Shown here: piece by piece, positions 1-64,000 of the stretch
Layout of the letters: the number at the start of each line of letters is the position of its first letter
How positions within the stretch are numbered: the first letter of the stretch is position 1
Virus record (IMG/VR): IMGVR_UViG_3300044701_003160
Span: 62,001-126,000 of that record
Direction: 5' to 3' (one strand)
DNA length: 64,000 nt
The notes under the pieces: model-generated
The model's database searches: none
Seen by the model: the letters and a program-made list of their open reading frames with translations, nothing else
Told to the model about the DNA's origin: nothing
Translations under genes and position numbers: made by a program

Positions 1-817
1 CTGCTCCACGATCAGGTGTTACTATTATTTGATCACCTGGTTGATATCCAAATCCAGGATTATCAATATCTATATCTTCTATCTCAAGAATTACTGGATA
101 TATTGATGGTTGTATGGGTGGGATACTTGGTGGAATAAGTATGTCTTCTGGTTCTAATTCTGGAGTTACATTTGGTGGTACAACAACATAAGTTCCATCA
201 GGTTTTTGAATTAGACCCTGCTCTGGTCTTTTAATTACCCTACCACCACCACTATAACTGCCATCTGGAGCAGCAAGATATCCATCACCAGGTGCTTTAA
301 TTTTTATTCGAGTAACACTTCCATTACTTATTTCTGTTTGCAATTTACTTCCAGATCCCTTTCCAGACTGATCAACAAGTTGTGCGAAGGGTGGTGAGGT
401 ATAATTTTTTCCACCATTAACAATATCAAATCCAATAACTCCAGAAGAAACTGGACTTATAATTGTATTTGCCTGTACACCTAAACCTTCCCCACCAAAA
501 ATATTTAAAATTGGAGGTCCAGAGGGTTTTGCTCCTGTATCGCAAGGAGATGATGTTGCCAAATCGTTAGATGGAACTAAAGCATTAACTTGACTTATTG
601 TTAATTCTTGTTGAATCCTATTCTTATCTTGAAAATAAAAAAGTTGTGATGGATTTGCGGCCGCGATTTTATTTGCTTCACTTCTTGTCACATCATTTAC
701 TCTCATTTCATCAATATCATAAAAAGAAACTCTTATAGGATCATTTTTAAATCCATTAAATTCTTTTCTTTTTTTATCTTGACGATCTACAAATTCCTCT
801 CTAAGTAATTCTGTCAT
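1..817 (-). CDS. Partial baseplate hub-associated protein (likely C-terminal part of cyanophage gp5), runs off window edge
   Basis: Not in ORF track; manual translation from ATG at 817 (MTELLREEFVDRQ...) is open to base 1 and has Gly-rich motifs (DIVNGGKNYTSPP, IKAPGDGY, DIDNPGFGYQPGD); start overlaps upstream stop (ATGA). Confidence 0.6.
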   Translation of the reverse strand, partial: MTELLREEFVDRQDKKRKEFNGFKNDPIRVSFYDIDEMRVNDVTRSEANKIAAANPSQLFYFQDKNRIQQELTISQVNALVPSNDLATSSPCDTGAKPSGPPILNIFGGEGLGVQANTIISPVSSGVIGFDIVNGGKNYTSPPFAQLVDQSGKGSGSKLQTEISNGSVTRIKIKAPGDGYLAAPDGSYSGGGRVIKRPEQGLIQKPDGTYVVVPPNVTPELEPEDILIPPSIPPIQPSIYPVILEIEDIDIDNPGFGYQPGDQIIVTPDRGA

Positions 818-2187
818 TTGAAAGCAGTACTATAGTCTGGTTGATTTGAAGAACTTCCATTTCCAGATCCATAAGAGAATACTGGATTTGGTCCAATTAA
901 CTTATCAAAAGAAACCTGAGGATCTCCACCCTGAGAGAATGCTCCCGCCAAATTAATTTCTTGTTGTTGAGGACATGCTGCATCATCATCACATTTGAAA
1001 AAGTTAAGAATACCATTTGCAAAATCTAATGCATTAAATATAGAATCTATGGCACCAGTTACAAGACCAACACCCTGAGAAAATAATGCAATTGCAGTTT
1101 GTACTGCATTTGTAATTTGATCTAAAATACCAAAGTTATTTAATAAGTCAGATACAAAACTTTCAACAAAACAAAATGCAGTATCAATAAGTTTATCAAG
1201 TAAACCTGATAATATATTTCCAATTAAACCTGGAAGTTGTCTTACTAATTTATTAAACAAACAAGAAAGAAGATTGGTTCCTTCATTTATTTTCTTCATA
1301 AATTTTGGCATCTCACTTGGAAATAGAAAAGGCAATACCTTTTTTGCAGAATCGGAAACTACATTATAAGCATAACCACGAATACTATCAAATAAACTTT
1401 TTACATATCCTGTAATATCGCCAGTTGCAATATCTAAAACTTTCTGAATAAATTTTTCTCTATCAGGATCTCCACCACCAAAAAGTTCTGCAATCGTATC
1501 ATAATCTTTAATATCATTCAGTAGATTTTGAATTGTTGTTTGAATTCCCTTGAAAGGACTATTATCAGTTTTACAGGGACTTGCGAGTGGTGTTGGTTTT
1601 TTCCTATCAAGATCTTGTTCTGTCCAAGCTTGAACTGCACTGTCACTTAAATGAATTTTATCACCAATTGATTGAATTACTTTCCAATATTCTTGAGTTC
1701 CTATTAAATTGGTTGGGACAAATGCACCTCTTTCTGGTGTTCCTTCTTTATAAGTTTGATTAAAGAGTTGACCACCACCTATTTCACCTTTTGGTTGTTC
1801 TTTTGGAACATCATTATTGGAGTTAATTAATACTCCATCAATATAAGGCTCTTGTCCTGCCATTCCATCTAAGAACCATCCAGTTACAATCGTACCAGAA
1901 GAAAGTGCAGGAGTGTCATGAAATCCACCAAGACCAGAACCTGCAGTAACTGGCATAACCACATTTGCCATAGGCAACTGTTCGTCAGGAAGATCCTGAG
2001 TATTTGCAGAATGCAATCCAAAATATCTTATGCGATATCGATATCCCCATCCTTTTTGTTGTTCTGCTTCACTAAAAAGTTCGTCCTCAATATTTTCCTG
2101 CCAAGATACATCAGAAACTACTCTACCAAACCATCTTGGTACAGAAGAAACTGTATTTAAATCAAAATTTCCAGAATATTCACTCAT
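814..2187 (-). CDS. Baseplate hub gp5 N-terminal (OB-fold) portion
   Basis: WFGRVV...RYRIRYFGLH...LPDEQLPMANVVMPVT...G.IVTGWFLDG...PYIDG matches the T4 gp5 N-terminal pattern; baseplate context. Confidence 0.75.
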   Translation of the reverse strand: MSEYSGNFDLNTVSSVPRWFGRVVSDVSWQENIEDELFSEAEQQKGWGYRYRIRYFGLHSANTQDLPDEQLPMANVVMPVTAGSGLGGFHDTPALSSGTIVTGWFLDGMAGQEPYIDGVLINSNNDVPKEQPKGEIGGGQLFNQTYKEGTPERGAFVPTNLIGTQEYWKVIQSIGDKIHLSDSAVQAWTEQDLDRKKPTPLASPCKTDNSPFKGIQTTIQNLLNDIKDYDTIAELFGGGDPDREKFIQKVLDIATGDITGYVKSLFDSIRGYAYNVVSDSAKKVLPFLFPSEMPKFMKKINEGTNLLSCLFNKLVRQLPGLIGNILSGLLDKLIDTAFCFVESFVSDLLNNFGILDQITNAVQTAIALFSQGVGLVTGAIDSIFNALDFANGILNFFKCDDDAACPQQQEINLAGAFSQGGDPQVSFDKLIGPNPVFSYGSGNGSSSNQPDYSTAFK

Positions 2188-2402
2188 CAGTCATCATACA
2201 TACGGCATTCGAGAGCATCTGGATTTGAATCACAGTAGAGTTCCAAGGGAGTTGGATCGTGTTCATCATCAGGATGTCTTTCTTGATACTTTTTAAGAGC
2301 ATCGAGTTCATCTTCCAAATGACGCCGACGTTGGCTGTTTGTATTGGGACTATCTAATTCGTCCTTATCATTATTAATGTGCTGCTGAAGTGTCCTATCC
2401 AT
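2187..2402 (-). CDS. cp12: CP12 Calvin-cycle inhibitor
   Basis: C-terminal DPTPLELYCDSNPDALECRMYDD CP12 signature; ATG at 2402 preferred to GTG at 2411. Confidence 0.9.
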   Translation of the reverse strand: MDRTLQQHINNDKDELDSPNTNSQRRRHLEDELDALKKYQERHPDDEHDPTPLELYCDSNPDALECRMYDD

Positions 2403-2445
2403 TTGGAACACGATGTTAATTGTTATTATTTATTATCATTTATAC

Positions 2446-3759
2446 TTATTTTCTCCCAATTGATTCTCTTACAAGATTGAGTCTTGTATAACATCCATTT
2501 TTTGTTATATGATTACACAAATCTGCAATCATATAAACTCCACTTACTTTTTGACTTACAAGTTTTGTGGGATTACTAGAAATCTCTGGGAAATCACAGT
2601 AAACTAAATCTCCAGCACGAAGATCGAAGTCTCCTGGAATTGCGATTGAAAGTTTAGTAGAGAAAAGATTATTATATCTCATATAAGATTGTCTTAAAAT
2701 CTCATCATTATTATAGTTTATCTCTTTTGATTTTGGAAGTTGAGACTTTAAATCTTTTCCTTCAACCAAAGCACCTTGGTCATCAAATTTAAAAGATCTT
2801 CTTGATGTTTTATTTTGGATATCTAAGTCTTTTGCAATTACAGGTTGTTCTTTTCCACCAATATTATTTTCTTTAAATTGTTCTTTAGAATCAAAATCAT
2901 TCTTACGATATTTACTTTGATAAGTGTTTACTGCATTAAGTTCTGATTTTAATTGAGATCCTGTAGTTAATATATTTTTAAGATCCAAAGAACTCTCAAA
3001 GGAATATTGTAAAATTTTTGCATCATAAGTTGGTGGAATTTCTCCGATTATATTATTAAATATCAATCTCCTTTTTGGTTTTTGCTCAAACAGTTTATCA
3101 ATTGACTTGAATTTATATCCCTCATAAGTTTCATAAAAGAAAAATCCTGCAAGTTTTCCTTTTGAGTCTGCAACATCAGGTACAGATCTTGGTGCTAACC
3201 ATGCAGATTTATAAAAAGGTTTTTCAACATTCCCAATAAAACTTAGATTGTTTAGTGTAGTATCAATATCAATTTCTTTTTGTGTCTTTAAAACCTCTGT
3301 TAAAATTTTATTTACTGAATCGGATATTTTTCCATCATATCTTTTTTTAACCCGATATTCCACTAACTCATTATCAATTGCTTCCTTAGTGAAAAGATCG
3401 ACTGTAAATGTGACTTTGTTTGTTGTACTTACGGTTTGTCTTGGTTCTTTAATTCGCAAGTGCTTAGAACCAAGAAGTGAGAGTGTTTTATCATATCCAT
3501 CAGTCATCTTAAGTTCAACTTTTTCACCTACAGTAAGTTTAAGACCTTCCTCTTCAGTAACTGCAGAACCTTCTTCTTTTCGATATCCAGTATCTGCAAA
3601 TGTTGCATTAACTCTAATAGTAGGATCTAAAATACTCTCATAATAATTAAGTTCAACAATACCCCCCGACATATCAACTTTAGGTCTACCATAATTTGAA
3701 TAAAATTCAAATAAATCAATTTGGGCTTGGCCGCCTTGTGCTGCAATATTTGCTGGCAT
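2446..3759 (-). CDS. Putative baseplate hub protein (gp27-like)
   Basis: 437 aa, next to gp5; ELNYYESILDP..., FFFYETYEGYKFKS, IAIPGDFDLRAGD, SGVYMIADLCNHI resemble contractile-tail hub proteins. Confidence 0.5.
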   Translation of the reverse strand: MPANIAAQGGQAQIDLFEFYSNYGRPKVDMSGGIVELNYYESILDPTIRVNATFADTGYRKEEGSAVTEEEGLKLTVGEKVELKMTDGYDKTLSLLGSKHLRIKEPRQTVSTTNKVTFTVDLFTKEAIDNELVEYRVKKRYDGKISDSVNKILTEVLKTQKEIDIDTTLNNLSFIGNVEKPFYKSAWLAPRSVPDVADSKGKLAGFFFYETYEGYKFKSIDKLFEQKPKRRLIFNNIIGEIPPTYDAKILQYSFESSLDLKNILTTGSQLKSELNAVNTYQSKYRKNDFDSKEQFKENNIGGKEQPVIAKDLDIQNKTSRRSFKFDDQGALVEGKDLKSQLPKSKEINYNNDEILRQSYMRYNNLFSTKLSIAIPGDFDLRAGDLVYCDFPEISSNPTKLVSQKVSGVYMIADLCNHITKNGCYTRLNLVRESIGRK

Positions 3760-3760
3760 T

Positions 3761-6700
3761 TTATCCTCTACTTAAACTTAAATCAGGCATACTACTATTT
3801 ACTGGAATTGGAACTATCATCGGAAAGTCAATTGATTTTGAAGATGATGGTTTCTCAATATATTGAATCATTGGTTGAATTGCAATCATCATTCCAGATC
3901 CTGGAGTCTCATAAGAAGCAAATGAGTTTGGTATTGTGCGATTTGGTTTTGATGGTGCTATGAGACCACCATCTTGTAATTTTCCTTGTACTTGTATTCC
4001 ACTTTGTCTTAATTGTTCTGCTGTGGAAGGTCTACCCCCAATTTGTGTTGGTTTTTGTGGAGAATTTGATGCCTGACTTTGGGCACTATTATATCTTTGC
4101 TTTTCTTCTGGAGTCCACTTTTTAGCTTTCCATATTCCCTTTTCTATAATACCTTCTTTTCCTCCTTTCATAGCTAATTTATATGTTATCGATGGTTTAA
4201 CATTATCACCAAACAAGAAAGTTTTATCCGCTTTTGAATTTAAAGTTTGCCAATTGGATACCGTATTTCCATTAGGATCATCATATTCAAAGTGTAAATG
4301 TGAACCAGTTGACCCCCCTGTACTACCAACAGTTCCAATCACACTTCCTGCTTTTACTTTACTCCCAACACCAACTTTTCTATCAGATAAATGCGCGTAT
4401 ATTGATTTTGATCTATCAGAATGTTGAATCTCGATCAAGTTTCCATATCCACTAGTCATCGAACCATTAACCTCAGATCTAGTAACCACCCCATCTCTAG
4501 TAATAGTAATAGGAGTTCCATCCGGCATAGGATAATCATTTCCAGAATGCATTTTCCATTCACCAGTTATTGGATGTTTTCTATCACCCGCTTTAGAACC
4601 AAGTTTTGTACTTGGTAGTACTCCACCAGTAAAAGAAGAAGAACTTTCACCTTCTCTAAATTTTGCAGTTCCGTCAGGTGCTTTTGGAACCTTTGATAGA
4701 TATTCTCTATGCTTTTTGGGACCAGTACTACTTTGAATATATTCTGCAGGTCTTTCCCACTTTCTCATCCACCAGTCGGCAGCTTCTTCCGATGAAGAAA
4801 ACTTTTTAGAAAGATATTCTTGTCCAGGTTCTCCGGGTTCTTTTAAAGCATAATCTACTTGTGCCTTCCAATTTTTTTCCCAATCCGGAACTGCTCTCAA
4901 AAATGCTTCTTTTCTTCCCGCAGAAGAATATTGAAATAAACCAATTCCAGGTCCATCAGGTTGTTTTGCATCTACTCTGAATCCACTTTCTCTAAAAATA
5001 TTAGCCATAATTCCAAGTGCCTGAGCGTCACTCATTTTTTTCTCATTAATTAAATACTCATAAATTTCTTTCTGTATTCCTGATGGTGCATATCCACCAT
5101 ATTCTCCACCAGAAGTTCCAGTAAAACCATTACCAGGGCCCTGCATATCATCCTTAGTAGTGTCTTTCTTCAACATCAATTCTTTTTCAATACTCTGAAT
5201 TGCCTCATTAACTCTTTGATCAATTGTAGGACCAATAAGTTTTGCAAGTAAATCACCGGTACTCATATCTCCATAAGATCCTCTCAATTCTCTTGAAGGA
5301 ACTGTACCTCCTTCAGCAAATCCTCTGATTTGAGACATCAAGGAACTCATACTCTTATTTGTTCTTTGATTTGCAAGAGTATCTGCAACATAACCAATAC
5401 TATCAAAGAATGCCTTAAAAACTTTTTTATCTGGTTTTTGTCCTAACGCCATATCAATACCAGAACTCATCACACCAAGAATTCCTTTTGCAAGAGTTTC
5501 GTCAGACTTTAATGTACCCGACATTTTCTTGAGAGTATCAAAGGCAGTTAGATCCTTTTTTTCTCCATCAAATAAAGTTGATAACCAACCTCCAGAAGGT
5601 CTTGTATATTTCTTACTTTCATCTTGCGGTTTTGCATAAAATTCTTTTATTTTCTTTTCTCCACCAACATCTTTACCTGGTTGAGTTTTAGGTAGAGAAA
5701 CTCTTGGTGGTTTTTTTCTTGTTGGAGTAATTGATCTTCTTGATGGACCACCAACTGGTCTTCCACCTCTTGTAGTTCCACCACCTTGATATCTACGAAC
5801 AACTCTTCCTCCACCAGAAAACATCGGAAGCCAAGGAGCATAAGTTTCTTTTATTACCTTTCCAATATCACGAATCAAAAGTAAAATATCAATACCAATA
5901 CTGACTCCACCAAAAATAGCAGCAGCAGGAACACCAACTCCAGTTAATGCAAGAATCGCAGTAATCGTATCAAGGCCTGCAGATACTGATGCTAATGCTC
6001 CACCAATATTATCTCCCGATTTAAACCTTGCTGCTGCGTCAGCTGCTCCAACTGCTGCACCAAGACCAGGAACTGCCGCGCCAGCAAACTTACTTAAAGG
6101 ACCTTTAAGTTTTGCAAATGGTCCTTTGAATAAATTATTCCACCATCCAGGAACTTTACCACCTTTTCCAGTTGTTACTTTCGGTTTTCCTGTTGGTTTC
6201 TTTCCACCTCTACCTTCAGTTACTTTTGGTTTTCCTCCTTTTTTACCTTTCTGTGGTTCAGGTGCGCTTTTCTTTCTCCACTTATTATACTCGTCAACCG
6301 CAGCACCACCAATATCAGCAGCAAGAACACCTACAATAATCGAAGCATTTACAAAAGTATTAAATTGTTTTTCTAACTTATCAAATTCAGTTTGATAATT
6401 ACCACCTACTCCTGCCTTTGCGCTTGCGATGAATCCTAATGTTTTTTCTTTTAAGTCTCCACCAAACTTCACGAGACTCATAAACCCATCAAAGAGTTTA
6501 CCAAACAATCCTTCACCAAACTTATAAATTCCACCTACGATTTTTGCAAACCCTTCAAGTTTTGGTAGAAACTCAAGTATCTTTGGAAGCAACCATCCAA
6601 GAGCAGTAAAGAATAAAAATCTCTTTACACGATCAAGAAATCCTAAAGAAGGTGCAGATATTCCGGGAAGTCTTAATCCTTTTGATTGTGGTGTTTCTAG

Positions 6701-6958
6701 TTTCTTTTCTGCAGCATCAAAATCTTGTTTTTCTTTTTCTTTTCTTTTAACCTCTGCTTTCTTTTGAGATACAATTAAATCTGACTTTAAGAACTTTTCA
6801 ATATTAACTAACTTACCACCAACATCATTACTCTTAACTATTGCTACACTCTTTTTATTAATATTAATTGGAGAAATTAGTCCAGACTTTCCAACTTTTG
6901 TAATTGCCGTAGACTTTGCTGATGGAAGTAGTTTAGAAGGATTTGTAATTTTTGCCAT
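3761..6958 (-). CDS. Tape-measure-like virion protein with phage-tail-lysozyme and M23 peptidase domains
   Basis: AQALGIMANIFRESGF...GIGLFQYS (tail lysozyme); HSGNDY...GYGNLIEIQH...YAHLS...STGSHLHFE (M23); Ala/Gly-rich hydrophobic middle region. Confidence 0.7.
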   Translation of the reverse strand: MAKITNPSKLLPSAKSTAITKVGKSGLISPININKKSVAIVKSNDVGGKLVNIEKFLKSDLIVSQKKAEVKRKEKEKQDFDAAEKKLETPQSKGLRLPGISAPSLGFLDRVKRFLFFTALGWLLPKILEFLPKLEGFAKIVGGIYKFGEGLFGKLFDGFMSLVKFGGDLKEKTLGFIASAKAGVGGNYQTEFDKLEKQFNTFVNASIIVGVLAADIGGAAVDEYNKWRKKSAPEPQKGKKGGKPKVTEGRGGKKPTGKPKVTTGKGGKVPGWWNNLFKGPFAKLKGPLSKFAGAAVPGLGAAVGAADAAARFKSGDNIGGALASVSAGLDTITAILALTGVGVPAAAIFGGVSIGIDILLLIRDIGKVIKETYAPWLPMFSGGGRVVRRYQGGGTTRGGRPVGGPSRRSITPTRKKPPRVSLPKTQPGKDVGGEKKIKEFYAKPQDESKKYTRPSGGWLSTLFDGEKKDLTAFDTLKKMSGTLKSDETLAKGILGVMSSGIDMALGQKPDKKVFKAFFDSIGYVADTLANQRTNKSMSSLMSQIRGFAEGGTVPSRELRGSYGDMSTGDLLAKLIGPTIDQRVNEAIQSIEKELMLKKDTTKDDMQGPGNGFTGTSGGEYGGYAPSGIQKEIYEYLINEKKMSDAQALGIMANIFRESGFRVDAKQPDGPGIGLFQYSSAGRKEAFLRAVPDWEKNWKAQVDYALKEPGEPGQEYLSKKFSSSEEAADWWMRKWERPAEYIQSSTGPKKHREYLSKVPKAPDGTAKFREGESSSSFTGGVLPSTKLGSKAGDRKHPITGEWKMHSGNDYPMPDGTPITITRDGVVTRSEVNGSMTSGYGNLIEIQHSDRSKSIYAHLSDRKVGVGSKVKAGSVIGTVGSTGGSTGSHLHFEYDDPNGNTVSNWQTLNSKADKTFLFGDNVKPSITYKLAMKGGKEGIIEKGIWKAKKWTPEEKQRYNSAQSQASNSPQKPTQIGGRPSTAEQLRQSGIQVQGKLQDGGLIAPSKPNRTIPNSFASYETPGSGMMIAIQPMIQYIEKPSSSKSIDFPMIVPIPVNSSMPDLSLSRG

Positions 6959-6962
6959 CTAC

Positions 6963-9341
6963 TTATCCTCTCAGACCGTAGATTGATGCATACTCTGCTC
7001 TATTATTACTTGGAGCAACTGCAGAAAAATTAGGAACTTCAGATGCACCAGCAAGTCCTGCTGCTCTTGGTCTTGATGATCCACCTCCAGATGCAACCAT
7101 AGGTGGTAGAGTCATCATACCGTTCATTCCCGATCCACCAAAAGTTTTGTATGGAGTAATTGATCTATATCCTCTTCTTGCTGCTTCTGAATTTGGATCC
7201 AGTTTAGCCTGAATTAAATTTGCAATCTCAGATGCTCCTCTTTCAGTTGCTTGTTTAGTAAAAATATATTTGGATTCACCTGGTTGAACTGCAACATTAA
7301 TTAATTGTCTATCGGCTGTCGCTCCAGGAATATTCATTCCAGTATTTTCCTTAATTTCTCCACCTCGCATAAATGGAAGCATAGATGGCATAAAGTTAAG
7401 AGCAGTACCTAGTGTTTTCATTATGCCTAAAGATTTTTTCTTTGCTTTTGGTTTTGCAGGTGCTTCTAGGTTTAACGCGCCGGAGTTGAGTTTCTCTCTA
7501 TATTGATTGAACCTAGAAACTCTATCTTCATATCCATTAATTCCTTTTGGACTGGAAGCAGATGGATTGTTTATTGCTCTAGATGCAGAAAAAACATCAT
7601 TCCAATTATTACCAACTGCAGGTCTTACATTTTCTTTCCAATACATCACAGCAATTTTTGCAGCAATATCACTATTTGTTGCAAGATCTGGATTATTTAC
7701 CAAATCAATTCCCAATTTATCTCCATACTTTTTATAATTATAATCGTGAGTTAATTGGATATATCCTCTACCTTTGTATTTTTTTCCACCACTATAACTG
7801 CTACTTCCACCACCAAGTTCAGTACTCCACTTATATCCTCCAGTTTCGTGAGACATTTGAGATAAGAAAGATGCTAATTCTAATCCCTTTATTCCAGCAG
7901 AGTTGGCGGCTTTTATTAAAGGAAGATCTCCAAACTTGGAAGTTCCAGATAATGGTGATTTTGGTTTTCCTACCATTCCTCCAATATTAAATCTTGGTAT
8001 CATTCCGCCAAGATTAAATCCCCCACCAAATCCAGGAAATCTAAGATTACTCATATTCACGGATCCTGGTTTTCTTCCCGCAAGATATTGTGGTATGTTT
8101 AATGGTTGCCCAGTACGTCTATCAACATATCTTTGTCCAATATCTTGTTGATCTTTTTCTGTGAGAATTGCTTCTCCAGTTTTTGCAGCAATCAGAGTAT
8201 CGTCAGATCCAGCACCAGCAATTGGAACTCCTTGTGAGAAATCCATTCCACCATATGGATTAAATCCTCCCATTTTAAAACTAGGAATCATTCCCCCAAA
8301 ATTAAATTTTGGAACCCGAGTATCTTGTGCTTTATCTACAGATTTTTGTGCTTCATTAAGTTCTGGATTTGTTTTTGGAATTAATCCTGACTCTGGTGTT
8401 TCTTTATCTGTAAATAAATTTCCAATCTCTCTACTTACTAAAGGTGCTGCAGCAAGTGCTAAGAACGCAAGTTTTTTATTTTTTCTTATGAACCCAAATA
8501 TTTTTGGAATATTCATTCCAATCGCAATAATCATTCGGGTAACGCCTTTCAGCAGTCCACGAACTAATTTTCCAAAACCAGTTCCAAATAAAATATAAAG
8601 TCCAGCAAGTGCAGGCCAGTGATCCGATAAGAATTCTATAAAAGAATTAAACTTATTTTGATTTCCTTTATTACTCATCCACTCCATAAAGGAAGTAAAT
8701 CCTCTTCCTAGTAAAGTGAAAAATATGAATTTAAAAATACGATCAATAATTGCCTGAAAAGGTGAAAGTAATTTTTTAGTGGTGGATACTATTGTACCTA
8801 TTCCTTTTTTAAATCCTTCTAATGCAGATTCTTTTTTTCCTCTTCCTTCTGTTTCTTTATCTCTTCTTTCCTTATCAGATTGTTTCTGATCAAATTTAAA
8901 TTTAGAACTTAAAATAGTTAAAATTGAATCTAAAGTATTTTTAATACCATCAGTTTCAAAATTAGAAGATACTGATATTGCATTTGTGGTTGATGCAAGT
9001 TTTCCTTTCTGCGCTTTTATAATTGCTGCAGAAGATGGAAGTTTTTTTTGTCCGGGAATACTAGAAGTCTTAGTAAAACTAACTTTTGTTTTTGCTTTTT
9101 TAACCTTGAATCTAAGACCTTTATCTTTTAAGGTACGAACTCTTTTAAATTCATTTCTTAAAAGTTCATCTTCTTCTCTTGGAAGTTCCTTTCCCGCAAG
9201 TCTTGCTATCGCTAACTTCTTTTTAATAATATCGTGATATGTTTGATAATCTAATTCGACGCCAACATTTAATCCAAGTAACCTGAGAATTACTTCATCA
9301 ATTGATTCAGATTTTACTTTGTTACTTGGATTACTAACCAT
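6963..9341 (-). CDS. Tape-measure-like virion protein with GH19 (chitinase/lysozyme-like) domain
   Basis: FLSQMSHETGG...YKGRGYIQLTHDYNY...AVMYWK...NGYEDRVSRF is GH19; repeated FNxGG motifs. Confidence 0.7.
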   Translation of the reverse strand: MVSNPSNKVKSESIDEVILRLLGLNVGVELDYQTYHDIIKKKLAIARLAGKELPREEDELLRNEFKRVRTLKDKGLRFKVKKAKTKVSFTKTSSIPGQKKLPSSAAIIKAQKGKLASTTNAISVSSNFETDGIKNTLDSILTILSSKFKFDQKQSDKERRDKETEGRGKKESALEGFKKGIGTIVSTTKKLLSPFQAIIDRIFKFIFFTLLGRGFTSFMEWMSNKGNQNKFNSFIEFLSDHWPALAGLYILFGTGFGKLVRGLLKGVTRMIIAIGMNIPKIFGFIRKNKKLAFLALAAAPLVSREIGNLFTDKETPESGLIPKTNPELNEAQKSVDKAQDTRVPKFNFGGMIPSFKMGGFNPYGGMDFSQGVPIAGAGSDDTLIAAKTGEAILTEKDQQDIGQRYVDRRTGQPLNIPQYLAGRKPGSVNMSNLRFPGFGGGFNLGGMIPRFNIGGMVGKPKSPLSGTSKFGDLPLIKAANSAGIKGLELASFLSQMSHETGGYKWSTELGGGSSSYSGGKKYKGRGYIQLTHDYNYKKYGDKLGIDLVNNPDLATNSDIAAKIAVMYWKENVRPAVGNNWNDVFSASRAINNPSASSPKGINGYEDRVSRFNQYREKLNSGALNLEAPAKPKAKKKSLGIMKTLGTALNFMPSMLPFMRGGEIKENTGMNIPGATADRQLINVAVQPGESKYIFTKQATERGASEIANLIQAKLDPNSEAARRGYRSITPYKTFGGSGMNGMMTLPPMVASGGGSSRPRAAGLAGASEVPNFSAVAPSNNRAEYASIYGLRG

Positions 9342-9513
9342 TGGCTCTTTGCTGTGCCCGTTGTTCTTCTTCTTCCAGATGCTGTTTTAGTAAAATCACA
9401 TAAATGTCCCTTTCCCAAGGTATCATATTTTCAATCTCTGTTAATGAATATTTATGATACTGCATTAAGGAAAAATTTAACTTGAAGTAACTCTCCAAGT
9501 CCATATGACTCAT
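9334..9513 (-). CDS. Baseplate hub assembly catalyst gp51
   Basis: 59 aa, below track cutoff: MSHMDLESYFKLNFSLMQYHKYSLTEIENMIPWERDIYVILLKQHLEEE...; LMQYHKYSLTEIENMIPWER motif; follows gp26. Confidence 0.85.
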   Translation of the reverse strand: MSHMDLESYFKLNFSLMQYHKYSLTEIENMIPWERDIYVILLKQHLEEEEQRAQQRANG

Positions 9514-9515
9514 TC

Positions 9516-10235
9516 CTATGCGAAAAAACTTGATAACCCTTCTAGAACAACTTCACTTTCAACTTCTGTCTTTGGATTTTTAACTTTAATTGTATGAGAA
9601 AGTTTAGGCATCGTTTCAAAGAACTTTTCAATTTCTTTGAATTGTGATGAGTTCATTTGATCTAAAAACTCCATTAATTCTTTCTTAGTTACATCTGCTG
9701 CAACCCAGACTTCATCCTCAGTATAAATTTTATCTACACAAGAACCAATCAATTCAAATGATTGATCCATCGTACCATCAGCAGAAAGATCAAAGTTACT
9801 CTTAATAAACTGTTCTAATGATGGATACTTCATCTCCATCACGATTGAATCATCAAGTTTAATTCTATTATTATGTTCTGAATTTTTTTGAACTTGAATA
9901 TCATCTACAAGAATCTTAACAGGAACAGTAGTCTCTCCATCATCCGGACAGATGATATTCACTTCAATCTCTTCTCCAACTGACTTACCGCGAATGTTGA
10001 GAAAGAGATATTCAATATCAAAAGTAGGAAGAGACTCTACTTTAATTCCTTTAGTCTCAATACAATTTTTAATGACTGTTTTGATCGCGGTAGTAATCTG
10101 TTTGGTATCTTCAGATTCTAATGCAATCACTAATAGTTTTTCTTCTTTTACTAGAAAGGGTCTGTATTTGATTGTTTGTCCAGTTGAAGGCAACTCAAGT
10201 TCATAAGTTGGTGTAGAAATCTTAGGTAAAGGCAT
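9516..10235 (-). CDS. Baseplate hub subunit gp26
   Basis: MPLPKISTPTYELELPSTG..IKYRPFLVKEEK...FDIEYLFLNIRGKSVGE. Confidence 0.9.
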   Translation of the reverse strand: MPLPKISTPTYELELPSTGQTIKYRPFLVKEEKLLVIALESEDTKQITTAIKTVIKNCIETKGIKVESLPTFDIEYLFLNIRGKSVGEEIEVNIICPDDGETTVPVKILVDDIQVQKNSEHNNRIKLDDSIVMEMKYPSLEQFIKSNFDLSADGTMDQSFELIGSCVDKIYTEDEVWVAADVTKKELMEFLDQMNSSQFKEIEKFFETMPKLSHTIKVKNPKTEVESEVVLEGLSSFFA

Positions 10236-10268
10236 AATGTCCTATAGAAACTTCAGTATGTTTATTTA

Positions 10269-11078
10269 TCAGTCTATTTCAACGAATCCATCAGACCCAA
10301 CTGGAAGGCCAGAACCTCCCTCCGGTACATTAAAAAATCCATCAGATCCAACTGAAAGTCCACCCCCTCCGCCGGGAATATTAACGAATCCATCAGCGCC
10401 AATAGGAGGAATACCAGTTGCTGTTGTTTGTCCTGGTTGCATAGGTTTTTCAACTGCAACGGAGTTTCTTACATAACGAATAAAGGAAAATGAAACAGTG
10501 CATTTTAATAATTGAGAGGACTCATAAGAAACTGGTATTGAATTGATACTTAAAGGATACGCACGAATGAATTTATATTCTAATGCTGAACCAACATAAT
10601 CTCTCTCAAACTTTGTTATGTATAATGCATCAGTCTGATAATCATCTGGAAAATTTACACGATAAAAATAGTTTCTATTTTCCAAATCCTCTGCATTATT
10701 TTCACCGACACAATAAGAAATCCACCTTTCAAAAAAGTTTATAATTCCATAGTTTTTATCTACATAAAAAGTAAAATCAATGCGGTCGTCATACTGCCTT
10801 CTATATGCGGGTCTTTCCGTGACTCCAGTGTGATCATCAGTAATCTCATTTGTCATCAAAGAAGCACCAGGAAGTGATGCTTCAGAACAAGACAATTCAA
10901 TTAGTTCTTGATTTTTTCTTGCATTATAATCAGATCCAGGAAATCTTCCTTCACCCTGCTTAAGAAATGCTGCAGTGGCCGCTGGGGGTTGAAATCTACA
11001 AACATAATGAGAAGTTAATGCCGGTCTTAATAACTTCTGTTTTATCTCAAAGTTTTTAACTACAGTTGGTCCTGCCAT
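10269..11078 (-). CDS. Tail tube initiator / tube-like protein (gp54-like)
   Basis: LSCSEASLPG...YRRQYDDRIDFTFYVD...AYPLSINSIPVSY...CTVSFSF tube-fold motifs; Gly-rich repeated C-tail. Confidence 0.7.
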   Translation of the reverse strand: MAGPTVVKNFEIKQKLLRPALTSHYVCRFQPPAATAAFLKQGEGRFPGSDYNARKNQELIELSCSEASLPGASLMTNEITDDHTGVTERPAYRRQYDDRIDFTFYVDKNYGIINFFERWISYCVGENNAEDLENRNYFYRVNFPDDYQTDALYITKFERDYVGSALEYKFIRAYPLSINSIPVSYESSQLLKCTVSFSFIRYVRNSVAVEKPMQPGQTTATGIPPIGADGFVNIPGGGGGLSVGSDGFFNVPEGGSGLPVGSDGFVEID

Positions 11079-11117
11079 CTATAAATACTTTTACTGATAT
11101 ATTATGTATGCTGGAAA

Positions 11118-11561
11118 ATGGCAGAAAGTATTAAGAGTATATACAAACCATCTCATCCAGAAAAATATCAAGGTGATGCATCAAACATCATTTGCAGAAG
11201 TAGTTGGGAGAGACGCTTTTGTTATTATTGTGACCATAATCCAAGCATAGTATCTTGGGCATCGGAAGAATTTTGCATCTCTTACGTGTCTCCAGTTGAT
11301 AACCGAGTTCATAGATACTTTCCAGATTATCTTATTAAAGTAAAAGAGGAATCTGGAAGAATTAAGACTTATGTAATTGAAGTCAAACCTAAGAAACAAA
11401 CAGTTCCACCAAAGCAAAGATCAAGAGTGACGAAATCATACTTGCACGAATGTAAAACTTATGCAGTCAATCAAGCAAAGTGGAAAGCAGCACAAGAATG
11501 GTGTGCCGATAGAATGTTAGAGTTCAAAGTCATTACAGAAGATGAATTAGGTATCAAATAA
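11118..11561 (+). CDS. Head completion protein gp4 (nuclease-like)
   Basis: YKPSHPEKY.GD..NII.RSSWE...WASEE...YVSPVDNRVHRYFPD...IEVKP. Confidence 0.9.
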   Translation: MAESIKSIYKPSHPEKYQGDASNIICRSSWERRFCYYCDHNPSIVSWASEEFCISYVSPVDNRVHRYFPDYLIKVKEESGRIKTYVIEVKPKKQTVPPKQRSRVTKSYLHECKTYAVNQAKWKAAQEWCADRMLEFKVITEDELGIK

Positions 11562-11956
11562 TGGCAGAGGGTTTTGGGCAATACGCAGAAAAAGCATCAA
11601 CAACTATAAGAGTCAGAGAACTCAAAAGAAAAATTGCTCAAAGTGGAACCAGCGACCCAGAAGATTTAATGTTAATGATAATGGATGCATTAAAAGAAGA
11701 AGTATTATATCCAGAACCAGGAAAGTTTTATACATTCATTTATAACCCAAAGACACCAGAAATTGAATACGACCAACATCCTTTGATTGCTTGTACTGAA
11801 CTCCAGAAGTGGGGATTCAAAGCAATCAATTTTCATTGGAGAGAATCAAGGCAATATACCTGGGAAGAAGTTGCAGGAAAACTTCACGTCGTTAAGTATA
11901 ATGAGTTGGATGAGTTACTCTCTATACCTTATGCAAAATTCCGTCTAAATAAATAA
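11561..11956 (+). CDS. gp2-like DNA end protector
   Basis: PGKFYTFIYNPKTP...YDQHPLI...GFKAINFHW resembles gp2 core; follows gp4. Confidence 0.55.
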   Translation: MAEGFGQYAEKASTTIRVRELKRKIAQSGTSDPEDLMLMIMDALKEEVLYPEPGKFYTFIYNPKTPEIEYDQHPLIACTELQKWGFKAINFHWRESRQYTWEEVAGKLHVVKYNELDELLSIPYAKFRLNK

Positions 11957-12032
11957 AAACTCTCTCATAAATGTCTCATACTCTACAAACAATTGAGATG
12001 ATTATTCCTTCAGTAAATGGAGGAGAGTTCTG

Positions 12033-13448
12033 ATGTCTCAAAAAACAATAGAGAGTAATCAATCCGGTCCAAAATTACCAGGAGCAACAACTCCACTTTT
12101 TATAAAAACAAAGACTACATTTATTCCAGATGTAAATGGAAATCCAATCGCAAACACAACAAAAACAGAACTATTATATACTCCTAACGGAAGTCAATTT
12201 TTTGTAGCTGCAACTTCAACAAAAGGAGGAGCTGCAGGATCTTGGGAATTGAAAAAATATACACCTGCCGAAATATTTGAAACTGGTATCTCACAGTATG
12301 CACAACCTGATGGAACAATTCTAGGACCTACAGCAGCTATATCATTAAACACTTCTGGTGGAATAATGTATCAAGCTGCTCAAAATTCAATAAAGCAAGC
12401 GGCGACTTCCAATGGAATTGTCGGTGGATATCAAAAACCACTAGCAAGTAGTTTACAAAATACCGCCATTCCAGGTTCAAATCCTCAACCACAAGCACCT
12501 CAACAAGGTGGAGCAAATGGACCAGCACCAGCACAACCAGTATTACCGACACCAGGAGAAAGTGTAGGTGATTTAAAGACTATAGATGTTCCATTAGAAG
12601 CAGCACAATTATCCATAGCACCTACTTCAGGATTAAGATATCCGAAGGAAATGAAAACTGAGCAAGATAAAATTAAATTTCAAGCTGTTAAAATAAAACC
12701 AAGAGCAGCATCAGGTACGGGATCACAATTTTCATTTGGATCTCCTGAATATGATATTGTTGATGGACCAGTTTGCTTATCAATTCAATCTCCAATTAAT
12801 GATCAAAATTCTGTTGATTGGGGTCCAGACAGTGTAAGTGCAATTGATGCTGCAATATTTAATTTATCATATACTGCTATGGGTCCAGATGGAACACCTG
12901 GAGCAGATGTAGAAAGTCAAATTAAAAACGCATATAAAGAATTTATAACTCAAAGTGATAGAGTTAAAAGATATCTTGCAGGGCAAGCAGCAAGTCTTAA
13001 CAATGTTTTGGCGAGAACTGATAACGTTATTCTCAATCCAAACCTTGAACTTCTTTTCCAAGCACCTCAATTAAGACCTTTTACCTTTACTTTTAAAATG
13101 TCTGCGAGAAATCAACCAGAAGCAAATGATATCAAAAAAATTATCAAATACTTTAAATATCATATGGCGGTTAGAAAAGAGAAAGGAATTTTTCTAAGAG
13201 CTCCTCACGTTTTTACGATAAGATATTTGAAAGGTGAAACAGAAAATCATCCAGGAATTAATTTAATTAGTCCAAATCCTACAACAAAAGCTTGTGCTCT
13301 TACAAACTGTTCTGTTGATTACACTCCACTTGGATCTTATATGACTTATAATGATGGAACCATGGTTTCTTATACTTTAAATTTACAGTTTCAAGAAATC
13401 ACTCCAGTTTATGATACTGATTACGATGGTCATCCAATAGGTTACTAA
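12033..13448 (+). CDS. Baseplate tail-tube cap gp48
   Basis: LRYP..., NPNLELLFQAPQLRPFTFTFKM, CALTNCSVDYTP, LQFQEITP. Confidence 0.85.
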   Translation: MSQKTIESNQSGPKLPGATTPLFIKTKTTFIPDVNGNPIANTTKTELLYTPNGSQFFVAATSTKGGAAGSWELKKYTPAEIFETGISQYAQPDGTILGPTAAISLNTSGGIMYQAAQNSIKQAATSNGIVGGYQKPLASSLQNTAIPGSNPQPQAPQQGGANGPAPAQPVLPTPGESVGDLKTIDVPLEAAQLSIAPTSGLRYPKEMKTEQDKIKFQAVKIKPRAASGTGSQFSFGSPEYDIVDGPVCLSIQSPINDQNSVDWGPDSVSAIDAAIFNLSYTAMGPDGTPGADVESQIKNAYKEFITQSDRVKRYLAGQAASLNNVLARTDNVILNPNLELLFQAPQLRPFTFTFKMSARNQPEANDIKKIIKYFKYHMAVRKEKGIFLRAPHVFTIRYLKGETENHPGINLISPNPTTKACALTNCSVDYTPLGSYMTYNDGTMVSYTLNLQFQEITPVYDTDYDGHPIGY

Positions 13449-13449
13449 A

Positions 13450-14463
13450 ATGACTAAACCATACTTCAGACAAGTACCAAACTTTGATTATGTCTCCAGA
13501 AATCCAGGAGACAAATATATCTCTGAGTATATTCCAGTTAAAAATCTTTTTAAGCGTGGAAAGTTAAGAGAAGATATTTTTGGCGACTTAGCATTTTTTG
13601 AGAAGTATTCAATTATTGGTGACGAGAGACCTGATAATGTTGCTAATAAGTTTTATGAAGACTCCACATTAGATTGGGTAGTTCTTCTTTCTAACAACAT
13701 TTTGAATATTCAATCAGAGTGGCCTATGACTCAAGATACCTTTGATAAGGTGATGCTAGAAAAGTATGGTTCTTATGAAAACTTATATTCTGGGGTTCAT
13801 CATTATGAAACAGAAGAAATTAGGAATTCGTTGGGCATTACAGTTCTTAAAAATGGTTTGAGAATATCTCAAAATTGGAAGACTAATGGAAACTTTATAG
13901 AGACTATTAATTCAATTATTAACTCAATAGCAGCAACTCAAGATGGCGGAGTTACTCCGAGCAAAACTGTAAGTGTTTTTATGAGAGATAATATTCCAGC
14001 ATCTGTGGGAGATCAGATTACAATTGATGGAGTTTCTGAAAGAGAATATAACGGAAAACATATTATTACTGAAATATCTGGAAGTTATTTTACTTATGAA
14101 CTTCCAGATATTCCAAATATTCTTATTCCGGCAATTTCTACTTCTGGAAAAGAACAAGTTAATTATACATTATTGGAAAATTCTTTAATTAGCAGTCTCA
14201 CCAATCCACGATATTATGAATTCTGGGATGATGGTCTCGGATATTCTGTTCAGATTCCTTCAACTTCTTTTGTGAAACCAATAACAAATTATGAATATGA
14301 AAAGCAAATAGAAGAGGATAAGAGAAATATTTTTGTGCTCAAACCAAGATACTTAAATGTAGTGTTTAATGATATGGACGATATTATGCCATATAAAAAA
14401 GGGTCTCAACAATATGTGTCTGAGACCCTTAAGAGAGGAGATAATATTAGACTTTATACTTGA
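13450..14463 (+). CDS. Baseplate wedge gp53
   Basis: YFRQVPNF...KNLFKR...ERPDNVA.KFY.DS.LDWVVLLSNNI...EWP (LysM-like gp53 pattern). Confidence 0.85.
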   Translation: MTKPYFRQVPNFDYVSRNPGDKYISEYIPVKNLFKRGKLREDIFGDLAFFEKYSIIGDERPDNVANKFYEDSTLDWVVLLSNNILNIQSEWPMTQDTFDKVMLEKYGSYENLYSGVHHYETEEIRNSLGITVLKNGLRISQNWKTNGNFIETINSIINSIAATQDGGVTPSKTVSVFMRDNIPASVGDQITIDGVSEREYNGKHIITEISGSYFTYELPDIPNILIPAISTSGKEQVNYTLLENSLISSLTNPRYYEFWDDGLGYSVQIPSTSFVKPITNYEYEKQIEEDKRNIFVLKPRYLNVVFNDMDDIMPYKKGSQQYVSETLKRGDNIRLYT

Positions 14464-15417
14464 TCACTCTTCAGCCAATTTTTGGAAATATGAGAGTGCA
14501 TCATCTTCATCTTCATCATCCGAAGTGATCTTGGGAAGTGAAGGAGACTTGGAGCGATTGTAAGAATCCTCAAGTTCTTCCATTACTTTATCTTCACGAC
14601 TTACAGGTTTGCTGTAAGATTCATATTCATCTTCCTGCTCTACCACAGCACGAGACTGTGTGGGAGTTGTAGTACCACCCAGACCAAGAACCATATTCAT
14701 ACGACGCTCAAGATCTTCATAAGACTTGAATTGGTCAGGTGCAGTAATTGCAGATAGAGAATACTCTTTCTTCCACAGTGCTTCCAGAGCATCATCATCG
14801 TCCAGTAGAGGACCTACGCGATCAAATTCAGACTTATCATAATTCCAATAACCATCTTTCTTTACGATTTTGATTTTGAAATTAGCACCTTGCCAGAAGT
14901 CAAAAGGATTGATAGGATCTTCATCATCAAACTCTGGTTGCATAGCATTCAGAATCTTATCAAAGATTTTCTTACCATACTTAAAGAGAAATACTTTACC
15001 TTCGTTTGCAGGATTCGCAGGATCCTTTACGACGTAGATATTAGAATAGTAAGAAAGCTTACGCTTTTGCTTACGAACAGTTTCTTTATCTTTTTCGTTA
15101 CCACTATTCCAGAGACCACGATTGTACTCTGAAACAGGATCTTTCTGACCAATAGTAGTCAGAGAATTTTCAATAAACCACCCACCAGGACCTTGGAAAG
15201 CGTGAGAATACATCTTTACCCAAGGAAGTTCTTCACCATCAGGAGCGGGAAGAAAGCGAATAGTTGCAGAACCAACACCAGTTTTATCCATCTCTGGTTT
15301 CCAGAGACGATCATCAGCACCACTATTGGTGGTATTATTCATCTTCTCAACCTGTTTCACCAGTTTTTCAGTCAGTGAACCAAGAGAAGATTGTTTTTTA
15401 AGATTTTGAAAACTCAT
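14464..15417 (-). CDS. Single-stranded DNA-binding protein gp32
   Basis: DDRLWKPE.DK.G.GSATIRFLP...HAFQGPGGWFIENSLTT...NPFDFWQGANFKIKI; acidic tail. Confidence 0.95.
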   Translation of the reverse strand: MSFQNLKKQSSLGSLTEKLVKQVEKMNNTTNSGADDRLWKPEMDKTGVGSATIRFLPAPDGEELPWVKMYSHAFQGPGGWFIENSLTTIGQKDPVSEYNRGLWNSGNEKDKETVRKQKRKLSYYSNIYVVKDPANPANEGKVFLFKYGKKIFDKILNAMQPEFDDEDPINPFDFWQGANFKIKIVKKDGYWNYDKSEFDRVGPLLDDDDALEALWKKEYSLSAITAPDQFKSYEDLERRMNMVLGLGGTTTPTQSRAVVEQEDEYESYSKPVSREDKVMEELEDSYNRSKSPSLPKITSDDEDEDDALSYFQKLAEE

Positions 15418-15488
15418 TTAAATTACCTTTGATTAATTGGATTTGGCATTTGTGACTTTGCTTAATGGATCGTCCAGCCAAACTTATT

Positions 15489-15833
15489 CTACAGGTCGGA
15501 ACCAGTTTTGTCAATCTGTTCTTTCATCACTTCAAGCATCTTAGACATATTGTTAAGAATGATATTCATATCAGTTCCAGGAGGCATACCCATCATAATT
15601 GCAGAATGCATAATACGTTCCTTCATTTCAATTGCTTCAGGATCATCAGATAAACTCATTCTTGTATAAAGAACTTTTTGTTTATCTAAAAGACGCTCCA
15701 TTAATTCAACGTGTCTTATTCTTTCCTCTTTTTTCATAGAAGGAAACTTAAAGACACTCCCATAAACTTCTTCTTGAAGTTCAGAAATCTCAGCCATTTC
15801 TGCACGAACCATTTCAGAATCAAAGAAACTCAT
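15489..15833 (-). CDS. Conserved cyanobacterial/cyanophage protein (DUF1825-like)
   Basis: MSFFDSEMVRAEM...QKVLYTRMSLSDDPEA. Confidence 0.65.
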   Translation of the reverse strand: MSFFDSEMVRAEMAEISELQEEVYGSVFKFPSMKKEERIRHVELMERLLDKQKVLYTRMSLSDDPEAIEMKERIMHSAIMMGMPPGTDMNIILNNMSKMLEVMKEQIDKTGSDL

Positions 15834-16426
15834 TTCTCTCCCAGAATTACTTCTTTTAATATTTTTTTAAATTTAAATACGTCAATATTTAGAAAGGAAT
15901 TATACTTTCTTATTCTACGACTGACGGTTTCCCACACTGGATCTTGTAGTTTCTTATCAAAGTCTTTACTGAACATAAAGATTTTATCATAGATTACCAG
16001 AGTCTCTAAACTTACTTTACCAGTTAGAAACTTTTTAAGTAGTGGTGGGTGACCTTTAGAGCATTTAAAAACTTCATCAAACTTATTTTCTTCAAAGAGA
16101 GATTGTGATTCTTCCTTAAAAAGATAAGATAGTGATTGAATTTTTTTCTGCCAGTTCTGATATCTTTCTTCTCCATCCTTCATCACCTCACCAATCCAGA
16201 GTGTTTCTGGGTCTTGACAAGAAACAAAGTTTGCAACAAAGAAGTCTTCTACTTCTTTTTCATCTCTTTGTCTTGACATCTTCTCAAAGAAAAATCTATC
16301 CTTCCGTTTATAAAAAGATTGAAGACTCGCTCTGGTTTTTTTATTGTACTTATGATAGTCGTAAGAGTCTTTTGTAAAATGATTTTTTAATGCAAGATAA
16401 GTTTTATAGCAGTCAAATGGCATCAT
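15830..16426 (-). CDS. Helicase loader gp59
   Basis: FDCYKTYLALKNHFT..SYDYHKY...RKDRFFFEK...SLETLVI. Confidence 0.9.
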   Translation of the reverse strand: MMPFDCYKTYLALKNHFTKDSYDYHKYNKKTRASLQSFYKRKDRFFFEKMSRQRDEKEVEDFFVANFVSCQDPETLWIGEVMKDGEERYQNWQKKIQSLSYLFKEESQSLFEENKFDEVFKCSKGHPPLLKKFLTGKVSLETLVIYDKIFMFSKDFDKKLQDPVWETVSRRIRKYNSFLNIDVFKFKKILKEVILGEK

Positions 16427-16684
16427 TCAAAAAATTAATTTAGCACGGGAAGTTTTCTTAAGAAAATTGAGTTCCATCGCCTCATACTTAATTTTTTCTT
16501 TTAGTGGTTTTGAAATGAGTTTTGGAACTGATTCCAAATCAATATTGTTTTGCTCGCAGAAATAAATGATCGCATCAATATAATTCATTTCAATATTAAT
16601 TTGCACAAGATTTTCAATTTCTTGTGCAAATTTAGATGGACAGAAAAACTTATTTTCTAGTGCTTTCTCTAATTCATTCTCCAT
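16427..16684 (-). CDS. Late transcription co-activator gp33
   Basis: KFAQEIE.LV...NYIDAII.FCEQNNIDLESV.KLISKPLKEKIKYEA.ELNFL. Confidence 0.85.
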   Translation of the reverse strand: MENELEKALENKFFCPSKFAQEIENLVQINIEMNYIDAIIYFCEQNNIDLESVPKLISKPLKEKIKYEAMELNFLKKTSRAKLIF

Positions 16685-17354
16685 CTGGCCTAATATTGTG
16701 ATGTACAAATTCTTTAATGTAACGAACTAATAACTTAATATAATCCCCTTTGTTTCTTTTGTCAAATACTTTGACTTCTCCTCCAGGCGTTACCATAATT
16801 GTAATAAGTTTGACTGAAGGAATTTTTGTCAGTTCATAGTAAGCAGTAGCATAAAACATTTCCTGAACAAAGTAATTTTCAAGCCATTCTTCTGGTTTAA
16901 TTTTTTCAGAAGTTTTAAAGTCTATGACTGCAAGTTCTCCCTCGTATTCTCCAATACAATCAACTCTTCCAGCAAGTCCAAGATATTCAGAATAAAGAGT
17001 TCTTTCAATTGCGTGAATATTATTTATCTTATCAAGATAAGGTTTAGCGTGATGAAACATAATCTTTGTAATTGGTTGGTAGTTATTCCAATCCAATTCT
17101 TTGTTTTCCAAATAATCCTGACAGGCTTGGTGGAAATCAGTTCCTCTTGCAGTTGCTCTTTTAGTGATCCGATTTGCCTCTTCAAGACCTACTCTTTTTC
17201 TCCACTTAATAAAAATCTCACGATTATAAAACGAAGTCACAGAAGTAATTGAAGGCACCCACTGACCATTTGGAAGATTGTACAGTCGGATGCCGTTGGT
17301 TTCTTTCTTTTCTAATTCAAGATCACCCAAATAATTATGATGAATAAATGTCAT
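16674..17354 (-). CDS. PD-(D/E)XK exonuclease
   Basis: PSITSV...RGT.FH...IERTLYS...AGRVDCI...IDFKTS...Q..FYA.AY. Confidence 0.85.
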   Translation of the reverse strand: MTFIHHNYLGDLELEKKETNGIRLYNLPNGQWVPSITSVTSFYNREIFIKWRKRVGLEEANRITKRATARGTDFHQACQDYLENKELDWNNYQPITKIMFHHAKPYLDKINNIHAIERTLYSEYLGLAGRVDCIGEYEGELAVIDFKTSEKIKPEEWLENYFVQEMFYATAYYELTKIPSVKLITIMVTPGGEVKVFDKRNKGDYIKLLVRYIKEFVHHNIRPDGE

Positions 17355-18109
17355 AAACCACTTTCTATTTTTGCGAGAATATATTCTTTCACGAATCCAG
17401 AGCGAACAATATCTTCAACACCAAATTCAATAATATCAATTGAAGGCATATTACGAAGAATTTTCATAAAATCAACGATACCATTTTTTTCATTTGACTT
17501 AATCAAATCAGATTGAGTTGCGTCGCCACAGAACATAATTTTTGAGTTTTCACCTACACGAGTGATGATGGAATCTAACTCGTGGAAGTTAAGATTCTGA
17601 AATTCATCTACAATGACAATTGCATTATCCAGGGTAGTTCCACGAATAAAAGAAGTACTCCAAAAACTAATCGTTCCTTGAGTTTTCAGATTTCCATAGA
17701 GCATCTCAAAGTCAGCATCTGAAGGAAGTTGGAACATAAACTTTACCATATTCTTATAAGGAATTTGATAAAGACTTGATTTATCTTCGTGATCTCCTGG
17801 AAGAAATCCAATCTCACGAGTAGCAACAAGAGACCTTACAATATAAATTTTTTCATATGGCGACCTTTCATCGAGAACATCTTGAAGTGCATTATAGAGT
17901 GTGATAAAAGTTTTACCAGTACCTGCACATCCATAAGCAACGATGTTTTGATTTGACTCGTATGCTTTATAAAGTAATTCTTGATTGTCAGTAAGAGGTT
18001 CAATCTCTCTCATTAATTCGGAGTTAATTGGTTTCTTACGTTTTGCTTGTTTTGCGGTAAGACCAACTCCGATTGGTTGTTCATTCGTCGTTCTTTTTCT
18101 TCTTGCCAT
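17351..18109 (-). CDS. phoH: PhoH-family ATPase
   Basis: GCAGTGKT Walker A; IGFLPGD..DK; STSFIRGTT; VDEFQN; FCGDATQSDL. Confidence 0.95.
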   Translation of the reverse strand: MARRKRTTNEQPIGVGLTAKQAKRKKPINSELMREIEPLTDNQELLYKAYESNQNIVAYGCAGTGKTFITLYNALQDVLDERSPYEKIYIVRSLVATREIGFLPGDHEDKSSLYQIPYKNMVKFMFQLPSDADFEMLYGNLKTQGTISFWSTSFIRGTTLDNAIVIVDEFQNLNFHELDSIITRVGENSKIMFCGDATQSDLIKSNEKNGIVDFMKILRNMPSIDIIEFGVEDIVRSGFVKEYILAKIESGL

Positions 18110-18120
18110 ATAAAATTAAA

Positions 18121-18363
18121 TTAGATTTTTTTAACTTTTGAGCCAGGCATTTTTCCGGCACGATCTAGTACATCATTCCATCCTGGATGTTTGTTGGCAA
18201 GTTTATTTTGCCACTCTCCGAGTTCTCCTGGAGTTGCACATCCTTCACTCCAATCGCGTTTCCAATCCGGATTCTCAACATACCACTGAGTGATATCGTG
18301 AACACTCATTTCAACGACTTTCTTCTCGCCAGTTTCTTTATGAATAATTGGATAGATTGCCAA
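18121..18363 (-). CDS. Hypothetical protein
   Basis: 80-aa ORF preceded by late-promoter-like ATAAATA; co-directional. Confidence 0.7.
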   Translation of the reverse strand: MAIYPIIHKETGEKKVVEMSVHDITQWYVENPDWKRDWSEGCATPGELGEWQNKLANKHPGWNDVLDRAGKMPGSKVKKI

Positions 18364-18556
18364 AGTTATTTCTCCATAGTGTGTAAGGATATTTATTCGA
18401 GCGTGATAGACGGTGCATCATCACATTCAACACAGTCAATACATTCATCCATATCAGGATTACTCTTAAGAAATTCTTGAAACTTCTCTTCAGTTACAAA
18501 AACCTTAAAAATGTGACCAGTAAGATGGTCTTTAATGCAATAACTTTTCATAAAAC

Positions 18557-19312
18557 TCAGGGGCTAAGTCTTGCCTTATGTAGACGCTTCTCTTCATAAT
18601 AACTAAAGATCTCAGGAACCCACGCTTTCATTACAGGAACCATTCCTTCACAAAGTGCTTGAATCTCTACTTGAGCATCTAGTTTTGCTCTTAGGTCTAG
18701 GAAGTGTAGTGCAGCACGAAGAGAGAATGAGACTACAAAGTTCTGACGAATATTCTGGGGAAGATAATCACGAAGATGTTCTTCCGCCATACCACGCTTC
18801 TCATAGCCCTCTGCATACCTCTCAGATGCCGATAGACAGAACTTTAACTGCCTTTCGTAATCTTCCCTCGTCCATTCATACTTGTGCCCTTTACGGTCCA
18901 GGTAGAGACCTTCTGGACGCACATAATAAACCTCTTCTGGTTTCAGTTCACCCTTGGCAACCTTCAGTACACGACGACCGGTATAACGCTGAGATTGAAC
19001 ATCAAAACTTACACCAACACGATGAGTTCTTGCCTGAACAATTACGTTGTGAACAAATCCAACACAATCTAAAGTAATTGCAGGATGTTCTAGTGGACCC
19101 CAATGACCTCTCTCATTTGCAAGCAGTTGTTCAATGACCCATTTACCACAATCCTTTTCTCCAGGAGTCATTTTGGTATGAATGGGATCTTCCGAATAGT
19201 CATTCTTACCTGCTTGATAAACAAGAGTTTGGGGAAGTTGCGTCTGACGAATCATCACAACTTTCATATGTTGGTCTAATTCAAGAAGGTCTTTTGCTTT
19301 AATTGGTTTCAT
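18557..19312 (-). CDS. thyX: Flavin-dependent thymidylate synthase
   Basis: GHWGPLEH; QARTHRVGVSFDVQSQRY ThyX motif; LDLRAKLDAQ.EI. Confidence 0.95.
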   Translation of the reverse strand: MKPIKAKDLLELDQHMKVVMIRQTQLPQTLVYQAGKNDYSEDPIHTKMTPGEKDCGKWVIEQLLANERGHWGPLEHPAITLDCVGFVHNVIVQARTHRVGVSFDVQSQRYTGRRVLKVAKGELKPEEVYYVRPEGLYLDRKGHKYEWTREDYERQLKFCLSASERYAEGYEKRGMAEEHLRDYLPQNIRQNFVVSFSLRAALHFLDLRAKLDAQVEIQALCEGMVPVMKAWVPEIFSYYEEKRLHKARLSP

Positions 19313-19467
19313 CAATCCTCTTCCTCGTAAAATTCAATATCATCATCAACCAAATATGGAGCAACCTCCTCATAATTCAGAGACGGAGGTTCTTTTAGTT
19401 CTTCCTTTAAGGAACGAACAAGTAATTCCATATTATGAATAATCAGTTTTACTTTTTCTCGGTTCAT
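19312..19467 (-). CDS. Small acidic hypothetical protein (51 aa)
   Basis: MNREKVKLIIHNMELLVRSLKEEL...EEED; stop overlaps thyX start; promoter directly upstream. Confidence 0.65.
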   Translation of the reverse strand: MNREKVKLIIHNMELLVRSLKEELKEPPSLNYEEVAPYLVDDDIEFYEEED

Positions 19468-19488
19468 ATTATTATAATACTTATTAAT

Positions 19489-19527
19489 ATTTTACACAAA
19501 AAAAGGAAGGTTGTCAATCCTTCCTTT
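19489..19527 (-). terminator. Intrinsic terminator overlapping a sigma70 promoter
   Basis: GGAAGG-attgacaa-CCTTCC-T7; TTGACA(19512-19517)-N17-TAAAAT(19489-19494). Confidence 0.8.
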
Positions 19528-19532
19528 TGATT

Positions 19533-19634
19533 TTAGGCAACTTGGGGTTGCTTTGCCATATTCAATTGTGCGATATGAAGTAGTTTTTCTTTCTTATCTT
19601 TTTTCTTTAGATAACGAACAAAATAAGTATTCAT
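19533..19634 (-). CDS. Small basic peptide (33 aa)
   Basis: MNTYFVRYLKKKDKKEKLLHIAQLNMAKQPQVA; ATGA-coupled to upstream ORF. Confidence 0.55.
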   Translation of the reverse strand: MNTYFVRYLKKKDKKEKLLHIAQLNMAKQPQVA

Positions 19635-19765
19635 TTTTCTACCTCCTTCACAAACTTAACACCACGATAGGTTTCATTATATTGTTGAGGTTGTTGCTGG
19701 GCCTGCTGCTGCTGGCGGCGAATTTCGGTGTCATATTCAACACCACGATAAACGACTTTAGACAT
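19631..19765 (-). CDS. DUF4278-like small protein (44 aa)
   Basis: MSKVVYRGVEYD...QQQQAQQQPQQ...TYRGVKF: two YRGV motifs; AAGGAG RBS. Confidence 0.8.
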   Translation of the reverse strand: MSKVVYRGVEYDTEIRRQQQQAQQQPQQYNETYRGVKFVKEVEK

Positions 19766-19794
19766 TAGGGTTCTCCTTAGTTTTGAGTTAAAGA

Positions 19795-19893
19795 GCGTTC
19801 CTTCAGTCGGCGTTTGCGTTCGCTATTTGCGAATAGCGAATGAACGATCCGTTCCGCGTCGGCTTACTTCCGTCACATAATGTGATGAACGAT
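19795..19893 (-). ncRNA. Tandem glutamine riboswitch (glnA-type) candidate
   Basis: Two units each opening ATCGTTCA and closing GGAACG; first has GACGGAAGTA, second CCGACTGAAGGAACGC; hairpins TCACAT/ATGTGA and TTCGCTATT/AATAGCGAA; upstream of DUF4278. Confidence 0.75.
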
Positions 19894-19926
19894 ATTATTA
19901 TTTACCGGAAACTTTTGTATCTTTTG

Positions 19927-20253
19927 TTACCGTTCGATATAACTTAATGTATGATTGGTTGCAGATAACTGCTGAATGATTATATCACATCCAATCTTCG
20001 GTTGGCAATCGCCACAAGTATAAACATCTACCGCTGCTTTGCCCTCTTCAGGCCACGTATGAATGCTAATATGACTCTCTGAAAGTAAACATAAAACAGT
20101 AACTCCCTGAGGATCAAACTTTTTTGATATTGTTTGAACCACAGTAGCACCGCTTGCTGCTGCTGCGTTTTCTAATAAGTCTATAAGACAACGCTCGTCG
20201 TCCAAAAGGACAAACGAGCAACCGTACAGGTTTAAAAGATAATGCTTACCCAT
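19927..20253 (-). CDS. speD: S-adenosylmethionine decarboxylase proenzyme (pyruvoyl type)
   Basis: GKHYLLNLYGC; LSESHISIHTWPE.G.AAVDVYTCG. Confidence 0.9.
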   Translation of the reverse strand: MGKHYLLNLYGCSFVLLDDERCLIDLLENAAAASGATVVQTISKKFDPQGVTVLCLLSESHISIHTWPEEGKAAVDVYTCGDCQPKIGCDIIIQQLSATNHTLSYIER

Positions 20254-20459
20254 TAGTCTACAGAGTTTTCCTCTGCTTCTTTAATCAATTGACTGACATA
20301 ATTTTCAGTACCATCCATTGTCTTAACTGTAAACAAAGGAGACTTCATATACTTTTTAATTTTTTTATACTTCTTTAAAAGTTTATCAACTTCATTATCG
20401 TCAATTACAACTACTGCCTTACCATCTTTAAGTTTTTCGCCACCAAATCCTGCACTCAT
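20253..20459 (-). CDS. Hypothetical protein
   Basis: 68-aa ORF tightly packed in a co-directional run. Confidence 0.6.
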   Translation of the reverse strand: MSAGFGGEKLKDGKAVVVIDDNEVDKLLKKYKKIKKYMKSPLFTVKTMDGTENYVSQLIKEAEENSVD

Positions 20460-20761
20460 TTTCTTTTCTTTTTCTCTGGTTGTTTATATCCCCAAACTCT
20501 TGGGTTCGCTCTACCATATCCAAAATCAATTTTTTGAATTGCATCAGATCCGTATTGGTCGTAATACATATCAAAAATACGAACTCTTGATCCTCTTACA
20601 AGATCTATATGACTTTCCCCACATACAGTATACCAAATCAAATAGGCATCATTTGGGAATGAAGTATCCTTTGCCTTTTCAAGAGTAGTTTTTTCTAAGA
20701 GAACTTCACATCCATACTCGTGGGGCAGAACTTGTTTTTCTCTTTTTGAAGATTCTGCCAT
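20456..20761 (-). CDS. Hypothetical protein
   Basis: Likely ATG start MAESSKRE; overlapping stop/start with neighbours. Confidence 0.65.
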   Translation of the reverse strand: MAESSKREKQVLPHEYGCEVLLEKTTLEKAKDTSFPNDAYLIWYTVCGESHIDLVRGSRVRIFDMYYDQYGSDAIQKIDFGYGRANPRVWGYKQPEKKKRK

Positions 20762-20790
20762 TTTTTCTTTTTCTCCAACAACTACTGCCA

Positions 20791-21372
20791 TCAACGGTTA
20801 CCCCACTGAATATCAGAATATGCTTCCTTTACATTATCAAAAGATATCTTATATTTATCGGTTAGTTTCTTGTCTTTTGTAAGAATTAATACCTCTGCTT
20901 CTTTTGGATGAAGTCCTCTCAGAAGATTAATAAACATCATCTCTCTACGAATCGTTGTAAGACTATCGTTTCCACCTCTTACATAATGATAAAGATTTTG
21001 ATATTCTCTACGAAGTGATGTTTTACCTCTACCATCAAGATCTTGTCCTGTAGCTAATTCACCACCCTCTGCTTCCTTTCTCAGATTTTCAGAAAGAGTT
21101 CCAGAATAAACAGACTGTTCATCTGCATTTCCATAAGGAACATCTCCTTCAGGAAGAAGAGAGGATACTGATTCATCAAAGTTCCAAATAAAAATAGACT
21201 TCAGAGAATCGTGTTCATACGTTTTAAGGACTTCAATTTTTTTAGCATTACTTCTTTGTTTTGAAGCAAGCTCTAAGACCTCAAAAACAAATGGATTTGT
21301 TGGAAGAGTTTCAATCGGTTTTTCAATTGTTGTCTTTTTTGTCTTCGTCGTAGTCATAAATTTCAATTGCAA
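20791..21372 (-). CDS. Hypothetical T4-like protein
   Basis: 193-aa ORF (NPFVFEVLE...RREMMFINLLRGLHPKEAEVL) after CTAAATA late-type motif. Confidence 0.7.
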   Translation of the reverse strand: MQLKFMTTTKTKKTTIEKPIETLPTNPFVFEVLELASKQRSNAKKIEVLKTYEHDSLKSIFIWNFDESVSSLLPEGDVPYGNADEQSVYSGTLSENLRKEAEGGELATGQDLDGRGKTSLRREYQNLYHYVRGGNDSLTTIRREMMFINLLRGLHPKEAEVLILTKDKKLTDKYKISFDNVKEAYSDIQWGNR

Positions 21373-21402
21373 TATTATAGTTTAAGATATTTAGTGGTAT
21401 TT

Positions 21403-21627
21403 TTAATCCTCTTCTTCGTCTTCATCATCAAAGTATCCTTCCTCAAATCTAACAGAGACAACCTCATCAGGTATAATCTGTCCGTTCTCATCAAAGAATT
21501 CTGGATGTAAGTAAGGAGGTCTTGTTTCTAGCAAATGCCTATAAGTTAACCAACCAATTATACTTCCTACCATAAAAAAAAGCAACGTGAACATTACTGT
21601 GAATGCTATTACATATGCTGGTTCCAT
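21403..21627 (-). CDS. Small membrane protein
   Basis: N-terminal hydrophobic helix then HPEFFDENG and acidic tail. Confidence 0.7.
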   Translation of the reverse strand: MEPAYVIAFTVMFTLLFFMVGSIIGWLTYRHLLETRPPYLHPEFFDENGQIIPDEVVSVRFEEGYFDDEDEEED

Positions 21628-21645
21628 TTGTTTTCTCCAGAGAGT

Positions 21646-21870
21646 TTATTTTTTCTTAACGTCAAAGTGAAATTCAATAAAGAAATGAAACTCCCTTTGA
21701 AAGAGAGAAACCATTTTACCAAACTTCACTTGGAAAGTCTTTGGATTTAATGCTCTCTTCCTCCTATTGCGTAATAATAACTCAATTCCCCGATTAATTT
21801 CGGGTCCTGAGTTATTTAGTTTTCTTTTTTCGTCGTCCCCTTCTCTTATCATAGTTATACTTCCAGGCAT
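21646..21870 (-). CDS. Hypothetical protein (start uncertain)
   Basis: ORF track; fills gap between neighbours. Confidence 0.5.
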   Translation of the reverse strand: MPGSITMIREGDDEKRKLNNSGPEINRGIELLLRNRRKRALNPKTFQVKFGKMVSLFQREFHFFIEFHFDVKKK

Positions 21871-22171
21871 CTTCTAGGATGCAGTGCAAATAGTTTCGTA
21901 TTTTTCTTGCCTGAGGTTTTGGAATATGCCCATAGCCCTCACGAAGTTGTTTATGAATTTCGTCAGAACCACCTTCTAGATAATCATCAAGGTCCATTAT
22001 AAGACTACTGATTTCATTTGCAGTCTTACTTTCAATGAACTCCTCTACTTCAAATTTTCGTACACTCTTAATTTTCAGGTAATCGTAAAATTTTAACACA
22101 AACTGTCCATTAAAAGCAAGATCAATTGCTTTCTCTACATCAAAATAAACTTCGTGAAATGTACTTTCCAT
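21812..22171 (-). CDS. Hypothetical protein
   Basis: ATG at 22171 overlaps glutaredoxin stop (MESTFHEVYFDVEKAID...). Confidence 0.65.
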   Translation of the reverse strand: MESTFHEVYFDVEKAIDLAFNGQFVLKFYDYLKIKSVRKFEVEEFIESKTANEISSLIMDLDDYLEGGSDEIHKQLREGYGHIPKPQARKIRNYLHCILEDAWKYNYDKRRGRRKKKTK

Positions 22172-22410
22172 TAAACCAAATTTTGCTCCTTTAGATATTG
22201 AACCGTATCCATACAACCACCAAGATGTTCTTGATCATTTAAAATTACCTGAGGAAAGGTAGACCCTTCTCCAAACTCTGCATAGAATCCATCACGATCA
22301 AAGTTTTCCCCAAGAGTATAAACTACGTGTTCAAGATTTGCCAACTCTAACACTTGTTTGATTTTAGTGCAATAAGGGCAACCGTGTTTTGAATAAACTG
22401 TAAATTTCAT
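22171..22410 (-). CDS. Glutaredoxin (NrdC-like)
   Basis: CPYC active site; TFPQV; LGGC.D. Confidence 0.92.
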   Translation of the reverse strand: MKFTVYSKHGCPYCTKIKQVLELANLEHVVYTLGENFDRDGFYAEFGEGSTFPQVILNDQEHLGGCMDTVQYLKEQNLV

Positions 22411-22502
22411 AGTAGTATGAGTATTGGAATTAAAATTATGAGTATTGAAATTAGAAATCCCCCAGCCGTTTCTAGCAGGGGGCGAATACTGTAAGAGTCC
22501 AT
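22407..22502 (-). CDS. Small hydrophobic peptide (31 aa)
   Basis: MDSYSIRPLLETAGGFLISILIILIPILILL; stop overlaps glutaredoxin ATG (ATGA). Confidence 0.5.
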   Translation of the reverse strand: MDSYSIRPLLETAGGFLISILIILIPILILL

Positions 22503-22512
22503 CAATTAAATT

Positions 22513-22875
22513 TTATTGATATTTAGGGCGGTAGACGCTGTACTCAATATTATTAATCTGTTTTTGCCACTCAATAATATCAGACAATCTTTCTGTTGTA
22601 AAGAATGGTTGTTGTAAGTACCAATCATACCATTTTTGATGTCCCTTTGAGTGATTGCATTTTTTGCAAGCACATAAGACATTTGTAACCCTATCACTTC
22701 CACCTTTAGATCTTGGAACTATATGATCTAATGTAAGAACTTCATCACTCCCACAATATGCACATTCATAATTCCATCTTTCTTTAATTGATTGTCTCCA
22801 TTTTCGTCTTGCTTCTGAACTTGAGATCGCTTCAAGATTAAATAAAAGTTCTTCTGAAGTGGAGTAAAGTGGCAT
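22513..22875 (-). CDS. HNH endonuclease
   Basis: CAYCG...TLDHIVPRSKGGSD..TNVLCACKKCNHSKG. Confidence 0.9.
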   Translation of the reverse strand: MPLYSTSEELLFNLEAISSSEARRKWRQSIKERWNYECAYCGSDEVLTLDHIVPRSKGGSDRVTNVLCACKKCNHSKGHQKWYDWYLQQPFFTTERLSDIIEWQKQINNIEYSVYRPKYQ

Positions 22876-22919
22876 TCGTAAGATGCGTACCGCAAATATT
22901 TAGAGTTCCTTATGACTCA

Positions 22920-23192
22920 TCATACTTTAACAGGTTCTTGTTGTCCTTCTGGAAGTTTGATCTTATGGGGTTCCAATTGATTTACCTGACCAGCAGGCAA
23001 TCCAAGTTGTCCAGGGAGTTGCTTATCTGTTGTTGAGGTTACATTAATCACCTGATCCATTATAAAACGATGACGACTGTAAGAGCGATAATGAGGATCA
23101 AATCCAACCATCATTATCGCATCATTAATATCCGCACAATGGCAGATAACTTTTCCTGTTCGATTGTCTGTTACAACCCAATATTCATTCAT
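22920..23192 (-). CDS. Hypothetical protein
   Basis: 90-aa co-directional ORF. Confidence 0.65.
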   Translation of the reverse strand: MNEYWVVTDNRTGKVICHCADINDAIMMVGFDPHYRSYSRHRFIMDQVINVTSTTDKQLPGQLGLPAGQVNQLEPHKIKLPEGQQEPVKV

Positions 23193-23424
23193 TCTCAGGT
23201 GCCTTTGATGAAACTACAGGATTACGACTACGATTTTTGATAACAACAAATGCATCATTTTGATAAGTTACAGATCCAAAAGGTTTTGCCCACTTTGGAT
23301 TTGCATCGGGATGAGTTGCAGTTCCTGTAGCTGCAACTCCGCCAACTTCTACACGAATATCATCATCAATATTCCATCCCAAAGTTTCAATTGTAGTTGT
23401 GATTTGATTTAGTATATCGTCCAT
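23185..23424 (-). CDS. Hypothetical protein
   Basis: 79-aa ORF preceded by ATAAATA-like motif. Confidence 0.65.
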   Translation of the reverse strand: MDDILNQITTTIETLGWNIDDDIRVEVGGVAATGTATHPDANPKWAKPFGSVTYQNDAFVVIKNRSRNPVVSSKAPENE

Positions 23425-23460
23425 TATTTGTAGAAGTATTTCTATCAGTATAGAATACTT

Positions 23461-24822
23461 TTACTGACCTGTAAAGTCAAACCCACCAAGATCATCTGGA
23501 TAATCAGGAACTTGAAAATCAATCAGAGGTTCTGGAACATCTGGAATATTTACATCGTCAGTATTCTGTGGTTCATACTCAAACTCTGGTCTTCCTCCAC
23601 GATTATCATATTCATCGTTGAAAGAATGATCCTTCAAGAATTTATCTACAAGATCTCCAGTATTTGAACCTGGAGTTTGATCATTTTCAGCGTCATTATT
23701 AGGTCCTGAATTACCTGGAGCATCATCATCTCCGTTACCCCATCCATTATTTTGCCCTCTTTCAGGAACATCTCCTCCACCTCCTCCATTATCATTACCA
23801 TTTCCAGGAGTATTATTTTGTCCTGATCCATCGTTCTTTGAGTCGCCTGGTGGTTGATTAGTTTCTGGGTCTTGCCCATCTTGATGATTTCCTTTTCCTG
23901 GATTATCAGATGCTCCTGTTTCTCCATCCCAAGGCGAATTACCAACTTCCTTATCATTACCAGGATTTCCTTTACCAGGACCTTCAGGATCCTCTGGATC
24001 CTCTGGATCCTCTGGATCTTCAGGATCTTCGGGATCCTCAGGGTCTTCGGGATCCTCAGGGTCTTCAGGATCTTCGGGATCCTCAGGGTCTTCAGGGTCT
24101 TCGGGATCCTCAGGGTCTTCAGGGTCTTCAGGGTCTTCGGGATCCTCTGGATCTTCAGGATCCTCAGGGTCTTCGGGATCAACAGGAGGATCAACAGGAG
24201 GATCAACAGGTGGGTCTACTGGAGGATCAACAGGAGGATCAACAGGAGGATCAACAGGTGGGTCTACTGGAGGATCAACAGGAGGATCAACAGGTGGGTC
24301 TACTGGAGGATCAACAGGTGGGTCTACTGGAGGATCAACAGGAGGATCAACAGGTGGGTCTACTGGAGGATCAACAGGAGGATCTACAGGAGGATCTACA
24401 GGAGGATCAACAGGAGGATCTACAATTTCTTCTTCATCAACAGGATTATCAGTACTGTTGAAACTGTTGTTAGTAATATTGTTAGTGTTAGGTAAAGAAT
24501 CCAGAGAAGCATTATTGATTGCTGATAATGGAATTGAATTTGATACTCTAGTTCTAGCAGTATCATTATCACCAAGAACAGGAACATCACCCGAACCACC
24601 AAAGACCTCATTAAAATTTGCATCTTCTAATTGAGGATTTGTGACCTGAACCTGGCCAACATTAATTGGTTCAACTTCTTCTATCGGAGTTTCAGCAAGA
24701 ACATCAGGAACTTGCGTATATCCTTCTGGATTTCTGAGTGCTGCACTAGGATCGTGTGGAGTTGAATCCTGTGACTGTTGATTTGTTCGTTGAGTTTCCT
24801 CAAGTTGCAGTTGTTCTTCCAT
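23461..24822 (-). CDS. Acidic low-complexity repeat protein
   Basis: 453 aa with 20x DPPV then 22x DPE followed by a Gly/Asn/Asp-rich domain. Confidence 0.75.
   Translation of the reverse strand: MEEQLQLEETQRTNQQSQDSTPHDPSAALRNPEGYTQVPDVLAETPIEEVEPINVGQVQVTNPQLEDANFNEVFGGSGDVPVLGDNDTARTRVSNSIPLSAINNASLDSLPNTNNITNNSFNSTDNPVDEEEIVDPPVDPPVDPPVDPPVDPPVDPPVDPPVDPPVDPPVDPPVDPPVDPPVDPPVDPPVDPPVDPPVDPPVDPPVDPPVDPPVDPEDPEDPEDPEDPEDPEDPEDPEDPEDPEDPEDPEDPEDPEDPEDPEDPEDPEDPEDPEDPEDPEGPGKGNPGNDKEVGNSPWDGETGASDNPGKGNHQDGQDPETNQPPGDSKNDGSGQNNTPGNGNDNGGGGGDVPERGQNNGWGNGDDDAPGNSGPNNDAENDQTPGSNTGDLVDKFLKDHSFNDEYDNRGGRPEFEYEPQNTDDVNIPDVPEPLIDFQVPDYPDDLGGFDFTGQ
23983..24420 (-). repeat. Coding tandem repeats: 20x12 bp (DPPV) then 22x9 bp (DPE)
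   Basis: 24181-24420 and 23983-24180; synonymous variants among units. Confidence 0.95.
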
Positions 24823-24852
24823 AATAATTTGACTCTGATATGATAAAGATAT

Positions 24853-24975
24853 TTAGTTATTATATGACTTTTTAGACTGTGATGGTGGTTTGTAATTCTT
24901 TGCAGGTCTATAGAGATTAGGCCAGGTATCTCTGAGGATCTCTGCGATTTTATGAGGCGTTGTGGAGGATATCAT
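24853..24975 (-). CDS. Small hypothetical protein (40 aa)
   Basis: MISSTTPHKIAEILRDTWPNLYRP...; ATGA-coupled. Confidence 0.55.
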   Translation of the reverse strand: MISSTTPHKIAEILRDTWPNLYRPAKNYKPPSQSKKSYNN

Positions 24976-25046
24976 AGGTCTTGTGATATAGAAATAATAA
25001 ACATAAAAATACCGAATGCTATGAATGCTGCGAGTAATGTGAGCAT
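24972..25046 (-). CDS. Small hydrophobic peptide (24 aa)
   Basis: MLTLLAAFIAFGIFMFIISISQDL. Confidence 0.45.
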   Translation of the reverse strand: MLTLLAAFIAFGIFMFIISISQDL

Positions 25047-25594
25047 TTGAGATTTTCTACGAGTGTTTGGAGTTCTTGTAGGGAAGCGTCGTTTTTGAGT
25101 GTGTTGGCTCTATTGCTTATGACCCACACATTACCTTTTATGTATCCTTTTTCTGGAATGATTTTATCTAATGAAGGACTATTTGGATGATAACCTTTTT
25201 TAGGTTGTATCTCAATAGGAATACCAAGTAAAGGGCAAGTTTCGGGAATGACTATATCAATAAGTTCCAGATTGAATGGAATATTATTTTGCTTTGCTCT
25301 ACTTTTTGCTCTGGTCAAAATTCTATATTCAACTGATTTTGATACTGCGTTGGGGTCAAATCTTTCACGATTTTTGGCGTTTACTATTTCTTTACGAATA
25401 CATCCACAAGATTGAGTTCTACCATTTAACAATCCCTCTCTTCTTGTTGAAGTTGTATTTCCACCGCAAGAACAAGAGCACTCGCATAGAATATATTTTT
25501 TATTACTATATTCTCTTAAAACAGTCAGTCTCCCAAAAGTTTTTCCAACTAATCCTCCGCAAGGAATTGATTTTTTATTTAATCCCATATTCAT
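25019..25594 (-). CDS. Free-standing HNH-type homing endonuclease
   Basis: GKTFGRLTVL...CECSCG...SCGC N-domain; PSLDKIIPEKGYIKGNVWVISNRAN.LK nuclease motif; just downstream of psbD. Confidence 0.75.
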   Translation of the reverse strand: MNMGLNKKSIPCGGLVGKTFGRLTVLREYSNKKYILCECSCSCGGNTTSTRREGLLNGRTQSCGCIRKEIVNAKNRERFDPNAVSKSVEYRILTRAKSRAKQNNIPFNLELIDIVIPETCPLLGIPIEIQPKKGYHPNSPSLDKIIPEKGYIKGNVWVISNRANTLKNDASLQELQTLVENLKCSHYSQHS

Positions 25595-25649
25595 TTAACA
25601 CTCTATTATTATTTATATAATATCATAGTTGGGGTCATAAGTCAATAAA

Positions 25650-25677
25650 AAGACCCCGAAGGGTCTTTGCGTTTCCG
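25650..25677 (-). terminator. psbD terminator, followed by TTGACT-N17-TATTAT promoter and TATAAATA
   Basis: AAGACCC-TTCG-GGGTCTT-TTT on the minus strand. Confidence 0.8.
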
Positions 25678-25695
25678 CAGGGTATTATATTTTTA

Positions 25696-26757
25696 TCACA
25701 AGGCGTTCCCACGAGGGAGAACTTCATCTGGAAAGACAAATCGTTCCCCAGGTTGATCAACTGGAGCCATCCATGCCCTTAATCCCTCATTAAGAAGTAT
25801 ATTTTTTGTGTAAAATGTCTCAAATTCTGGATCTTCTGCTGCTCTAATTTCCTGAGATACAAAGTCGTAAGCACGGAGGTTAAGAGCAAGACCGATGATG
25901 CCGATAGAAGAAGTCCAGAGACCCATAACTGGAACGAAAAGCATAAAAAAGTGCAACCAACGCTTGTTACTAAAGGCAATACCGAAAATCTGAGACCAGA
26001 ATCTGTTAGCAGTAACCATTGAATAGGTCTCTTCCTCTTGTGTTGGTTCAAATGCCTTGAATGTGTTTGCTTGTTCACTGTCTTCAAATAGAGTGTTTTC
26101 TACAGTTGCTCCGTGAATGGCACAGAGCAGTGCTCCACCCAGTATACCAGCAACTCCCATCATATGGAAGGGGTTGAGGGTCCAGTTGTGGAAACCCTGA
26201 AGGAACAGAAGGAACCTGAAGATTGCTGCCACTCCAAAAGAGGGAGCAAAGAACCAACTGGATTGACCCAGTGGATACATCAGGAATACAGAAACGAATA
26301 CTGCAATAGGACCAGAGAATGCGATTGCGTTGTAGGGTCTAATCCCTACTAAACGAGCAATCTCAAACTGACGAAGCATAAAACCGATTAGAGCGAAAGC
26401 CCCGTGGAGCGCCACAAAAGGCCAGAGTCCCCCAAGTTGGCACCACCTGACGAAATCCCCTTGAGCCTCAGGACCCCAGAGAAGCATAAGAGAATGACCC
26501 ATAGAATCTGCTGGAGTAGAAACTGCCACAGTAAGAAAGTTTGCACCCTCCAGATAGGAACTTGCCAACCCGTGAGTGTACCAACTCGTAACGAAAGTTG
26601 TCCCAGTAAGCCAACCACCAAGAGCAAGATAAGCAGTGGGAAAAAGAAGAAGTCCAGACCAGCCAACAAAAACGAAACGATCTCTCTTAAGCCAGTCGTC
26701 CAAGACATCAAACCACCCCCTTTGTTGAATAGGTTTTGAAAGTGTAGATGAAACCAT
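25696..26757 (-). CDS. psbD: Photosystem II D2 protein
   Basis: Full length 353 aa: [13 protein letters not shown]...[14 protein letters not shown]...EVLPRGNAL. Confidence 0.99.
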
Positions 26758-26783
26758 AGCCTCCTCATTGATTTATCATATTT

Positions 26784-26812
26784 ATGTTAACAGTTCTTAA
26801 CAAAGAAGTCAA
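26784..26812 (-). promoter_or_regulatory. psbD sigma70-type promoter
   Basis: TTGACT(26807-26812)-N17-TAACAT(26784-26789); GAGGAGG RBS downstream. Confidence 0.7.
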
Positions 26813-26818
26813 TGAGTA

Positions 26819-27343
26819 TTAGTGCTTATGCTTTTGTAGGTATCTAACTGCGTTGCTTAATGTATCTAAGTTGTCTCCAACCAATCCTAGCATTCTGTTG
26901 CAGTTGCTACAAAGCAATCCACGAACCTTTCCTGTCTTATGGTCGTGGTCCACATAAAGGTTATTACTATCCTTTCTACCATTTGTATTTGGATTAAAAC
27001 AAATAACACAAACTTCATTTTGTTCTTGTAGAAGGTTTTTATATTGCTCTAATCCAAAATCTTCACCATAAGTATATTTCAACATATAGTCTTTCTTATC
27101 GTCATAAGAAGGTCTCTTATCTTTATAGTCTTTACTATAACACTCTTTACACCTCTTATGACCTTTATAATATTCTGAAATAAGTTTTTCTACACCACAC
27201 TTGTTGCAGACGATATGAGTTTTACTCGCCCAGTTTTCTGCATAAGTTTTTTCTTCACATCTTATACACCTTCTACGACCTTCTCTAAAATCAGAGACAG
27301 AAAGTTCTTTGTTGCAACTTCTACAAATCTTCGTGGTTCTCAT
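26819..27343 (-). CDS. Endonuclease VII-like free-standing homing endonuclease (F-CphI-like)
   Basis: CVIC...LYVDHDHKTGKVRGLLCSNCNRMLG; two N-terminal CxxC repeats; between psbA and psbD. Confidence 0.85.
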   Translation of the reverse strand: MRTTKICRSCNKELSVSDFREGRRRCIRCEEKTYAENWASKTHIVCNKCGVEKLISEYYKGHKRCKECYSKDYKDKRPSYDDKKDYMLKYTYGEDFGLEQYKNLLQEQNEVCVICFNPNTNGRKDSNNLYVDHDHKTGKVRGLLCSNCNRMLGLVGDNLDTLSNAVRYLQKHKH

Positions 27344-27386
27344 TATGGTATTTAAACTTTTAACTATTTATAAAATATTAAACTCC

Positions 27387-27424
27387 ATTATAACACAAAA
27401 AAAGAGACCCGTAAAGGGTCTCTA
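27387..27424 (-). terminator. psbA terminator overlapping a promoter
   Basis: GAGACCC-tttac-GGGTCTC-T7; TTTACG-N17-TATAAT. Confidence 0.75.
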
Positions 27425-27430
27425 ATTTTA

Positions 27431-28947
27431 TCAACCGATTGAAGGAGCAGTGAGAGCAACTGGTGTTGCTTCTGCTGCTGCAAGGTCAAGTGGGAAGTTG
27501 TGCTTACAGTTTGGACTATATCTTCACCATACTCTTTATGAGGTTAGGTGTCGGACGCTATTGGTGTATTACATCTCACGCTTGAGAAACCACCTAGTCT
27601 CTGAACCTTCCAATCAAGTTCGTGATTGGCTTGGCTGCTGATTGCCCGTTAGGGTTTCCAGCAATTCATCCGAAGTTTATCTTACCTTTTCAGATAAGAG
27701 CGCCCACAAATCGAGCGTTGCGTTCATGCATGACTTCCATTCCAAGTCCTGCACGATTTAGGACATCTGCCCAAGTGTTAATAACTTTACCTTGACTATC
27801 AACGATAGACTGGTTGAAGTTGAAACCGTTGCACTGAACCCATAAGTTTACCATTCTTATGGAGTGGACTATATCTTCATCCATTTAGGATGTTGGGCGC
27901 TATTGGTGTATTACATCTCACGCTTGAGAAACCACCTAGTCTCTGAACCTTTCCAAGAAGCGTCTTGGACTTGGCTGCTGATTACCCAATATGGAGGGCT
28001 TCCAGCAATTCACCCAATGTTTACCGTCAAATTGCTAGGACGGGACCCCGACGATTGAGGTTAAATGCCATCGTAGAAACACCAAGAGCAGTGAACCAGA
28101 TGCCTACAACAGGCCAGGCAGCCAGGAAGAAGTGCAGTGAACGGGAGTTATTAAAGGAAGCATATTGAAAAATAAGGCGTCCAAAATACCCGTGAGCAGC
28201 AACGATGTTGTAGGTCTCTTCTTCTTGACCGAACTTATATCCGTAGTTCTGTGACTCATTCTCAGTAGTTTCACGAACCAGTGAAGAAGTCACCAGTGAA
28301 CCGTGCATAGCACTGAAGAGTGAACCACCGAACACACCAGCAACTCCAAGCATGTGGAAGGGGTGCATCAGGATATTGTGTTCTGCTTGGAAGACAAGCA
28401 TATAGTTAAACGTACCAGAGATACCAAGAGGCATCGCATCAGAGAAAGAACCTTGACCGAAAGGATAAACCAGGAATACGGCAGAAGCAGCAGCAACAGG
28501 TGCGCTGTAAGCAACACAGATCCAAGGACGCATACCTAGACGGTAAGAGAGTTCCCATTCACGTCCCATATAAGCATAGATGCCGATGAGGAAGTGAAAT
28601 ACAACGAGTTGGAAAGGTCCACCGTTATAAAGCCATTCATCAAGAGAAGCAGCTTCCCAGATAGGATAGAAGTGAAGTCCGATAGCATTAGAAGAAGGAA
28701 CAACGGCACCAGAGATGATGTTGTTTCCGTACATTAGAGAACCAGCAACTGGTTCACGAATGCCGTCGATGTCCACTGGGGGAGCACCAACGAAAGCGAT
28801 AATGAAGCAAGTCGTAGCAGCAAGCAGGCAAGGAATCATCAGGACTCCGAACCAACCAACATACAGACGATTGTTAGTGGAAGTAACCCACTCACAGAAT
28901 TGGTTCCAGGTATTTGTGGAACGTTGTTGAGCAATTGTAGCAGTCAT
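27431..28947 (-). CDS. psbA: Photosystem II D1 protein, three exons (28058-28947, 27714-27831, 27431-27502)
   Basis: Joined exons give 1080 nt = 359 aa + stop, restoring ...[12 protein letters not shown]...[14 protein letters not shown]... Confidence 0.97.
27503..27713 (-). mobile_element. Group I intron 2 of psbA (211 nt, no ORF), after codon A336
   Basis: 5' exon ends in U, intron ends in G; core elements TCAGAGACTA and AAGATATAGTCC; guide UUUGUGGGCG pairs exon 2 end and exon 3 start (CACAA). Confidence 0.93.
27832..28057 (-). mobile_element. Group I intron 1 of psbA (226 nt, no ORF), within codon L297
   Basis: Exon ...AACCU / intron ...CAGUG / exon CAACGG restores frame; core AGAGACTA and AAGATATAGTCC; guide GGGGU pairs ACCU. 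Confidence 0.9.
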
Positions 28948-28949
28948 TT

Positions 28950-29070
28950 GTTTTAAAAGGGTAAGTATGATTCAGGGGGACTGAATGGTTACAAGTATTC
29001 CCACGACACCCTCCATCGTGGGTATGAGGGATGCTTTACTTCTCGTGATCCCGGTTGGAGAAGATTCCGT
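28950..29070 (-). ncRNA. Structured psbA 5' leader (PhotoRC-II-like RNA motif)
   Basis: Hairpins CTTCTC/GAGAAG, CCCACGA/TCGTGGG and ATTCAG/CTGAAT between promoter and psbA ATG; family name from recall. Confidence 0.6.
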
Positions 29071-29112
29071 AGGTAAGAAATTGTTACATTCCTTAACCCC
29101 GTGTATGTATAT

Positions 29113-29141
29113 ATAATAGCACTGTCAGGAAATGCTGTCAA
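29113..29141 (-). promoter_or_regulatory. psbA sigma70-type promoter
   Basis: TTGACA(29136-29141)-N17-TATTAT(29113-29118). Confidence 0.8.
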
Positions 29142-29183
29142 TAGGTCCAATTACCTAGGTGGCACAAGATAAATAAGAACCTT

Positions 29184-30434
29184 TTAGTAAATCTCTCTCC
29201 ATCTCATAGATACTCCAACATTACTAGGATCTGTTCCAATATTACTTACACGAACTGAAAAGATTTCTGAGTCTGTCGAATCAAAATTTTGTGTTAGATA
29301 ATTCTTTTTAGATGTTGGGCCTGATTGGGCAACAGTAGTTGTTGCTGATGGTTTTGTTACATTTTGACTGTCTCCTGCAGCATAACCACCCATAAAATCT
29401 TCAAAATATGTGGTGCTAATTCCAGTAGCACTTTCATTAAATTCAACAACAGATTCTGTATTTTCAGAAACCCAAGTTCCTGTCGTATTAATTCCAGTTG
29501 AACTTCGTAATTTTACAACTTCATATTTTACATTTGCCCCACTACTAAACACAGAGACATCTTCAAGTTTTACTGTTGCTCTATTTGGATATCCCTTAAA
29601 TGAATTCTTAAGTCTAATTGCAATAATTGGAACTGTAGTGCCTACACCAACAGTTCTAAGATTTGTTGTATGTGAAAATTCTCTTCCTGCCTCTGTATAT
29701 CCACCTTCACTCATTACACTAGAACAAATTTGAATAAAAGAACCTCCAGCACCTACTTGTGTTCCTACATTTCTAACCTCACATCTTACTGGAAGATTTG
29801 GATTAGACATATAAACTGTTGGGATATGATTTGAATTATAAAATTCGTGACAAACAACATTCTTACCATCGATTGAAAATCCGCAACGAACTCTACCAAC
29901 ACCTAACCATTCAAAGTCAGTAAAGAACAATTGAGTTTTGGTAATATCTAATGTAAATCCAGAAGGGTCTTGTCCTGTTAATCTATCTTTGTTCCATTGA
30001 GACTGAGTAACTCTTCTATCTGAAGCAATTCCAGTTACATAAGACCTAATTACGAAACTTAAAGTTCCATCTGGTGCTTGCTCAAAGAAAATTCCATCCC
30101 TATCATCAAAGTATCCAGTTCTCTTATAGACATTTTGCTGTGCCGTACCAAAATTAAATGTTGAGAAAATCAATTGAGATTTACCAGGCATATAATGATG
30201 ATATCTCTTTGTCTGGTGAATAGTATATCCATCAGTACTGATACCAGAACTTAAAATTGCTGCAGCTTGATTTACATCAAAAGTTACAGTTGCGCCAGTA
30301 CCTACCTTTACATCTATAAAGTCTGGGTCAATAGAATAAAGGTGCTTATAATCTCCAAGAGTAAATGGTTCTGATACCCTTAATCTTCCAAAAGCGTCAT
30401 CTCCGGGTTTCCACGGATCATATAAGTGTGACAT
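29184..30434 (-). CDS. Putative virion structural protein (beta-rich)
   Basis: DAFGRLRVSEP..., YHHYMPGKSQ, WLGVGRVRCGF; Thr/Ser/Gly-rich. Confidence 0.55.
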   Translation of the reverse strand: MSHLYDPWKPGDDAFGRLRVSEPFTLGDYKHLYSIDPDFIDVKVGTGATVTFDVNQAAAILSSGISTDGYTIHQTKRYHHYMPGKSQLIFSTFNFGTAQQNVYKRTGYFDDRDGIFFEQAPDGTLSFVIRSYVTGIASDRRVTQSQWNKDRLTGQDPSGFTLDITKTQLFFTDFEWLGVGRVRCGFSIDGKNVVCHEFYNSNHIPTVYMSNPNLPVRCEVRNVGTQVGAGGSFIQICSSVMSEGGYTEAGREFSHTTNLRTVGVGTTVPIIAIRLKNSFKGYPNRATVKLEDVSVFSSGANVKYEVVKLRSSTGINTTGTWVSENTESVVEFNESATGISTTYFEDFMGGYAAGDSQNVTKPSATTTVAQSGPTSKKNYLTQNFDSTDSEIFSVRVSNIGTDPSNVGVSMRWREIY

Positions 30435-31267
30435 TAGACTACCCTCCAACCATTTCTATAAACAAAAGTAAGTGACCCATAATCATAAGCAATAATTGCT
30501 CTGTCTCTACCATCAATAGTATCAGAACCAGATGGGAGAATTGTGATATATCTATTAACTCCTCTGGATGCTTCTCCAAGTTCATCTTTTACTATGTAGG
30601 TCTTTCCATCCTTCCTTGGTGTTGGAAGAGTGATTGTAACTGCTCCTGCATAATTAACACCAATATAATAATCTTGTGGAGTTATTGTATACGATGAAGT
30701 GGTGATATATGTAAGAGGCATATCCATATATGCCAGATTTGTCTCACCACCTCCACCTAATGTGGAAAGTTGTTGCTGTATTCTATTGAGAAACAGATTG
30801 TAATGTTTCTGTAAATCTTCAATTGTTGCAAACTTCTGATCTAAAGGAGCTAATGGATCTTGTTGAACTTTAGCATCCGATGGTTCTGCAAGAAGACCTA
30901 AAGATTTTTCTATAAGTGTAAGTTCTTTAGGTTTTTCTGAAGATTCTTCTACTATATTATCTACAATTTCCTGAACTTCTTCAATAACTTCTTCTACAAT
31001 TTCTTGTACTTCTTCTATTGGTTTTTCTTTTACTTTATCAGAATACAACCAATTCTCAAATGATTCTAAAGTTTTTTGCTCTTTCTTTTTTTGAATCTTA
31101 TTTTTTTTCTTTAGTGTCGTTACTTCTTCAAATACATTACTTAAATTCAAATCTCCAACAATAGAAGTAAATTCATCCTTCTGTCTTTTTTTCTCAGAAT
31201 TAACCAAAGAAAAAAAATCAGAAAGATTTAAACTATCTTCTATGTCTATAGGTTTCTTAAATTCCAC
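30434..31267 (-). CDS. Putative tail-fibre-associated protein
   Basis: Acidic coiled-coil N-half; C-terminal YYIGVNYAGAVTITLP...TYIVKDE.G...ITI..SGSDTIDG fibre-type module. Confidence 0.55.
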   Translation of the reverse strand: MEFKKPIDIEDSLNLSDFFSLVNSEKKRQKDEFTSIVGDLNLSNVFEEVTTLKKKNKIQKKKEQKTLESFENWLYSDKVKEKPIEEVQEIVEEVIEEVQEIVDNIVEESSEKPKELTLIEKSLGLLAEPSDAKVQQDPLAPLDQKFATIEDLQKHYNLFLNRIQQQLSTLGGGGETNLAYMDMPLTYITTSSYTITPQDYYIGVNYAGAVTITLPTPRKDGKTYIVKDELGEASRGVNRYITILPSGSDTIDGRDRAIIAYDYGSLTFVYRNGWRVV

Positions 31268-31339
31268 TTATAAACTATTAGCATTTCCTATGATAATATT
31301 TATTATATCATAAATATTTCGGTATCACAAAAACCTCAG

Positions 31340-31453
31340 ATGTCTAAGTCAGCAAACAAGGGTAAGAAGGGATCTGCTGGCGGGAAGCAGTCGAAACAAA
31401 ATTCTGGTAATGCGACTGCAAAGAAAGCCAAAAATGGTGGTAAGAAAAAGTGA
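31340..31453 (+). CDS. Small Lys/Gly-rich basic protein (37 aa)
   Basis: MSKSANKGKKGSAGGKQSKQNSGNATAKKAKNGGKKK; ATAAATA upstream. Confidence 0.6.
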   Translation: MSKSANKGKKGSAGGKQSKQNSGNATAKKAKNGGKKK

Positions 31454-31459
31454 GGATGT

Positions 31460-31651
31460 ATGCCACGAGAATGGAATACTCCAAATCGTGAGCCTTGGAA
31501 CGCACCGATACATAATATCCTAAAAGCAATAGACAATCACACTCACGAGTATTTTAAGAGTGGTGATATTTGGCATCTTGAAAAAGCAGATATGTTAAGA
31601 CAATACTTGCACGAATTAAAAACTTGGATTCATAAGACTGAAGGAAGATGA
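31460..31651 (+). CDS. Hypothetical protein
   Basis: 63-aa ORF with GAGG RBS. Confidence 0.65.
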   Translation: MPREWNTPNREPWNAPIHNILKAIDNHTHEYFKSGDIWHLEKADMLRQYLHELKTWIHKTEGR

Positions 31652-32064
31652 TTGAGATCTTGGAAGGCATTAGTATTTTAATTTCTATTGGAAACTCTCT
31701 GAAAGATCTTAAAGATAAATTCTTTAACTCAGAGAGAAGAAAAGAAATATCAGAATGGTTATATGAAATTGGAAGCGTTGTTGAAGACATAGCAATCTCT
31801 TTAGATAAGGGAGAATATCCTCATCAAACTTGTGCGAGAATGGGATATATTGCAGAAACTTTTTCTGATGTTGTTGGAGATGCAATCACCTCAAAGGAAG
31901 AAGAAAAACTAAAATACCTATTATATTCCTCAGTAAATATTGAAAAAACATTTGGAGAATATATGTCTCTTGAAGGATTTGATAAGACTACATATATTCA
32001 AGAACTCTATTCAATATCAGGTTCAATTTTGGGTATTGCAGACACATTAAAATATAAAAAATGA
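31648..32064 (+). CDS. Hypothetical protein
   Basis: 138 aa, ATGA-coupled. Confidence 0.65.
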   Translation: MIEILEGISILISIGNSLKDLKDKFFNSERRKEISEWLYEIGSVVEDIAISLDKGEYPHQTCARMGYIAETFSDVVGDAITSKEEEKLKYLLYSSVNIEKTFGEYMSLEGFDKTTYIQELYSISGSILGIADTLKYKK

Positions 32065-32210
32065 TTCACGATTTTCCTTGGGGAGTAGTAATTATACTTG
32101 GTAGTGGATTGATATTTACTGCTTGGATAATTTACTACATATTAAGAGTAGCATATCTGGAGATGAAAGATGTATCAGTACAAAATCAAGAAGATCAACA
32201 GAGTCATTGA
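32061..32210 (+). CDS. Small membrane protein (49 aa)
   Basis: MIHDFPWGVVIILGSGLIFTAWIIYYILRVAYLE...; ATGA-coupled. Confidence 0.55.
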   Translation: MIHDFPWGVVIILGSGLIFTAWIIYYILRVAYLEMKDVSVQNQEDQQSH

Positions 32211-32508
32211 TGGCGACACAGTTGATCTTGATATTGATTTAGGATTTTGGATTACTGTATCATATAAAGTCAGATTAAAGGATATTGATGCTGCTGAAAC
32301 TAGAACAAAAGATCTAGCAGAAAAAGCAGAAGGTCTAGCAGCAAAAGCATGGCTAGAAAAAGAACTCTCCCGTGAGGGAGAGTGGATTATTGAAACGACA
32401 AAAGAGGACAAGTATGGAAGAATACTTGGAACTCTTTATCTTGTTGGCGATCCTGTCACAGTTAATGAAAGAATGTTGAATGAAGGAATCGCAAAACCTT
32501 ATGTGTAA
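32170..32508 (+). CDS. Thermonuclease (SNase-like) protein
   Basis: RVIDGDTVDLDIDLGF...VRL..IDAAE.R...DKYGRILG...LNEG.A. Confidence 0.85.
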   Translation: MYQYKIKKINRVIDGDTVDLDIDLGFWITVSYKVRLKDIDAAETRTKDLAEKAEGLAAKAWLEKELSREGEWIIETTKEDKYGRILGTLYLVGDPVTVNERMLNEGIAKPYV

Positions 32509-32672
32509 TGAGAAAGAAACTTCTTCCCATTCTCATTCTTCTGAGACTTCTAATAAATGATGGTCTCTTTATGGAAAACCGAAGGACTCAACCTAAACCT
32601 CAACCACCAGAAGTTCGTGCTGCTATTCGTAGAACTTGGAAAAGAGGTAGGAAGTTATTTACGACTCCATAA
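32508..32672 (+). CDS. Small hypothetical protein (54 aa)
   Basis: MRKKLLPILILLRLLINDG...; start overlaps upstream stop. Confidence 0.45.
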   Translation: MRKKLLPILILLRLLINDGLFMENRRTQPKPQPPEVRAAIRRTWKRGRKLFTTP

Positions 32673-33128
32673 AGTACCTTCAGCAACTCTTCTTCTCAAT
32701 AACCCTTTTTCTACTTTAGTTCCAGGATTACGATAAAGTTCTAATGCCCCCGGAACTTTAGACCATTCTTTATTTCTAAGGACTTTTGTTATGGTATTAA
32801 AATTGGGATTCCCATAAAAATCAGCCCCAAGATTATAAGCAAAAGAAAGAAGTGCTCCTTGTTGATTCTCATTCATTTCGTTCCAATAAGGGATTTTTCG
32901 AAGTGAAGGAAGAAACCGATTTTCAAGATCAAATAGCAATAACCTATTTGCATATTCTTGAGTGATTATTTTTCCCATCTTAAAAGCAGATCCATCAAAA
33001 TCCTTCGTACTTCCCCATCCTACTGTGATTGGAAGTTTTCCAGTTAGTGGATCTGGATATGAGTGTAAATGACATCCTTCAAATTCTTTAATTAGAAAGA
33101 CACCACTTTGAGGAATTTGTGATGTCAT
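32655..33128 (-). CDS. GH24 lysozyme (endolysin)
   Basis: IKEFEGC.L.SYPDP..G..PITVGWGST...ALLSFAYNLG...GLLRRR.AE. Confidence 0.9.
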   Translation of the reverse strand: MTSQIPQSGVFLIKEFEGCHLHSYPDPLTGKLPITVGWGSTKDFDGSAFKMGKIITQEYANRLLLFDLENRFLPSLRKIPYWNEMNENQQGALLSFAYNLGADFYGNPNFNTITKVLRNKEWSKVPGALELYRNPGTKVEKGLLRRRVAEGTLWSRK

Positions 33129-33130
33129 TT

Positions 33131-33835
33131 CTACTTTTTTGCGTAAAAAATTCTACCCCAACCAGTCTTATCCTTATTATTTTCTAACCAACGATACTGA
33201 AGATCGGAACGCTTATAAACCGCACCTTTACCGTTAGTTACTGCACCTGTATATCCATCGTTCAAAGATCCATAGGGGTCATTAATAATATAATCTGTTC
33301 CTTTTTTACCAATTACTACACACATGTGACCGCCAGTAGGAGCAGATAAAGTACCGCGATGAAGAATCCCGATAACAACGGGTCTCCCAGCGGCAAGCTC
33401 ACGATCAAGATCAGCGAAACCAAGATTATACTTAAACTCAGACTTAATTCCATAATCAACAAGAACTTTTGTCTGAACTGAGTGATCAGTCGTATCTCCT
33501 GTTGCGAGAACTTTCTTAAGATAGGCATCGTCGCCCTTTGCTCCTGGAAGTGTTCCTGGTTTGAAGTACTCAAGACACATTGCACAAGAAGAAGAATTGC
33601 AAGTTCTATCTGGTTGAGTATAGTTATCTACCTGAGGAAAATAAGGAACGTTCAGAATTCCTGGTTGGGCTGGGGGTTCTTGTTTGGTTCTGTAGATACT
33701 AACCCAAGTACTGGAGTCATCCATTAACTCGGGTACTTTTGCAAGTAAATCTTTTTCAAGTTGCTCTACTGATGCAACGTGATTTGGATTCTTAGGATCG
33801 TAATGTAAAAAGAAATTGTGAAGATCAATTTGCAT
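33131..33835 (-). CDS. Peptidase C39-like protein
   Basis: LNVPYFPQ.DN...RTCNSSSCAM...GGHM.VVIG...IINDPYG. Confidence 0.8.
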   Translation of the reverse strand: MQIDLHNFFLHYDPKNPNHVASVEQLEKDLLAKVPELMDDSSTWVSIYRTKQEPPAQPGILNVPYFPQVDNYTQPDRTCNSSSCAMCLEYFKPGTLPGAKGDDAYLKKVLATGDTTDHSVQTKVLVDYGIKSEFKYNLGFADLDRELAAGRPVVIGILHRGTLSAPTGGHMCVVIGKKGTDYIINDPYGSLNDGYTGAVTNGKGAVYKRSDLQYRWLENNKDKTGWGRIFYAKK

Positions 33836-33865
33836 ACTTATACTCCTCCAAGATTATCTTATTTA

Positions 33866-34027
33866 TTAACGAGCATACTCATTAATCTTATCGAGTACCA
33901 TATTCAGGTACTGATCTGCAAGCGATTTGGGATCTGAGGTATAACCAATATGTTCGTTTTGTAGTTTCTGCTTTAACTTTAAGACTTGACATTTCATCTC
34001 ATCTTTTGTTAATTGTCCCCTTGGCAT
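33866..34027 (-). CDS. Small hypothetical protein (53 aa)
   Basis: MPRGQLTKDEMKCQVLKLKQKL...; CTAAATA upstream. Confidence 0.55.
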   Translation of the reverse strand: MPRGQLTKDEMKCQVLKLKQKLQNEHIGYTSDPKSLADQYLNMVLDKINEYAR

Positions 34028-34088
34028 TATACTAAAAAACTCTGATTCTTTATTTAGAAACAGAGTTTAAGTATTATTGCTTATTATA

Positions 34089-34616
34089 TCAAACTGGTGT
34101 GGTTTCCCTCACAGTTGATTTTACATATTCTAGAACTGCTTCTGGTGTTGATTCCTCATAAGGATCAGTCGGAGCATTATCTTGCCTTCCTGTTTCCTCA
34201 AAGAGTTTCTCAATAATCCCATTATCTACCACAGCAGCATATCTCCAAGAACGCTCACCAAAACCAAGATTGGTCTTGGCAACGAGTTGACCCATAGAAC
34301 GAGTGAAGTAAGCGTTGCCATCAGGAATTAGTTGTACGTTTTGAATGTTTTGATCTTGTGCCCAAGCATTCATCGTAAAAGCGTCATTAACAGAAATGCA
34401 GTAAATAGCATCGATGCCAAGGTCCCTGAATGTTCCATAGTTCTCCTCAAATCCTGGAAGTTGATATGCACTACAAGTGGGAGTAAACGCACCGGGAAGT
34501 GAGAAAATTACTACACGCTTGTTGTTAAAGAGTTCGGCAGAAGTACGAGTTACGAATTCACCTGCCTCACGGAAAATAAATTCTACTTGAGGAATTTGAT
34601 AACCTTCTCTACGCAT
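34089..34616 (-). CDS. Type II peroxiredoxin
   Basis: VVIFSLPGAFTPTCS...CISVNDAF.M.AW...PDGN..FT...RSWRYA. Confidence 0.92.
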   Translation of the reverse strand: MRREGYQIPQVEFIFREAGEFVTRTSAELFNNKRVVIFSLPGAFTPTCSAYQLPGFEENYGTFRDLGIDAIYCISVNDAFTMNAWAQDQNIQNVQLIPDGNAYFTRSMGQLVAKTNLGFGERSWRYAAVVDNGIIEKLFEETGRQDNAPTDPYEESTPEAVLEYVKSTVRETTPV

Positions 34617-34627
34617 AATACCCTCCA

Positions 34628-34738
34628 TCAGAATACGCCAGGAATAATTTGTCCAGTCAGTGCATAAGCACCCATAGCAGCGACGACACCAATCATCGCA
34701 AACCAACCATTAATACGCTCAGCCTTTTCGTTAAACAT
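34628..34738 (-). CDS. hli: High-light-inducible protein (36 aa)
   Basis: MFNEKAERINGWFAMIGVVAAMGAYALTGQIIPGVF: AExxNGxxAMIG motif; missed by ORF track. Confidence 0.9.
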   Translation of the reverse strand: MFNEKAERINGWFAMIGVVAAMGAYALTGQIIPGVF

Positions 34739-34749
34739 TGTTTTTTTCC

Positions 34750-34836
34750 TCAATAAGTTTCAGAAAGTTGATTGACAGAATGTGCAAGAAGCACGAAAAA
34801 AGAAATACTAGTTACAGTAAAAATGAGTTCGCTCAT
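34750..34836 (-). CDS. Small hydrophobic peptide (28 aa) between hli genes
   Basis: MSELIFTVTSISFFVLLAHSVNQLSETY; start overlaps upstream stop. Confidence 0.5.
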   Translation of the reverse strand: MSELIFTVTSISFFVLLAHSVNQLSETY

Positions 34837-35045
34837 TAGATCACACCAAAGAAGAGGTGGCCTGTGAGTGCATAAGAAATAATTGCTGCAACGAATCCCA
34901 GCATCGCAGTACGGCCATTCAGTCGCTCTGCTCTTTCAGCATAAGTCTCAAGTGCATAACGCTCAGCATCAGTCTGAGAGATATACATCTGAGGTTCTTT
35001 GGCAAACATATTCTGCTGCCCACGCTCATTTGTTGTAACGGTCAT
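34836..35045 (-). CDS. hli: High-light-inducible protein
   Basis: AERLNGRTAMLGF; TTNERGQQNMFAKEP N-terminus. Confidence 0.93.
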   Translation of the reverse strand: MTVTTNERGQQNMFAKEPQMYISQTDAERYALETYAERAERLNGRTAMLGFVAAIISYALTGHLFFGVI

Positions 35046-35072
35046 TTTAGTTTTATTAAGAACTGTAACAAT

Positions 35073-35110
35073 ATTATATAGGAAAAATAAAGGGGCGTCA
35101 AGCCCCTTAT
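35073..35110 (-). terminator. pstS terminator overlapping hli promoter
   Basis: AAGGGGC-ttgac-GCCCCTT-T-rich; TTGACG-N17-TATAAT. Confidence 0.8.
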
Positions 35111-35118
35111 GTAAGAAT

Positions 35119-36084
35119 TTACTGACCGATACGCTTCACGGCAAGTCGTGATTTATTAAGAATGCTACCTGCAAGAGGAACATAACCCAAATCATCAGCA
35201 ATCATTTGTGCCTTTGCACTCAGAGCATAGTTGAGTGCCTGTTGAATATCACCTGCTTTCCTAGCACTATTACCAGTCTTATAGGCAAGAACCCAAGTCA
35301 GAGTGGAGATAGGATATGCACCAGAGGCAGAAGGATTGGGATTTTCACCAGCAAGATTTGCATCCAGTTTAATGGAGTTAAGAGCAATAGCACCAGACTT
35401 AGCAGTAGGAAGAACAAACTGCCCTGCCTTATTTTGAAGAGCAGCAACTTGCAGTTTGTTCGACTTCACAAATCCAGTATTTACATAACCAATTGAACCA
35501 GCAGTTTGGCGAATTGTTCCAGAGACACCTTCGTTTCCTTTACCACCAAGACCAACGGGCCAATTGACGGACTTACCTACACCAGGTTTCCAACCACCAA
35601 AAGCATCCAGAGAGTTAGTGAATGCAAAAGTAGTTCCAGAACCATCAGAACGATGAACAACAGTCATAGGACCTGCAGCACATCCAACTTGCTTCCAATC
35701 ACGGATACGACCTGAGAAAATATCCACAGTTTGCTTCTGAGTGAGTTTCAGAGAGCATCCTGCTTTGTTATAGGCAATCGCAATCGTTCCACCCACCATA
35801 GGGATTTGAACGACACCACGCTTCACTTTAGATGCCTCTTTTGACGAGATAGGTTCGTCAGTTGCTCCGAAGTCAACTGTACCCGCAACGAATTGACGGA
35901 CACCAGCACCAGAACCAACCGACTGGTAGTTTACACGATTTCCAGATGATTGTGCATAATCTTGGAACCAACGCTGATAGAGAGGTGCAGGAAAGGTTGC
36001 ACCAGCACCATTAATAGGGGGTCCGGCAATTGCCGCAACAGGAGCAGCAACTAGACCAGCAGCAATAAGGTTTTTAAGTTTCAT
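35119..36084 (-). CDS. pstS: Phosphate-binding protein
   Basis: GAGATFPAPLY..W; YQSVGSGAG..QF; HRSDGSGTT; GKGNEGV; YPISTLTW. Confidence 0.95.
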   Translation of the reverse strand: MKLKNLIAAGLVAAPVAAIAGPPINGAGATFPAPLYQRWFQDYAQSSGNRVNYQSVGSGAGVRQFVAGTVDFGATDEPISSKEASKVKRGVVQIPMVGGTIAIAYNKAGCSLKLTQKQTVDIFSGRIRDWKQVGCAAGPMTVVHRSDGSGTTFAFTNSLDAFGGWKPGVGKSVNWPVGLGGKGNEGVSGTIRQTAGSIGYVNTGFVKSNKLQVAALQNKAGQFVLPTAKSGAIALNSIKLDANLAGENPNPSASGAYPISTLTWVLAYKTGNSARKAGDIQQALNYALSAKAQMIADDLGYVPLAGSILNKSRLAVKRIGQ

Positions 36085-36143
36085 AAAAATTTGTTTAGAA
36101 GTGAAATAGACTTCTTAGAAATCATAAGAGAAGATGAAAAATA

Positions 36144-36176
36144 AGTCCACTAAGATTTGGTTAAGAAGTTCATAAC
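36144..36176 (-). promoter_or_regulatory. Pho-box-like direct repeats upstream of pstS
   Basis: GTTATGA / CTTAACC / CTTAGTG at an 11-bp period. Confidence 0.55.
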
Positions 36177-36179
36177 ATA

Positions 36180-36208
36180 AAAAAGCACCCAAAGAATGGG
36201 TGCTTTCA
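36180..36208 (-). terminator. Porin terminator
   Basis: AAAGCACCCA-ttctt-TGGGTGCTTT-TTT. Confidence 0.8.
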
Positions 36209-36228
36209 CTCAGATTATGAGTAATTTA

Positions 36229-37710
36229 TCAGAAGGTGAACTTGGTCTGAACCACTCCACCCCAGGAAGATTCACCTCGGAACCTTTGGTCGTTGCTCAC
36301 ATAGAAGAGAGCAGGAGTGATGCTGATGTTATCAGATACACGATACTTATAGAAGATTTCAAGCATCGTGGCATCATCACCAATGAATTCAGAATTACCA
36401 GGTTGACCAACGGCAACACCAGCGGTATTACCTTGAGCAAATACATCAGACCACTGAAGTCCAACGAACCAAGAATCAGAATCGGTAGCACCAGTCTTAG
36501 AACCGTCACCACTTACACCATTGTAACCATAACCAGCTGAGATAGAAGGAACAAACCCACTCTCAGAAGGTTGCCAGTAAGCATTCAGAGCAACGCTATT
36601 GCTTTCCTGACCAGCAGCAAGGGCACCAGAACCGCCTCCAAGGGCATTAAAGGTACGAACACGACTGCCTTCAGTACCATAACGGTAAGCAACAGCAGCA
36701 CCCCACTGAGGAGCACGATAGCCAACCTGAGCAAGGAGGTTGATTCCAGAATCAGAGTTGAATGCACCTGTCTGAGAACTGTCACCATCTTGGGAAACAT
36801 AATTCAGACCAGCAACAAATCCACCTTGACCTTTCTTGGTGGGTTGCTTCCACTGAGCACCAACACCAGCACCAGTTGCCTTGTTATAAACACCAGAGGC
36901 ACCGCCAAGTTGGAAGAAGTCCAGGATTTCCGACTTATAAGCAGAAGGAACCCAAGCCATTTCCGTGTTACGAACCAGAGGACCAGCAGTCAGAGTTACA
37001 CTCTTACTAACTGGGAACTGATAGTAAAGACGGTCAATTGTAACCTGATCAGCAAGGGATTCTGCCTTATCAAGTTTGAACAGAGAAGAACTGGAACCAA
37101 AAGGATCGCTACTGAAGTTACCGGAACGCAGACGAGTGCGGAGCAGGTCCTTACCAGTGAACGAGGTATCAAAGTTCAGACGAACATCATAATTAAATGC
37201 AGTATTACCCACATCGACACCTTTGTTAGTTTCAAGACCAGGAACTCCACCAAGAACAAAGTTTACCTCACCCTTGAGTTTAGTTGTGGTGGAGAATTGT
37301 GTTGCTTCCAAGTTTCCAACACGATTTTCCAGACCATCAACACGACCCTTGAGTACGGCAAGTTCACTCTTGAATTCGTCCAGCAGTTTCCGAAGTTCAT
37401 CTGTAGTTTCAGTTACACGATCCAAGCAAGCATTCAGAAGAGCAGCTGCTTCATAACGGGTCATTGCCTGGCCACCAACAAAAGTGCCATTAGGATAACC
37501 AGCAACGCAACCATAACGCTCTACAAGATTGCTGAGTGCCTGATATGCCCAATCAGAAGGTTGAACATCAGTAAATTGTGTAATGCTAGTAACCTGGGCA
37601 GCAGAGGCATACTTGTTGACATCCTCAATATTGAGTTCTGCAGCATTCACCGCAGGAGCAACAAGACCCAGTGCAACAGGCACGAGCATCAGTTGTTTGA
37701 GAAAATTCAT
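36229..37710 (-). CDS. Cyanobacterial Som-type outer-membrane porin (SLH + carbohydrate-selective porin barrel)
   Basis: Signal peptide; SLH motif FTDVQPSDWAYQAL..LVERYGCVAGYPNGTF...TRYEAAA; coiled coil; FSTTTKL.GE; terminal ...TKFTF. Confidence 0.93.
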   Translation of the reverse strand: MNFLKQLMLVPVALGLVAPAVNAAELNIEDVNKYASAAQVTSITQFTDVQPSDWAYQALSNLVERYGCVAGYPNGTFVGGQAMTRYEAAALLNACLDRVTETTDELRKLLDEFKSELAVLKGRVDGLENRVGNLEATQFSTTTKLKGEVNFVLGGVPGLETNKGVDVGNTAFNYDVRLNFDTSFTGKDLLRTRLRSGNFSSDPFGSSSSLFKLDKAESLADQVTIDRLYYQFPVSKSVTLTAGPLVRNTEMAWVPSAYKSEILDFFQLGGASGVYNKATGAGVGAQWKQPTKKGQGGFVAGLNYVSQDGDSSQTGAFNSDSGINLLAQVGYRAPQWGAAVAYRYGTEGSRVRTFNALGGGSGALAAGQESNSVALNAYWQPSESGFVPSISAGYGYNGVSGDGSKTGATDSDSWFVGLQWSDVFAQGNTAGVAVGQPGNSEFIGDDATMLEIFYKYRVSDNISITPALFYVSNDQRFRGESSWGGVVQTKFTF

Positions 37711-37773
37711 AAATGTGTTTTTTTGTTAAACGACAAGTGTTAAGAATTATAACTAATTCTCAACAACGTATTT

Positions 37774-37802
37774 AGTATAGTCGGTAACTTCAGTCTTGTC
37801 AA
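37774..37802 (-). promoter_or_regulatory. Porin sigma70-type promoter
   Basis: TTGACA-N17-TATACT. Confidence 0.75.
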
Positions 37803-38593
37803 GTGCTTTGTTGAGAAGATGATTCCGATACTCTACCAAGGTATGGATTATACTCTGTAATTTGATCTATTGTCAATTCAGAACCTTTTTGAGACCAGAA
37901 CCCAAGTATTGCATCGTGACTATTTTTATGAAAAACATCTATATGTTCAGGATGAATTGAAGAACCAAGTTCAATCTTATAAAGGAATAACGGAGTTGCA
38001 TAAGTTACTCCTGAATTGTAAATCAAATCATCAGCAACTGGTCTTGGTTTAACTCCATTATCCAGTTTATACTTATCTCCACGAATATGATTCCTAATAA
38101 GTTTTTCTGCATGATGCCTAGTAATTACATAACAAGCAGTTGAAAAATCATTTACAAATCTTGTATGAACTGGAACATGAATATCTCCAGTACAAATGAT
38201 TGCAAGTTGAATTACATCCCAAGCATAAGGAGCTCTTGCAATAAAATCCTGCCAAGCAAAATTCCAATATCTTGCAATATCAATATTGCAATCATCTTCC
38301 ATAATAATTGCATAAGGACTATCAGAAGTCTCATACCAGTATTTGATTGCCTTAAGATGAGATGTTACACAACCAATTTCACCAGAGCTCATCATATCAG
38401 GATACTTACCTTTGATAATACCACTTAGATCATCTTCACGACCATCATATGCAGAGATACGTGTATAATTTTCAAGTTCCCAATACTTAAATTGATCCTC
38501 CATATATTGTTTTCTTTCTGGTTGTCCGTCCAGATTGAGATAATATATTGGACCAAAGTTTTTAAGTTTATATACTGATTTATTTTTATCCAT
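37799..38593 (-). CDS. Glycosyltransferase family 25-like
   Basis: YYLNLD...ER...RISAYDG...GEIGC..SHL.A...IMEDD. Confidence 0.85.
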   Translation of the reverse strand: MDKNKSVYKLKNFGPIYYLNLDGQPERKQYMEDQFKYWELENYTRISAYDGREDDLSGIIKGKYPDMMSSGEIGCVTSHLKAIKYWYETSDSPYAIIMEDDCNIDIARYWNFAWQDFIARAPYAWDVIQLAIICTGDIHVPVHTRFVNDFSTACYVITRHHAEKLIRNHIRGDKYKLDNGVKPRPVADDLIYNSGVTYATPLFLYKIELGSSIHPEHIDVFHKNSHDAILGFWSQKGSELTIDQITEYNPYLGRVSESSSQQST

Positions 38594-39530
38594 CGATAAC
38601 TTGCTGAATATTTGGCAGATAGTAATTTTCTAACATTCTACACCATTCAAACTCTTTTGCATAGTTAATAATTTCTTGACGATTGTTTATGGAATATTTT
38701 CTATTTTCAGATATAACATTTTCTACAAATTTTATATCATTAATTTTTTCTTCAGGTATAACACTAATAAATTTATTATTTAAATCCAAATTAGCAGTTG
38801 CCCATTCACTTACAACAACACCAAGGCCCGCAGAAAATGCTTCAAGACAAACTAATGGATGTGCCTCACCATCAGAAAGTAAGATAAGATTTGCATATTG
38901 AGTTAATTTTTTATGAACATCATCTTTAGACCATTCGCCAAGATAATTTTTTTTAACATCAAATCTAGCGTCAGCAATATTTCCAGCATACCAAACAGAT
39001 TCAATATCCTGAAAAAGAAATTGACGTTTTCTATAATCTATTTTTGCAAGATAGATTGATCTATCAGGATAAGTTGGTTTATCGGTTATTTCAAATAATT
39101 TACAGTTAACTCCATTTGGATTTAAATAGAGTCTTTCATCTGGAATATCAGCAAGGTCTTTATAAATTTTATTAATTCCTACAGACAACCCAAAGACATT
39201 TGGTTTAATTCTAGAGAAATGATCAAATACTCTTTCCTTATAACCACCCATTAATTCGGGTCGTTCAATATAAGCAAAGTGCGTAGTGACTGCACAAGGA
39301 TACTGAATAAATTCATAGATTGGAACCCAATCATCATAATTAATATGAACAAAATCAGGACGAAATTGGTTAATCATATTGATAATTTGATAGGGATCAC
39401 CAATATTAATAATTTGAACTTCATGACCCATTTCTTCTAAGGTCATTTTCATATCCCAAATTAAACTTTCAACAGCACCCCACCCAATTGGAGGAATAGG
39501 AAGTGCTGGTCCAATAATACTAATTCGCAT
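38586..39530 (-). CDS. GT-B (GT4-like) glycosyltransferase
   Basis: PIPPIGWGAVES; PNGV; SDGEAHPLVCLEAFSAGLGVV. Confidence 0.8.
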   Translation of the reverse strand: MRISIIGPALPIPPIGWGAVESLIWDMKMTLEEMGHEVQIINIGDPYQIINMINQFRPDFVHINYDDWVPIYEFIQYPCAVTTHFAYIERPELMGGYKERVFDHFSRIKPNVFGLSVGINKIYKDLADIPDERLYLNPNGVNCKLFEITDKPTYPDRSIYLAKIDYRKRQFLFQDIESVWYAGNIADARFDVKKNYLGEWSKDDVHKKLTQYANLILLSDGEAHPLVCLEAFSAGLGVVVSEWATANLDLNNKFISVIPEEKINDIKFVENVISENRKYSINNRQEIINYAKEFEWCRMLENYYLPNIQQVIDG

Positions 39531-40497
39531 TTGCTTCTAATTTTTCAATATTTTCAGCATATAATTTTACAAGACTTTCCCAAGAAAAATTATCAATTGC
39601 AAATTCACGAATTTCATCTCTCATACTCACAGATATCTCACGATTTTCTTTAATCTTTTCCTCAACATAAGAAATATCTTCAAGTTTATCATCAGGAATT
39701 ACTGTTACAAATGGTAACCCTTCTGGGAGATCATGTGCAGCATATTTTGAAATTACCACACCTAGTCCATTTACCATTGCTTCTTTCACAACCAAAGGCG
39801 TTCCATTTTCTCCATCAGAAAGAAGAACGAGATTACCATAATCAGTAAAATGTTCTCTCTTATATTCGTCACTCCATTCTCCAAGATAATTAATACTTGG
39901 GTCAAATGCGGTGGCACCAGTATTTTGCCCGACATAATCAATCGAATCAATTGATTGATACAACCATTGTTTTTTTCTATGATAAATTTGACCCAAATAC
40001 AGAGAACGATCTGGTTTTACTGCATCGGTTCGATAAGTAAATCTCTTATGATTTGCACCATTTTCAGAAAGAAGTAATCTACTTTCATCAGCACCTGCGT
40101 TTTTAAATGTATTAAAATCTTTTTTGGAGATGCAGAAGATATAATATTTTTTATTATTAATAATCCAATCAAAAGTGCGATCATAACCATCGCGGCGGTG
40201 CATATGTGGTTGATCAATATATGGATAATGACTACTAATAGCTAATTTTGAAATATTAGTTTCTTCGGATATCATATCCATAATTGGATGGAATACATCA
40301 TAATGAAGATGAGCGAATTCATAATTATCTTCATTCAAATATTTAATAATTTCATCCCAATTAGGAGTATTAATAATAGTACCTTCATGACCCAACTCAT
40401 CAAGTTCTAGTGCATAGTCCCAAATTAAACTTTCGACAGCACCCCAACCATCAGGAGGAATAGGCATAATCCCAGGGCCAATCAACGCTAATTTCAT
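39520..40497 (-). CDS. GT-B (GT4-like) glycosyltransferase, paralog of neighbour
   Basis: PIPPDGWGAVES; ENGTPLVVKEAMVNGLGVV; FSWE. Confidence 0.8.
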   Translation of the reverse strand: MKLALIGPGIMPIPPDGWGAVESLIWDYALELDELGHEGTIINTPNWDEIIKYLNEDNYEFAHLHYDVFHPIMDMISEETNISKLAISSHYPYIDQPHMHRRDGYDRTFDWIINNKKYYIFCISKKDFNTFKNAGADESRLLLSENGANHKRFTYRTDAVKPDRSLYLGQIYHRKKQWLYQSIDSIDYVGQNTGATAFDPSINYLGEWSDEYKREHFTDYGNLVLLSDGENGTPLVVKEAMVNGLGVVISKYAAHDLPEGLPFVTVIPDDKLEDISYVEEKIKENREISVSMRDEIREFAIDNFSWESLVKLYAENIEKLEANAN

Positions 40498-41270
40498 CAG
40501 TAAAGCTCCTTATACGCATGAACAAGTGCAAAGTCAGTATTACGAAAATTTGGAGTTTTCCAAACTTCTGTTAAATTGGTATTAATTGAATATTCTTTAC
40601 CCAAAATAAAATATACAATTTGCATATACAAGTCTAACCAACCAAATCTATAATCAAGAAATTTTAAAATATAATCAAAATCATAATCAATAAAATCATA
40701 AATTGTATGATAATTATCAAGAAATGTATTGATATTGTATATACTACCACCACCAGCACCATACCAGTCCACGTTAGGATTGGCATTGTATTTTGCTTTA
40801 ATATACTGAAGTAGACTTGGTTCTATTTTATTTCCTGGAACATCAAATCCTGCACATTCCCAAGTAGGATCAATCTTAACCTCTTTTTGAGTTAAAACAT
40901 CATCTTCCATCATAATCATATGACTTCCTCCCTGAGATTTCACATATCTTGCTGCTTCTCTAAACATATGAATCCAATGAAGACTCTCATCTTTAGTAAA
41001 TCCATAAACTCCTGATGGGTGTCCAGAATTTCTACGTCCAATTCTCATATAAGAATGAACGTAATTACAATTATATTTTTCAGCAAGATCAGAATAATCT
41101 ACTCCACCATCACAACAAATAGTATATGGTTCATTCGGATGAAATTTTCTAAATTCTTGAAGAATAAATTCTGTAGCTCTCTTATTTTCATAGACGGTAT
41201 GAAAACAACCAAATTTTGTACTCATGAATCTTTCAAATAATGTGGATGAATGTCGTCGCGATATAACCAA
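40497..41270 (-). CDS. Putative GT-A glycosyltransferase
   Basis: ICCDGG...MMEDDV; in glycan cluster. Confidence 0.55.
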   Translation of the reverse strand: MVISRRHSSTLFERFMSTKFGCFHTVYENKRATEFILQEFRKFHPNEPYTICCDGGVDYSDLAEKYNCNYVHSYMRIGRRNSGHPSGVYGFTKDESLHWIHMFREAARYVKSQGGSHMIMMEDDVLTQKEVKIDPTWECAGFDVPGNKIEPSLLQYIKAKYNANPNVDWYGAGGGSIYNINTFLDNYHTIYDFIDYDFDYILKFLDYRFGWLDLYMQIVYFILGKEYSINTNLTEVWKTPNFRNTDFALVHAYKELY

Positions 41271-41986
41271 AACCAGTGAGGTTCTCCTGGTGGAGTAGGT
41301 TGTACATCAGGTATCATATCTTTGAAGTCGTAACTAAAAGGTGGATTATAAAAACTAAAAACAGATGGGTCTTTCATACCTATCCATTTTTCAAAATTCA
41401 TTCTTTCAATAGGCCCAAAGTCTTGCGATTCTCTTTGAAATGCCTGTTTAGTTGGATGTTGAAGGGTTGAAATATAATCTGCTCTTGCCCACCAAAAATT
41501 GCCACTCATATGTGGCCATGGATCTAGGCAATAATTAACTCCAGATACTTGATAGTGATCTAGTTTATCTAGATTTTCTTTCCATTTGTCAATACAACCC
41601 CACTCCATGAGGTGTCTCCAACTATTTATTGCCCTCACTTTACGATCAGAGTAATGATCTCGCACACCACACATATGACTAATACCTTTAGTGTGAAAGT
41701 ACATTACCTTATGGGCCCGATCATTTACACAATCTTCATAAAGATGCTTAAGTGTAAATCCTTCATACTCATCATCATTGTCCCTACAATCAATGATATC
41801 AATCCAGTCATACAAAGAAACAAATTGTTTAATCCTAGAAGCTTGTGGTCCATTGATAGCACATTTTATGGTTGCAATATCAGTTAACCCACTTCTATAA
41901 AGTCTTTTTATTTGCTCATCAATTAAAATTTTCCACAAGTCAGTATCCGCAGGAGACCAAATGTGATAATAAATATTAACTCTCAT
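41222..41986 (-). CDS. Putative glycan-modifying protein
   Basis: YEGFTL...MYFHTKG...HMSGNFWWARADYI...EKWIG; in glycan cluster. Confidence 0.5.
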   Translation of the reverse strand: MRVNIYYHIWSPADTDLWKILIDEQIKRLYRSGLTDIATIKCAINGPQASRIKQFVSLYDWIDIIDCRDNDDEYEGFTLKHLYEDCVNDRAHKVMYFHTKGISHMCGVRDHYSDRKVRAINSWRHLMEWGCIDKWKENLDKLDHYQVSGVNYCLDPWPHMSGNFWWARADYISTLQHPTKQAFQRESQDFGPIERMNFEKWIGMKDPSVFSFYNPPFSYDFKDMIPDVQPTPPGEPHWFWLYRDDIHPHYLKDS

Positions 41987-41987
41987 A

Positions 41988-42719
41988 TTACCATTGATTA
42001 TTGTCTAGTGATTTATTGTCCTTAGCAAGATGAACCATTTTTTTCTCAAAATTACAATACTGCTCAAATAACTGAGGATATGCAAAAGAAGGGGACAAAG
42101 TATGTACTTCATCTTTATGAGATAAAAACCAACGATTCATATAACTCTCTTCATAATATCTCGCTTGAATACTTTTGTCAAGATCATCCTTAGTCCATTT
42201 ATCTATTTGCTCCATCATATCAAATATTGCAGGAACTTTTCCTCCCCACAAACATCCTTGATAGTACACAGACATATTCATAATATCTTCATCAATACAA
42301 GAGTTGGACAGTGGATTTACGTCGAAAGATCCTGGATATTGATTGTGGGGAGGGAATTCAAGAAAGTGACAAGGATGATGAACTCCAAAATATTTTTTTG
42401 TATCATCAAAAAATTCAGAGTAATTTATATCACACCAAGCATAAAGATCTGCATCAACAGAAATTAACCAGTCATAACCAACTACTTTATTCTTTAACTT
42501 TAACATTTCTTCAAAAGTTTTATGATAGGTAGTCGGAAATCCATAATGAGGTATTTCTATTTTGACTATATTGTCAGGTGATCCTTCCAAATCACCATCA
42601 GTAAAAACAAAATAAGTTTTCTCAATATCAGGTACAAAATAAGTTTCAAGTCTTTCATACCATTTAGGAAGAAACTCAATATATTTTTGTGTGCCCCAAA
42701 AAGTTACTGCAATTTTCAT
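41988..42719 (-). CDS. Glycosyltransferase family 6
   Basis: KIAV...KY..F...YFVFTD...VDAD...VHHP...YYQG.LWGG...EESYMN. Confidence 0.85.
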   Translation of the reverse strand: MKIAVTFWGTQKYIEFLPKWYERLETYFVPDIEKTYFVFTDGDLEGSPDNIVKIEIPHYGFPTTYHKTFEEMLKLKNKVVGYDWLISVDADLYAWCDINYSEFFDDTKKYFGVHHPCHFLEFPPHNQYPGSFDVNPLSNSCIDEDIMNMSVYYQGCLWGGKVPAIFDMMEQIDKWTKDDLDKSIQARYYEESYMNRWFLSHKDEVHTLSPSFAYPQLFEQYCNFEKKMVHLAKDNKSLDNNQW

Positions 42720-43501
42720 TTTAAAATATGCTGTGGTTGCCAATCAAAATACTTTCTAACTTTAGAATTTTCAATATGCAAATATGTTTTTTCTGCCTTT
42801 TGATTCAGTTTAAGGTTTAATGTGCCACGTTTTGACACAATATCTATTATATCAAGAATAGTTATACTTTGCCTTCCAACCAAAAATAATTCATGTTGCT
42901 TATTTAAATCAGTAGATACTACCTTGAATAAAAGATTAACAAAATCATCAATATGAACTAGATCTATTCTTGTTTTGAGATTTGCAAAAATTTCCACAAT
43001 TTGATTGGTATTCACAGAGTTTAAAAGTTTATCAACTAATCCATTAACTCTATCTTTTTTTACCTTTGCTCCCCAAATATTCGATGTCCTAAGAACAACT
43101 GTATTGCAACTAAGTTCTTTTAACATATTTTCAACATGCAACTTACATTCACCATATAAAGAATGTGGAGAGGGCTCAAATTCTTCAAATACTGTTCTTT
43201 CCTTCCCAAGATGCAAATCTCCAGCAGATGAAACAAAAATTATTTTTCCATTTGGATTTTTATTTACGTAGTAATCAAATAGAGTTTTACTATTTGACAC
43301 ATCATTTTTTATAACTTTTTGAAATTCATCATAATTATTTCTAGTAGTAGAAGACCAGGCAAGATGAATTAAACAAGATTCTTCATGACAATCAAAAATA
43401 TCAGAAACTTCATCTCGATAAGAAATTGTCGTAACTTTTTTATCACAAAGTTCCAAAAATCTACTACCAATTAATCCACTAGAGCCACTAAGATATATCA
43501 T
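42716..43501 (-). CDS. NAD-dependent epimerase/dehydratase
   Basis: GSSGLIG; IHLAW; FVSSAG; YGECK. Confidence 0.85.
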   Translation of the reverse strand: MIYLSGSSGLIGSRFLELCDKKVTTISYRDEVSDIFDCHEESCLIHLAWSSTTRNNYDEFQKVIKNDVSNSKTLFDYYVNKNPNGKIIFVSSAGDLHLGKERTVFEEFEPSPHSLYGECKLHVENMLKELSCNTVVLRTSNIWGAKVKKDRVNGLVDKLLNSVNTNQIVEIFANLKTRIDLVHIDDFVNLLFKVVSTDLNKQHELFLVGRQSITILDIIDIVSKRGTLNLKLNQKAEKTYLHIENSKVRKYFDWQPQHILK

Positions 43502-44319
43502 TTAATTATTATCCATTCTTTTGGAATTAAATCAGACGTATCTAAATGTGCATTATTTTTCCCAAACCATTTTTGGGGGTCAGGAGCACAAACCGTTTTA
43601 TTAATACTTTTAGATAACCAAGCACCCCACCAAGAAAAAGTGGAGTTTGCAATAATAAAGTCAGTACACAAATTCATTAAACAAAGATCAGTATAACTAT
43701 CGTTTCCTTCCGATACAAGAAACCTGTCAGATTCAAATAAAGATTGTTCTTTACACCATTCAGGATCATCCGAAAAGATAATCACAATTCTATCATTATC
43801 AAACTTTTGTAGAGCGGCATCATAATAATCAAGACCAAGATTTGTGTGATTTGCAGAATTAATTAAAAAATCTCCACGACGAACGTGAAGTGCAATTGGT
43901 CTATCAACTTCACTCATTTTATGTTTACAAAGAAATGAGATTTCGTTTTTGAATGTAAAATCTTGGCGGATTTCATCTTCAATATGCTTGAAGTATTTTT
44001 CTGTTTGAAAATATCCTTGAAGATTAACCCAATCTGGACAATCATCAAAAAGTTTTTTGTCAAAATTAAAATTATCTTCAACAATAGTTGGTCTATCTTG
44101 GTCTATTACTTGAATGTTTAATTGAGTAACATTTGACATTAAAAATGTATCAAAAAGTTCAATTCTAAGTTTATTCTCAAAACTATCAATAACAACTTCA
44201 TTATGATAAGGAATACAAAAATTATATCCTCTATTTTTAGCAATTCCGCGAAGAGAGGCATATTGGAACATTTGATTTCCAAGTTGACCCATTTTTCCCA
44301 AATAATTAAATCCTATCAT
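43498..44319 (-). CDS. Alpha-1,2-fucosyltransferase (GT11)
   Basis: GQLGNQMFQYA; GYFQTEKYF; HVRRGD; IFSDDP; IANSTFSWWGAWL. Confidence 0.92.
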   Translation of the reverse strand: MIGFNYLGKMGQLGNQMFQYASLRGIAKNRGYNFCIPYHNEVVIDSFENKLRIELFDTFLMSNVTQLNIQVIDQDRPTIVEDNFNFDKKLFDDCPDWVNLQGYFQTEKYFKHIEDEIRQDFTFKNEISFLCKHKMSEVDRPIALHVRRGDFLINSANHTNLGLDYYDAALQKFDNDRIVIIFSDDPEWCKEQSLFESDRFLVSEGNDSYTDLCLMNLCTDFIIANSTFSWWGAWLSKSINKTVCAPDPQKWFGKNNAHLDTSDLIPKEWIIIK

Positions 44320-44331
44320 TTTAAATAATAA

Positions 44332-45099
44332 TTATAAATTTCTAACATACTCTCGTATTGGACTATTGTAATTATACTCCACTCGGTGAATTATGTAAAT
44401 CTCTTCCTTAGATTGATTGCCAAAATATAAATGGCATAGAGAACTAATATTCCCGTCTAAAAATTTTTTAATTTCATCAAAATTTTGATAGTTATTGCAA
44501 GAAGAGTTTGTTGGATAATTTTTTATTTTTTTTGCAAATTTTAAAATACAAGAAGGTATTACAACTTCTTCAGGAACCCAACCAGTATTATTATATAAAT
44601 TATTATCATTTTGGATGAAATCAAACATTTTCATAGAAACATTTTTACTACAAGTTAGACCTTCAACTAAATTTTTAACAACGCCTTTAGGAAATTTGGA
44701 TGTAGAATTTTCTATGATTGGAGTAGATTCCCAATGAAATTCGTGCAAACTAATAAATCCATCAGCATCTTTTAAATATTCTTCAATGCCACGTTTAATA
44801 AAAAGCATTTGTGAATAAAAAATCATATGATAGTCAAATTTAATTTTTAGATCATTAACAACATAATTAAAGTTTGAGCAAAGAGGGTGGATAAAACTAC
44901 CACCCTTATATGTAAAAAATCTTTCTGGATTTATATAAACATTTTCTATATTTGAAAATCTGTCTTGATCAAAATCTTCAAATACTTTACTCACATGTAA
45001 GCAAATTACAGGATTTTTAACAAATTTTTTGATGTTAAAAATCATATCCTCCACTATATTATTATCAGTATGAACTAAACAATTAAAAAATATTTTCAT
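44332..45099 (-). CDS. Hypothetical glycan-cluster protein
   Basis: 255-aa AT-rich co-directional ORF. Confidence 0.55.
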   Translation of the reverse strand: MKIFFNCLVHTDNNIVEDMIFNIKKFVKNPVICLHVSKVFEDFDQDRFSNIENVYINPERFFTYKGGSFIHPLCSNFNYVVNDLKIKFDYHMIFYSQMLFIKRGIEEYLKDADGFISLHEFHWESTPIIENSTSKFPKGVVKNLVEGLTCSKNVSMKMFDFIQNDNNLYNNTGWVPEEVVIPSCILKFAKKIKNYPTNSSCNNYQNFDEIKKFLDGNISSLCHLYFGNQSKEEIYIIHRVEYNYNSPIREYVRNL

Positions 45100-45115
45100 A
45101 CAAAATTGTCAGATA

Positions 45116-45769
45116 TCAAATATTAAATTTTTCCTTAATTTCTTCTATAAGATCAGAATTATTTGATGCAACACCAAGCCCAGCAGAATTTGTAAAATTG
45201 ACTTTAGGAACTTCTAATTGAGAAAAGAAAACTCCAACACCATCAGGATTTGAAATAGTATCGTGAAAAATAATTACACCATTTTCTTTCAGGAATGGTG
45301 ACCAAGTATCACAATCATTTTTACAATTTTCATAATCATGAAGTCCATCAATATGTAAAAGATCTATTTCTTTATCCCACTCTTTTGCAACATCATCAAA
45401 ATAACCTTTAATAATTTCAAGATTATCTAACTTTAATTTATTCTTAACATCCAACACAAATTGATAGTCTTCATCTATCCTAATACCATGCTTTGTATTA
45501 TCAAAACAATCAATACCATAAACTTTCCCTTTATTGTTTAGAGACATTAAGAATGAAGAATATCCATAATCAACTCCAAGTTCAACCGTAACTTGAGGAT
45601 CAATTTTTTCAATCAACCAAGATACAAATTCGTTGTGACTCTTTGGAGGAACATTCCATGCGGATGGAATTGCACCCAAAATTTCACTCACATTATCATC
45701 ATCAAGGGAAAGAACATATTCTCTCCAATTATCTCTTTTATTTTCACACCAAGAAAAATTTTCAATCAT
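45116..45769 (-). CDS. Class I SAM-dependent methyltransferase
   Basis: VELGVDYGYS; GIDCF; IDLLHIDGLHDYE...D...W; IFHD. Confidence 0.88.
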   Translation of the reverse strand: MIENFSWCENKRDNWREYVLSLDDDNVSEILGAIPSAWNVPPKSHNEFVSWLIEKIDPQVTVELGVDYGYSSFLMSLNNKGKVYGIDCFDNTKHGIRIDEDYQFVLDVKNKLKLDNLEIIKGYFDDVAKEWDKEIDLLHIDGLHDYENCKNDCDTWSPFLKENGVIIFHDTISNPDGVGVFFSQLEVPKVNFTNSAGLGVASNNSDLIEEIKEKFNI

Positions 45770-46805
45770 TTATTTGCTCCTTAATCCAATTGTAAGTTTT
45801 TTTAATACCTTCTTCAAGACTCTGAGAATAATCCCAACCAAGTTCTTTGCGAATCAAATCATTATTAGAATTACGCCCACGAACACCGAGAGGTCCCTCA
45901 ATATGATTCTTTTCTACTTGTTTGTTAGCAACTTTAGCAGTAGTATCTACAAGTTGATTGATAGTGACCATTTCTTCTGACCCAATATTTATTGGTCCAA
46001 TAAAATCTGAATCCATCATTCTACGGGTTGCTTCGATACATTCGTCAATATACAAGAAGGAACGAGTTTGTAAACCATCTCCCCACACATCGATGGTTCC
46101 ACCTTCCTCTGGAAGATATGCGACTTTACGGCAGATTGCAGCTGGAGATTTTTCTCTTCCACCTTCCCAGGTTCCTTCGGGTCCAAAGATATTATGATAC
46201 CTAACAACCCGAACAGGGATCCCGTAATTACGATGATAAGCGAAAAACAATCGTTCTGAAAAGAGTTTCTCCCATCCATATTCACTATCGGGTGCTGCGG
46301 GATATGCGGATTCTTCACGACAATCAGGATTATCAGGATCTAATTGATTGTGTTCTGGATACATACAAGCAGAACTGGAGTAAAAGATTTTGGTCTTGTT
46401 GACTTCTTTAAAGTCATTCAGTTGTCGCTGTGCCTCAAGAACATTCAGATTAATGGTTGCAGAGTTGTGCATGATGTCTGCATCATTCACACCAGTAAAA
46501 ACGAATCCTGCACCACCCATATCAGCAGCAAACTGATAGATCTCATCAAAAGTATCAATATATCTGGATGGAACAAAATTATAGAAGTTTTGATAAGGAC
46601 CTTTATATTGAAGAACTCTTTCTACAAAGTTAGCATCACGAAGATCTCCAAGAACAAATTCATGTGCTTGGCTCATAGAAAATTCAGGATACTTAAGATC
46701 AACACCACGAACCCAGTATCCTTCGGATCGCAGTCGTTTTACCATATGACTACCAATAAATCCACCAGCACCAAGAACAAGTGCTGTTTTTTTATACTCA
46801 CTCAT
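45762..46805 (-). CDS. NAD-dependent epimerase, GDP-mannose 3,5-epimerase-like
   Basis: GAGGFIG; FAADMGGAGF; YSSSACMYP; YGWEK; KSPAAICRK; WGDG.QTRSF. Confidence 0.88.
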   Translation of the reverse strand: MSEYKKTALVLGAGGFIGSHMVKRLRSEGYWVRGVDLKYPEFSMSQAHEFVLGDLRDANFVERVLQYKGPYQNFYNFVPSRYIDTFDEIYQFAADMGGAGFVFTGVNDADIMHNSATINLNVLEAQRQLNDFKEVNKTKIFYSSSACMYPEHNQLDPDNPDCREESAYPAAPDSEYGWEKLFSERLFFAYHRNYGIPVRVVRYHNIFGPEGTWEGGREKSPAAICRKVAYLPEEGGTIDVWGDGLQTRSFLYIDECIEATRRMMDSDFIGPINIGSEEMVTINQLVDTTAKVANKQVEKNHIEGPLGVRGRNSNNDLIRKELGWDYSQSLEEGIKKTYNWIKEQIND

Positions 46806-46839
46806 AGTTTATTTTCTAAGTTCATTTATATAGTATAGA

Positions 46840-47658
46840 TCAAGTAGATAATATTTGCAATCCCTTTTCGATAGTCATCTCATATGAAAAATTAAAATCT
46901 TTTAATTTTTTATTATTCAAAGTCATGTTTTTAACTTGAATGAATTTTTGATTGTCTGGGAATGCAACATCAATTATTTTACTTTGACTTCCAGTTAATT
47001 CTTTTGCAGTTTCAATAAGTTCACGAAAAGTGAAAGAAGTGCCAGAGGCAATGTTGTAAATCTCATTTACATTACCTTTATCCAAAACTACCTTAATTGC
47101 TCTACAAATATCCTCAACATACATATAATCTTTTAAAAAATTACCACCATCATAAAGTTGAATATCTTTATTTTGTTTGAGAAGATTAATCATGTATCCA
47201 AGAACATTCTTACCTAAAGAAACTGTTTTATCTAATCCATAAACATTCCCAATCCTTAGAATCCTATACTTAACTCCAAAAGTTTCACAAAAAGATATTA
47301 ACAGTTGTTCAGCACATCGTTTGGTGATGGAATAAAACCCAGTAGGATTGCAACAGTCCGTTTCTTTGGCATCTATGACATCATTACCATAAACAAATCC
47401 AGAACTGATAAAATTAAAGACAATATCTTTACTCTTACAATTTTTAAGGACATCAACAAACAAACTCAAGTTAGTATCAATATCAATATGTAAGTCTTTA
47501 AAAACACTTTGATTTGTTGTTGTGCTAATGAAATAAAGAACTTGTTGAGTTTCAAAGTTTCTACTTTCCTTTGGAACTAACACCACATCTTTTGGATAAA
47601 GATTACAGAAAGTCCCACCAATAAATCCTGTTCCACCAAAGACTGATATCTTATTCAT
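46840..47658 (-). CDS. NAD-dependent epimerase/dehydratase
   Basis: GGTGFIG; FISSGFVYG; YSITK; RIGNVYG. Confidence 0.88.
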   Translation of the reverse strand: MNKISVFGGTGFIGGTFCNLYPKDVVLVPKESRNFETQQVLYFISTTTNQSVFKDLHIDIDTNLSLFVDVLKNCKSKDIVFNFISSGFVYGNDVIDAKETDCCNPTGFYSITKRCAEQLLISFCETFGVKYRILRIGNVYGLDKTVSLGKNVLGYMINLLKQNKDIQLYDGGNFLKDYMYVEDICRAIKVVLDKGNVNEIYNIASGTSFTFRELIETAKELTGSQSKIIDVAFPDNQKFIQVKNMTLNNKKLKDFNFSYEMTIEKGLQILST

Positions 47659-48190
47659 ACTTCTCACATTCTTCAAATGAAAGACCTTTCATATCTTTCT
47701 CAGACATAATAGGGTCAAAATAATTTCCCCAGTTGATATTCAAGTCTGGGTCATTCCACATTAAAGTTCTTTCGTGTTCTTTGTATTGATAATCAGTAAC
47801 CTTATAAAGAACCTCTACTCTTTCGGTCAGAGCTTTAAATCCGTGAGCGAATCCTGGGGGAACCCACAATTCAAGTTCTCCTGGGGAAAGTTTGTAAGCA
47901 GTCCATTGTCCGAATGTAGGAGAACTTTTGCGAAGATCAACAATCACATCATAAATTTCTCCAACCAAACAACGGACAATTTTACCCTGAGGATGTTGAA
48001 TCTGATAATGAAGACCTCTTACAACATTCTTTACAGATACTGAATGACAATCCTGAACGAACTTATATGGTCCGATGATTTTTTCAATCTCACGAAGATT
48101 GAAAGACTCTGTAAAAGAACCTCTGTTGTCACAAAAAATATTTGTAGTAATTAAATATGCGTCTTTTAGTTTAGTTCCAATTGCGTTCAT
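47651..48190 (-). CDS. rfbC: dTDP-4-dehydrorhamnose 3,5-epimerase
   Basis: DNRGSFTE; FVQD.HS.S...VRGLHYQ; VDLRK.SPTFGQW; PPGFAHGF. Confidence 0.93.
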   Translation of the reverse strand: MNAIGTKLKDAYLITTNIFCDNRGSFTESFNLREIEKIIGPYKFVQDCHSVSVKNVVRGLHYQIQHPQGKIVRCLVGEIYDVIVDLRKSSPTFGQWTAYKLSPGELELWVPPGFAHGFKALTERVEVLYKVTDYQYKEHERTLMWNDPDLNINWGNYFDPIMSEKDMKGLSFEECEKYE

Positions 48191-49097
48191 ACCAGTTAAT
48201 CGTGTGTTCTAATCCTTGTTCTATAGTAAATCGTGGAGACCATCCTAATTCTTGGCGAATCTTAGTAATATCTGTAGAGTATCTACGGTCGTGCCCTGGC
48301 CTATCATTTACATATTTTATCATACTTTCATCCATATTCATATGACCTAAAATCATATGGACTAGGTTAATATTCTCAATTTCACACTCTCCACCAATAT
48401 TATACTTCTCCCCCACTCTACCGTTCATCCAGACCTGACACAATGCCTCACAGTGGTCTTGAACGTATAGCCAATCACGAACTTGTTTTCCATCGCCATA
48501 AACAGGAACTTTCTTACCTTGCTTGAGATTTGTGATTGCTTTAGGAATCATCTTCTCCACGAACTGCCTAGGTCCGTAGTTGTTAGAGCAGTTTGTAATT
48601 ATTGCTGGAAATCCATACGTGTTGTGATATGCCATTACAAAGTGGTCTGATGCTGCCTTAGAAGCAGAGTATGGGTTGCGTGGAGCATAGTTAGAGTTCT
48701 CTGTAAATTTTCCCTCTTCTATAGACCCATAGATTTCATCAGTAGAGATATGAATAAACTTTTCTACTGCATACTTCAAAGATAGATTTAATAGATTAAC
48801 AGTTCCCGAAATGTTTGTATGAATAAAAGGTGAACAATCTTCTATTGAATTATCCACATGACTTTCTGCAGCCAAGTGAAAAACTACATTTGGTCTATGT
48901 TTTTTAAATATAAAATCACAATTATATTGATCTACAATATCAGTTGTATAAAACTTTACTTGATCGGGAATATTGTTCCAATCAGCAGCATAAGTCAATT
49001 TGTCGATACAAATTACTTCTTCATCAAATGTTTTTACTAAATGATGAAGTAAATTACTACCAATAAATCCTGCACCACCTGTTACTAGAATAGTCAT
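48171..49097 (-). CDS. rfbB: dTDP-glucose 4,6-dehydratase
   Basis: TGGAGFIGS; HLAAESHVD; HISTDE.YG; PYSASKA; NCSNNYGP; DRPGHDRRY. Confidence 0.93.
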   Translation of the reverse strand: MTILVTGGAGFIGSNLLHHLVKTFDEEVICIDKLTYAADWNNIPDQVKFYTTDIVDQYNCDFIFKKHRPNVVFHLAAESHVDNSIEDCSPFIHTNISGTVNLLNLSLKYAVEKFIHISTDEIYGSIEEGKFTENSNYAPRNPYSASKAASDHFVMAYHNTYGFPAIITNCSNNYGPRQFVEKMIPKAITNLKQGKKVPVYGDGKQVRDWLYVQDHCEALCQVWMNGRVGEKYNIGGECEIENINLVHMILGHMNMDESMIKYVNDRPGHDRRYSTDITKIRQELGWSPRFTIEQGLEHTINWYERNWN

Positions 49098-49109
49098 ATT
49101 ATTTTAACT

Positions 49110-49958
49110 TCACATCATATTTTTTAATTGAGAGAATACTTTAGATATTCCCTCTTGTATATTAGTTTTGGGTTGCCACCATTTAATTATAAATGTATCT
49201 GGTCGATTTCTTTTGTCTAACTGAACAGTATCCTTTTCTTCTGATGGAACTACTTTTACACCATGTTTGCCGATTAAATTAAATTGACCCACAATAATTG
49301 AAGCAACATCAATAATCTTAGTTGAATTAAAACTTGTAATGTGAAGTTTATCTTCTGGACGAAACTCATTATAGTTTAACATAATTGTTTCTAATGCCTC
49401 GCAACAATCTTCAGCATATAAAAACTCTCTTTCTTCTTGACCATCAGTAAGCATATCAATTACGCCAGTCTCAAAACCTTTTTTAATAAAATCACTAATT
49501 ACGTGAGACTTTTCTAGATCACTCTCAATTCCATAAACATTCCAGAAATGAACAGTAAGACCTTGAAGGGTTTGGGTATAAAGTTCTCCTACTCGTTTCA
49601 TTACACCATAAGGAGAATAACTCATATTACTCATTTGAGATGAAGCAAACACGAATTTCTTTTTATACTTCTCAAGTAGTTCAAAAACATTCACCATCAA
49701 TCTTGCATTATTATTAATAAAGTCAAATGTGTGTTGATATTTTTTAAGGTAGCGAGATCCACCAACATCAAATGCAAGGAAGAATACAAAATCTGCATCC
49801 TCAATTACTTTATTAAGCTCCAGATTAGGAATAATTCTCATATCCTGATGTTCACCGTTTAAAATATCAAACTCATGAACTTGATGATTTTTATTGCGAA
49901 AATATTCAGTTAGATATTTTCCTATTTGTCCCGATGACCCTAAAATAGTAATCTTCAT
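49110..49958 (-). CDS. NAD-dependent epimerase/dehydratase
   Basis: GSSGQIG; FASSQMS; YGVMK; GQEEREFLYAED. Confidence 0.85.
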   Translation of the reverse strand: MKITILGSSGQIGKYLTEYFRNKNHQVHEFDILNGEHQDMRIIPNLELNKVIEDADFVFFLAFDVGGSRYLKKYQHTFDFINNNARLMVNVFELLEKYKKKFVFASSQMSNMSYSPYGVMKRVGELYTQTLQGLTVHFWNVYGIESDLEKSHVISDFIKKGFETGVIDMLTDGQEEREFLYAEDCCEALETIMLNYNEFRPEDKLHITSFNSTKIIDVASIIVGQFNLIGKHGVKVVPSEEKDTVQLDKRNRPDTFIIKWWQPKTNIQEGISKVFSQLKNMM

Positions 49959-49981
49959 TTATTGAAAGTATTCTCAATATT

Positions 49982-50020
49982 ATTATACAAAAAAAGTAGA
50001 GTTTAGTCAACTCTACTTTT
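49982..50020 (-). terminator. Terminator/promoter cassette heading the glycan operon
   Basis: GTAGAG-ttgactaaa-CTCTAC-T7; TTGACT-N17-TATAAT. Confidence 0.85.
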
Positions 50021-50077
50021 AGATTACACTAATTTTCTAAAAACTACGCGGTAGTAAGTGCCAAGTAACTAGTATAG

Positions 50078-50590
50078 TCACAATTGATCATTTTTAAGTA
50101 AATATTTTTCCAATAATTCTGGAGAATATTGTTGAGGAGTTTCGATAATTTGTTTTTGTTCTCTTTTTTCTTTTTCTAAAAGATAAACACGATTTCGAAT
50201 TTCTGTTGAAGAATATTGGTGCCTTCGCAAATGATAATAAATTTGAATTCCATTATCAATACAATACTGTTTTCCAGTTACTTCGATATGGCGATATTCT
50301 TCACTTAAGAAACGAATGTGAAATGTTTGTGTCTGAATTAAATTTAACAAATCTGCTTCAGTTTCATACACTAAAATTTCATCAACATATTTACATCCTT
50401 GCAGTTGTACATAGCGTTCATAAGCAGACTGCACTGGTTTATTTTTAATTCCGGGTCGGTCTATCGTAGGATCTATTTGAAGTGCGACTTTCAGATAATC
50501 ACATAGTTCCCTTTCCATTCTAAGCATAGTTACATGCCCAGCATGAAATAAATCAAATGAGCTACAATTAAATCCTATTTTCATATACAA
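50078..50590 (-). CDS. Cytidylyltransferase (TagD / glycerol-3-phosphate CT-like)
   Basis: SSFDLFHAGH (HxGH); ER...L..CKYVDE; YSSTEIR. Confidence 0.88.
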   Translation of the reverse strand: MYMKIGFNCSSFDLFHAGHVTMLRMERELCDYLKVALQIDPTIDRPGIKNKPVQSAYERYVQLQGCKYVDEILVYETEADLLNLIQTQTFHIRFLSEEYRHIEVTGKQYCIDNGIQIYYHLRRHQYSSTEIRNRVYLLEKEKREQKQIIETPQQYSPELLEKYLLKNDQL

Positions 50591-50604
50591 GATGTTTTCA
50601 TACT

Positions 50605-50643
50605 ATTATACAAAAAAAGGAGAGTTTAGTCAACTCTCCTTTA
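50605..50643 (-). terminator. Second near-identical terminator/promoter cassette
   Basis: GGAGAG-ttgactaaa-CTCTCC-T7; TTGACT-N17-TATAAT. Confidence 0.85.
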
Positions 50644-50649
50644 GGGTCT

Positions 50650-50842
50650 TTTAGGCTCGCCACCAATTCTTTGACTGGAAATTGGAAACCAGGCGGGAGT
50701 AAGATCCCATCCGCACCACCAATCCTTGAGAGAGATTGGAAACTCATAATAGGGTCATATTGACTCCACCAGTACTTTTAGAGTCTCTCCGTGACTAAAG
50801 GGGTTCATCACCGACCAGGGCTAGTTTTAAGTCATACCGGGA
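50650..50842 (-). ncRNA. Structured ~190-nt RNA (manA/wcaG-type cyanophage motif candidate)
   Basis: No ORF; hairpins CCAATC/GATTGG, GCGG/CCGC, CCAATT/AATTGG; UGGUG and UGGCG motifs; lies between tRNA region and glycan genes. Confidence 0.6.
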
Positions 50843-51103
50843 CTATTCTTCATCTTCCTCACCATCATCTTTAATGTAACAAGGAACTGTATCTGGATCC
50901 AACCAACGGGCATATTGATGGTCCTCCATAGCAGTCAGACACTGCATTTGATTATCAAAGAGATAGATGTCATTCCATCTTTTTGTATATTCATTTTTCT
51001 TTTGAAGACGGTAATCAGGTTTACCGTTAAGTTCAATAATACCAACCTCAACAAATCGGTATTCTTCACGCTCCAAAAGAACTTTGGGAAGTTGAGTATT
51101 CAT
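50843..51103 (-). CDS. Hypothetical protein
   Basis: 86-aa ORF. Confidence 0.65.
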   Translation of the reverse strand: MNTQLPKVLLEREEYRFVEVGIIELNGKPDYRLQKKNEYTKRWNDIYLFDNQMQCLTAMEDHQYARWLDPDTVPCYIKDDGEEDEE

Positions 51104-51318
51104 TATGCAACTTCTACAGTTTCCAAATCAGCAGAGACATATTCCATAAGAATCTCATAGTCATCAAGAGGATCACCAGAGAATACTACACCTTCGTTCT
51201 CATAATAGCGGCGGACTTTTTTGTAAAGTTTCGGATTCTTTACATCAAGATAGAAATCACCATTCGCAGCAGAACGAAGAGTTTGAACGTCTTTCTTAAA
51301 TTTAGTAGTCAGAGTCAT
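51103..51318 (-). CDS. Hypothetical protein
   Basis: Likely start MTLTTKFKKD; stop overlaps next start. Confidence 0.65.
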   Translation of the reverse strand: MTLTTKFKKDVQTLRSAANGDFYLDVKNPKLYKKVRRYYENEGVVFSGDPLDDYEILMEYVSADLETVEVA

Positions 51319-51394
51319 TTTTTTGTTTGTTGACCTTGTAATTATAAAGGGTTGAAGTTTGAAAGTCAAGAGAGACACTTTGAGAAGTGTCTGA

Positions 51395-51467
51395 TGCTCC
51401 TTGCGTGGATCGAACACGCCTCAGGCGAATTATGAGTTCGCTGCATTCACCAGATTGCTAAAGGAGC
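51395..51467 (-). tRNA. tRNA with CAT anticodon (Ile2 or Met)
   Basis: GCTCCTT/AAGGAGC acceptor; GCGAA-CTCATAA-TTCGC; GTTCGAT T-loop; no encoded CCA. Confidence 0.88.
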
Positions 51468-51468
51468 G

Positions 51469-51882
51469 TTATTCATTTAATTGTCGTCTTTGTTTATGAT
51501 ACCCAACTTTTTTATTTAAAGTTTTATAAGTATCTGTTAAAGTATGACAATTAGGACACAAAACTCTTAAATTTTCTTTGTATCCATTTTCTCTTGATCC
51601 ATCTATGTGATCTATTTCAAGATAGATAATACCGTTTGTTGGATTTGGTTTTCCCCATCCACATTCGGAACACTTATATCCTGCCTCTTCAAGCATAAAT
51701 CTTCTAACAAAATCACTTGGTCTTCCATCTCTAACTTTGCCAGTTATTTTTTTAGATAACCAATCAGATATATTTTGTTTATAATAATCTTCTTGTTGGC
51801 ATTTATTAGAGCAGTAAATACCTTTTCCTTGTGAAGGAGAATACTTAAAGTTTTTTTTGCAGTTTTTACAAGTTCCTATCAT
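51469..51882 (-). CDS. HNH endonuclease
   Basis: CxxC...YCSNKC; CSECG...EIDHIDG...N.KENLRVLCPNCH. Confidence 0.9.
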   Translation of the reverse strand: MIGTCKNCKKNFKYSPSQGKGIYCSNKCQQEDYYKQNISDWLSKKITGKVRDGRPSDFVRRFMLEEAGYKCSECGWGKPNPTNGIIYLEIDHIDGSRENGYKENLRVLCPNCHTLTDTYKTLNKKVGYHKQRRQLNE

Positions 51883-51936
51883 CGATGTTAGACCACTCTA
51901 CACTTTTATTTATACTCTAAGTGTAGTTTAGAGTAA

Positions 51937-52024
51937 TACGAGTGCCTGGATTCGAACCAGGTCAAAGCCGCTAATCTGGCGGAAAGAGTTTATAAGACTC
52001 CTCTGACTACCAAGTCTCACTCGC
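51937..52024 (-). tRNA. tRNA-Ile(TAT) with long variable arm
   Basis: GCGAGTG/CACTCGT; GGAGT-CTTATAA-ACTCT; variable hairpin CCGC/GCGG; 88 nt. Confidence 0.8.
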
Positions 52025-52063
52025 ATAAAACCAAATCTATAATAGCGGATCTGGAACGCTTCG

Positions 52064-52291
52064 TCAAGACCCTTCTTCGTGATCGGTATGAATTTTGACT
52101 ATCTCCTCAAAATCCACATTTGACTCTTCACATATACTAACCACATCTTTATAAGGAACCATTACAGCATTTCCGTGTTTGCTAGTAATAAGAAATGATT
52201 CACCATTCTCAACTCTATTCATTAGAGCATCAAAGTCTGATTGAAATTCTTCGATTGTAAATGATTGAAGTTGGTTTAGTTCTTGATTCAT
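52064..52291 (-). CDS. Phd/YefM antitoxin-like protein
   Basis: FTIEEFQSDFDALMNRVENGESFLIT.KHGNAVMVPY fits the Phd N-terminal pattern. Confidence 0.55.
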   Translation of the reverse strand: MNQELNQLQSFTIEEFQSDFDALMNRVENGESFLITSKHGNAVMVPYKDVVSICEESNVDFEEIVKIHTDHEEGS

Positions 52292-52314
52292 TTTTATAAT
52301 ATAAAGATTATAAG

Positions 52315-52388
52315 TCGGGACGATAGGATTTGAACCTACGGCCTGACGCTCCCAAAGCGCCTGCTCTACCAAACTGAGCTACGTCCCG
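52315..52388 (-). tRNA. tRNA-Pro(TGG)
   Basis: CGGGACG/CGTCCCG; anticodon loop TTTGGGA. Confidence 0.95.
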
Positions 52389-52412
52389 ATTTCTTTGTGT
52401 ATCCTATCAGGT

Positions 52413-52571
52413 TTATCGAACCCTGTCAACCACCTGAAGAACACCGTGAGCATAAAAGAAAAGGAGTACTGAACCGATTGTTGCTGATATTATTGTAGCA
52501 GTTTTATTGTGCCTGTCAATGGCTTTTGCAACTGACTGGTCGATCATTTCTTGAACTTCTTCAGGTGTCAT
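52413..52571 (-). CDS. Small membrane protein (52 aa)
   Basis: MTPEEVQEMIDQSVAKAIDRHNK...IGSVLLFFYAHGVL. Confidence 0.55.
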   Translation of the reverse strand: MTPEEVQEMIDQSVAKAIDRHNKTATIISATIGSVLLFFYAHGVLQVVDRVR

Positions 52572-52716
52572 TTTTATTACCAAGAAATTTTGCCAGAGGA
52601 TCTCTTTTTGTTCTAATTATTTCACACGCTCTTTTATAAAACATATTATCAGTATTACCTGATGATTCAAACGTTTCCTTTATTTTAACCCAATTTTGGT
52701 ATGTGTGATCATCCAT
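52561..52716 (-). CDS. Small hypothetical protein (51 aa)
   Basis: MDDHTYQNWVKIKETFESSGNTDNMFYKRACEI... Confidence 0.6.
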   Translation of the reverse strand: MDDHTYQNWVKIKETFESSGNTDNMFYKRACEIIRTKRDPLAKFLGNKNDT

Positions 52717-52803
52717 TTGGGATCTATACGTTATTATTACTAATTTAGTTTAATTAACAATCTTATTTTGTCAAGTATGTGTGGATATCATCATAATTTT
52801 AAA

Positions 52804-52888
52804 CGGTGAGGAAAGGATTCGAACCTTCGGATGCTTTCACATCGACTGTTTTCAAGACAGTTGCCTTAAACCACTCGGCCACCTCACC
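52804..52888 (-). tRNA. tRNA-Ser(TGA)
   Basis: GGTGAGG/CCTCACC; ACTGT-CTTGAAA-ACAGT; long variable arm. Confidence 0.95.
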
Positions 52889-53243
52889 ATATTATTTCCA
52901 ATAAACCAGCGTGTATTTTACGATGACACGGAGAACAGAGCATATAACATTTATCTATTTCTGTTTGGATTGTCTCCCATTTGTATCCTTTTCCCGCTAA
53001 GTAAGAAACTTCCTTTTTCTTATTTTCTGCCTCAATATGATGAAAATCAAAACAACAGGGAGGATGGTAATCTCCACAAGCATCACAACAACCTTTTTCA
53101 AGTTTTAATTGATTTAGTTTTTCAACCATCAACTTTTTATTATTATATTCTCTTTGGTATTTAATTTTTTTAAATTCTCCAGATTGTTTTTGAGCCCAAA
53201 GACGTTGTGCTTCTTTTTGCTTTTCTTTATCTTTATAAGGCAT
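52884..53243 (-). CDS. HNH endonuclease
   Basis: CDACG..HPPCCFDFHH...EIDKCYMLCSPCHRKIH; stop overlaps tRNA-Ser 5' end. Confidence 0.85.
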   Translation of the reverse strand: MPYKDKEKQKEAQRLWAQKQSGEFKKIKYQREYNNKKLMVEKLNQLKLEKGCCDACGDYHPPCCFDFHHIEAENKKKEVSYLAGKGYKWETIQTEIDKCYMLCSPCHRKIHAGLLEIIW

Positions 53244-53284
53244 ATCATTTAAAAGGTTCTAATTTATTTATAAAAAATTAGAAC

Positions 53285-53536
53285 TTAACGGACTTCGAAA
53301 TCAAGACGCCTCACTTTTCTTTGGCGTCTTTGTTCTTGCCAGGCAATATCCTGGGAGGTTAACACGTTTGTTTTTGGTGTTTCCTTTAATGAGTTTAGCA
53401 TTACAATACGGGATAAGTCAACTGCCGAAATCTTATCTCCTCTAATTGTTGCCATATTGGGACATCCACAACTAATAGTTTTTGAAGAGTGCCCCACTAA
53501 TTCTTTACTGCAATCTTTGCATCTTATTGATATCAT
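53285..53536 (-). CDS. Hypothetical Zn-ribbon protein
   Basis: CKDC...CGCPN. Confidence 0.65.
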   Translation of the reverse strand: MISIRCKDCSKELVGHSSKTISCGCPNMATIRGDKISAVDLSRIVMLNSLKETPKTNVLTSQDIAWQEQRRQRKVRRLDFEVR

Positions 53537-53551
53537 TTTTTGTTACCGTAA

Positions 53552-53986
53552 TCACTGTAAATGTGCTCTTAATTGCCAAACAAATTTTCCGTGAGATTCC
53601 ATCAAATCTTGAACTAGATTGGCAGTTGCATAAGATTTTTGAGTTTCAGACTCTTCCGAAATTTCACCCATTAACTCACAAAATTTAGTATTGTTATCCA
53701 AAAGTTCTTGAAGCATCTCTTTTGCTCCCGTAGAACTTGTTGCTTCTTTGATTTGAGTTACTTCAAGCATTCTTGAAAGAGAACTTAAAGGTTTTACATT
53801 TAAGTATCTCATATGTTCGGAGAGCCTGTCAATCTCTTCAAACATCGTTTCATATTGTCCACCAAACAGTTGATGAAGTTGAGTAAAGTCTTCACCTACA
53901 ACATTCCAGTGAAATGCCCAGGTTTTATGGAACAAAACAAAAAGTGATGACTGAGCATCACTGAGTAATTTATAAAGTTTTTCCAT
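53552..53986 (-). CDS. dps: Dps/ferritin-like DNA-protection protein
   Basis: KTWAFHWNVVG.DF.QLH.LF..QY...EIDRLSEH ferroxidase pattern. Confidence 0.9.
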   Translation of the reverse strand: MEKLYKLLSDAQSSLFVLFHKTWAFHWNVVGEDFTQLHQLFGGQYETMFEEIDRLSEHMRYLNVKPLSSLSRMLEVTQIKEATSSTGAKEMLQELLDNNTKFCELMGEISEESETQKSYATANLVQDLMESHGKFVWQLRAHLQ

Positions 53987-54014
53987 TATACTTTTTTTCA
54001 AGTATTTATGCAAA

Positions 54015-54087
54015 TGGGAGCAGAGGGATTCGAACCCCCGACATTCTGCGTGTAAAGCAGACGCTGCTACCGCTGAGCTATGCTCCC
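54015..54087 (-). tRNA. tRNA-Val(TAC)
   Basis: GGGAGCA/TGCTCCC; TCTGC-TTTACAC-GCAGA. Confidence 0.95.
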
Positions 54088-54090
54088 TTG

Positions 54091-54162
54091 TCCTCTGTCT
54101 GGGAATCGAACCCAGTATCCGTGTGTGTTGTCCACCCGTCCTTACCAATAGACTACCAGAGG
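54091..54162 (-). ncRNA. tRNA-like element with non-canonical anticodon arm
   Basis: CCTCTG/CAGAGG acceptor, GTCT..TGGTAA..GGAC D-arm, CTGGG-TTCGATT-CCCAG T-arm; anticodon arm GGTGG-ACAACAC-ACACG lacks U33 and pairs poorly. Confidence 0.7.
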
Positions 54163-54164
54163 TA

Positions 54165-54236
54165 CTCCACAACCTGGATTCGAACCAGGGACCAATCGAT
54201 TAACAGTCGATGGCTCTACCGCTGAGCTATTGTGGA
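54165..54236 (-). tRNA. tRNA-Asn(GTT)
   Basis: TCCACAA/TTGTGGA; ATCGA-CTGTTAA-TCGAT. Confidence 0.95.
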
Positions 54237-54244
54237 ATGTTCTA

Positions 54245-54448
54245 CTACTTAGAACTTACAAAATCATTAATCGTTTCTGCTTGCTTAAGAACATCCTGTA
54301 GAGTTGGAAACTCTGGATAATCCATCTTCACAGTATTTGAAGAATTTAGATTCCAATAACGAGCAGTATCCATTTCAGTACTGAACTGATCATTTAGCAT
54401 ATTATATGCTTGCTTGAAGATTTCAAAACGAAGTTCGTAAGGTGTCAT
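54245..54448 (-). CDS. Hypothetical protein
   Basis: MTPYELRFEIFKQA...AETINDFVS; GGAG RBS. Confidence 0.7.
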   Translation of the reverse strand: MTPYELRFEIFKQAYNMLNDQFSTEMDTARYWNLNSSNTVKMDYPEFPTLQDVLKQAETINDFVSSK

Positions 54449-54495
54449 TTATTTACTCCCGTGTGTTTGTGTGTTTAAAGAACCTGAAGGTTCAG

Positions 54496-54566
54496 AGCGA
54501 GTGACGGGGATCGAACCCGTGACAAGAGCTTGGAAGGCTCGCATGTTACCGCTACACCACACTCGC
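54496..54566 (-). tRNA. tRNA-Gly(TCC)
   Basis: GCGAGTG/CACTCGC; anticodon loop CTTCCAA; own promoter TTGACA-N17-TATGAT (54576-54604). Confidence 0.95.
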
Positions 54567-54605
54567 AATAAGACAATCATAAGGTATAAAACCCAGATTG
54601 TCAAG

Positions 54606-54687
54606 TGCCCAAAAGAGGACTTGAACCTCCACAGATAAATCTACAGGAACCTAAACCCTGCGCGTCTACCAATTCCGCCATTTGGGC
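54606..54687 (-). tRNA. tRNA-Leu(TAG)
   Basis: GCCCAAA/TTTGGGC; CAGGG-TTTAGGT-TCCTG; variable arm. Confidence 0.93.
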
Positions 54688-54690
54688 GGA

Positions 54691-54763
54691 TGGAGAATAG
54701 GAGACTCGAACTCCTGACACCCGCCTTGCAAAGGCCGCGCTCTACCAACTGAGCTAATTCCCC
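54691..54763 (-). tRNA. tRNA-Ala(TGC)
   Basis: GGGGAAT/ATTCTCC with G3:U70; loop TTTGCAA. Confidence 0.93.
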
Positions 54764-54840
54764 AAGATGGAGTAAGTGTGATATACCTCATAAGGATATA
54801 ACAGTGACTTACCCTCTATCACTTTTATATATTACACCAG

Positions 54841-55392
54841 TTATTCGATGGTGTCAAGTCTTAATTTAGAGTGTATCTCTCTGTGACAATTAGAACAAAC
54901 ACATATACATTTGTCAAGTTCCTTTTTTTGGTCTTCCCATTTTCGTATTTTAATGTTACCAAAGTTTTTATCTTTTTGTGATGGGTCTATATGATGAAAC
55001 TCTAAAGCATCGATACACTTATCATATCCGCACCTCTCACATTTTCCACCTTTATAATCAACTGCTCTTTTTTTATTATTTTGCCACCTTTCTACAGAAT
55101 ATTTGTTGTGGCATTTTTTACAATTTGCTTGCCATATTTTTTTACTTTCACGCCAATATCCAGTTTTTTCTGTCAAAAGAACTTTACATTTAGAGCAATT
55201 TTGAATTGGTTTACCATCTACTTTTAAAATTGGATTTAAAATATATCCATCTTTAAATGTTTTATGTTTTGTTTTTAATTGATATTTGTCTAACCAATAC
55301 CTAACAGTGGTTTTTCCTTTACTTTCAAGTTTAGATATTTGTGAGGTTGACATTCCATCTTCAATATATTCTATTAATTTTTGTTTATCCAT
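54841..55392 (-). CDS. HNH endonuclease with N-terminal HTH
   Basis: YKGGKCERCGY.KC..ALEFHH.DP...ELDKC..VCSNCHREIH; contains TTGACA-N17-TAATAT promoter (54829-54857) for downstream tRNAs. Confidence 0.9.
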   Translation of the reverse strand: MDKQKLIEYIEDGMSTSQISKLESKGKTTVRYWLDKYQLKTKHKTFKDGYILNPILKVDGKPIQNCSKCKVLLTEKTGYWRESKKIWQANCKKCHNKYSVERWQNNKKRAVDYKGGKCERCGYDKCIDALEFHHIDPSQKDKNFGNIKIRKWEDQKKELDKCICVCSNCHREIHSKLRLDTIE

Positions 55393-55438
55393 TAGTCCAA
55401 AGGAAATATATTATTATTTATACAATTGAACTATTTAA

Positions 55439-55511
55439 CAGGCGTACCTGGATTTGAACCAGGGATAAGGCTTTAGAAGAGCCGTGTGATAATCCACTTC
55501 ACCATACGCCC
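55439..55511 (-). tRNA. tRNA-Arg(TCT)
   Basis: GGGCGTA/TACGCCT; GGCT-CTTCTAA-AGCC. Confidence 0.92.
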
Positions 55512-55624
55512 ATAAGGAACCTCCCTGTTTGTGCATCGTTGAGAGGCATAGGAGGTGTGGGATTTATGAGAAGTTTGGACCTCCTCCACCCGTGAAACTA
55601 CTATAAGGCATCAGAGCACTAAAG

Positions 55625-55813
55625 TCAACCCTTTGCTTCCTTACGTGCTGCCTTTTCTTCGGTAATCTCGGTTCTACGTGCCTTGACTAGTTTGGCGACC
55701 TCTTGAAGTGCCTTACGGGCCCGAGTACCTGCAGCATTGTTACCAGCAATAAATTTTTCGTCTTCTACTTTCCACGCTTCAACAGCACTCAGTAGTTCTT
55801 GTGATACAGACAT
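55625..55813 (-). CDS. Hc1-family histone-like protein
   Basis: EKF..GN.AAGTRARKAL.E..KL.K..R resembles Hc1-like DNA-binding proteins. Confidence 0.7.
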   Translation of the reverse strand: MSVSQELLSAVEAWKVEDEKFIAGNNAAGTRARKALQEVAKLVKARRTEITEEKAARKEAKG

Positions 55814-55856
55814 AATAATCTCCAAAATAAAATAGGATATGTTTATATATGCAAAC

Positions 55857-56336
55857 TTACTCTAAGGGCGTTTCACGAGGGTCTGGAGCAACCCAAGCAC
55901 CACGAATACCCATAGTACCGTCAGGAAACTCATAATAAATTGCATTCTCTACAATCAACTTCTGGAGTTTATCATATTTGTCTTTATTGATTTCTTCTAG
56001 AATGTTCTTGTTTTTCATATTGATAACTCTGTTTTTTTCTTCTTGAAGTTCATAATTTCTTATTGCACTATCAACTTCTGTTTGTATCTTTTGTTTGAGT
56101 AGTTCTGAATCATTATTAATTTGTTCGTTTAATTCATTATCAATATCGTCAATGATACTATCGGGCAAATCCCATTTGATAAGTTTTCTCAACTCATTAT
56201 AATACTTTAAAACATCTTGTTTTGTTATTCCACACTTAGTAGTCAAAAACGCAAGTGAGGATGCTATCAAAATAGCAATCAAAGAACGCTTTGGAGTTAG
56301 TCTTACTTTAAATGAGAACTCAGGAATTCCTTTCAT
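55857..56336 (-). CDS. Hypothetical protein with N-terminal membrane anchor
   Basis: LIAILIASSLAFL then acidic coiled coil. Confidence 0.65.
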   Translation of the reverse strand: MKGIPEFSFKVRLTPKRSLIAILIASSLAFLTTKCGITKQDVLKYYNELRKLIKWDLPDSIIDDIDNELNEQINNDSELLKQKIQTEVDSAIRNYELQEEKNRVINMKNKNILEEINKDKYDKLQKLIVENAIYYEFPDGTMGIRGAWVAPDPRETPLE

Positions 56337-56613
56337 AATCCTTAATTGATTTGTCTAAAACTCTTTCTATTCGATATCTTATGAGTTCATCATCTTGAAT
56401 AATATAATCATTTAATACGTCTATTCCAAGTTTTAGTTGAATGATGTCTACTAAATTAAAAACTTGTTTCTTTTTAACTCCAGGAACCATAGAAATCAAA
56501 TCTATAGAACCTTTAAGTAAAAGGCCCAACTTTACATAGTGAAAAATATCATATCGTTTTCTTCCATATTGAAACTCATACTTGTCCTTCCCAGAAGTCA
56601 TCGATAGCATCAT
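56320..56613 (-). CDS. Hypothetical protein
   Basis: 97-aa ORF, overlapping neighbours. Confidence 0.55.
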   Translation of the reverse strand: MMLSMTSGKDKYEFQYGRKRYDIFHYVKLGLLLKGSIDLISMVPGVKKKQVFNLVDIIQLKLGIDVLNDYIIQDDELIRYRIERVLDKSIKDYERNS

Positions 56614-56896
56614 CCAACATCTTATTAGTATCTATATTCTTTTTCGGTTCTCGTAGTTTCTTTGTATCAAAAGTCAAAGTTGGAGTTACAGACCCATCAT
56701 TCTCTACTTTCACCTTTGCCCCAAATGGAGTTCCTTTTGGTTGTATCTCTACAGAATTATGAGAGTTTAATTTAATATCGCCAATATCAGTCTTTACTTT
56801 TAAATATCCTGCCTTTGCGGCAATATCAACAATATCTTCTGGTTCTTCTGGAAGATTATCTATGGACATAAAAAAGGGGAGTATAGAACTCCCCAA
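56576..56896 (-). CDS. Hypothetical protein (start uncertain)
   Basis: Likely start MSIDNLPEE just after a terminator hairpin. Confidence 0.55.
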   Translation of the reverse strand: MGSSILPFFMSIDNLPEEPEDIVDIAAKAGYLKVKTDIGDIKLNSHNSVEIQPKGTPFGAKVKVENDGSVTPTLTFDTKKLREPKKNIDTNKMLDDAIDDFWEGQV

Positions 56897-56919
56897 TATT
56901 TATTTAATTGTATGTATTC

Positions 56920-57561
56920 TCAAACTTCAGTAAGAACCATTTTATTTGCATAACCATAAGCAAAGTCAGTTCTTGCTCCGTGATGACCCCAACGAATCCA
57001 CTTTCTAGCAAGTCGCATATAATCAGTAATAGACTTACCAGGTGTTTTCATCTGGGTTTCAATCATCTTCCAATCACCTTCGTGCAGCATATAGTCAAGT
57101 TGTGCATCCAGTGAGGAAGGATTAGCACCAATACGAGCAGCATGTCTTCCTAGTCCATAAAAACGAGGAGCATTAGTCCATTGGATAAGACCATACCCCC
57201 CACCACAGTTAGGATAGGAAGTTCTAGCACCACCTTCACAGATATTGGGAGTGAAGGTAGATTCTTGTCGGATATTGCCCATAATGGTTGCTAGGGCGTT
57301 TTTGTCAGTGATTCCTCGTTTCTGTAAGAATTCCAGAGTACGGGACTCATTAGTATTACATCCTTTACAAACTAATCGTTTTACTTTAGGTTTCTCGGGA
57401 ACAACCTCTTTGGTCTCTGTCTCTTGAGTAGGACCTTCAGGAACAATTGCAAATGGTTGTTGTACTGAAGATGTTGCCATACTCGGTGTTGGCAGTGTTG
57501 CCGCTGATGTTGCAACCGCACCTAAAAGAGCTACGGTTACATTTGTTAGGTTTTTAAGCAT
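56920..57561 (-). CDS. Exported phage-tail-lysozyme-family cell-wall hydrolase
   Basis: Signal peptide, Pro/Thr linker, ALATIMGNIRQES...GYGLIQWT...LDAQLDY. Confidence 0.8.
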   Translation of the reverse strand: MLKNLTNVTVALLGAVATSAATLPTPSMATSSVQQPFAIVPEGPTQETETKEVVPEKPKVKRLVCKGCNTNESRTLEFLQKRGITDKNALATIMGNIRQESTFTPNICEGGARTSYPNCGGGYGLIQWTNAPRFYGLGRHAARIGANPSSLDAQLDYMLHEGDWKMIETQMKTPGKSITDYMRLARKWIRWGHHGARTDFAYGYANKMVLTEV

Positions 57562-57692
57562 TTAGTTAAATTGAATTCGGCATCCGTATAGAAAGGGGGT
57601 CCACCCTCTTCTCAAAGGGCACTTTCCACGGCTCTAGGTGTCACGATCAAAATCTCATAACAAAAAACCCTGCTCATAACAGGGATTTTTAC

Positions 57693-57721
57693 ATTATAAG
57701 TTATTATTTAGAATTTGTCAA
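57693..57721 (-). promoter_or_regulatory. Sigma70 promoter upstream of lysozyme leader
   Basis: TTGACA(57716-57721)-N17-TATAAT(57693-57698). Confidence 0.8.
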
Positions 57722-57730
57722 GGAATCGGG

Positions 57731-57949
57731 TTACCGAATATCCAGTTCTTCCTCATCAGTCCATCCTTGTTCTTCTAAACAAAGATAATCAAGTTCTTCG
57801 GTTCCATCAGGAATATTAATCCACTCATCAAACTCTGCAGCAAGGGCTTTGGCATTTTTGTGACGATCTGCATCGTGAAGTAATTGAATTTTTTCAATTG
57901 CCCAATCTCTAACTTGTGCTACGGGTTCACTTTCAATCTGAGTTTCCAT
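57731..57949 (-). CDS. Hypothetical acidic protein
   Basis: Likely start METQIESEP; overlaps upstream stop. Confidence 0.6.
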   Translation of the reverse strand: METQIESEPVAQVRDWAIEKIQLLHDADRHKNAKALAAEFDEWINIPDGTEELDYLCLEEQGWTDEEELDIR

Positions 57950-58370
57950 AGTAATCTTTTCTGAAGTATCTGGAGAGGACGTTTGAATTATAGAAGGCTG
58001 GGACTCCGTTGTCAAGAGATTCTGTGAGGACATTATTGAGGAAGAGTTGTCTTGTCTCCTCATAGTTTGTTTTGCCCTTTGTTTTATGTAATGATATGAT
58101 AGTTCGACTAAAATTTTCTCTGCCAATTTTGTCAATGTCTTCTTTAAGTTCCGGACAAGACCCATAATAGTTTTTCCAATCAGATTCAGATTTTACTTTT
58201 CTTTTTTTCCCTTTAGGAGTTCTAAACTGCCAAAAATACTTCCTACCAACATATCTCCTACCATTAAGATTATTCTTGATAAGATAAACAAAACCAAAAT
58301 AATCTTGAATATCACCAGACTCAAAAGGTTTATCATTATAATACCACGGATTAGTATAACTGCAACTCAT
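57933..58370 (-). CDS. GIY-YIG-like (Seg-type) protein
   Basis: FGFVYLIKN..NGRRYVGRK...ESDWKNYYGS...E. Confidence 0.7.
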   Translation of the reverse strand: MSCSYTNPWYYNDKPFESGDIQDYFGFVYLIKNNLNGRRYVGRKYFWQFRTPKGKKRKVKSESDWKNYYGSCPELKEDIDKIGRENFSRTIISLHKTKGKTNYEETRQLFLNNVLTESLDNGVPAFYNSNVLSRYFRKDYYGNSD

Positions 58371-58406
58371 TCATATAACCCATTACCCTTTGAGGGTATT
58401 TATAAG

Positions 58407-58556
58407 TTATTCTTTTGTTCCCAACCATTCCTTACAGTAGTCATAATCACCAAACATAAATTCATCACATTCTGCAGCATCTTTGTATGCATTTAGAATT
58501 GCTTGTTCGCACCATTCATCATAATTGGAATCCTGCGAAAGTATTTTTGGTAACAT
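58407..58556 (-). CDS. Small acidic protein (49 aa)
   Basis: MLPKILSQDSNYDEWCEQAILNAYK...; overlaps nrdB 3' end. Confidence 0.5.
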   Translation of the reverse strand: MLPKILSQDSNYDEWCEQAILNAYKDAAECDEFMFGDYDYCKEWLGTKE

Positions 58557-59697
58557 CTTGTTTAATGCCTCCAACTACATAACTCTCAACTTCCGTTTCT
58601 TGTGGGGCTACCTGAAGTCCTTTAGAAGAAATCCAGTGCTGAGTCCAGGGAAGTGGATTATTGTTTGCCGAAATATCATACTGAGGTTTAAGACCAATTG
58701 CTTTTAGTCTGCGATTTGCAATCCATTCAACATACTGCTGAAGAAGTTTATCATTAAGTCCAATCATACTACCATCTTTGAACAGGTAATCTGCCCAACG
58801 CTTTTCTTCATTTACAGCACGATCAAACATTTTATATGTCCACTCTTCTTCTTCCTTCATAATTTTTTGCATTTCAGGATCATCACCATCCCTCCACTTA
58901 TTCAGAATGTTCTGAGTAAGTGCTAAGTGTTGATTTTCGTCTCTTGCGATGAGACTAATGATTTTAGCTGATCCTTCCATAAGCTTAAGTTCACCAAAGG
59001 CGAAACTGCAAGCAAAACTAACGTAGAAGCGAATACCTTCAAGAATATTAACGTTTGCGATTGCTCTGTAGAGTTTTCGTTTGACATCGTTGAGATTTTC
59101 CTTTGCGTTTGTGACTCCTTCAAGTCTGTACATCCAATCATTAGAAGTACCATAATTTTGTGCTGAATTAATGAAGTCATCATAAGACTCTGTAACGCTC
59201 TTAGCACGTTCCAGAATACGCTCATCGTGAATGATAGTATCAAACACCTCAGAAGGATCTGAGTAAATGTTTTTAATGATATAGGTATAAGAACGGGAAT
59301 GAATCATCTCCATAAATCCCCATACTTCCATACACGCTTCCAGTTCTGGAAGAGAGCAATAAGGAATAAATGCCATTCCAGGGCCGCGACCCTGAATGGA
59401 ATCTAGCATAATTTGGTATTTTAAATTAGAAGTATAAATGTGCTTTTGTTCGGGACGAAGAGTTTGATAATCTCCACGATCTTTTTGAAGAGACACTTCT
59501 TCAGGTCTCCAAAAATAACCTAATTGTTGAGTTGTGAGTTTATCAAAAACTGGGTATTTGTACGAATCATATCTTTGAATTCCAAGAGGTTTTCCAAAAA
59601 ACATTGGTTGTTTTTTAGTATCAACTTTTTCTGTATTAAATACTGTCATTCCTTTGATTTGTGTTTGATCTTCGGTTGAAGAAACCTTAAACTGCAT
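58519..59697 (-). CDS. nrdB: Ribonucleotide reductase class Ia beta subunit
   Basis: FWRPEEV; EMIHSRSY; LEGIRFYVSF; IARDENQH; APQETE..SY. Confidence 0.97.
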   Translation of the reverse strand: MQFKVSSTEDQTQIKGMTVFNTEKVDTKKQPMFFGKPLGIQRYDSYKYPVFDKLTTQQLGYFWRPEEVSLQKDRGDYQTLRPEQKHIYTSNLKYQIMLDSIQGRGPGMAFIPYCSLPELEACMEVWGFMEMIHSRSYTYIIKNIYSDPSEVFDTIIHDERILERAKSVTESYDDFINSAQNYGTSNDWMYRLEGVTNAKENLNDVKRKLYRAIANVNILEGIRFYVSFACSFAFGELKLMEGSAKIISLIARDENQHLALTQNILNKWRDGDDPEMQKIMKEEEEWTYKMFDRAVNEEKRWADYLFKDGSMIGLNDKLLQQYVEWIANRRLKAIGLKPQYDISANNNPLPWTQHWISSKGLQVAPQETEVESYVVGGIKQDVTKNTFAGFQL

Positions 59698-59747
59698 ACT
59701 CGCCTCTCTTCACTAGATTATTTAACATTAAAATTATTTGGGATTTC

Positions 59748-62048
59748 TCAGATGGAACAACTGTCACAAGAACCTTCATCAGCACCAGAAAGTTCGCCAA
59801 GAAGCGATTGAAGATCTTGTTTTGGTTCTTCTACTACCTCATCAGTTTTAATATCATAAGTGTTTTGGTAGTAGGAAGTTTTCCAACCATACTTATATGT
59901 GGTAAGAAAATCTTGCGCCATTACGCTAACAGGAACTTCATTATCGGCATAATTCTCTGGGTTATACGACCAGTTTCCAGAAATCGCTTGATCGAAGAAT
60001 TTTTGCATAACAGCAACAATATTGATATAACCACGATTGCTAGGCATATCCCAAAGCAACGTATAGTTGTTCTTAAGAGTATGATACTGGGGTACAATTT
60101 GCTTAAGAGGACCTTTCTTCGACTTTTTAATGGACAAGTACCCACGAGGAGGTTCGATTCCATTGGTTGCATTTGACACAACGGAACTGCTCTCCGAAGG
60201 CATCTGTGCGGACAGTGTTGAGTGCCTGAGACCGTGAGCCAAGATGGATGTTCTAAGTGATTCCCAATCATGCTGTAATTGTACCGAAGAGATTTCGTCT
60301 ACGTCTTTTTTATATGTGTCAATAGGAAGAATGCCATCAGCATACTTGGTGCGACCAAAGTATTCACAATGTCCCTTTTCCTTTGCAAGTTGATTAGATG
60401 CTTTCAAAAGATAATACTGAAATGCTTCAGAAAGTCCATGAACTGCATCCCACGCATCTTGAGAATCATAATTGAATCCAAGTTTGGCAAGGTAATGAGC
60501 AAGACCAATAAATCCCACTCCAAGGGATCTACGTGCCTTTGTAGCGACCTCTGCTGCAAGCACAGGATACTTCTGATAGTCAATCAGTTCTTCAAGGCCA
60601 CGAACTGAAAGATCGCAAAGTTCTTCAAGTTCTTCATCAGATTTTACTTTACCAACATTAATTGCAGAGAGAATACACAGAGCAATCTCACCAGTCGTAT
60701 CATCAATATGTTGAAGTGGATAAGTTGGAAGAGTAATTTCTTGGCAAAGATTACTCATTTCAACCTTATCCTTAAACGAACTATGAGAATTGCAGTGGTC
60801 AATATTCATGATATAGATACGACCCGTTTCAGCACGTTCTTTGAGGAGATTAAGAATAAGTTCTTGCGCCTTGATAGTTTTCTTCGAAATGGACGAATTG
60901 TTCTCATATTCAACGTATAGATCGTCAAACTTGTCTGTTCCGAAAGAATCATAAAGTCCAGGTACATCGTGCGGAGAGAACAGAGTGATCTCGCCGTCCT
61001 GAATAAATCTTTCGTAGAAGAGTTTACTGATTTGAATGCTATAGTCAAGTTTTCTAACACGATTGTCTTCCGTTCCTTTATTATTTTTGAGTACAAGAAT
61101 GTCCTCTATTTCTTGGTGCCAGATAGGAAAGTGAACTGTAGCAGAACCACCTCTGATGCCGTTCTGAGTGCAGCATCGGACAGTTGCCTCAAACTTCTTA
61201 AGGAAGGGGACAACGCCTGTGTGTTGTACCTCTCCACCTCTGATTTTAGAGTTGATACCACGAATTCTGCCTGCATTGATGCCGATTCCAGCCCTCTGTG
61301 CAACATACCTGCCAATAGCCATATCACTGCTAAAGATACTATCGAGGGTGTCATCAACATCAACGAGAACACAAGATGCAAATTGACGAAGTGGGGTTCT
61401 AACACCTGCCATGATGGGTGTTGGAATGTTGATTTTGTGCTTGCTGATTGCGTCATAGTACCTCTTAACATATGACATACGGGTTTCCTTTGGATACTCT
61501 GCAAAGATAGTCAGAGCAATCATCATATACATGAACTGGGGAGTTTCATATACTCCACCACCACTCCTATCCTGAACCAGATATTTATCAACTACTTGAC
61601 GAAGACCTGCGTAAGTGAAGAGATAGTCACGATCATGATCTATAAAACTATTTGCTTTGTCAATTTCTTCCTTTGAATACTTATTGAAAATATCATTATC
61701 ATAAACTTCTTGATTTACACACACATAAATGTGTTGCTCAAGATGTGGAAGTTCCTTCATTTTTCCATAAAGTTGCTTACGAACTGCAAAAAGAAGCAGC
61801 CTGGCAGCAACAAATTGATAATTAGGGTGCTCCAAATCAATTAGGTCACTTGCACTACGGATTAGAATTTCTTGAATCTCTTGTGTAGAAATTCCATTAT
61901 AAAACTGAATACCAGAGGTCATCTCAACTTGACTTGCAGAGACGCCTGCAAGACCCCTACACGCCTCTTCAACCATTACGTGCATCTTATCAAGGTCAAG
62001 AGACTCAATTGATCCATTTCTCTTGACTACTTTGGTTCCGTTACTCAT
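59748..62048 (-). CDS. nrdA: Ribonucleotide reductase class Ia alpha subunit
   Basis: ATP cone; PTPIMAG; SCVL; SNLCQEI; QMPSESSS; C-terminal CDSC; no intein visible. Confidence 0.97.
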   Translation of the reverse strand: MSNGTKVVKRNGSIESLDLDKMHVMVEEACRGLAGVSASQVEMTSGIQFYNGISTQEIQEILIRSASDLIDLEHPNYQFVAARLLLFAVRKQLYGKMKELPHLEQHIYVCVNQEVYDNDIFNKYSKEEIDKANSFIDHDRDYLFTYAGLRQVVDKYLVQDRSGGGVYETPQFMYMMIALTIFAEYPKETRMSYVKRYYDAISKHKINIPTPIMAGVRTPLRQFASCVLVDVDDTLDSIFSSDMAIGRYVAQRAGIGINAGRIRGINSKIRGGEVQHTGVVPFLKKFEATVRCCTQNGIRGGSATVHFPIWHQEIEDILVLKNNKGTEDNRVRKLDYSIQISKLFYERFIQDGEITLFSPHDVPGLYDSFGTDKFDDLYVEYENNSSISKKTIKAQELILNLLKERAETGRIYIMNIDHCNSHSSFKDKVEMSNLCQEITLPTYPLQHIDDTTGEIALCILSAINVGKVKSDEELEELCDLSVRGLEELIDYQKYPVLAAEVATKARRSLGVGFIGLAHYLAKLGFNYDSQDAWDAVHGLSEAFQYYLLKASNQLAKEKGHCEYFGRTKYADGILPIDTYKKDVDEISSVQLQHDWESLRTSILAHGLRHSTLSAQMPSESSSVVSNATNGIEPPRGYLSIKKSKKGPLKQIVPQYHTLKNNYTLLWDMPSNRGYINIVAVMQKFFDQAISGNWSYNPENYADNEVPVSVMAQDFLTTYKYGWKTSYYQNTYDIKTDEVVEEPKQDLQSLLGELSGADEGSCDSCSI

Positions 62049-63019
62049 ATTTTTTTCCAGGTGGTAAATTTAAGTTTTGCTTCTAATCCAGAATAAGTAT
62101 TTAATTCTATCACAGACTGAACGTCTAGTCCAGATAATATCATCTCATTAATATCCTTTTCTTTTATTGCTGAAGGCCAGATAACGACCTTTTCTCCCCT
62201 ATCAATAACTCTGGAGATTCTTGAGTGGATTTCTGCATTACGTGGTTCGTTATCGTATATCCAAACAGGATCGCTAATGCCCCACTTAGCAACATCACCA
62301 TCTGCACCACATAAAGCAATTGAATTGGAGATAAATGTAGAGTCAAAGGGACCTTCTGTGATGTACACAGTTTGACCTTTTTTGACTTCATCAAGACCAT
62401 AGATTTTTGGGGCATCGTCATCAAGCATCACAGTAATATATTTAATCTTGTTTGGACCAAGTGCTCTTCCTTGAAATCCGACTAGAGTATTTTGATAGAA
62501 CAAAGGAATAATAATCCTTGGTTCATCTCTTTCCGTACTGTCGAATGTTTTTTTGAGAGAGTTGGTCCACTCCTTAAATTTATTGGCGTAATAGAATTTA
62601 TAAGGATTTAAATTTCTATTTTCCAAATATTCTTTTGCATCAAGATTTTCTGATGCTTTTGGTAAATTTAATTTTGGTTTAAATTTTGGAGATTCAAATT
62701 TAAATACTGGTTCCCCTACAGCAAAATTCCTTCCAGTATTTCCTTCTTTAAATTTCTCAAAAGTATATTGTTTATGAATCGTAGTATCTATTTGCTTGAG
62801 AAAATTATTGAAGGATATATTAATTCCACAATTATGGCACTTAAAATTTGTATTGTTTTTGACTTGATACAAATATCCCCTTGCCTTATTTTTATTACTT
62901 TGAGAGTCGCCACAAATTGGACAGCGAAAATTATAAAGATTATTCTTTACCTTCTTAAACTTCTTAAAGCGAGAAGATATCAAATTGATGTACTTTACAT
63001 CAACAAAGTCCATAAACAA
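62045..63019 (-). CDS. DNA primase gp61
   Basis: FRCPICGDS...CHNC Zn finger; GFQGRAL; YITEGPFD; DNEPRN.EI. Confidence 0.95.
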   Translation of the reverse strand: MFMDFVDVKYINLISSRFKKFKKVKNNLYNFRCPICGDSQSNKNKARGYLYQVKNNTNFKCHNCGINISFNNFLKQIDTTIHKQYTFEKFKEGNTGRNFAVGEPVFKFESPKFKPKLNLPKASENLDAKEYLENRNLNPYKFYYANKFKEWTNSLKKTFDSTERDEPRIIIPLFYQNTLVGFQGRALGPNKIKYITVMLDDDAPKIYGLDEVKKGQTVYITEGPFDSTFISNSIALCGADGDVAKWGISDPVWIYDNEPRNAEIHSRISRVIDRGEKVVIWPSAIKEKDINEMILSGLDVQSVIELNTYSGLEAKLKFTTWKKI

Positions 63020-63048
63020 ACATTAATCTGTTGATCTATTCTACCAGA

Positions 63049-63162
63049 CTACCGCGTTTTGTCAAGACAGAGGGACGTTATTATTCCAGTCCACTTGATG
63101 ACAGAATTTGTTGTTTTTTGTAGTGAGTAAAGCGTAATCTTTTTTTGAGTTTTCATTGGCAT
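63049..63162 (-). CDS. Small hypothetical peptide (37 aa) carrying the primase promoter
   Basis: MPMKTQKKITLYSLQKTTNSVIKWTG...; internal TTGACA-N16-TAGAAT. Confidence 0.4.
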   Translation of the reverse strand: MPMKTQKKITLYSLQKTTNSVIKWTGIITSLCLDKTR

Positions 63163-63178
63163 AAAAGCCAACACTCAA

Positions 63179-63592
63179 TTATTTAGTTTTTTCTACTTGT
63201 ACTTCTGATACGTCCGGAGTTAAGAAATCAACAACAATATGAGATTGTGAAAATGCAAAACTACATACTGCAAAAATACCAACTACAATCCAACGAAATT
63301 TAACAAATTCTTCTAATTTATTCTCTATTTTTTCTATTCTTTCTGATACTACTTCGTGCTGATCTTTATTCTCAAGTCTCAGTTCTTCAATTACCCTACT
63401 AATATAATCGTCAGATTTATGACACTGTTCAATTCTTTCTTCGTGAACTGCAAGCATTTTACTAATATTCTGATTTGTTTTCCCCATTAACTGTATTGCT
63501 TCGTCAATCTTCCTCATCATAATTTCATATGCAGAAAGTCTTTCTTCCAACACAGCAATTTTAGTATCTGCGGATGCATTTGGATTAAACAT
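63179..63592 (-). CDS. Coiled-coil protein with C-terminal membrane helix
   Basis: KIAVLEERL...LAVHEERI...FRWIVVGIFAVCSFA. Confidence 0.65.
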   Translation of the reverse strand: MFNPNASADTKIAVLEERLSAYEIMMRKIDEAIQLMGKTNQNISKMLAVHEERIEQCHKSDDYISRVIEELRLENKDQHEVVSERIEKIENKLEEFVKFRWIVVGIFAVCSFAFSQSHIVVDFLTPDVSEVQVEKTK

Positions 63593-63660
63593 TTTGGTTA
63601 TAGTTATTGATTTTTTACTACTATTAAACTAATCAATAACCCAAGTAGTATTGGAATTAT

Positions 63661-63888
63661 TTATTTATCTATTGATTTCACCCATTTCCTATAAGGGGGT
63701 GAAAGTCTTCTAAAATCTACCGTTCCATCCTTCTTCTTCTTTCCCAACAAAGGATCAAACCCTGCGGTAGGCCCTTTAGGGTCAGAGGCACCAGTAAATC
63801 CACCAGTACCTACAACCATTCCCTCTTCTTTCAGATTTCTATAATTACGAAATGCCTCAATAATTTTATCAATCTTCTTCTTTTCCAT
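63661..63888 (-). CDS. Hypothetical protein
   Basis: 75-aa ORF with EEGM..GTGGF...AGFDPLLG. Confidence 0.6.
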   Translation of the reverse strand: MEKKKIDKIIEAFRNYRNLKEEGMVVGTGGFTGASDPKGPTAGFDPLLGKKKKDGTVDFRRLSPPYRKWVKSIDK

Positions 63889-64000
63889 TGTAGATTTTGT
63901 ATAGTTCTTCTAGACAATAAAGATCAACTTGTATATTGTGAATACCAGATTTTGGATACTCAGGAAGTCTGTTGAGAAAAATAACAAAACTTTTCATAGA
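63869..64000 (-). CDS. Partial hypothetical protein at window edge
   Basis: Open frame ...KSFVIFLNRLPEYP...LYKIYNGKEED*. Confidence 0.5.
   Translation of the reverse strand, partial: SMKSFVIFLNRLPEYPKSGIHNIQVDLYCLEELYKIYNGKEED

What the first reader, a model, noticed from the sequence alone, without database searches (positions are those of the whole stretch)
26786..37753. Shared TTAAG-N4-(G/A)TAAC motif at psbA, psbD, hli and porin promoters
Seen: TTAAGGAATGTAAC (psbA, 29083-29096, sense), TTAAGAACTGTTAAC (psbD, 26786-26800, over the -10), TTAAGAACTGTAAC (hli, 35056-35069, antisense), TTAAGAATTATAAC (porin, 37740-37753, antisense). All overlap or lie just downstream of the promoter. The GTTACA half resembles the RpaB HLR1 site, but the half-site spacing is 9 rather than 10. 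Inference: an operator placing four host-derived genes under one light/redox regulator.
Basis: partly seen in the sequence, partly recalled or inferred. Interest (0 to 1): 0.6.

Follow-up and report, generated by a model that had tools for sequence, protein, structure and literature searches.

The report
HLR1-like operator on cyanophage photosynthesis genes
A freshwater cyanophage carries the same 16-base promoter-proximal motif at its psbA, psbD, hli and porin genes; it matches the site that the host light/redox regulator RpaB binds at host hli genes, so the phage probably borrows host light control, an idea already noted in the literature but not tested.

Summary
All four sequences are present as described, each next to a conserved promoter on the minus strand. 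The motif is real. A weight matrix learned only from hli promoters of 65 other phages, scanned over this 219-kb genome, gives hli, porin and psbA as the five best intergenic hits; psbD ranks 14th. The motif recurs at the same places in related phages: 17 of 52 psbA leaders, against 0.5% of background windows.

It is colinear with HLR1 sites just after the -10 of host hli genes in Prochlorococcus, Synechococcus, Microcystaceae and Phormidesmis. Phage MED4-213 has a 15/16 canonical HLR1 at the same position.

All four sites lie between about -25 and +30 of the predicted transcription starts. That is mostly within the zone where RpaB represses in low light.

There are two complications. At psbA and porin the motif is also part of a sense-strand 5'-leader hairpin. 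The generic HLR1 consensus is not enriched in this AT-rich genome.

RpaB binding and light response are untested. HLR1 sites in cyanophage genomes have been mentioned before, so this is a new member of a known kind.

The parts
26787..26802 (+). psbD site. It reads TTAACAGTTCTTAACA on the plus strand, antisense to psbD. It fills the -35/-10 spacer and the first bases of the -10.
   Evidence: Orthologous psbD promoters in about 17 phages carry GTTAAGGAATGTTAAG at the same place; its antisense TTAACATT-CC-TTAACAAA matches HLR1 at 14/16. The hli matrix scores it 7.9 bits, intergenic rank 14.
26779..26812 (-). psbD promoter: -35 TTGACT (26807-26812), 17-nt spacer, -10 TAACAT (26784-26789), then AAATA (a T4-late-like box).
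   Evidence: The transcription start is predicted, not mapped.
29083..29100 (+). psbA site. It reads GTTACATT-CC-TTAACCCC on the plus strand, antisense to psbA. A second, overlapping match, TGTAACAATTTCTTAC, lies on the minus strand at 29073-29088.
   Evidence: 12.5 and 13.3 bits; genome ranks 9 and 6. The block GTTAAGRAATGTAAC is the most conserved stretch of class-A psbA leaders. 17 of 52 leaders score >=12 bits, against 0.47% of background windows.
29068..29101 (-). psbA 5'-leader hairpin, which contains the motif in its 5' arm and loop.
   Evidence: sense strand -10.7 kcal/mol, z -3.2; antisense -2.5, z +0.6. A hairpin is present in 48 of 48 related leaders. Stem mismatches: 17 G:T against 4 A:C.
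29108..29142 (-). psbA promoter: -35 TTGACA (29137-29142), 17-nt spacer, -10 TATTAT (29113-29118), then ATATA.
   Evidence: In relatives it reads TTGACA-N17-TATGAT-AAATA.
28987..29076 (-). PhotoRC-II RNA motif in the psbA leader, immediately 3' of the hairpin.
   Evidence: RF01717, 49.5 bits against a gathering score of 39.
35052..35069 (-). hli site. It reads GTTACAGT-TC-TTAATAAA on the gene-sense strand, from 3 nt after the -10 to 7 nt before the ATG.
   Evidence: 17.0 bits, rank 1 in the genome. The position is conserved in 65 phage hli promoters. At the same place S-RIM2 has GTAACAGT-TC-TTTACATA and MED4-213 has GTTACAGT-TC-TTTACAAA, a 15/16 HLR1 match.
35073..35108 (-). hli promoter: -35 TTGACG (35096-35101), which sits in the loop of the pstS terminator hairpin GGGGC/GCCCC (35092-35106); 17-nt spacer; -10 TATAAT (35073-35078).
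37738..37753 (-). Porin site. It reads GTTATAATTCTTAACA on the gene-sense strand and forms the loop and 3' arm of the leader hairpin.
   Evidence: 14.3 bits on both strands; genome ranks 4 and 5. Conserved as AGTTAGATTTCTTAACA in L017/L019 and TGTTGGAATTCTTAACA in L039.
37738..37765 (-). Porin 5'-leader hairpin with a 12-bp stem.
   Evidence: sense strand -12.5 kcal/mol, z -3.9; antisense -7.0, z -1.8. The arms differ but still pair in L019 and L039.
37769..37802 (-). Porin promoter: -35 TTGACA (37797-37802), 17-nt spacer, -10 TATACT (37774-37779), then AAATA.

Best explanation
The motif is a phage version of the cyanobacterial HLR1 operator, the binding site of the host OmpR-family response regulator RpaB. 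It consists of two half-sites 10 bp apart: (G/T)T(T/A)A(C/T)A, then N4 (usually nTTC), then TTAA(C/T)A.

The sites sit over or just downstream of sigma70-type promoters. From predicted transcription starts the positions are: psbD about -25 to -10, hli about -3 to +15, psbA about +7 to +24, and porin about +11 to +30.

Shown: the motif exists, is shared by these genes, is conserved across phages, and matches host hli operators.

Inferred: host RpaB occupies these sites in low light and blocks host RNA polymerase. High light, or a reduced photosystem I acceptor side, releases RpaB and de-represses the phage PSII repair genes (psbA, psbD, hli) and the porin. The T4-late-like box abutting the -10 of psbA, psbD and porin would then allow regulator-independent late transcription.

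At psbA and porin the same sequence also forms a 5'-terminal hairpin in the mRNA. This is probably a second, RNA-level layer (stability or processing) placed on top of the operator.
For: (1) Independent matrix test. A 16-nt matrix (consensus TGTAACAATTCTTAAC) was learned only from hli promoters of 65 other phages. Scanned over all 219 kb, it gives hli, porin (both strands) and psbA (two overlapping sites) as the top five intergenic hits. No column-permuted matrix of 200 gave 5 or more intergenic hits at about the 12.5-bit cut-off (mean 0.9, maximum 4). At a strict 12.5 bits the real matrix gives 4, because the weaker psbA hit lies just under the cut-off.

(2) Conservation across phages. 17 of 52 distinct psbA leaders score >=12 bits within 70 nt of the promoter, against 0.47% of random windows (nominal binomial p 4e-27). 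In about 1 Mb of related loci, at least 41 of 78 hits >=12 bits lie directly upstream of hli, psbA, psbD or porin. In both psbA leader classes the most conserved block after the promoter is an HLR1-like 16-mer on the antisense strand: GTTACATTYCTTAAC or GTAACATTTGTTTACC.

(3) Host link. Prochlorococcus hli genes carry GTTA[CT]ATTnnTT[AT]A[CA]A just after the -10, with the same TTAAYA variant half-site. The phage-trained matrix also finds sites directly upstream of hli in Prochlorococcus, a Synechococcus MAG, Microcystaceae (15.8 bits) and Phormidesmis, and in Synechococcus MIT S9503. MED4-213 has a 15/16 canonical HLR1 at the orthologous hli position.

(4) Literature. HLR1 is KTTACAWW-N2-KTTACAWW. 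RpaB represses when the site overlaps -38 to +23 and activates from -66 to -45; hli genes are repressed targets (PMC13421787; PMC6525291). In MED4 the HLI gene module is the one most enriched in RpaB motifs (bioRxiv 2026.04.15.718746).

(5) Candidate regulators. The phage has no OmpR-type DNA-binding domain, while the Prochlorococcus genomes have only three each.
Against: No binding or expression data exist, and the transcription starts are only predicted.

In this phage each site matches the canonical consensus at only 12-13 of 16 positions. There are 211 sites with <=3 mismatches in the genome. The generic pattern KTWACANNNNKTWAYA is no commoner than its reversed control, 3 against 3.

The linker TTC is conserved although HLR1 leaves those positions free. 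Many hli promoters instead read TGTAAAGATTTACA, an inverted rather than direct arrangement.

The psbA and porin copies are arms of sense-biased RNA hairpins, which could explain their conservation without any protein. The porin site extends past +23.

High-GC Synechococcus psbA and psbD promoters show no such operator. The true freshwater host is unknown.
Confidence: 0.5

Rival explanations
1. RNA-level element. At psbA and porin the conserved object is a 5'-terminal mRNA hairpin that stabilises or processes the leader, for example by protecting it against 5'-end-dependent RNase E/J. On this reading the resemblance to HLR1 is a by-product of AU-rich stems with arms AAGRAAU/AUUYCUU.
For: A hairpin follows the promoter in 48 of 48 related psbA leaders (mean z -2.4). 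Its sequence classes and loop lengths (3-20 nt) differ.

Stem mismatches are 17 G:T against 4 A:C, the bias expected for pairing in the sense RNA. Window folds favour the sense strand: psbA -10.7 against -2.5 kcal/mol, porin -12.5 against -7.0.

The porin arms differ between phages but still pair. Host Synechococcus psbA leaders also begin with a hairpin of unrelated sequence.
Against: The psbD copy lies upstream of the transcription start, and the hli leader has no stable fold (-0.2 kcal/mol, z +0.6), yet both carry the motif.

In class-A psbA leaders the 5' arm plus loop is far more conserved than the 3' arm. That is not expected from pairing alone.

RNAalifold finds no consensus for class A and only 7 weakly covarying pairs for class B. 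Averaged over relatives, sense and antisense energies are close (-9.5 against -8.4).
Confidence: 0.2
2. An operator for a different DNA-binding protein: another host OmpR-family regulator (RpaA, or PhoB acting on the pstS-porin neighbourhood) or an unrecognised phage-encoded factor that coordinates auxiliary metabolic genes.
For: The half-site CTTAAC also occurs in the Pho-box-like repeats upstream of the adjacent pstS gene.

The conserved TTC linker, and the inverted TGTAA...TTACA arrangements in many hli promoters, go beyond the published HLR1 definition.

The porin is not a classical RpaB target; it is not mentioned in PMC6525291.
Against: The period is 10, not the 11 of the pstS repeats CTTAACCA-AAT-CTTAGTGG, and the first half is GTTACA.

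An NtcA site (GTA-N8-TAC) does not fit: the motif is TGTA-N9-TACA at best.

The phage has no OmpR-type domain. Host hli genes, textbook RpaB targets, carry the colinear motif. I could not retrieve the RpaA motif for comparison.
Confidence: 0.15
3. No dedicated regulation. The similarity reflects shared ancestry or shuffling of promoter-leader cassettes among auxiliary genes, or sequence preferences of the initially transcribed region, plus chance in AT-rich intergenic DNA.
For: psbA, psbD and porin share one unusual promoter type, TTGAC-N17-TAnnnT-A[AT]ATA. The hli promoter is fused to a terminator hairpin, like the mobile promoter/stem-loop cassettes of T4-type phages (own knowledge).

The motif is not over-represented genome-wide: 8 hits >=12.5 bits against 7.7 for permuted matrices. 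It also does not appear among the enriched intergenic 7-mers.
Against: The flanks of the four sites are otherwise dissimilar. The motif keeps its position and orientation at each gene across highly diverged phages. The same word occurs at host hli genes in distant cyanobacteria.
Confidence: 0.1

Closest known systems
HLR1 (high light regulatory 1) operator bound by RpaB at cyanobacterial hli, psbA, nblA and PSI promoters
   Same: Two half-sites of the TTACA type with a 10-bp period (8+2+8). The location overlaps the core promoter or transcription start, as at light-repressed hli genes. The motif is colinear with sites just after the -10 of host hli genes. HLR1 occurrences in cyanophage genomes have already been mentioned (PMC6525291, citing a 2018 review that I could not read).
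   Different: In this phage the second half is TTAAYA rather than TTTACA, and the linker nTTC is conserved. One site serves a porin. Two sites double as arms of RNA hairpins. Neither binding nor light response has been tested.
Pho box / host PhoB control of cyanophage pstS (Zeng and Chisholm 2012; own knowledge)
   Same: The logic is the same: a phage auxiliary gene is wired into a host two-component response regulator through a host-type operator. A Pho-box-like repeat lies upstream of pstS in this window, between hli and the porin.
   Different: Pho boxes have an 11-bp period and PyTTAAPyPyW units, and they activate from upstream of the -10. The motif studied here has a 10-bp period and a GTTACA first half, and it sits in repressing positions.
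PhotoRC-II RNA motif (Rfam RF01717) in cyanophage psbA leaders
   Same: It lies in the same 5' UTR. The hairpin that carries the motif abuts the 5' end of the Rfam match (28987-29076).
   Different: The motif and hairpin lie outside the curated model, apart from a few bases of overlap. The motif also occurs at genes without PhotoRC-II.
Promoter-early stem-loop (PeSL) cassettes of T4-type phages (own knowledge)
   Same: The hli promoter has its -35 in the loop of a GC-rich terminator hairpin, followed by a T-run and a -10.
   Different: PeSLs are not known to carry an operator downstream of the -10. This resemblance concerns only the hli promoter context.

Membership tests
HLR1 / RpaB operator | Two imperfect 8-bp direct repeats KTTACAWW separated by 2 nt (10-bp period) | tested here: met
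   The four sites read TTAACAGT-TC-TTAACAAA (psbD), GTTACATT-CC-TTAACCCC (psbA), GTTACAGT-TC-TTAATAAA (hli) and GTTATAAT-TC-TTAACACT (porin): the architecture and period fit, with 12-13 of 16 positions matching. Orthologues reach 14-15 of 16.
HLR1 / RpaB operator | Statistical match to the canonical consensus above background | tested here: inconclusive
   There are 211 sites with <=3 mismatches in the genome. The generic pattern is no commoner than its reversed control, 3 against 3. Significance comes only from the hli-trained matrix and from cross-phage conservation.
HLR1 / RpaB operator | Position -66 to -45 (activation) or -38 to +23 (repression) relative to the transcription start | tested here: inconclusive
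   Starts were predicted from conserved -35/-10 elements only. On that basis psbD is at -25 to -10, hli at -3 to +15, psbA at +7 to +24, and porin at +11 to +30, partly outside the zone (zone from PMC13421787). No RNA run holds this phage.
HLR1 / RpaB operator | Association with high-light-responsive genes, and homologous sites at host genes | tested here: met
   hli, psbA and psbD carry the motif. Colinear sites lie upstream of host hli genes in Prochlorococcus, Synechococcus, Microcystaceae and Phormidesmis.
HLR1 / RpaB operator | Specific binding by RpaB, and de-repression on a shift to high light | not testable with these tools
   Needs EMSA, ChIP and reporter or infection experiments.
Pho box (PhoB/SphR) | At least two 8-bp units PyTTAAPyPyW with an 11-bp period (own knowledge of the consensus) | tested here: not met
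   The four sites have a 10-bp period and a GTTACA-type first half. The 11-bp arrangement is found only upstream of pstS: CTTAACCA-AAT-CTTAGTGG.
NtcA site | GTA-N8-TAC palindrome (own knowledge of the consensus) | tested here: not met
   The matrix consensus gives TGTA-N9-TACA at best. No N8 arrangement occurs at any of the four sites.
5'-leader RNA hairpin | Stable, strand-specific stem kept by covariation just after the transcription start | tested here: met
   Met for psbA and porin only. Not met for hli. Not applicable to psbD, whose site lies upstream of the transcription start.

The most novel reading that the evidence does not exclude
The element is a phage-adapted composite rather than a plain RpaB site. 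On this reading, an HLR1-derived word with its own conserved TTC linker works both as a DNA operator and as the arm of a sense-strand 5' hairpin. It would be read by a regulator other than RpaB, such as an unrecognised phage protein or an RNA-binding factor. That would define a phage-specific regulon of auxiliary genes that includes an outer-membrane porin.
Probability: 0.15. Interest if true: 0.75.

Novelty: new member of a known kind. Interest (0 to 1): 0.5.

Why it matters
If host RpaB really gates phage psbA, psbD and hli, cyanophages would read the host's photosynthetic redox state to time their PSII-repair genes. That would be the light counterpart of the known PhoB-pstS case for phosphate.

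It would also give a concrete, mutable cis-element for testing how light controls cyanophage gene expression and productivity.

The same element occurs in cultured systems: S-RIM2 on Synechococcus WH7803 and MED4-213 on Prochlorococcus MED4. The question is therefore directly testable.

Two features have not, to my knowledge, been described: the porin's membership of the set, and the overlap of an operator with a leader hairpin.

Tried and rejected
- Canonical HLR1 scan with <=3 mismatches: 211 hits, so it does not discriminate in a 36% GC genome.
- Strand-collapsed 7-mer enrichment in intergenic DNA found only terminators, ATAAATA and TTGAC, not this motif.
- The half-site GTTAAGRAAT with <=1 mismatch is only 1.7-fold enriched in intergenic DNA.
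- Pho box and NtcA readings do not fit the spacing.
- A phage-encoded OmpR-type regulator was sought and not found.
Class B gave 7 pairs with little covariation.
- High-GC Synechococcus psbA and psbD promoters show no comparable operator. They have only a TGTTAAGGT-type extended -10 at psbD and a different 5' hairpin at psbA.
- The search for sequencing runs found only freshwater DNA metagenomes and no RNA, so no transcription starts could be read.
- The Syn9 transcriptome paper (Doron et al. 2016) and the 2018 RpaB review that lists phage HLR1 sites are not held. The RpaA motif could not be retrieved.
- Lower-ranked matrix hits (window 41692; genome positions 41427, 6089 and 214616) showed no convincing promoter context.
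- My first two attempts at motif sampling failed for technical reasons.


Full report
**Context.** The window is bases 62001-126000 of a 219,018-bp IMG/VR cyanomyovirus with 35.7% G+C. Its DNA turns up only in freshwater metagenomes. The finding concerns a run of minus-strand genes:
- psbD, 25696-26757.
- An HNH/endonuclease VII ORF, 26819-27343.
- psbA, 27434-28947, in three exons with two group I introns.
- hli, 34836-35045.
- pstS, 35119-36084.
- An OprB+SLH porin, 36229-37710.

A PhotoRC-II RNA motif lies in the psbA leader at 28987-29076.

**Observation.** TTAAGNNNTRTAAC occurs three times in the window against 0.13 expected. After re-alignment, KTWAYANNTCTTAAYA hits psbD, hli and porin against 0.04 expected. 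Both patterns were defined after the fact, so I looked for independent evidence.

**Promoter anatomy.** Comparing 80 psbA loci and 80 hli loci from IMG/VR shows conserved sigma70-type promoters at all four genes. psbA, psbD and porin share an unusual form, TTGAC-N17-TAnnnT followed directly by A[AT]ATA, a T4-late-like box. Only about five of 34 promoter-like sites in this genome have this form. The hli promoter is TTGACG-N17-TATAAT, with the -35 in the loop of the pstS terminator hairpin.

Relative to predicted transcription starts the motif spans:
- psbD about -25 to -10.
- hli about -3 to +15.
- psbA about +7 to +24.
- porin about +11 to +30.

The TATAAT inside the porin motif is not a conserved -10.

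**Is it one motif?** I trained a 16-nt matrix by Gibbs sampling on the region between the -10 and the ATG of 65 hli promoters from other phages. The consensus is TGTAACAATTCTTAAC. Scanned over the whole genome on both strands:
- The best hit is hli (17.0 bits).
- Ranks 4 and 5 are the porin site.
- Ranks 6 and 9 are two overlapping psbA sites.
- The top five intergenic hits are exactly these. psbD is intergenic rank 14.

Of 200 column-permuted matrices, none gave five or more intergenic hits at about this threshold (mean 0.9, maximum 4). At a strict 12.5 bits the real matrix itself counts four, because the weaker psbA hit falls just below the cut-off. The total number of hits is not elevated, 8 against 7.7. 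The motif is therefore rare and concentrated at these promoters, not a general promoter component. This agrees with the k-mer survey.

**Conservation.** In related phages:
- 17 of 52 distinct psbA leaders have a match of at least 12 bits within 70 nt of the promoter, against 0.47% of random 70-nt windows.
- At least 41 of 78 such hits in about 1 Mb lie directly upstream of hli, psbA, psbD or porin.
- psbD promoters carry GTTAAGGAATGTTAAG in the -35/-10 spacer. This is a direct repeat with a 10-bp period, and its antisense matches HLR1 at 14 of 16 positions.
- In both classes of psbA leader the most conserved block after the promoter is an HLR1-like 16-mer on the antisense strand.
- Porin leaders of three distinct phages keep ..TTCTTAACA.
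- Orientation is conserved at each gene.

**Identity.** The published HLR1 is KTTACAWW-N2-KTTACAWW. RpaB represses when the site overlaps -38 to +23, and hli genes are classic repressed targets.

Aligned as GTTACA/TTAAYA, the phage motif has the canonical 10-bp period.

Host Prochlorococcus hli genes carry GTTA[CT]ATTnnTT[AT]A[CA]A immediately after their -10, with the same TTAAYA variant. The phage-trained matrix also picks out sites directly upstream of hli in a Synechococcus MAG, Microcystaceae and Phormidesmis and in Synechococcus MIT S9503.

Cultured phages have the element at the orthologous hli position. S-RIM2 reads GTAACAGT-TC-TTTACATA, and MED4-213 reads GTTACAGT-TC-TTTACAAA, a 15/16 match.

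The phage encodes no OmpR-type DNA-binding domain. The Prochlorococcus genomes examined have three each.

**Complications.** Four points weaken the simple reading.
- The canonical consensus alone does not discriminate here: 211 sites have three or fewer mismatches, and the generic pattern equals its reversed control.
- The linker TTC is conserved beyond the HLR1 definition. Many hli promoters show an inverted TGTAAAGATTTACA arrangement instead.
- At psbA and porin the motif is part of a hairpin that starts within a few bases of the predicted transcription start:
  - All 48 related psbA leaders fold (mean z -2.4).
  - Stem mismatches are 17 G:T against 4 A:C.
  - In this phage the sense strand folds far better than the antisense: -10.7 against -2.5 kcal/mol for psbA and -12.5 against -7.0 for porin.
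  - Against a purely RNA explanation: hli has no stable fold; the psbD site is upstream of the start; and the 5' arm plus loop of the psbA hairpin is much better conserved than the 3' arm.
- The sequences compared are phylogenetically related, so the nominal p-values overstate independence.

**Conclusion.** The shared motif is real. It is best read as a host-type HLR1 operator placed in repressing positions at phage hli, psbD and psbA, and less certainly at the porin. A 5'-leader hairpin is superimposed at psbA and porin.

Binding by RpaB and light or redox responsiveness are inferences. HLR1 occurrences in cyanophage genomes are already mentioned in the literature, so this is a new, more fully documented member of a known kind.

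Noticed in passing
window 27434-28947 (-), with 26819-27343 (-): psbA is split into three exons (28947-28054, 27830-27711, 27502-27434) by two group I introns (Rfam hits 27840-28067 and 27491-27723). An HNH/endonuclease VII ORF lies between psbA and psbD.
   Followed up: partly
window about 36147-36165 (-), upstream of pstS 35119-36084: A Pho-box-like tandem, CTTAACCA-AAT-CTTAGTGG with an 11-bp period, is conserved upstream of pstS in loci L017/L019 and L039. pstS sits between hli and the porin.
   Followed up: partly
window 35090-35108 (-): The pstS terminator hairpin GGGGC-TTGAC-GCCCC plus T-run carries the hli -35 hexamer in its loop. The arrangement is conserved in many cyanomyoviruses.
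   Followed up: partly
window 26779-26812, 29108-29142, 37769-37802 (-): psbD, psbA and porin share a composite promoter: a sigma70 -35/-10 immediately followed by A[AT]ATA, which resembles the T4-type late box. Only about five of 34 promoter-like sites in the genome have this form.
   Followed up: partly
window 50649-50747 (-); 52315-55511 (-); 55519-55555 (-): A wcaG RNA motif (98 bits), an array of eight tRNA genes, and an abiF RNA hit (44.9 bits against a gathering score of 37).
   Followed up: no
window 36229-37710 (-): The phage encodes a full-length cyanobacterial-type outer-membrane porin (SLH + OprB, 493 aa) next to pstS. Homologues are present in only about 10 of 80 related loci.
   Followed up: partly
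L030:5860 and L078:1012: In two related phages a strong motif match (TGTAACGATTTACAAC, 17.4 bits) precedes a 126-aa protein with a signal peptide that looks like a small outer-membrane protein (not searched against family libraries). It may be another member of the set.
   Followed up: no
G000:C1:4960-5075 (-), outside the window: Another sigma70-type promoter is followed by a long leader hairpin with arms AATGTAAGGAAGA / TCTTCCTTACATT, which resemble the psbA hairpin arms.
   Followed up: no
whole record: Near-identical DNA was found only in freshwater metagenomes (four runs, two studies, with at least 68% of sampled words) and in no RNA run. The host is probably a freshwater picocyanobacterium, although the closest cultured relatives infect marine Synechococcus.
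   Followed up: partly

What the first reader, a model, noticed from the sequence alone, without database searches (positions are those of the whole stretch)
27345..55433. Four endonuclease genes share a hairpin leader with the late promoter in the loop
Seen: TATAAATA lies in the loop of an inverted repeat just upstream of each gene. HNH 52884: GTTCTAATTT/AAATTAGAAC (53256-53284, 10 bp). HNH 51469: CTACACTT/AAGTGTAG (51898-51926). HNH 54841: TAGTTCAA/TTGGACTA (55393-55433, 3' arm covers GGA next to the ATG). EndoVII: ATGG-A-GTTTAA/TTAAAT-A-CCAT (27345-27388). Known: T4 I-TevI-type genes are silenced on early transcripts by an RBS-occluding hairpin and expressed from a late promoter inside it. 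Inference: unrelated nuclease families converged on the same delay switch here.
Basis: partly seen in the sequence, partly recalled or inferred. Interest (0 to 1): 0.65.

Follow-up and report, generated by a model that had tools for sequence, protein, structure and literature searches.

The report
Promoter-in-hairpin leaders on phage endonuclease genes
In this T4-like cyanophage, four mobile-type endonuclease genes each carry a T4 late-promoter box inside a small hairpin that ends at or near the start codon; this looks like a conserved cyanophage version of a trick already known from phage T4, not a new kind of system.

Summary
All four inverted repeats and TATAAATA boxes sit at the stated coordinates, on the minus strand, 15-24 nt upstream of the four start codons.

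Taken alone the hairpins are weak: -7.5 to -13.4 kcal/mol, and only two of four reach z below -2.7. Relatives in viral metagenome contigs and in two cultured cyanophages (DSL-LC02, S-RIM50) keep the same layout, often with stronger stems of -14 to -19 kcal/mol.
- One family shows covarying stem pairs.
- Some relatives use entirely different stem sequences.
- One subset has a perfect sigma-70 promoter in the same hairpin in place of the late box.

The best explanation is the known T4 switch (I-TevI, segB, mobE, genes e, soc, 49). Read-through transcripts, here from tRNA operons and psbA, fold the start region shut. Transcripts that start inside the hairpin lack the 5' arm and are translated.

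Three limits apply:
- No RNA data exist for this phage.
- Start-site occlusion is geometrically convincing for only two of the four genes.
- Five other nuclease-like genes with TATAAATA in this genome lack the enclosing hairpin.

"Unrelated families converged" is overstated: all four are His-Me-finger nucleases and two are paralogs. TATAAATA-bearing hairpins upstream of free-standing endonuclease genes in marine metagenomes were published in 2009. Verdict: new members of a known kind.

The parts
27345..27388 (-). Leader hairpin of the F-CphI/EndoVII-type endonuclease gene. TATAAATA at 27365-27372 lies in the loop. The 3' arm ends 1 nt before the ATG.
   Evidence: minimum free energy -10.8 kcal/mol, z -3.22. 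Conserved in 11 of 14 distinct relatives' leaders. One relative reaches -17.1 kcal/mol, z -5.45.
27403..27423 (-). Intrinsic terminator (8-bp GC-rich stem plus T run) after psbA exon 3, about 15 nt upstream of the hairpin.
   Evidence: Conserved in relatives.
26819..27343 (-). 174-aa endonuclease with the Endonuclease_7 motif at residues 94-171; an F-CphI-like free-standing homing endonuclease lying directly after psbA.
   Evidence: Pfam PF02945, 77 bits. 38.7% identity to S-PM2 F-CphI. It is the only match to T4 gp49 in the genome.
51892..51937 (-). Leader of HNH 51469. TATAAATA is at 51907-51914.
Evidence: minimum free energy -13.4 kcal/mol, z -1.73.
51469..51882 (-). 137-aa HNH endonuclease gene between tRNA-Ile(tat) (51936-52025) and tRNA-Met (51395-51467).
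   Evidence: Pfam PF01844 and PHROG HNH families; tRNAs.
53256..53284 (-). Leader hairpin of HNH 52884: 10-bp perfect stem, TATAAATA at 53265-53272, 3' arm ending 12 nt before the ATG.
   Evidence: -8.2 kcal/mol, z -2.79. The stem covaries among relatives. An identical hairpin occurs in cultured phage DSL-LC02.
52884..53243 (-). 119-aa HNH endonuclease gene. Its 3' end overlaps tRNA-Ser (52803-52889).
   Evidence: PHROG 3106/2255 HNH families; weak PF01844 match; tRNA.
55393..55433 (-). Leader hairpin of HNH 54841: 8-bp stem with one G.U and a 25-nt loop holding TATAAATA at 55415-55422. The 3' arm abuts the ATG and the 5' arm starts 4 nt after tRNA-Arg.
   Evidence: -7.5 kcal/mol, z -1.05. Kept in 11 of 15 distinct relatives' leaders, always abutting the ATG. 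One relative reaches -13.7 kcal/mol, z -3.71.
54841..55392 (-). 183-aa HNH endonuclease gene with an N-terminal helix-turn-helix; paralog of HNH 52884.
55600..55628 (-). Sigma-70-like promoter (10 of 12 consensus positions) upstream of tRNA-Arg (55438-55512). The predicted source of read-through transcripts into HNH 54841.
   Evidence: No terminator-like site lies between it and the ORF.
52039..52067 (-). Sigma-70-like promoter (10 of 12 consensus positions) upstream of tRNA-Ile. The predicted source of read-through transcripts into HNH 51469 and on to tRNA-Met.

Best explanation
Each of the four genes is a free-standing, homing-type endonuclease cassette that carries its own promoter inside a leader hairpin.

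On transcripts that start upstream, both arms are present and the hairpin folds over or next to the start codon, which hinders 30S binding. For the three HNH genes these are tRNA-operon transcripts driven by sigma-70-like promoters. For the F-CphI-like gene they are read-through transcripts past the psbA terminator.

Transcription from the TATAAATA box in the loop would begin about 6 nt downstream of it. That gives a 16-19-nt leader without the 5' arm, so the start region is open and the nuclease is made. The box is presumably read by host RNA polymerase carrying the phage gp55 homolog, late in infection.

Shown here: the anatomy, its conservation and partial covariation, and the presence of gp55 and of NATAAATA at structural genes. 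Inferred: the start sites, the timing and the translational effect.
For: **Anatomy and geometry**
- Anatomy is as described.
- By position, predicted late start sites fall inside or just before the 3' arm in all four leaders (about one helical turn from box to start site in T4, PMC2988020).
- Predicted cost of opening -15..+5 around the ATG falls from 9.2 to 0.8 kcal/mol (EndoVII-type), 8.3 to 2.9 (HNH 54841), 6.6 to 1.6 (HNH 52884) and 5.4 to 3.8 (HNH 51469) when the read-through leader is replaced by the late leader.

**Conservation in relatives**
- The HNH-54841 family sits behind two different tRNAs, with the 3' arm always abutting the ATG.
- The HNH-52884 family keeps the GGTTC/GAACC base and shows four different, fully complementary inner stems.
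  - 67 of 78 cells are paired against a shuffle mean of 54.1 +/- 2.3; 0 of 5000 shuffles reach the observed value.
  - Covariation score is 0.150 against 0.086; 2 of 500 shuffles reach it.
- S-RIM50 gp014 is 35% identical in protein and has an unrelated 9-bp stem plus an outer stem. Together they give -19 kcal/mol (z -4.9); the box is in the loop and the 3' strand abuts the AUG.
- Contig L103 has a 13-bp perfect stem abutting the ATG.
- About 10 relatives of HNH 52884 have a perfect TTGACA-17-TATAAT promoter in the same hairpin, with the -10 hexamer in the loop.

**RNA rather than DNA**
- Non-Watson-Crick positions are G.U on the sense strand rather than A.C: 12:2 in the HNH-54841 family and 6:1 in the EndoVII-type family.

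**Context**
- A gp55 homolog is present and NATAAATA precedes structural genes.
- Downstream tRNAs abut or overlap the HNH ORF ends, with no strong promoter in between for tRNA-Ser and tRNA-Met. Transcripts must therefore cross the HNH ORFs.

**Precedent**
- T4 I-TevI/II/III, segB and Aeh1 mobE, plus late genes such as soc and e (PMC2988022).
- TATAAATA-bearing hairpins upstream of GIY-YIG and Vsr-like endonuclease genes in marine metagenome loci (PMC2677866).
Against: - No RNA data: no public run holding this stretch is recorded as RNA.
- The window's own hairpins are weak. Predicted start-site opening energies on long transcripts are only at the 86th, 81st, 65th and 47th percentile of 192 genes.
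- There is no clear Shine-Dalgarno sequence to occlude.
- Formal covariation in the HNH-54841 family is not above shuffles.
- G.U versus A.C asymmetry is absent in the HNH-52884 family (7:8).
- A terminator already precedes the EndoVII-type hairpin.
- Five other nuclease-like genes with TATAAATA lack an enclosing hairpin; all nine nuclease-like genes against the non-nuclease leaders give p = 0.21.
- S-PM2 F-CphI has terminator plus TATAAATA but no enclosing hairpin.
- The sigma-70 variants mean that timing need not be late.
Confidence: 0.6

Rival explanations
1. The inverted repeat is a DNA operator. The endonuclease itself or another dimeric protein binds the palindrome around the promoter and represses it, as I-TevI does at an operator that overlaps its late promoter.
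For: - The GGTTC/GAACC base of the HNH-52884 family hairpin is invariant in sequence, not merely in pairing.
- Its 5' arm resembles the tRNA T-arm/loop consensus, and all three HNH families sit next to tRNA genes, which are plausible cleavage targets.
- I-TevI autorepression is documented (PMC2988022).
- There is no G.U versus A.C strand bias in that family (7:8).
Against: - Inner stem pairs change on both sides while staying complementary.
- Homologs use unrelated stem sequences.
- G.U on the sense strand is favoured in two families, 12:2 and 6:1.
- The 3' arm tracks the start codon in many relatives. An operator has no need to do that.
Confidence: 0.12
2. The hairpins are composite promoter/stem-loop punctuation, like PeSL cassettes. 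They would act as weak terminators or insulators, RNA-processing or stability elements, or recombination hot spots that move the cassettes, with no role in translation.
For: - Several other TATAAATA boxes in this genome, and the one at S-PM2 F-CphI, sit directly after terminator hairpins.
- PeSLs are known in T4-like phages (PMC2839356, PMC4122927).
- The cassettes occur in different genomic contexts.
- The hairpin of HNH 51469 does not reach the start region.
Against: - The stems are AT-rich and not followed by a conserved U tract.
- The promoter lies inside the loop, not after the stem.
- In most relatives the 3' arm abuts or covers the AUG.
- Stems of 8-13 bp are too short for typical RNase III sites (general knowledge).
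Confidence: 0.13
3. The window's four hairpins are chance features of AT-rich leaders, noticed because the reader looked for them, or decaying remnants that no longer function.
For: - Two of the four are not significant on their own: z -1.05 and -1.73.
- 11% of other genes have a comparable hairpin near the start.
- Opening energies are unexceptional.
- Some relatives have degraded stems: L023, L026, L028, L128, L138 and L148.
Against: - The four rank 1, 2, 4 and 8 of 44 promoter-bearing leaders.
- The architecture is conserved, with compensatory changes, and is stronger in relatives, where z runs from -3.7 to -5.5 with 0 of 200 shuffles reaching the observed energy.
Confidence: 0.1

Closest known systems
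T4-even homing endonuclease leaders (I-TevI, I-TevII, I-TevIII, segB, Aeh1 mobE); review PMC2988022
   Same: - A late or middle promoter is placed so that its transcripts lack part of a hairpin which, on longer early transcripts, sequesters the translation start.
- The scheme applies to both GIY-YIG and HNH enzymes.
- The free-standing endonuclease segB is among the hairpin-regulated cases. By recollection, not checked here, it lies in the T4 tRNA cluster, as the three HNH genes do here.
   Different: - The T4 hairpins are described as very stable and occlude a consensus Shine-Dalgarno sequence. Here the stems are 8-10 bp and AT-rich, no Shine-Dalgarno sequence is evident, and two of four 3' arms stop 12-15 nt short of the ATG.
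- Start sites are mapped in T4 and unmapped here.
- The host is a cyanobacterium.
T4 late genes embedded in early regions (e, soc, gene 49 endonuclease VII)
   Same: The same hairpin and late-promoter logic applies to non-mobile genes. Gene 49 carries the EndoVII motif that the 26819-27343 ORF shares (34% identity over 93 aa). The T4 gene 49 leader read here has the late-type box just before a hairpin that ends at the ATG.
   Different: - The cyanophage ORF is the F-CphI-type homing endonuclease next to psbA, not an evident packaging resolvase.
- In T4 gene 49 the box lies 5' of the stem rather than in the loop.
- The review text prints gene '39' where its reference list has Barth et al. 1988 on gene 49. 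That gene 49 is regulated in this way is my recollection of that paper.
Hairpins with TATAAATA upstream of free-standing GIY-YIG and Vsr-like endonucleases in marine metagenome 'fractured gene' loci (Dassa et al. 2009, PMC2677866)
   Same: - Hairpins occur in 15 of 16 endonuclease 5' UTRs, and 10 of them contain TATAAATA.
- Conserved motifs pair on the stem.
- The authors interpret them as mobE-like translational control.
- The sequences come from marine and estuarine phage-like DNA.
   Different: - Different endonuclease families (GIY-YIG and Vsr-like, against HNH and F-CphI here).
- Different insertion sites (split replication genes, against tRNA clusters and psbA here).
- No promoter-class swap was reported.
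S-PM2 F-CphI / psbA / CfrI antisense RNA locus
   Same: The endonuclease family is the same and it sits immediately after an intron-containing psbA, with a terminator and then TATAAATA before the ORF.
   Different: - S-PM2 has no hairpin enclosing the box.
- Whether a CfrI-like antisense RNA exists here is unknown.
- psbA here has two group I introns.
PeSL promoter/stem-loop cassettes of T4-like phages (PMC2839356, PMC4122927)
   Same: Small composite promoter-plus-stem-loop modules that flank accessory genes in plastic genome regions.
   Different: A PeSL is a terminator stem-loop joined to an early promoter. Here the stem encloses the -10 element and lacks terminator features.

Membership tests
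T4-type promoter-in-hairpin translational switch | The promoter is positioned so that its transcript starts inside the hairpin and lacks the 5' arm. | tested here: met
   By position only. TATAAATA lies in the loop of all four hairpins, so a start about 6 nt downstream falls in or just before the 3' arm. Start sites are not mapped.
T4-type promoter-in-hairpin translational switch | [quoted passage not shown] | tested here: inconclusive
   The 3' arm ends 1 nt (27345 leader) and 0 nt (55393 leader) before the ATG, but 12 nt (53256) and 15 nt (51898) before it in the other two. There is no clear Shine-Dalgarno sequence. Opening energies are 9.2, 8.3, 6.6 and 5.4 kcal/mol, at the 86th, 81st, 65th and 47th percentile of genes. 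Relatives often pair the AUG flank.
T4-type promoter-in-hairpin translational switch | The gene lies within a longer early or middle transcription unit. | tested here: inconclusive
   Sigma-70-like promoters lie upstream of tRNA-Arg and tRNA-Ile, with no terminator before the HNH ORFs, and downstream tRNAs abut the ORF ends. The EndoVII-type gene is preceded by a terminator. These are predictions only; no RNA data exist.
T4-type promoter-in-hairpin translational switch | The late transcription machinery (gp55) is present and the box is used at late genes. | tested here: met
   A gp55 homolog is found at E 7e-17. NATAAATA lies 16-38 nt upstream of the portal, sheath, sheath-stabilizer, baseplate and scaffold genes.
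T4-type promoter-in-hairpin translational switch | Translation is delayed relative to transcription, and the delay is relieved by removing the 5' arm. | not testable with these tools
   Needs reporter or toeprint experiments.
Free-standing homing endonuclease cassette | A nuclease domain of a known homing endonuclease family. | tested here: met
   PF01844 or PHROG HNH families for the three HNH ORFs. PF02945 plus similarity to F-CphI for the fourth.
Free-standing homing endonuclease cassette | Sporadic distribution, with different genomic neighbours in related phages. | tested here: met
   The HNH-54841 family is found behind two different tRNAs. The HNH-52884 family is found behind a small ORF or behind several different tRNAs. 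Presence and absence at one fixed site was not examined.
Free-standing homing endonuclease cassette | Site-specific cleavage of the endonuclease-lacking allele, followed by gene conversion. | not testable with these tools
   Biochemical and genetic tests are needed.
F-CphI family (EndoVII-motif homing endonuclease) | A C-terminal EndoVII catalytic motif and a position next to psbA. | tested here: met
   PF02945 at residues 94-171. 38.7% identity to S-PM2 F-CphI over 142 aa. The ORF starts 88 nt after psbA exon 3, and psbA carries two group I introns.
Intrinsic terminator / PeSL | A GC-rich stem followed by a U tract (for a PeSL, joined to an early promoter). | tested here: not met
   None of the four hairpins is called by the terminator scan. 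The stems are AT-rich and downstream U runs are not conserved.
Any Rfam family | A match to a curated covariance model. | tested here: not met
   No Rfam hit overlaps any of the four leaders at E <= 0.1.

The most novel reading that the evidence does not exclude
The hairpin may be a portable read-through insulator that travels with the endonuclease cassette, rather than a late timer as such. On this reading it makes translation depend only on the cassette's own promoter, whatever that promoter is.

What the evidence shows:
- In the HNH-52884 family the same hairpin scaffold, in the same genomic context, holds either a late TATAAATA box or a perfect sigma-70 promoter.
- In this genome the exact T4 consensus box is disproportionately a property of nuclease cassettes (9 of 19 TATAAATA-led ORFs), while structural genes mostly use A/C-ATAAATA.

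A further possibility is that the T-arm-like 5' arm doubles as an operator that mimics the tRNA-gene target.
Probability: 0.25. Interest if true: 0.55.

Novelty: new member of a known kind. Interest (0 to 1): 0.35.

Why it matters
- It extends a classic T4 regulatory device to HNH and F-CphI-type endonuclease cassettes of cyanophages, including those lodged in tRNA clusters and beside the photosynthesis gene psbA.
- It helps explain how selfish nuclease genes can sit inside operons that must be transcribed early, here tRNAs and psbA, without being expressed at the wrong time.
- It gives annotators a simple signature, a promoter box in a hairpin that ends at the ATG, for finding mobile endonuclease cassettes and their own promoters in metagenomic phage contigs.
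- It points to two cultured phages, S-RIM50 and DSL-LC02, in which the model can be tested.

Tried and rejected
- **RNA evidence.** The run search found only DNA-type metagenome holders and none recorded as RNA.
- **Syn9 transcriptome paper.** Doron et al. 2016 is not held in the library. My statement that T4-like late boxes are used by cyanophages therefore rests on this genome's own pattern and on my recollection.
- **Covariation in the HNH-54841 family.** It is not above shuffles, so I rely on conservation there.
- **MAFFT alignments A1 and A3 of the HNH-52884 leaders.** They put the 5' arms out of register. I replaced them with hairpin-only alignment A4 and a base-anchored count.
- **"All nuclease genes in this genome have the hairpin."** Rejected: nine nuclease-like genes against non-nuclease leaders give p = 0.21.
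- **The SegE_GIY-YIG gene (57933-58370) as a fifth conserved case.** Rejected: its relatives have the box inside the upstream coding sequence and no hairpin.
- **Terminator reading of the hairpins.** Rejected.
- **Known RNA family.** Rejected.
I reran it from locus references.
- **Not used, because not needed:** the large protein searches, structure prediction and complex prediction.

Full report
**Source and setting.** The window is bases 62001-126000 of a 219,018-bp, 35.7% G+C virus record. It has the features of a T4-like cyanomyovirus:
- Its tRNAs match Synechococcus phages.
- It encodes two photosystem reaction-centre genes, of which I read the split one as psbA and the second as psbD. 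It also encodes portal, sheath and baseplate genes and a homolog of the T4 late sigma factor gp55 (E 7e-17).

All four genes of the finding are on the minus strand:
- ORF 26819-27343 has an EndoVII motif (PF02945, 77 bits).
- ORFs 51469-51882, 52884-53243 and 54841-55392 are HNH endonucleases.
- The three HNH genes lie inside an 11-gene tRNA cluster.

| Leader (window coordinates) | Stem | 3' arm to ATG | Min. free energy, kcal/mol | z (shuffles as good) | Fixed-box shuffles matching the stem |
|---|---|---|---|---|---|
| 27345-27388 | 4+6 bp, one A.A mismatch, one G.U | 1 nt | -10.8 | -3.22 (2/200) | 1.0% |
| 51898-51926 | 8 bp perfect | 15 nt | -13.4 | -1.73 (16/200) | 3.3% |
| 53256-53284 | 10 bp perfect | 12 nt | -8.2 | -2.79 (3/200) | 2.3% |
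| 55393-55433 | 8 bp, one G.U | 0 nt | -7.5 | -1.05 (32/200) | 15.7% |

Two other helices compete with it. One of them, 51925-51937 with 51892-51904, also encloses the box.
- Across all 44 NATAAATA-led leaders of the genome the four rank 1, 2, 4 and 8 (Mann-Whitney p = 0.0014).
- A comparable hairpin near the start codon occurs at 25 of 231 other genes.

On this genome alone the evidence is therefore moderate.

**The promoter box.**
- The genome holds only 21 exact TATAAATA sites, and 19 of them lie 15-38 nt upstream of an ORF start.
- Variants with A or C in the first position lie 16-33 nt upstream of the portal, tail sheath, sheath stabilizer and baseplate wedge genes. The exact box precedes the scaffold gene. 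Together with gp55, this makes NATAAATA a credible late promoter here.
- Nine of the 19 TATAAATA-led ORFs are nuclease-like:
  - a second endonuclease downstream of the second Photo_RC gene (25019-25594);
  - a SegE_GIY-YIG protein (57933-58370);
  - a GIY-YIG homing endonuclease, a further HNH, and another homing-endonuclease-like ORF elsewhere in the genome.
- A tenth nuclease, HNH 22513-22875, has TCTAAATA instead.
Several of the others have the box placed directly after a terminator hairpin.

**Relatives.** I fetched loci encoding relatives of each protein from viral metagenome contigs and read their leaders.
- *HNH-54841 family (67-85% protein identity).*
  - The gene always follows a tRNA, of two different kinds.
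  - 11 of 15 distinct leaders keep the hairpin, with the box in the loop and the 3' arm abutting the ATG.
  - One relative folds at -13.7 kcal/mol, z -3.7.
  - Formal covariation is not above shuffles.
  - The non-Watson-Crick cells are G.U on the sense strand 12 times and A.C twice.
- *EndoVII-type family.*
  - 11 of 14 distinct leaders keep the hairpin.
  - Changes are G.U to G-C in some leaders and, in one, the A.A mismatch replaced by a U-A pair. That leader folds at -17.1 kcal/mol, z -5.45.
  - G.U against A.C is 6:1.
- *HNH-52884 family.* This is the most informative family.
  - The GGTTC/GAACC base is invariant.
  - The inner stem occurs in four different, fully complementary versions.
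  - 67 of 78 cells are paired against a shuffle mean of 54.1 +/- 2.3, and 0 of 5000 shuffles reach the observed value.
  - On alignment A4 the covariation score is 0.150 against 0.086 (2 of 500 shuffles), with four pairs changed on both sides.
- *Promoter swap.* About ten relatives in the same genomic context carry a perfect TTGACA-17-TATAAT promoter in place of the late box. The -10 hexamer lies in the loop of the same scaffold.
- *Cultured phages.* DSL-LC02 has an identical hairpin. S-RIM50 gp014 is 35% identical in protein and has an unrelated 9-bp stem plus an outer stem. Together they fold at -19 kcal/mol (z -4.9), with the box in the loop and the 3' strand abutting the AUG.
- *HNH-51469 family.* One contig (L103) has a different 13-bp perfect stem abutting the ATG, at -15.6 kcal/mol, z -4.5.

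The architecture is therefore maintained across sequence turnover. This is the strongest evidence that it is functional.

**Context that creates the need for such a switch.**
- Sigma-70-like promoters lie on the minus strand upstream of tRNA-Arg (55600-55628) and tRNA-Ile (52039-52067). No terminator-like site separates them from the HNH ORFs.
- The next tRNAs abut or overlap the ends of the HNH ORFs: tRNA-Ser overlaps 52884-52889, and tRNA-Met starts 2 nt after 51469. No strong promoter precedes them.
- Transcripts that make those tRNAs must therefore cross the nuclease ORFs. This is inference.
- The EndoVII-type ORF follows psbA exon 3 and an intrinsic terminator (27403-27423). Any read-through from psbA, expected to be highly expressed, would enter it.

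**Mechanism and its limits.** A late start about 6 nt after the box would give 16-19-nt leaders that lack the 5' arm (positions; box-to-start spacing from PMC2988020). The predicted cost of opening positions -15 to +5 then changes as follows:

| Gene | Read-through leader, kcal/mol | Late leader, kcal/mol | Percentile of the read-through value among 192 genes |
|---|---|---|---|
| EndoVII-type (26819-27343) | 9.2 | 0.8 | 86th |
| HNH 54841 | 8.3 | 2.9 | 81st |
| HNH 52884 | 6.6 | 1.6 | 65th |
| HNH 51469 | 5.4 | 3.8 | 47th |

The read-through values are unremarkable against the background of genes, and there is no clear Shine-Dalgarno sequence. I rate the occlusion claim as follows:
- good for two genes (EndoVII-type and HNH 54841);
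- plausible for HNH 52884;
- unsupported for HNH 51469 in this genome.

No run recorded as RNA holds this stretch, so start sites, timing and translational effect remain inferred.

**Comparison with what is known.**
- The review of T4 mobile elements (PMC2988022) describes exactly this device for I-TevI, I-TevII, I-TevIII, segB and Aeh1 mobE. It notes the same logic for late genes such as soc and e, and its reference list cites Barth et al. 1988 on gene 49.
- The T4 gene 49 leader, read here, has the late-type box just 5' of a hairpin that ends at the ATG.
- Dassa et al. 2009 (PMC2677866) reported hairpins in 15 of 16 leaders of free-standing GIY-YIG and Vsr-like endonucleases in marine metagenome loci. 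Ten of them contained TATAAATA.
- The "EndoVII" ORF is best matched among cultured phages by S-PM2 F-CphI, the characterised homing endonuclease next to psbA (PMC6083498). S-PM2 itself has terminator plus box but no enclosing hairpin.
- HNH 52884 and HNH 54841 are paralogs (E 4e-14). EndoVII and HNH share the His-Me-finger catalytic fold (general knowledge). "Unrelated families converged" is therefore overstated for these four genes, although the literature shows the device across truly different nuclease folds.

**Verdict.** The feature is real and conserved, and is best read as new cyanophage members of a known regulatory kind. Three aspects seem not to have been described before:
- its presence on HNH cassettes in cyanophage tRNA clusters and on an F-CphI-type gene;
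- the late/sigma-70 promoter swap inside one hairpin scaffold;
- the concentration of the exact T4 consensus box at nuclease cassettes.

Noticed in passing
window 27431-28947 (-), with 27491-27723, 27840-28067 and 28987-29076: psbA is split by two group I introns (Rfam RF00028, 77.6 and 84.8 bits) and is preceded by a PhotoRC-II RNA motif (49.5 bits). The F-CphI-like endonuclease follows directly. After it come a second Photo_RC gene (psbD-like, 25696-26757) and another endonuclease (25019-25594) with its own TATAAATA at 25610.
   Followed up: partly
whole genome (G000); window sites 25610, 27365, 51907, 53265, 55415, 58397: Nine of the 19 ORFs led by an exact TATAAATA are nuclease-like, whereas structural late genes mostly use AATAAATA or CATAAATA. 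The exact T4 consensus box looks like a mark of mobile nuclease cassettes in this phage.
   Followed up: partly
loci L047, L049, L053, L055, L062, L064, L067, L068, L070 (about 45 nt upstream of the HNH start): Relatives of HNH 52884 carry a perfect or near-perfect TTGACA-17-TATAAT promoter in the same GGTTC...GAACC hairpin scaffold that holds TATAAATA in the window. The promoter class has been swapped within one leader.
   Followed up: partly
window 53256-53284 and relatives (alignment A4): The 5' arm of the HNH-52884 family hairpin (GGTTC, then T/G/A, then AAT, and so on) resembles the tRNA T-arm/loop consensus. All three HNH families sit beside tRNA genes. This could be an operator or target mimic, or a coincidence.
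   Followed up: no
window 33836-33878 (-), upstream of ORF 33131-33835: An endolysin-like gene has AATAAATA inside a weak hairpin whose 3' arm contains GGAGGAG. The layout is reminiscent of T4 lysozyme gene e, but the fold is not significant (z -1.36).
   Followed up: partly
window 58375-58410 (-), upstream of ORF 57933-58370: A SegE_GIY-YIG-domain gene (PF19835, 183 bits) has TATAAATA in the 5' arm of a -12.8 kcal/mol hairpin (z -2.93). Relatives lack this hairpin and have the box inside the upstream coding sequence.
   Followed up: yes
window 50649-50747 (-) and 55519-55555 (-): A wcaG RNA motif (RF01761, 98 bits), and an abiF RNA motif (RF03085, 44.9 bits, above the gathering score) lying between a sigma-70-like promoter and tRNA-Arg.
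   Followed up: no
window 51936-52025 (-): ARAGORN calls a 90-nt tRNA-Ile(tat) here, but the Rfam tRNA model gives no hit at E <= 0.1. It may be an unusual or interrupted tRNA. The leader of HNH 51469 starts at its 3' end.
   Followed up: no
window 54829-54857 (-): A sigma-70-like promoter (TTGACA-17-TAATAT) lies inside the 3' end of HNH 54841, upstream of tRNA-Ala. This resembles the embedded promoters described for T4 seg and mob genes.
   Followed up: no
window 27387-27415 (-): A conserved TATAAT hexamer with a TG extension abuts the 5' arm of the EndoVII-type hairpin, and its -35 region falls in the terminator. It is a possible additional promoter whose transcripts would carry only part of the 5' arm.
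   Followed up: no

What the first reader, a model, noticed from the sequence alone, without database searches (positions are those of the whole stretch)
27503..28057. Twin ORF-less group I introns in psbA share a 54-nt identical core but target different sites
Seen: psbA is split by two introns (226 nt inside L297; 211 nt after A336) separated by a 118-nt exon. A 54-nt block is identical in both (27556-27609 = 27898-27951), as are GCTGCTGATT, TCCAGCAATTCA and AAGATATAGTCC. The 5' guide sequences differ and each pairs with its own exon junctions (GGGGU with ACCU; UUUGUGGGCG with CGCU and CACAA). Known: cyanophage S-PM2 has one ORF-less group I intron near the psbA 3' end. Inference: one ribozyme was duplicated and retargeted by guide replacement, or the cores are homogenised by gene conversion. 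Recombination between the cores could also delete exon 2. Two splicing steps could gate D1 synthesis during infection.
Basis: partly seen in the sequence, partly recalled or inferred. Interest (0 to 1): 0.8.

Follow-up and report, generated by a model that had tools for sequence, protein, structure and literature searches.

The report
Two group I introns in phage psbA
A cyanophage photosystem gene (psbA) is split by two real self-splicing group I introns; these are two separate intron lineages, common in uncultivated cyanophages, that carry the same swapped 54-base core module, so they are not a fresh duplication.

Summary
psbA (minus strand, 28947-27431) carries two ORF-less group I introns: 226 nt inside the L297 codon and 211 nt after A336. 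They are separated by a 118-nt exon and share an exact 54-nt block. Both pass Rfam RF00028 (84.8 and 77.6 bits). Removing them gives an intact 359-aa D1.

The interpretation needs correcting. Outside the block the two introns are only 36-66% identical, no closer to each other than to the S-PM2 intron. Each has same-site relatives in many IMG/VR cyanophage contigs, and some of those contigs carry only one of the two. So a duplication followed by retargeting in this genome is not supported.

The block is a self-contained module: J6/7, the P7 5' strand, the P7.1/P7.2 hairpin and the start of P3'. Identical alleles of it occur in both intron lineages, including in single-intron contigs. This points to module exchange by recombination.

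Multi-intron phage psbA is already on record (S-CBWM1) and is widespread here: about 14 insertion sites, and up to 8 or more introns in one gene.

New lead: the Endo VII-type endonuclease gene just downstream, a 40%-identical relative of F-CphI, co-occurs with the L297 intron (18 of 20 classes against 8 of 29). Splicing and endonuclease specificity remain untested.

The parts
28058..28947 (-). psbA exon 1 (D1 residues 1-296 plus the first two bases of the L297 codon)
   Evidence: ORF list; junction mapping and spliced translation; 85% DNA identity to psbA of S-RIM8 and other cyanophages
27832..28057 (-). Intron 1: 226-nt ORF-less group I intron at CDS nt 890 (inside the L297 codon)
   Evidence: RF00028 at 84.8 bits over the full model; U at -1 and G at the 3' end; 22 distinct same-site relatives, with compensatory changes at 26 of 57 predicted pairs
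28045..28055 (-). Intron 1 guide region. Intron nt 3-7 (AUCGU) form P10 with exon 2 nt +7 to +3. Intron nt 9-13 (GGGGU) form P1 with intron nt 1 (C) and exon 1 ...ACCU.
   Evidence: Pairing read from the sequence. P10 is kept by a compensatory change (intron G6 to A, exon +4 C to U) in L160 and L111. P1 pairs are invariant, or compensated once, in 22 sequences. The link between exon bases and intron presence peaks at -5 to +10.
27714..27831 (-). psbA exon 2, 118 nt (last base of the L297 codon through A336; includes H332 and E333)
27503..27713 (-). Intron 2: 211-nt ORF-less group I intron at CDS nt 1008 (between A336 and H337)
   Evidence: RF00028 at 77.6 bits over the full model; 12 distinct same-site relatives of 208-212 nt, with compensatory changes at 17 of 64 predicted pairs
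27701..27710 (-). Intron 2 guide UUUGUGGGCG. Intron nt 5-9 form P10 with exon 3 CACAA. Intron nt 9-13 form P1 with intron nt 1 (C) and exon 2 ...CGCU.
   Evidence: Sequence; the 5-bp P10 is intact in all 1008-site relatives
27431..27502 (-). psbA exon 3 with stop codon (H337 to G359)
27898..27951 (-). 54-nt shared block, copy in intron 1: end of P6, J6/7, P7 5' strand, P7.1/P7.2 hairpin (27905-27936), start of P3'
   Evidence: element assignment from the Rfam alignment and RNAalifold
27556..27609 (-). 54-nt shared block, copy in intron 2 (P7.1/P7.2 hairpin at 27563-27594)
   Evidence: In the 1008 family, P7.2 shows changes on both sides in 6 of 12 sequences at four of its five pairs.
26819..27343 (-). 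Free-standing Endo VII-family endonuclease gene (174 aa), 87 nt downstream of the psbA stop codon. It is related to the S-PM2 homing endonuclease F-CphI and has an extra N-terminal CxxC...CxxC repeat.
   Evidence: Pfam PF02945, E 7.7e-22; 40% identity to F-CphI, E 2e-26; PHROG endonuclease VII; co-occurrence with the 890 intron
27403..27423 (.). Terminator-like hairpin (8 bp, scored on both strands) between psbA and the endonuclease gene. A promoter-like site on the minus strand (27415-27387) overlaps it.
   Evidence: consensus scan only; inverted repeat I3
28987..29076 (-). PhotoRC-II RNA motif in the psbA 5' leader
   Evidence: RF01717 at 49.5 bits against a cut-off of 39; also found upstream of psbA in related loci

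Best explanation
The cyanophage psbA gene is interrupted by two independent members of one family of small ORF-less group I introns. The family is IA-like, with a P7.1/P7.2 hairpin between P7 and P3'. Each intron sits at its own insertion site: CDS nt 890 (in the L297 codon) and nt 1008 (between A336 and H337). Each has its own guide sequence forming P1 and P10 with its own exons.

By inference from the fold, each intron removes itself from the pre-mRNA by the usual two guanosine-initiated transesterifications. This restores a 359-aa D1. An unspliced transcript would stop 8 codons into intron 1 and would lack the C-terminal Mn-cluster ligands.

The 54-nt identity is not a remnant of a recent duplication. 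It is a self-contained core module: J6/7, the P7 5' strand, the whole P7.1/P7.2 hairpin and the first bases of P3'. Homologous recombination has moved this module between the two intron lineages, either within a gene that carries both or between co-infecting phages. The identity stops where each intron needs its own pairing partners, at P6 on one side and P3' on the other.

Inferred with less confidence: the Endo VII-type gene just downstream is a free-standing homing endonuclease that targets the intronless nt-890 site. That would make intron 1 its protective partner, in the 'collaborative homing' arrangement described for S-PM2. Intron 2 would then be present without a dedicated partner.
For: Intron identity: RF00028 hits over the full model; canonical U at -1 and terminal G, and an intact spliced ORF; compensatory changes in P1, P2, P3, P5, P6, P7.1/P7.2, P8 and P9 among 22 and 12 same-site relatives; P10 covariation between intron and exon.

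Separate lineages: identity by segment is 46%, 66%, 100% and 36%. Some contigs carry only the 890 intron (for example L171, L191, L197, L199) and others only the 1008 intron (L037, L101, L126, L136, L141, L151). In nine distinct both-site lineages, only the window lineage and L133/L144 share the block; the others share 9-36 nt.

Module exchange: the identical 35-nt hairpin allele is found in 890 introns of L171, L178 and L196 and in the 1008 intron of L126. A second allele (TCCCA/TGGGA) also occurs in both lineages. Other alleles are shared between sites 1002 and 890, 548 and 890, 548 and 179, and 548 and 655.

Endonuclease: PF02945 and 40% identity to F-CphI. Window-type endonuclease genes go with the 890 intron in 18 of 20 distinct psbA classes, against 0 of 8 for F-CphI-type, 3 of 11 for other Endo VII types and 5 of 10 with none (Fisher p = 2.4e-5). 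Among loci with the window-type gene, the 1002-1011 region varies from empty to a 211-nt, 251-nt or 258-nt intron or a site-1002 intron. The label is not clustered on a psbA exon tree. Published precedent for an intron plus a free-standing endonuclease in S-PM2: PMC6083498, PMC3984707.
Against: No direct evidence of splicing. Metatranscriptome contigs show a 226-nt skip at the right place, but with sides of only 21-26 nt. Intronless psbA alleles with the same junction sequence exist in nature, and the same joint appears in a run of unknown type.

The place and direction of the module exchange cannot be resolved.

Two contigs (L213, L233) have the window-type endonuclease but no 890 intron; both have a site-1002 intron. 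Eight classes have the 890 intron without this endonuclease.

Loci were gathered with intron or endonuclease patterns, not at random. Physical linkage alone (about 0.7 kb) could produce part of the association. The exon tree is poorly resolved (225 columns).
Confidence: 0.78

Rival explanations
1. Recent duplication within this genome: one intron was copied into a second psbA site and only its guide sequence was replaced.
For: The 54-nt identical block and several shorter identical strings. Both introns belong to one family.
Against: Flanking segments are only 36-66% identical, no closer than to the S-PM2 intron. The P8 and P9 architecture differs. Each intron has close same-site relatives (93-100% in flanking segments) in contigs that lack the other. 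Other both-site lineages have unrelated cores.
Confidence: 0.04
2. Gene conversion inside this particular gene: the two introns arrived separately, and then one copied its core onto the other in the window's lineage. The identical alleles seen elsewhere spread outward from such twin-bearing genomes.
For: The block is identical in all four intron copies of two diverged twin lineages (window and L133/L144), although their flanks differ at about 5-9% of positions. The repeats lie 342 nt apart in direct orientation, which favours recombination.
Against: The same allele is present in contigs with only one of the introns (L126, L171, L178, L196). Two of nine both-site lineages sharing it is not clearly more than chance, and those two are related. 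The data do not separate this from exchange during co-infection.
Confidence: 0.25
3. The block is identical because of purifying selection on the catalytic core, not because of exchange.
For: J6/7 and P7 are the most conserved parts of group I introns. GUUCAGAGACUA is shared by more than 119 viral contigs.
Against: The 32-nt P7.1/P7.2 hairpin inside the block varies freely in the population through compensatory changes (at least 10 stem alleles). Yet it is identical here, loop included. The closest non-psbA phage introns are about 78% identical over this region.
Confidence: 0.03
4. The downstream Endo VII endonuclease targets the nt 1002-1008 region as F-CphI does, or some other site. Its association with the 890 intron is linkage or shared descent.
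For: It is homologous to F-CphI and in the same position after psbA. L213 and L233 carry it with a site-1002 intron and no 890 intron.
Against: At least 8 contigs with this endonuclease have an uninterrupted 997-1019 region and only the 890 intron. These would be self-cut if the target lay there. The N-terminal region, presumed to bind DNA, differs from F-CphI and carries an extra zinc-ribbon-like repeat. F-CphI-type genes go with site 1002 in 7 of 8 cases and never with 890.
Confidence: 0.3

Closest known systems
S-PM2 psbA group I intron with the free-standing homing endonuclease F-CphI ('collaborative homing'; Zeng et al. 2009 and Millard et al. 2004, as cited in PMC6083498, PMC3984707 and PMC5931967)
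   Same: A small (212 nt) ORF-less group I intron in the 3' part of cyanophage psbA. The core sequence is of the same family (81% over P3-P6). An Endo VII-family endonuclease gene lies directly downstream. A PhotoRC-II leader is also present.
   Different: S-PM2 has one intron, after R334 (nt 1002). The window has two, at nt 890 and nt 1008, and neither is at the S-PM2 site. The endonuclease is only 40% identical and is longer at the N-terminus. Its co-occurrence points to the 890 site, not the 1002 site. The P7.1/P7.2 hairpin is of a different type.
Multi-intron psbA of isolated cyanophages S-CBWM1 (two annotated introns) and S-SRM01
   Same: More than one group I intron in a phage psbA. The 3' ORF-less introns are of the same family.
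   Different: Their sites are nt 649 and 1011 (S-CBWM1) and about 260, 750 and 1002 (S-SRM01). Their upstream introns carry endonuclease ORFs. None is at nt 890 or 1008. No block is shared between introns of one gene in those two phages.
Domain shuffling between the td and nrdB/sunY introns of phage T4 (Bryk and Belfort 1990, Nature; recalled from memory, not found in the library)
   Same: Recombination between homologous core elements of different group I introns in one phage genome, giving chimeric but functional introns. This is the same mechanism proposed for the 54-nt module.
   Different: In T4 it was seen as laboratory deletions between introns in different genes. Here it is inferred from natural allele sharing between introns 342 nt apart in one gene and across a phage population.
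Several group I introns in one phage gene (for example Staphylococcus phage Twort nrdE, cited in PMC3653736) and the four psbA introns of Chlamydomonas chloroplasts (cited in PMC5931967)
   Same: Several self-splicing introns within one conserved gene. Light-dependent splicing of psbA introns has been reported for Chlamydomonas and for S-PM2d (PMC5931967).
   Different: These are different intron lineages and sites. No shared identical module has been reported for them, as far as I could check.

Membership tests
Group I catalytic intron (Rfam RF00028) | Full-length match to the covariance model above the curated threshold | tested here: met
   84.8 and 77.6 bits against a cut-off of 50, model positions 1-253
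Group I catalytic intron (Rfam RF00028) | 5' splice site after a U that forms a U-G pair in P1 with an internal guide sequence; intron ends in G | tested here: met
   Intron 1: ACCU|C pairs with GGGGU. Intron 2: CGCU|C pairs with GGGCG. Both introns end in G.
Group I catalytic intron (Rfam RF00028) | Conserved helices P3-P8 maintained by compensatory substitutions | tested here: met
   26 of 57 pairs (890 family) and 17 of 64 pairs (1008 family) show changes on both sides with the pair kept. The P7 pseudoknot (GACUA/UAGUC) is invariant, so it is uninformative.
Group I catalytic intron (Rfam RF00028) | Self-splicing activity giving ligated exons | tested here: inconclusive
   A 226-nt skip is present in metatranscriptome contigs, but the sides are 21-26 nt and the skip cannot be told apart from intronless alleles.
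Subgroup IA-type architecture (P7.1/P7.2 between P7 and P3') | An extra hairpin or hairpins inserted between the 5' strand of P7 and the 3' strand of P3 | tested here: met
   A 32-nt insertion relative to the Rfam model at exactly that place. The outer 4-bp and inner 5-bp stems covary (columns 128-159). Assignment to a precise subgroup (IA1, IA2 or IA3) was not tested.
Collaborative homing pair (ORF-less intron plus free-standing endonuclease, S-PM2 type) | An Endo VII-family (DHHRN) endonuclease gene adjacent to the intron-containing gene | tested here: met
   PF02945, E 7.7e-22; 40% identity to F-CphI; 87 nt downstream of psbA
Collaborative homing pair (ORF-less intron plus free-standing endonuclease, S-PM2 type) | The endonuclease cuts the intronless allele at or near the intron insertion site, and the intron blocks the cut | not testable with these tools
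   Co-occurrence only: 18 of 20 against 8 of 29. Exceptions are L213 and L233.
Intragenomic intron duplicate (paralogous twin) | The two copies are each other's closest relatives along their whole length | tested here: not met
   Only the 54-nt block is closest. In the flanks each intron is 82-100% identical to same-site relatives in other contigs and 36-66% identical to its neighbour.

The most novel reading that the evidence does not exclude
In uncultivated cyanophages, psbA is a hotspot for one group I intron family. That family has colonised roughly 14 sites in the gene, with up to 8 or more introns in a single gene. Its members swap a self-contained catalytic-core module (J6/7, P7, P7.1/P7.2) between introns at different sites. 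Endo VII-type free-standing homing endonucleases have diversified alongside them, into paralogues matched to different insertion sites: F-CphI to nt 1002 and the window's 174-aa enzyme to nt 890. The window would then hold a second, independent case of collaborative homing, next to an intron that has no partner.
Probability: 0.45. Interest if true: 0.6.

Novelty: new variant of a known kind. Interest (0 to 1): 0.42.

Why it matters
Phage-encoded D1 keeps host photosynthesis running during infection. Splicing of the single S-PM2 psbA intron has been reported to respond to light (PMC5931967), so additional introns in the same gene bear directly on how these phages control D1 supply.

For intron biology, this locus and its relatives give a natural data set of one ribozyme family at many sites in one gene. 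It shows which parts are site-specific (P1, P10, P2, P9) and which part behaves as an interchangeable module.

If the downstream endonuclease does target the L297 site, it would be a second case of an intron and a free-standing endonuclease converging on one site. It would also offer a pair of related Endo VII-type enzymes with different DNA specificities to compare.

The twin arrangement itself is not exceptional. It recurs in at least nine distinct lineages in IMG/VR.

Tried and rejected
1. Metatranscriptome evidence for splicing. The runs hold mostly community psbA. The 226-nt skip has short sides and also appears in a run of unknown type, so it is inconclusive.

2. Search for the predicted exon-2 deletion (a hybrid intron joining exon 1 to exon 3) in all loci held. 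The five regex hits were simply exon 2 plus the 1008 intron. A 348-nt intron-to-intron joint in run X17 had a 20-nt side and is best read as a mosaic relative.

3. Cellular genomes. The 3' motif of the 890 intron occurs once in the species-representative collection, on a 1.7-kb contig binned into a Flavobacteriaceae MAG. This is probably phage DNA, so there is no sign of a cellular source.

4. GenBank phage collection. No isolate has a close copy of either intron. The best hits cover at most 71% of the query at about 70% identity, in S-SRM01 and S-CBWM1.

5. Literature. Millard 2004, Millard 2010 and Zeng 2009 are not held. I therefore could not check whether the metagenomic psbA introns they reported include sites 890 or 1008. 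Puxty 2018 says only that such introns are widespread in marine metagenomes.

6. A first crude regex call of the 890 status mislabelled several loci in the tree. It was corrected by translation. The exon tree itself is poorly resolved.

7. A test of whether twins share the block more often than chance: two related lineages of nine is too few to say.

Full report
**What is there**

The window comes from a 219,018-base IMG/VR virus record rated complete. It carries psbA and psbD, a PhotoRC-II leader, a tRNA cluster and other cyanomyovirus features. psbA lies on the minus strand from 28947 to 27431.

Mapping the exons against the D1 reading frame gives:
- exon 1: 28947-28058
- intron 1: 28057-27832 (226 nt)
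- exon 2: 27831-27714 (118 nt)
- intron 2: 27713-27503 (211 nt)
- exon 3: 27502-27431

Joining the exons yields an uninterrupted 359-aa D1. Intron 1 lies between the second and third base of the L297 codon (CDS nt 890). Intron 2 lies between A336 and H337 (CDS nt 1008).

Read without splicing, the frame stops 8 codons into intron 1. By standard D1 numbering (established knowledge), such a product would lack H332, E333, H337, D342 and A344, the C-terminal ligands of the Mn cluster.

**Are they group I introns?**

Rfam RF00028 matches both over the whole model, at 84.8 and 77.6 bits against a cut-off of 50. They are the only such matches in the genome record. Both 5' splice sites follow a U, and both introns end in G.

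In intron 1, GGGGU (intron nt 9-13) pairs with the intron's first base and exon ...ACCU to form P1. This P10 is kept by a two-sided change (intron G6 to A with exon +4 C to U) in contigs L160 and L111. In intron 2, UUGUG pairs with exon 3 CACAA (P10), and GGGCG pairs with the intron's first base and exon ...CGCU (P1).

I collected 22 distinct relatives of intron 1 and 12 of intron 2, each at the same psbA site, from IMG/VR. RNAalifold finds two-sided compensatory changes at 26 of 57 and 17 of 64 predicted pairs. These fall in P1, P2, P3, P5, P6, P8 and P9, and in a hairpin inserted between the 5' strand of P7 and P3'. That insertion (P7.1/P7.2) is the hallmark of IA-type introns. The folds are therefore under selection.

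Direct evidence of splicing is missing. Metatranscriptome contigs do show a 226-nt skip at the right place. However, its sides are only 21-26 nt, it also appears in a run of unknown type, and intronless alleles with the same junction exist in nature.

**The 54-nt block**

The longest common substring is 54 nt, at 27898-27951 and 27556-27609. It runs from the last bases of P6 through J6/7, the 5' strand of P7 and the whole P7.1/P7.2 hairpin into the first bases of P3'.

Outside the block the two introns are 46% identical in P1-P2, 66% in P3-P6 and 36% in P8-P9. The S-PM2 intron is 74% identical to either of them in P3-P6. The architectures also differ. Intron 1 has a short P8 and a 35-nt P9. 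Intron 2 has a 26-nt P8 and only 10 nt between P7 and its terminal G. These are not recent whole-intron copies of each other.

**Relatives elsewhere**

Three pattern scans and one protein-guided scan of IMG/VR returned several dozen contigs with phage psbA containing group I introns. Mapping junctions by the same rule (best D1 translation, U at -1, G at the 3' end) gives roughly 14 insertion sites. These are CDS nt 179, 230, about 260, 317, about 408, 499, 548, 570, 645-655, 750, 890, 989-992, 1002, 1008 and 1011.

The S-PM2 intron is at 1002. S-SRM01 has introns at about 260, 750 and 1002. S-CBWM1 has introns at 649 and 1011, both annotated in the record. One contig (L178) has eight RF00028 matches inside a single psbA.

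Both the 890 and 1008 sites are occupied in nine distinct lineages. The 890 intron occurs alone in contigs such as L171, L191, L197 and L199. The 1008 intron occurs alone in L037, L101, L126, L136, L141 and L151. In five of the both-site lineages, the 1008 site holds a 251-258-nt intron that shares only 9-12 nt with its neighbour.

No close copy of either intron is in the GenBank phage collection. The 890 motif is essentially absent from the collection of bacterial and archaeal genomes searched.

**What the block is**

Only the window's lineage (identical in L080 and L118) and the related L133/L144 lineage share the 54-nt block between their two introns. Yet the same 35-nt hairpin allele is present in the 890 introns of L171, L178 and L196 and in the 1008 intron of L126. 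L126 has no 890 intron, and L171 and L196 have no intron at site 1008.

A second allele, differing by a compensated pair (TCCCA/TGGGA), is likewise found in both lineages. Other hairpin alleles are shared between sites 1002 and 890, 548 and 890, 548 and 179, and 548 and 655. At the same time the hairpin is highly variable in the population, with at least ten stem alleles, all compensated. Selection alone therefore cannot explain the identity.

The best reading is that this part of the core moves between intron lineages by homologous recombination. It can do so because it is self-contained. The hairpin carries both of its strands, and the P7 5' strand pairs with a 3' strand that is the same in all these introns. 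The identity ends where each intron needs its own partner strand, in P6 and P3'.

Whether the exchange happened inside a gene with both introns or between co-infecting phages cannot be decided from these data. As I recall, shuffling of core domains between T4 introns was shown experimentally by Bryk and Belfort (1990). I could not retrieve that paper.

**The endonuclease downstream**

The 174-aa ORF at 27343-26819 starts 87 nt after the psbA stop codon. It is an Endo VII-family protein (PF02945, E 7.7e-22) and is 40% identical to F-CphI, the free-standing homing endonuclease of S-PM2. It has an additional N-terminal CxxC...CxxC repeat. F-CphI cuts intronless psbA, and the S-PM2 intron protects against that cut (PMC6083498).

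I sampled contigs both by intron and by endonuclease, and collapsed them to distinct psbA classes. The window-type enzyme (83% identity or more) goes with an 890 intron in 18 of 20 classes. The F-CphI type does so in 0 of 8; by endonuclease clustering, 7 of 8 F-CphI-type loci sit with a site-1002 intron instead. Other Endo VII types do so in 3 of 11, and contigs with no endonuclease in 5 of 10 (Fisher p = 2.4e-5).

Among loci with the window-type enzyme, the 1002-1011 region is variously empty or holds a 211-nt, 251-nt or 258-nt intron or a site-1002 intron. The association is therefore with site 890 specifically. The label is also not clustered on a (weakly resolved) psbA exon tree.

Two exceptions (L213, L233) carry the enzyme without the 890 intron. 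L213 has a variant site (AATTTG in place of AACCTC).

I infer, at roughly even odds, that this enzyme targets the intronless nt-890 site and that intron 1 is its protective partner. This needs a cleavage assay.

Mutual information between exon bases and intron presence peaks sharply at -5 to +10, with its maximum at +7. P1 and P10 pairing largely explains this peak, so it does not by itself show co-conversion.

- Duplication and retargeting in this genome: not supported.
- Homogenisation of the cores: supported as module exchange, but it is a population-wide feature of the intron family, not a peculiarity of this gene.
- Deletion of exon 2 by recombination between the repeats: possible in principle, but no such product is among the loci held.
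- Gating of D1 synthesis: untested. [quoted passage not shown]

**Novelty**

Known already:
- ORF-less group I introns in cyanophage psbA with a neighbouring Endo VII-type endonuclease
- more than one intron in a phage psbA (annotated in S-CBWM1)
- several introns in one phage gene (PMC3653736)

Not found in the isolate genomes or in the papers I could read:
- the two insertion sites used here
- the sharing of identical core modules across sites
- the link between a distinct endonuclease paralogue and the L297 site

I could not read Millard 2004, Millard 2010 or Zeng 2009, which analysed metagenomic psbA introns, so part of this may already be on record.

Noticed in passing
L178 (IMGVR_UViG_3300042987_001812), locus 6822-11183: A single phage psbA gene with eight RF00028 matches, plus a further gap of about 890 nt at nt 645 that probably holds an endonuclease-bearing intron. 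A 1.08-kb coding sequence is spread over about 4.7 kb.
   Followed up: partly
L002 (Synechococcus phage S-SRM01, NC_070963.1), locus 827-3229: psbA is annotated as two partial genes plus a homing endonuclease, and the paper proposes one intron (PMC8557907). Exon mapping and Rfam show three introns, at about nt 260 (with the endonuclease), nt 750 and nt 1002. The C-terminal two exons are unannotated.
   Followed up: partly
window 25019-25594 (-): A second endonuclease-like ORF (191 aa; PHROG 3322 'endonuclease', E 5e-34; no Pfam hit) lies directly downstream of psbD. The order on the minus strand is therefore psbA, endonuclease, psbD, endonuclease.
   Followed up: partly
window 50649-50747 (-), 52315-55511 (-), 55519-55555 (-): A wcaG RNA motif (98 bits), a cluster of eight tRNA genes, and an abiF RNA match (44.9 bits) immediately next to the last tRNA.
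   Followed up: no
L126 (IMGVR_UViG_3300005613_001030): Another case of two introns in one psbA sharing an identical P7.1/P7.2 module. Here the sites are nt 548 and 655, and the hairpin is of the S-PM2 type.
   Followed up: no
L256 (RFXU01000325.1, 1680 bases): The only hit to the 890 intron motif in the species-representative genome collection is a short contig binned into a Flavobacteriaceae MAG. Its psbA exon is identical to that of phage contig L178, so it is probably mis-binned cyanophage DNA.
   Followed up: partly
L078 6074-6169, L199 88-140, L160 3656-3746: Glutamine riboswitch aptamer matches occur a few kb from psbA in several related phage contigs.
   Followed up: no
Klebsiella jumbo phages (e.g. 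MT708547.1 302955-303076): Unannotated stretches about 78% identical to the P6-P8 core of intron 1. These suggest unannotated group I introns of the same broad family in unrelated phages.
   Followed up: no
L237-L240, L242: A third clade of Endo VII-type genes lies downstream of psbA genes that have no intron in their 3' half. L240 has no intron at all, so these are candidates for intronless homing.
   Followed up: partly
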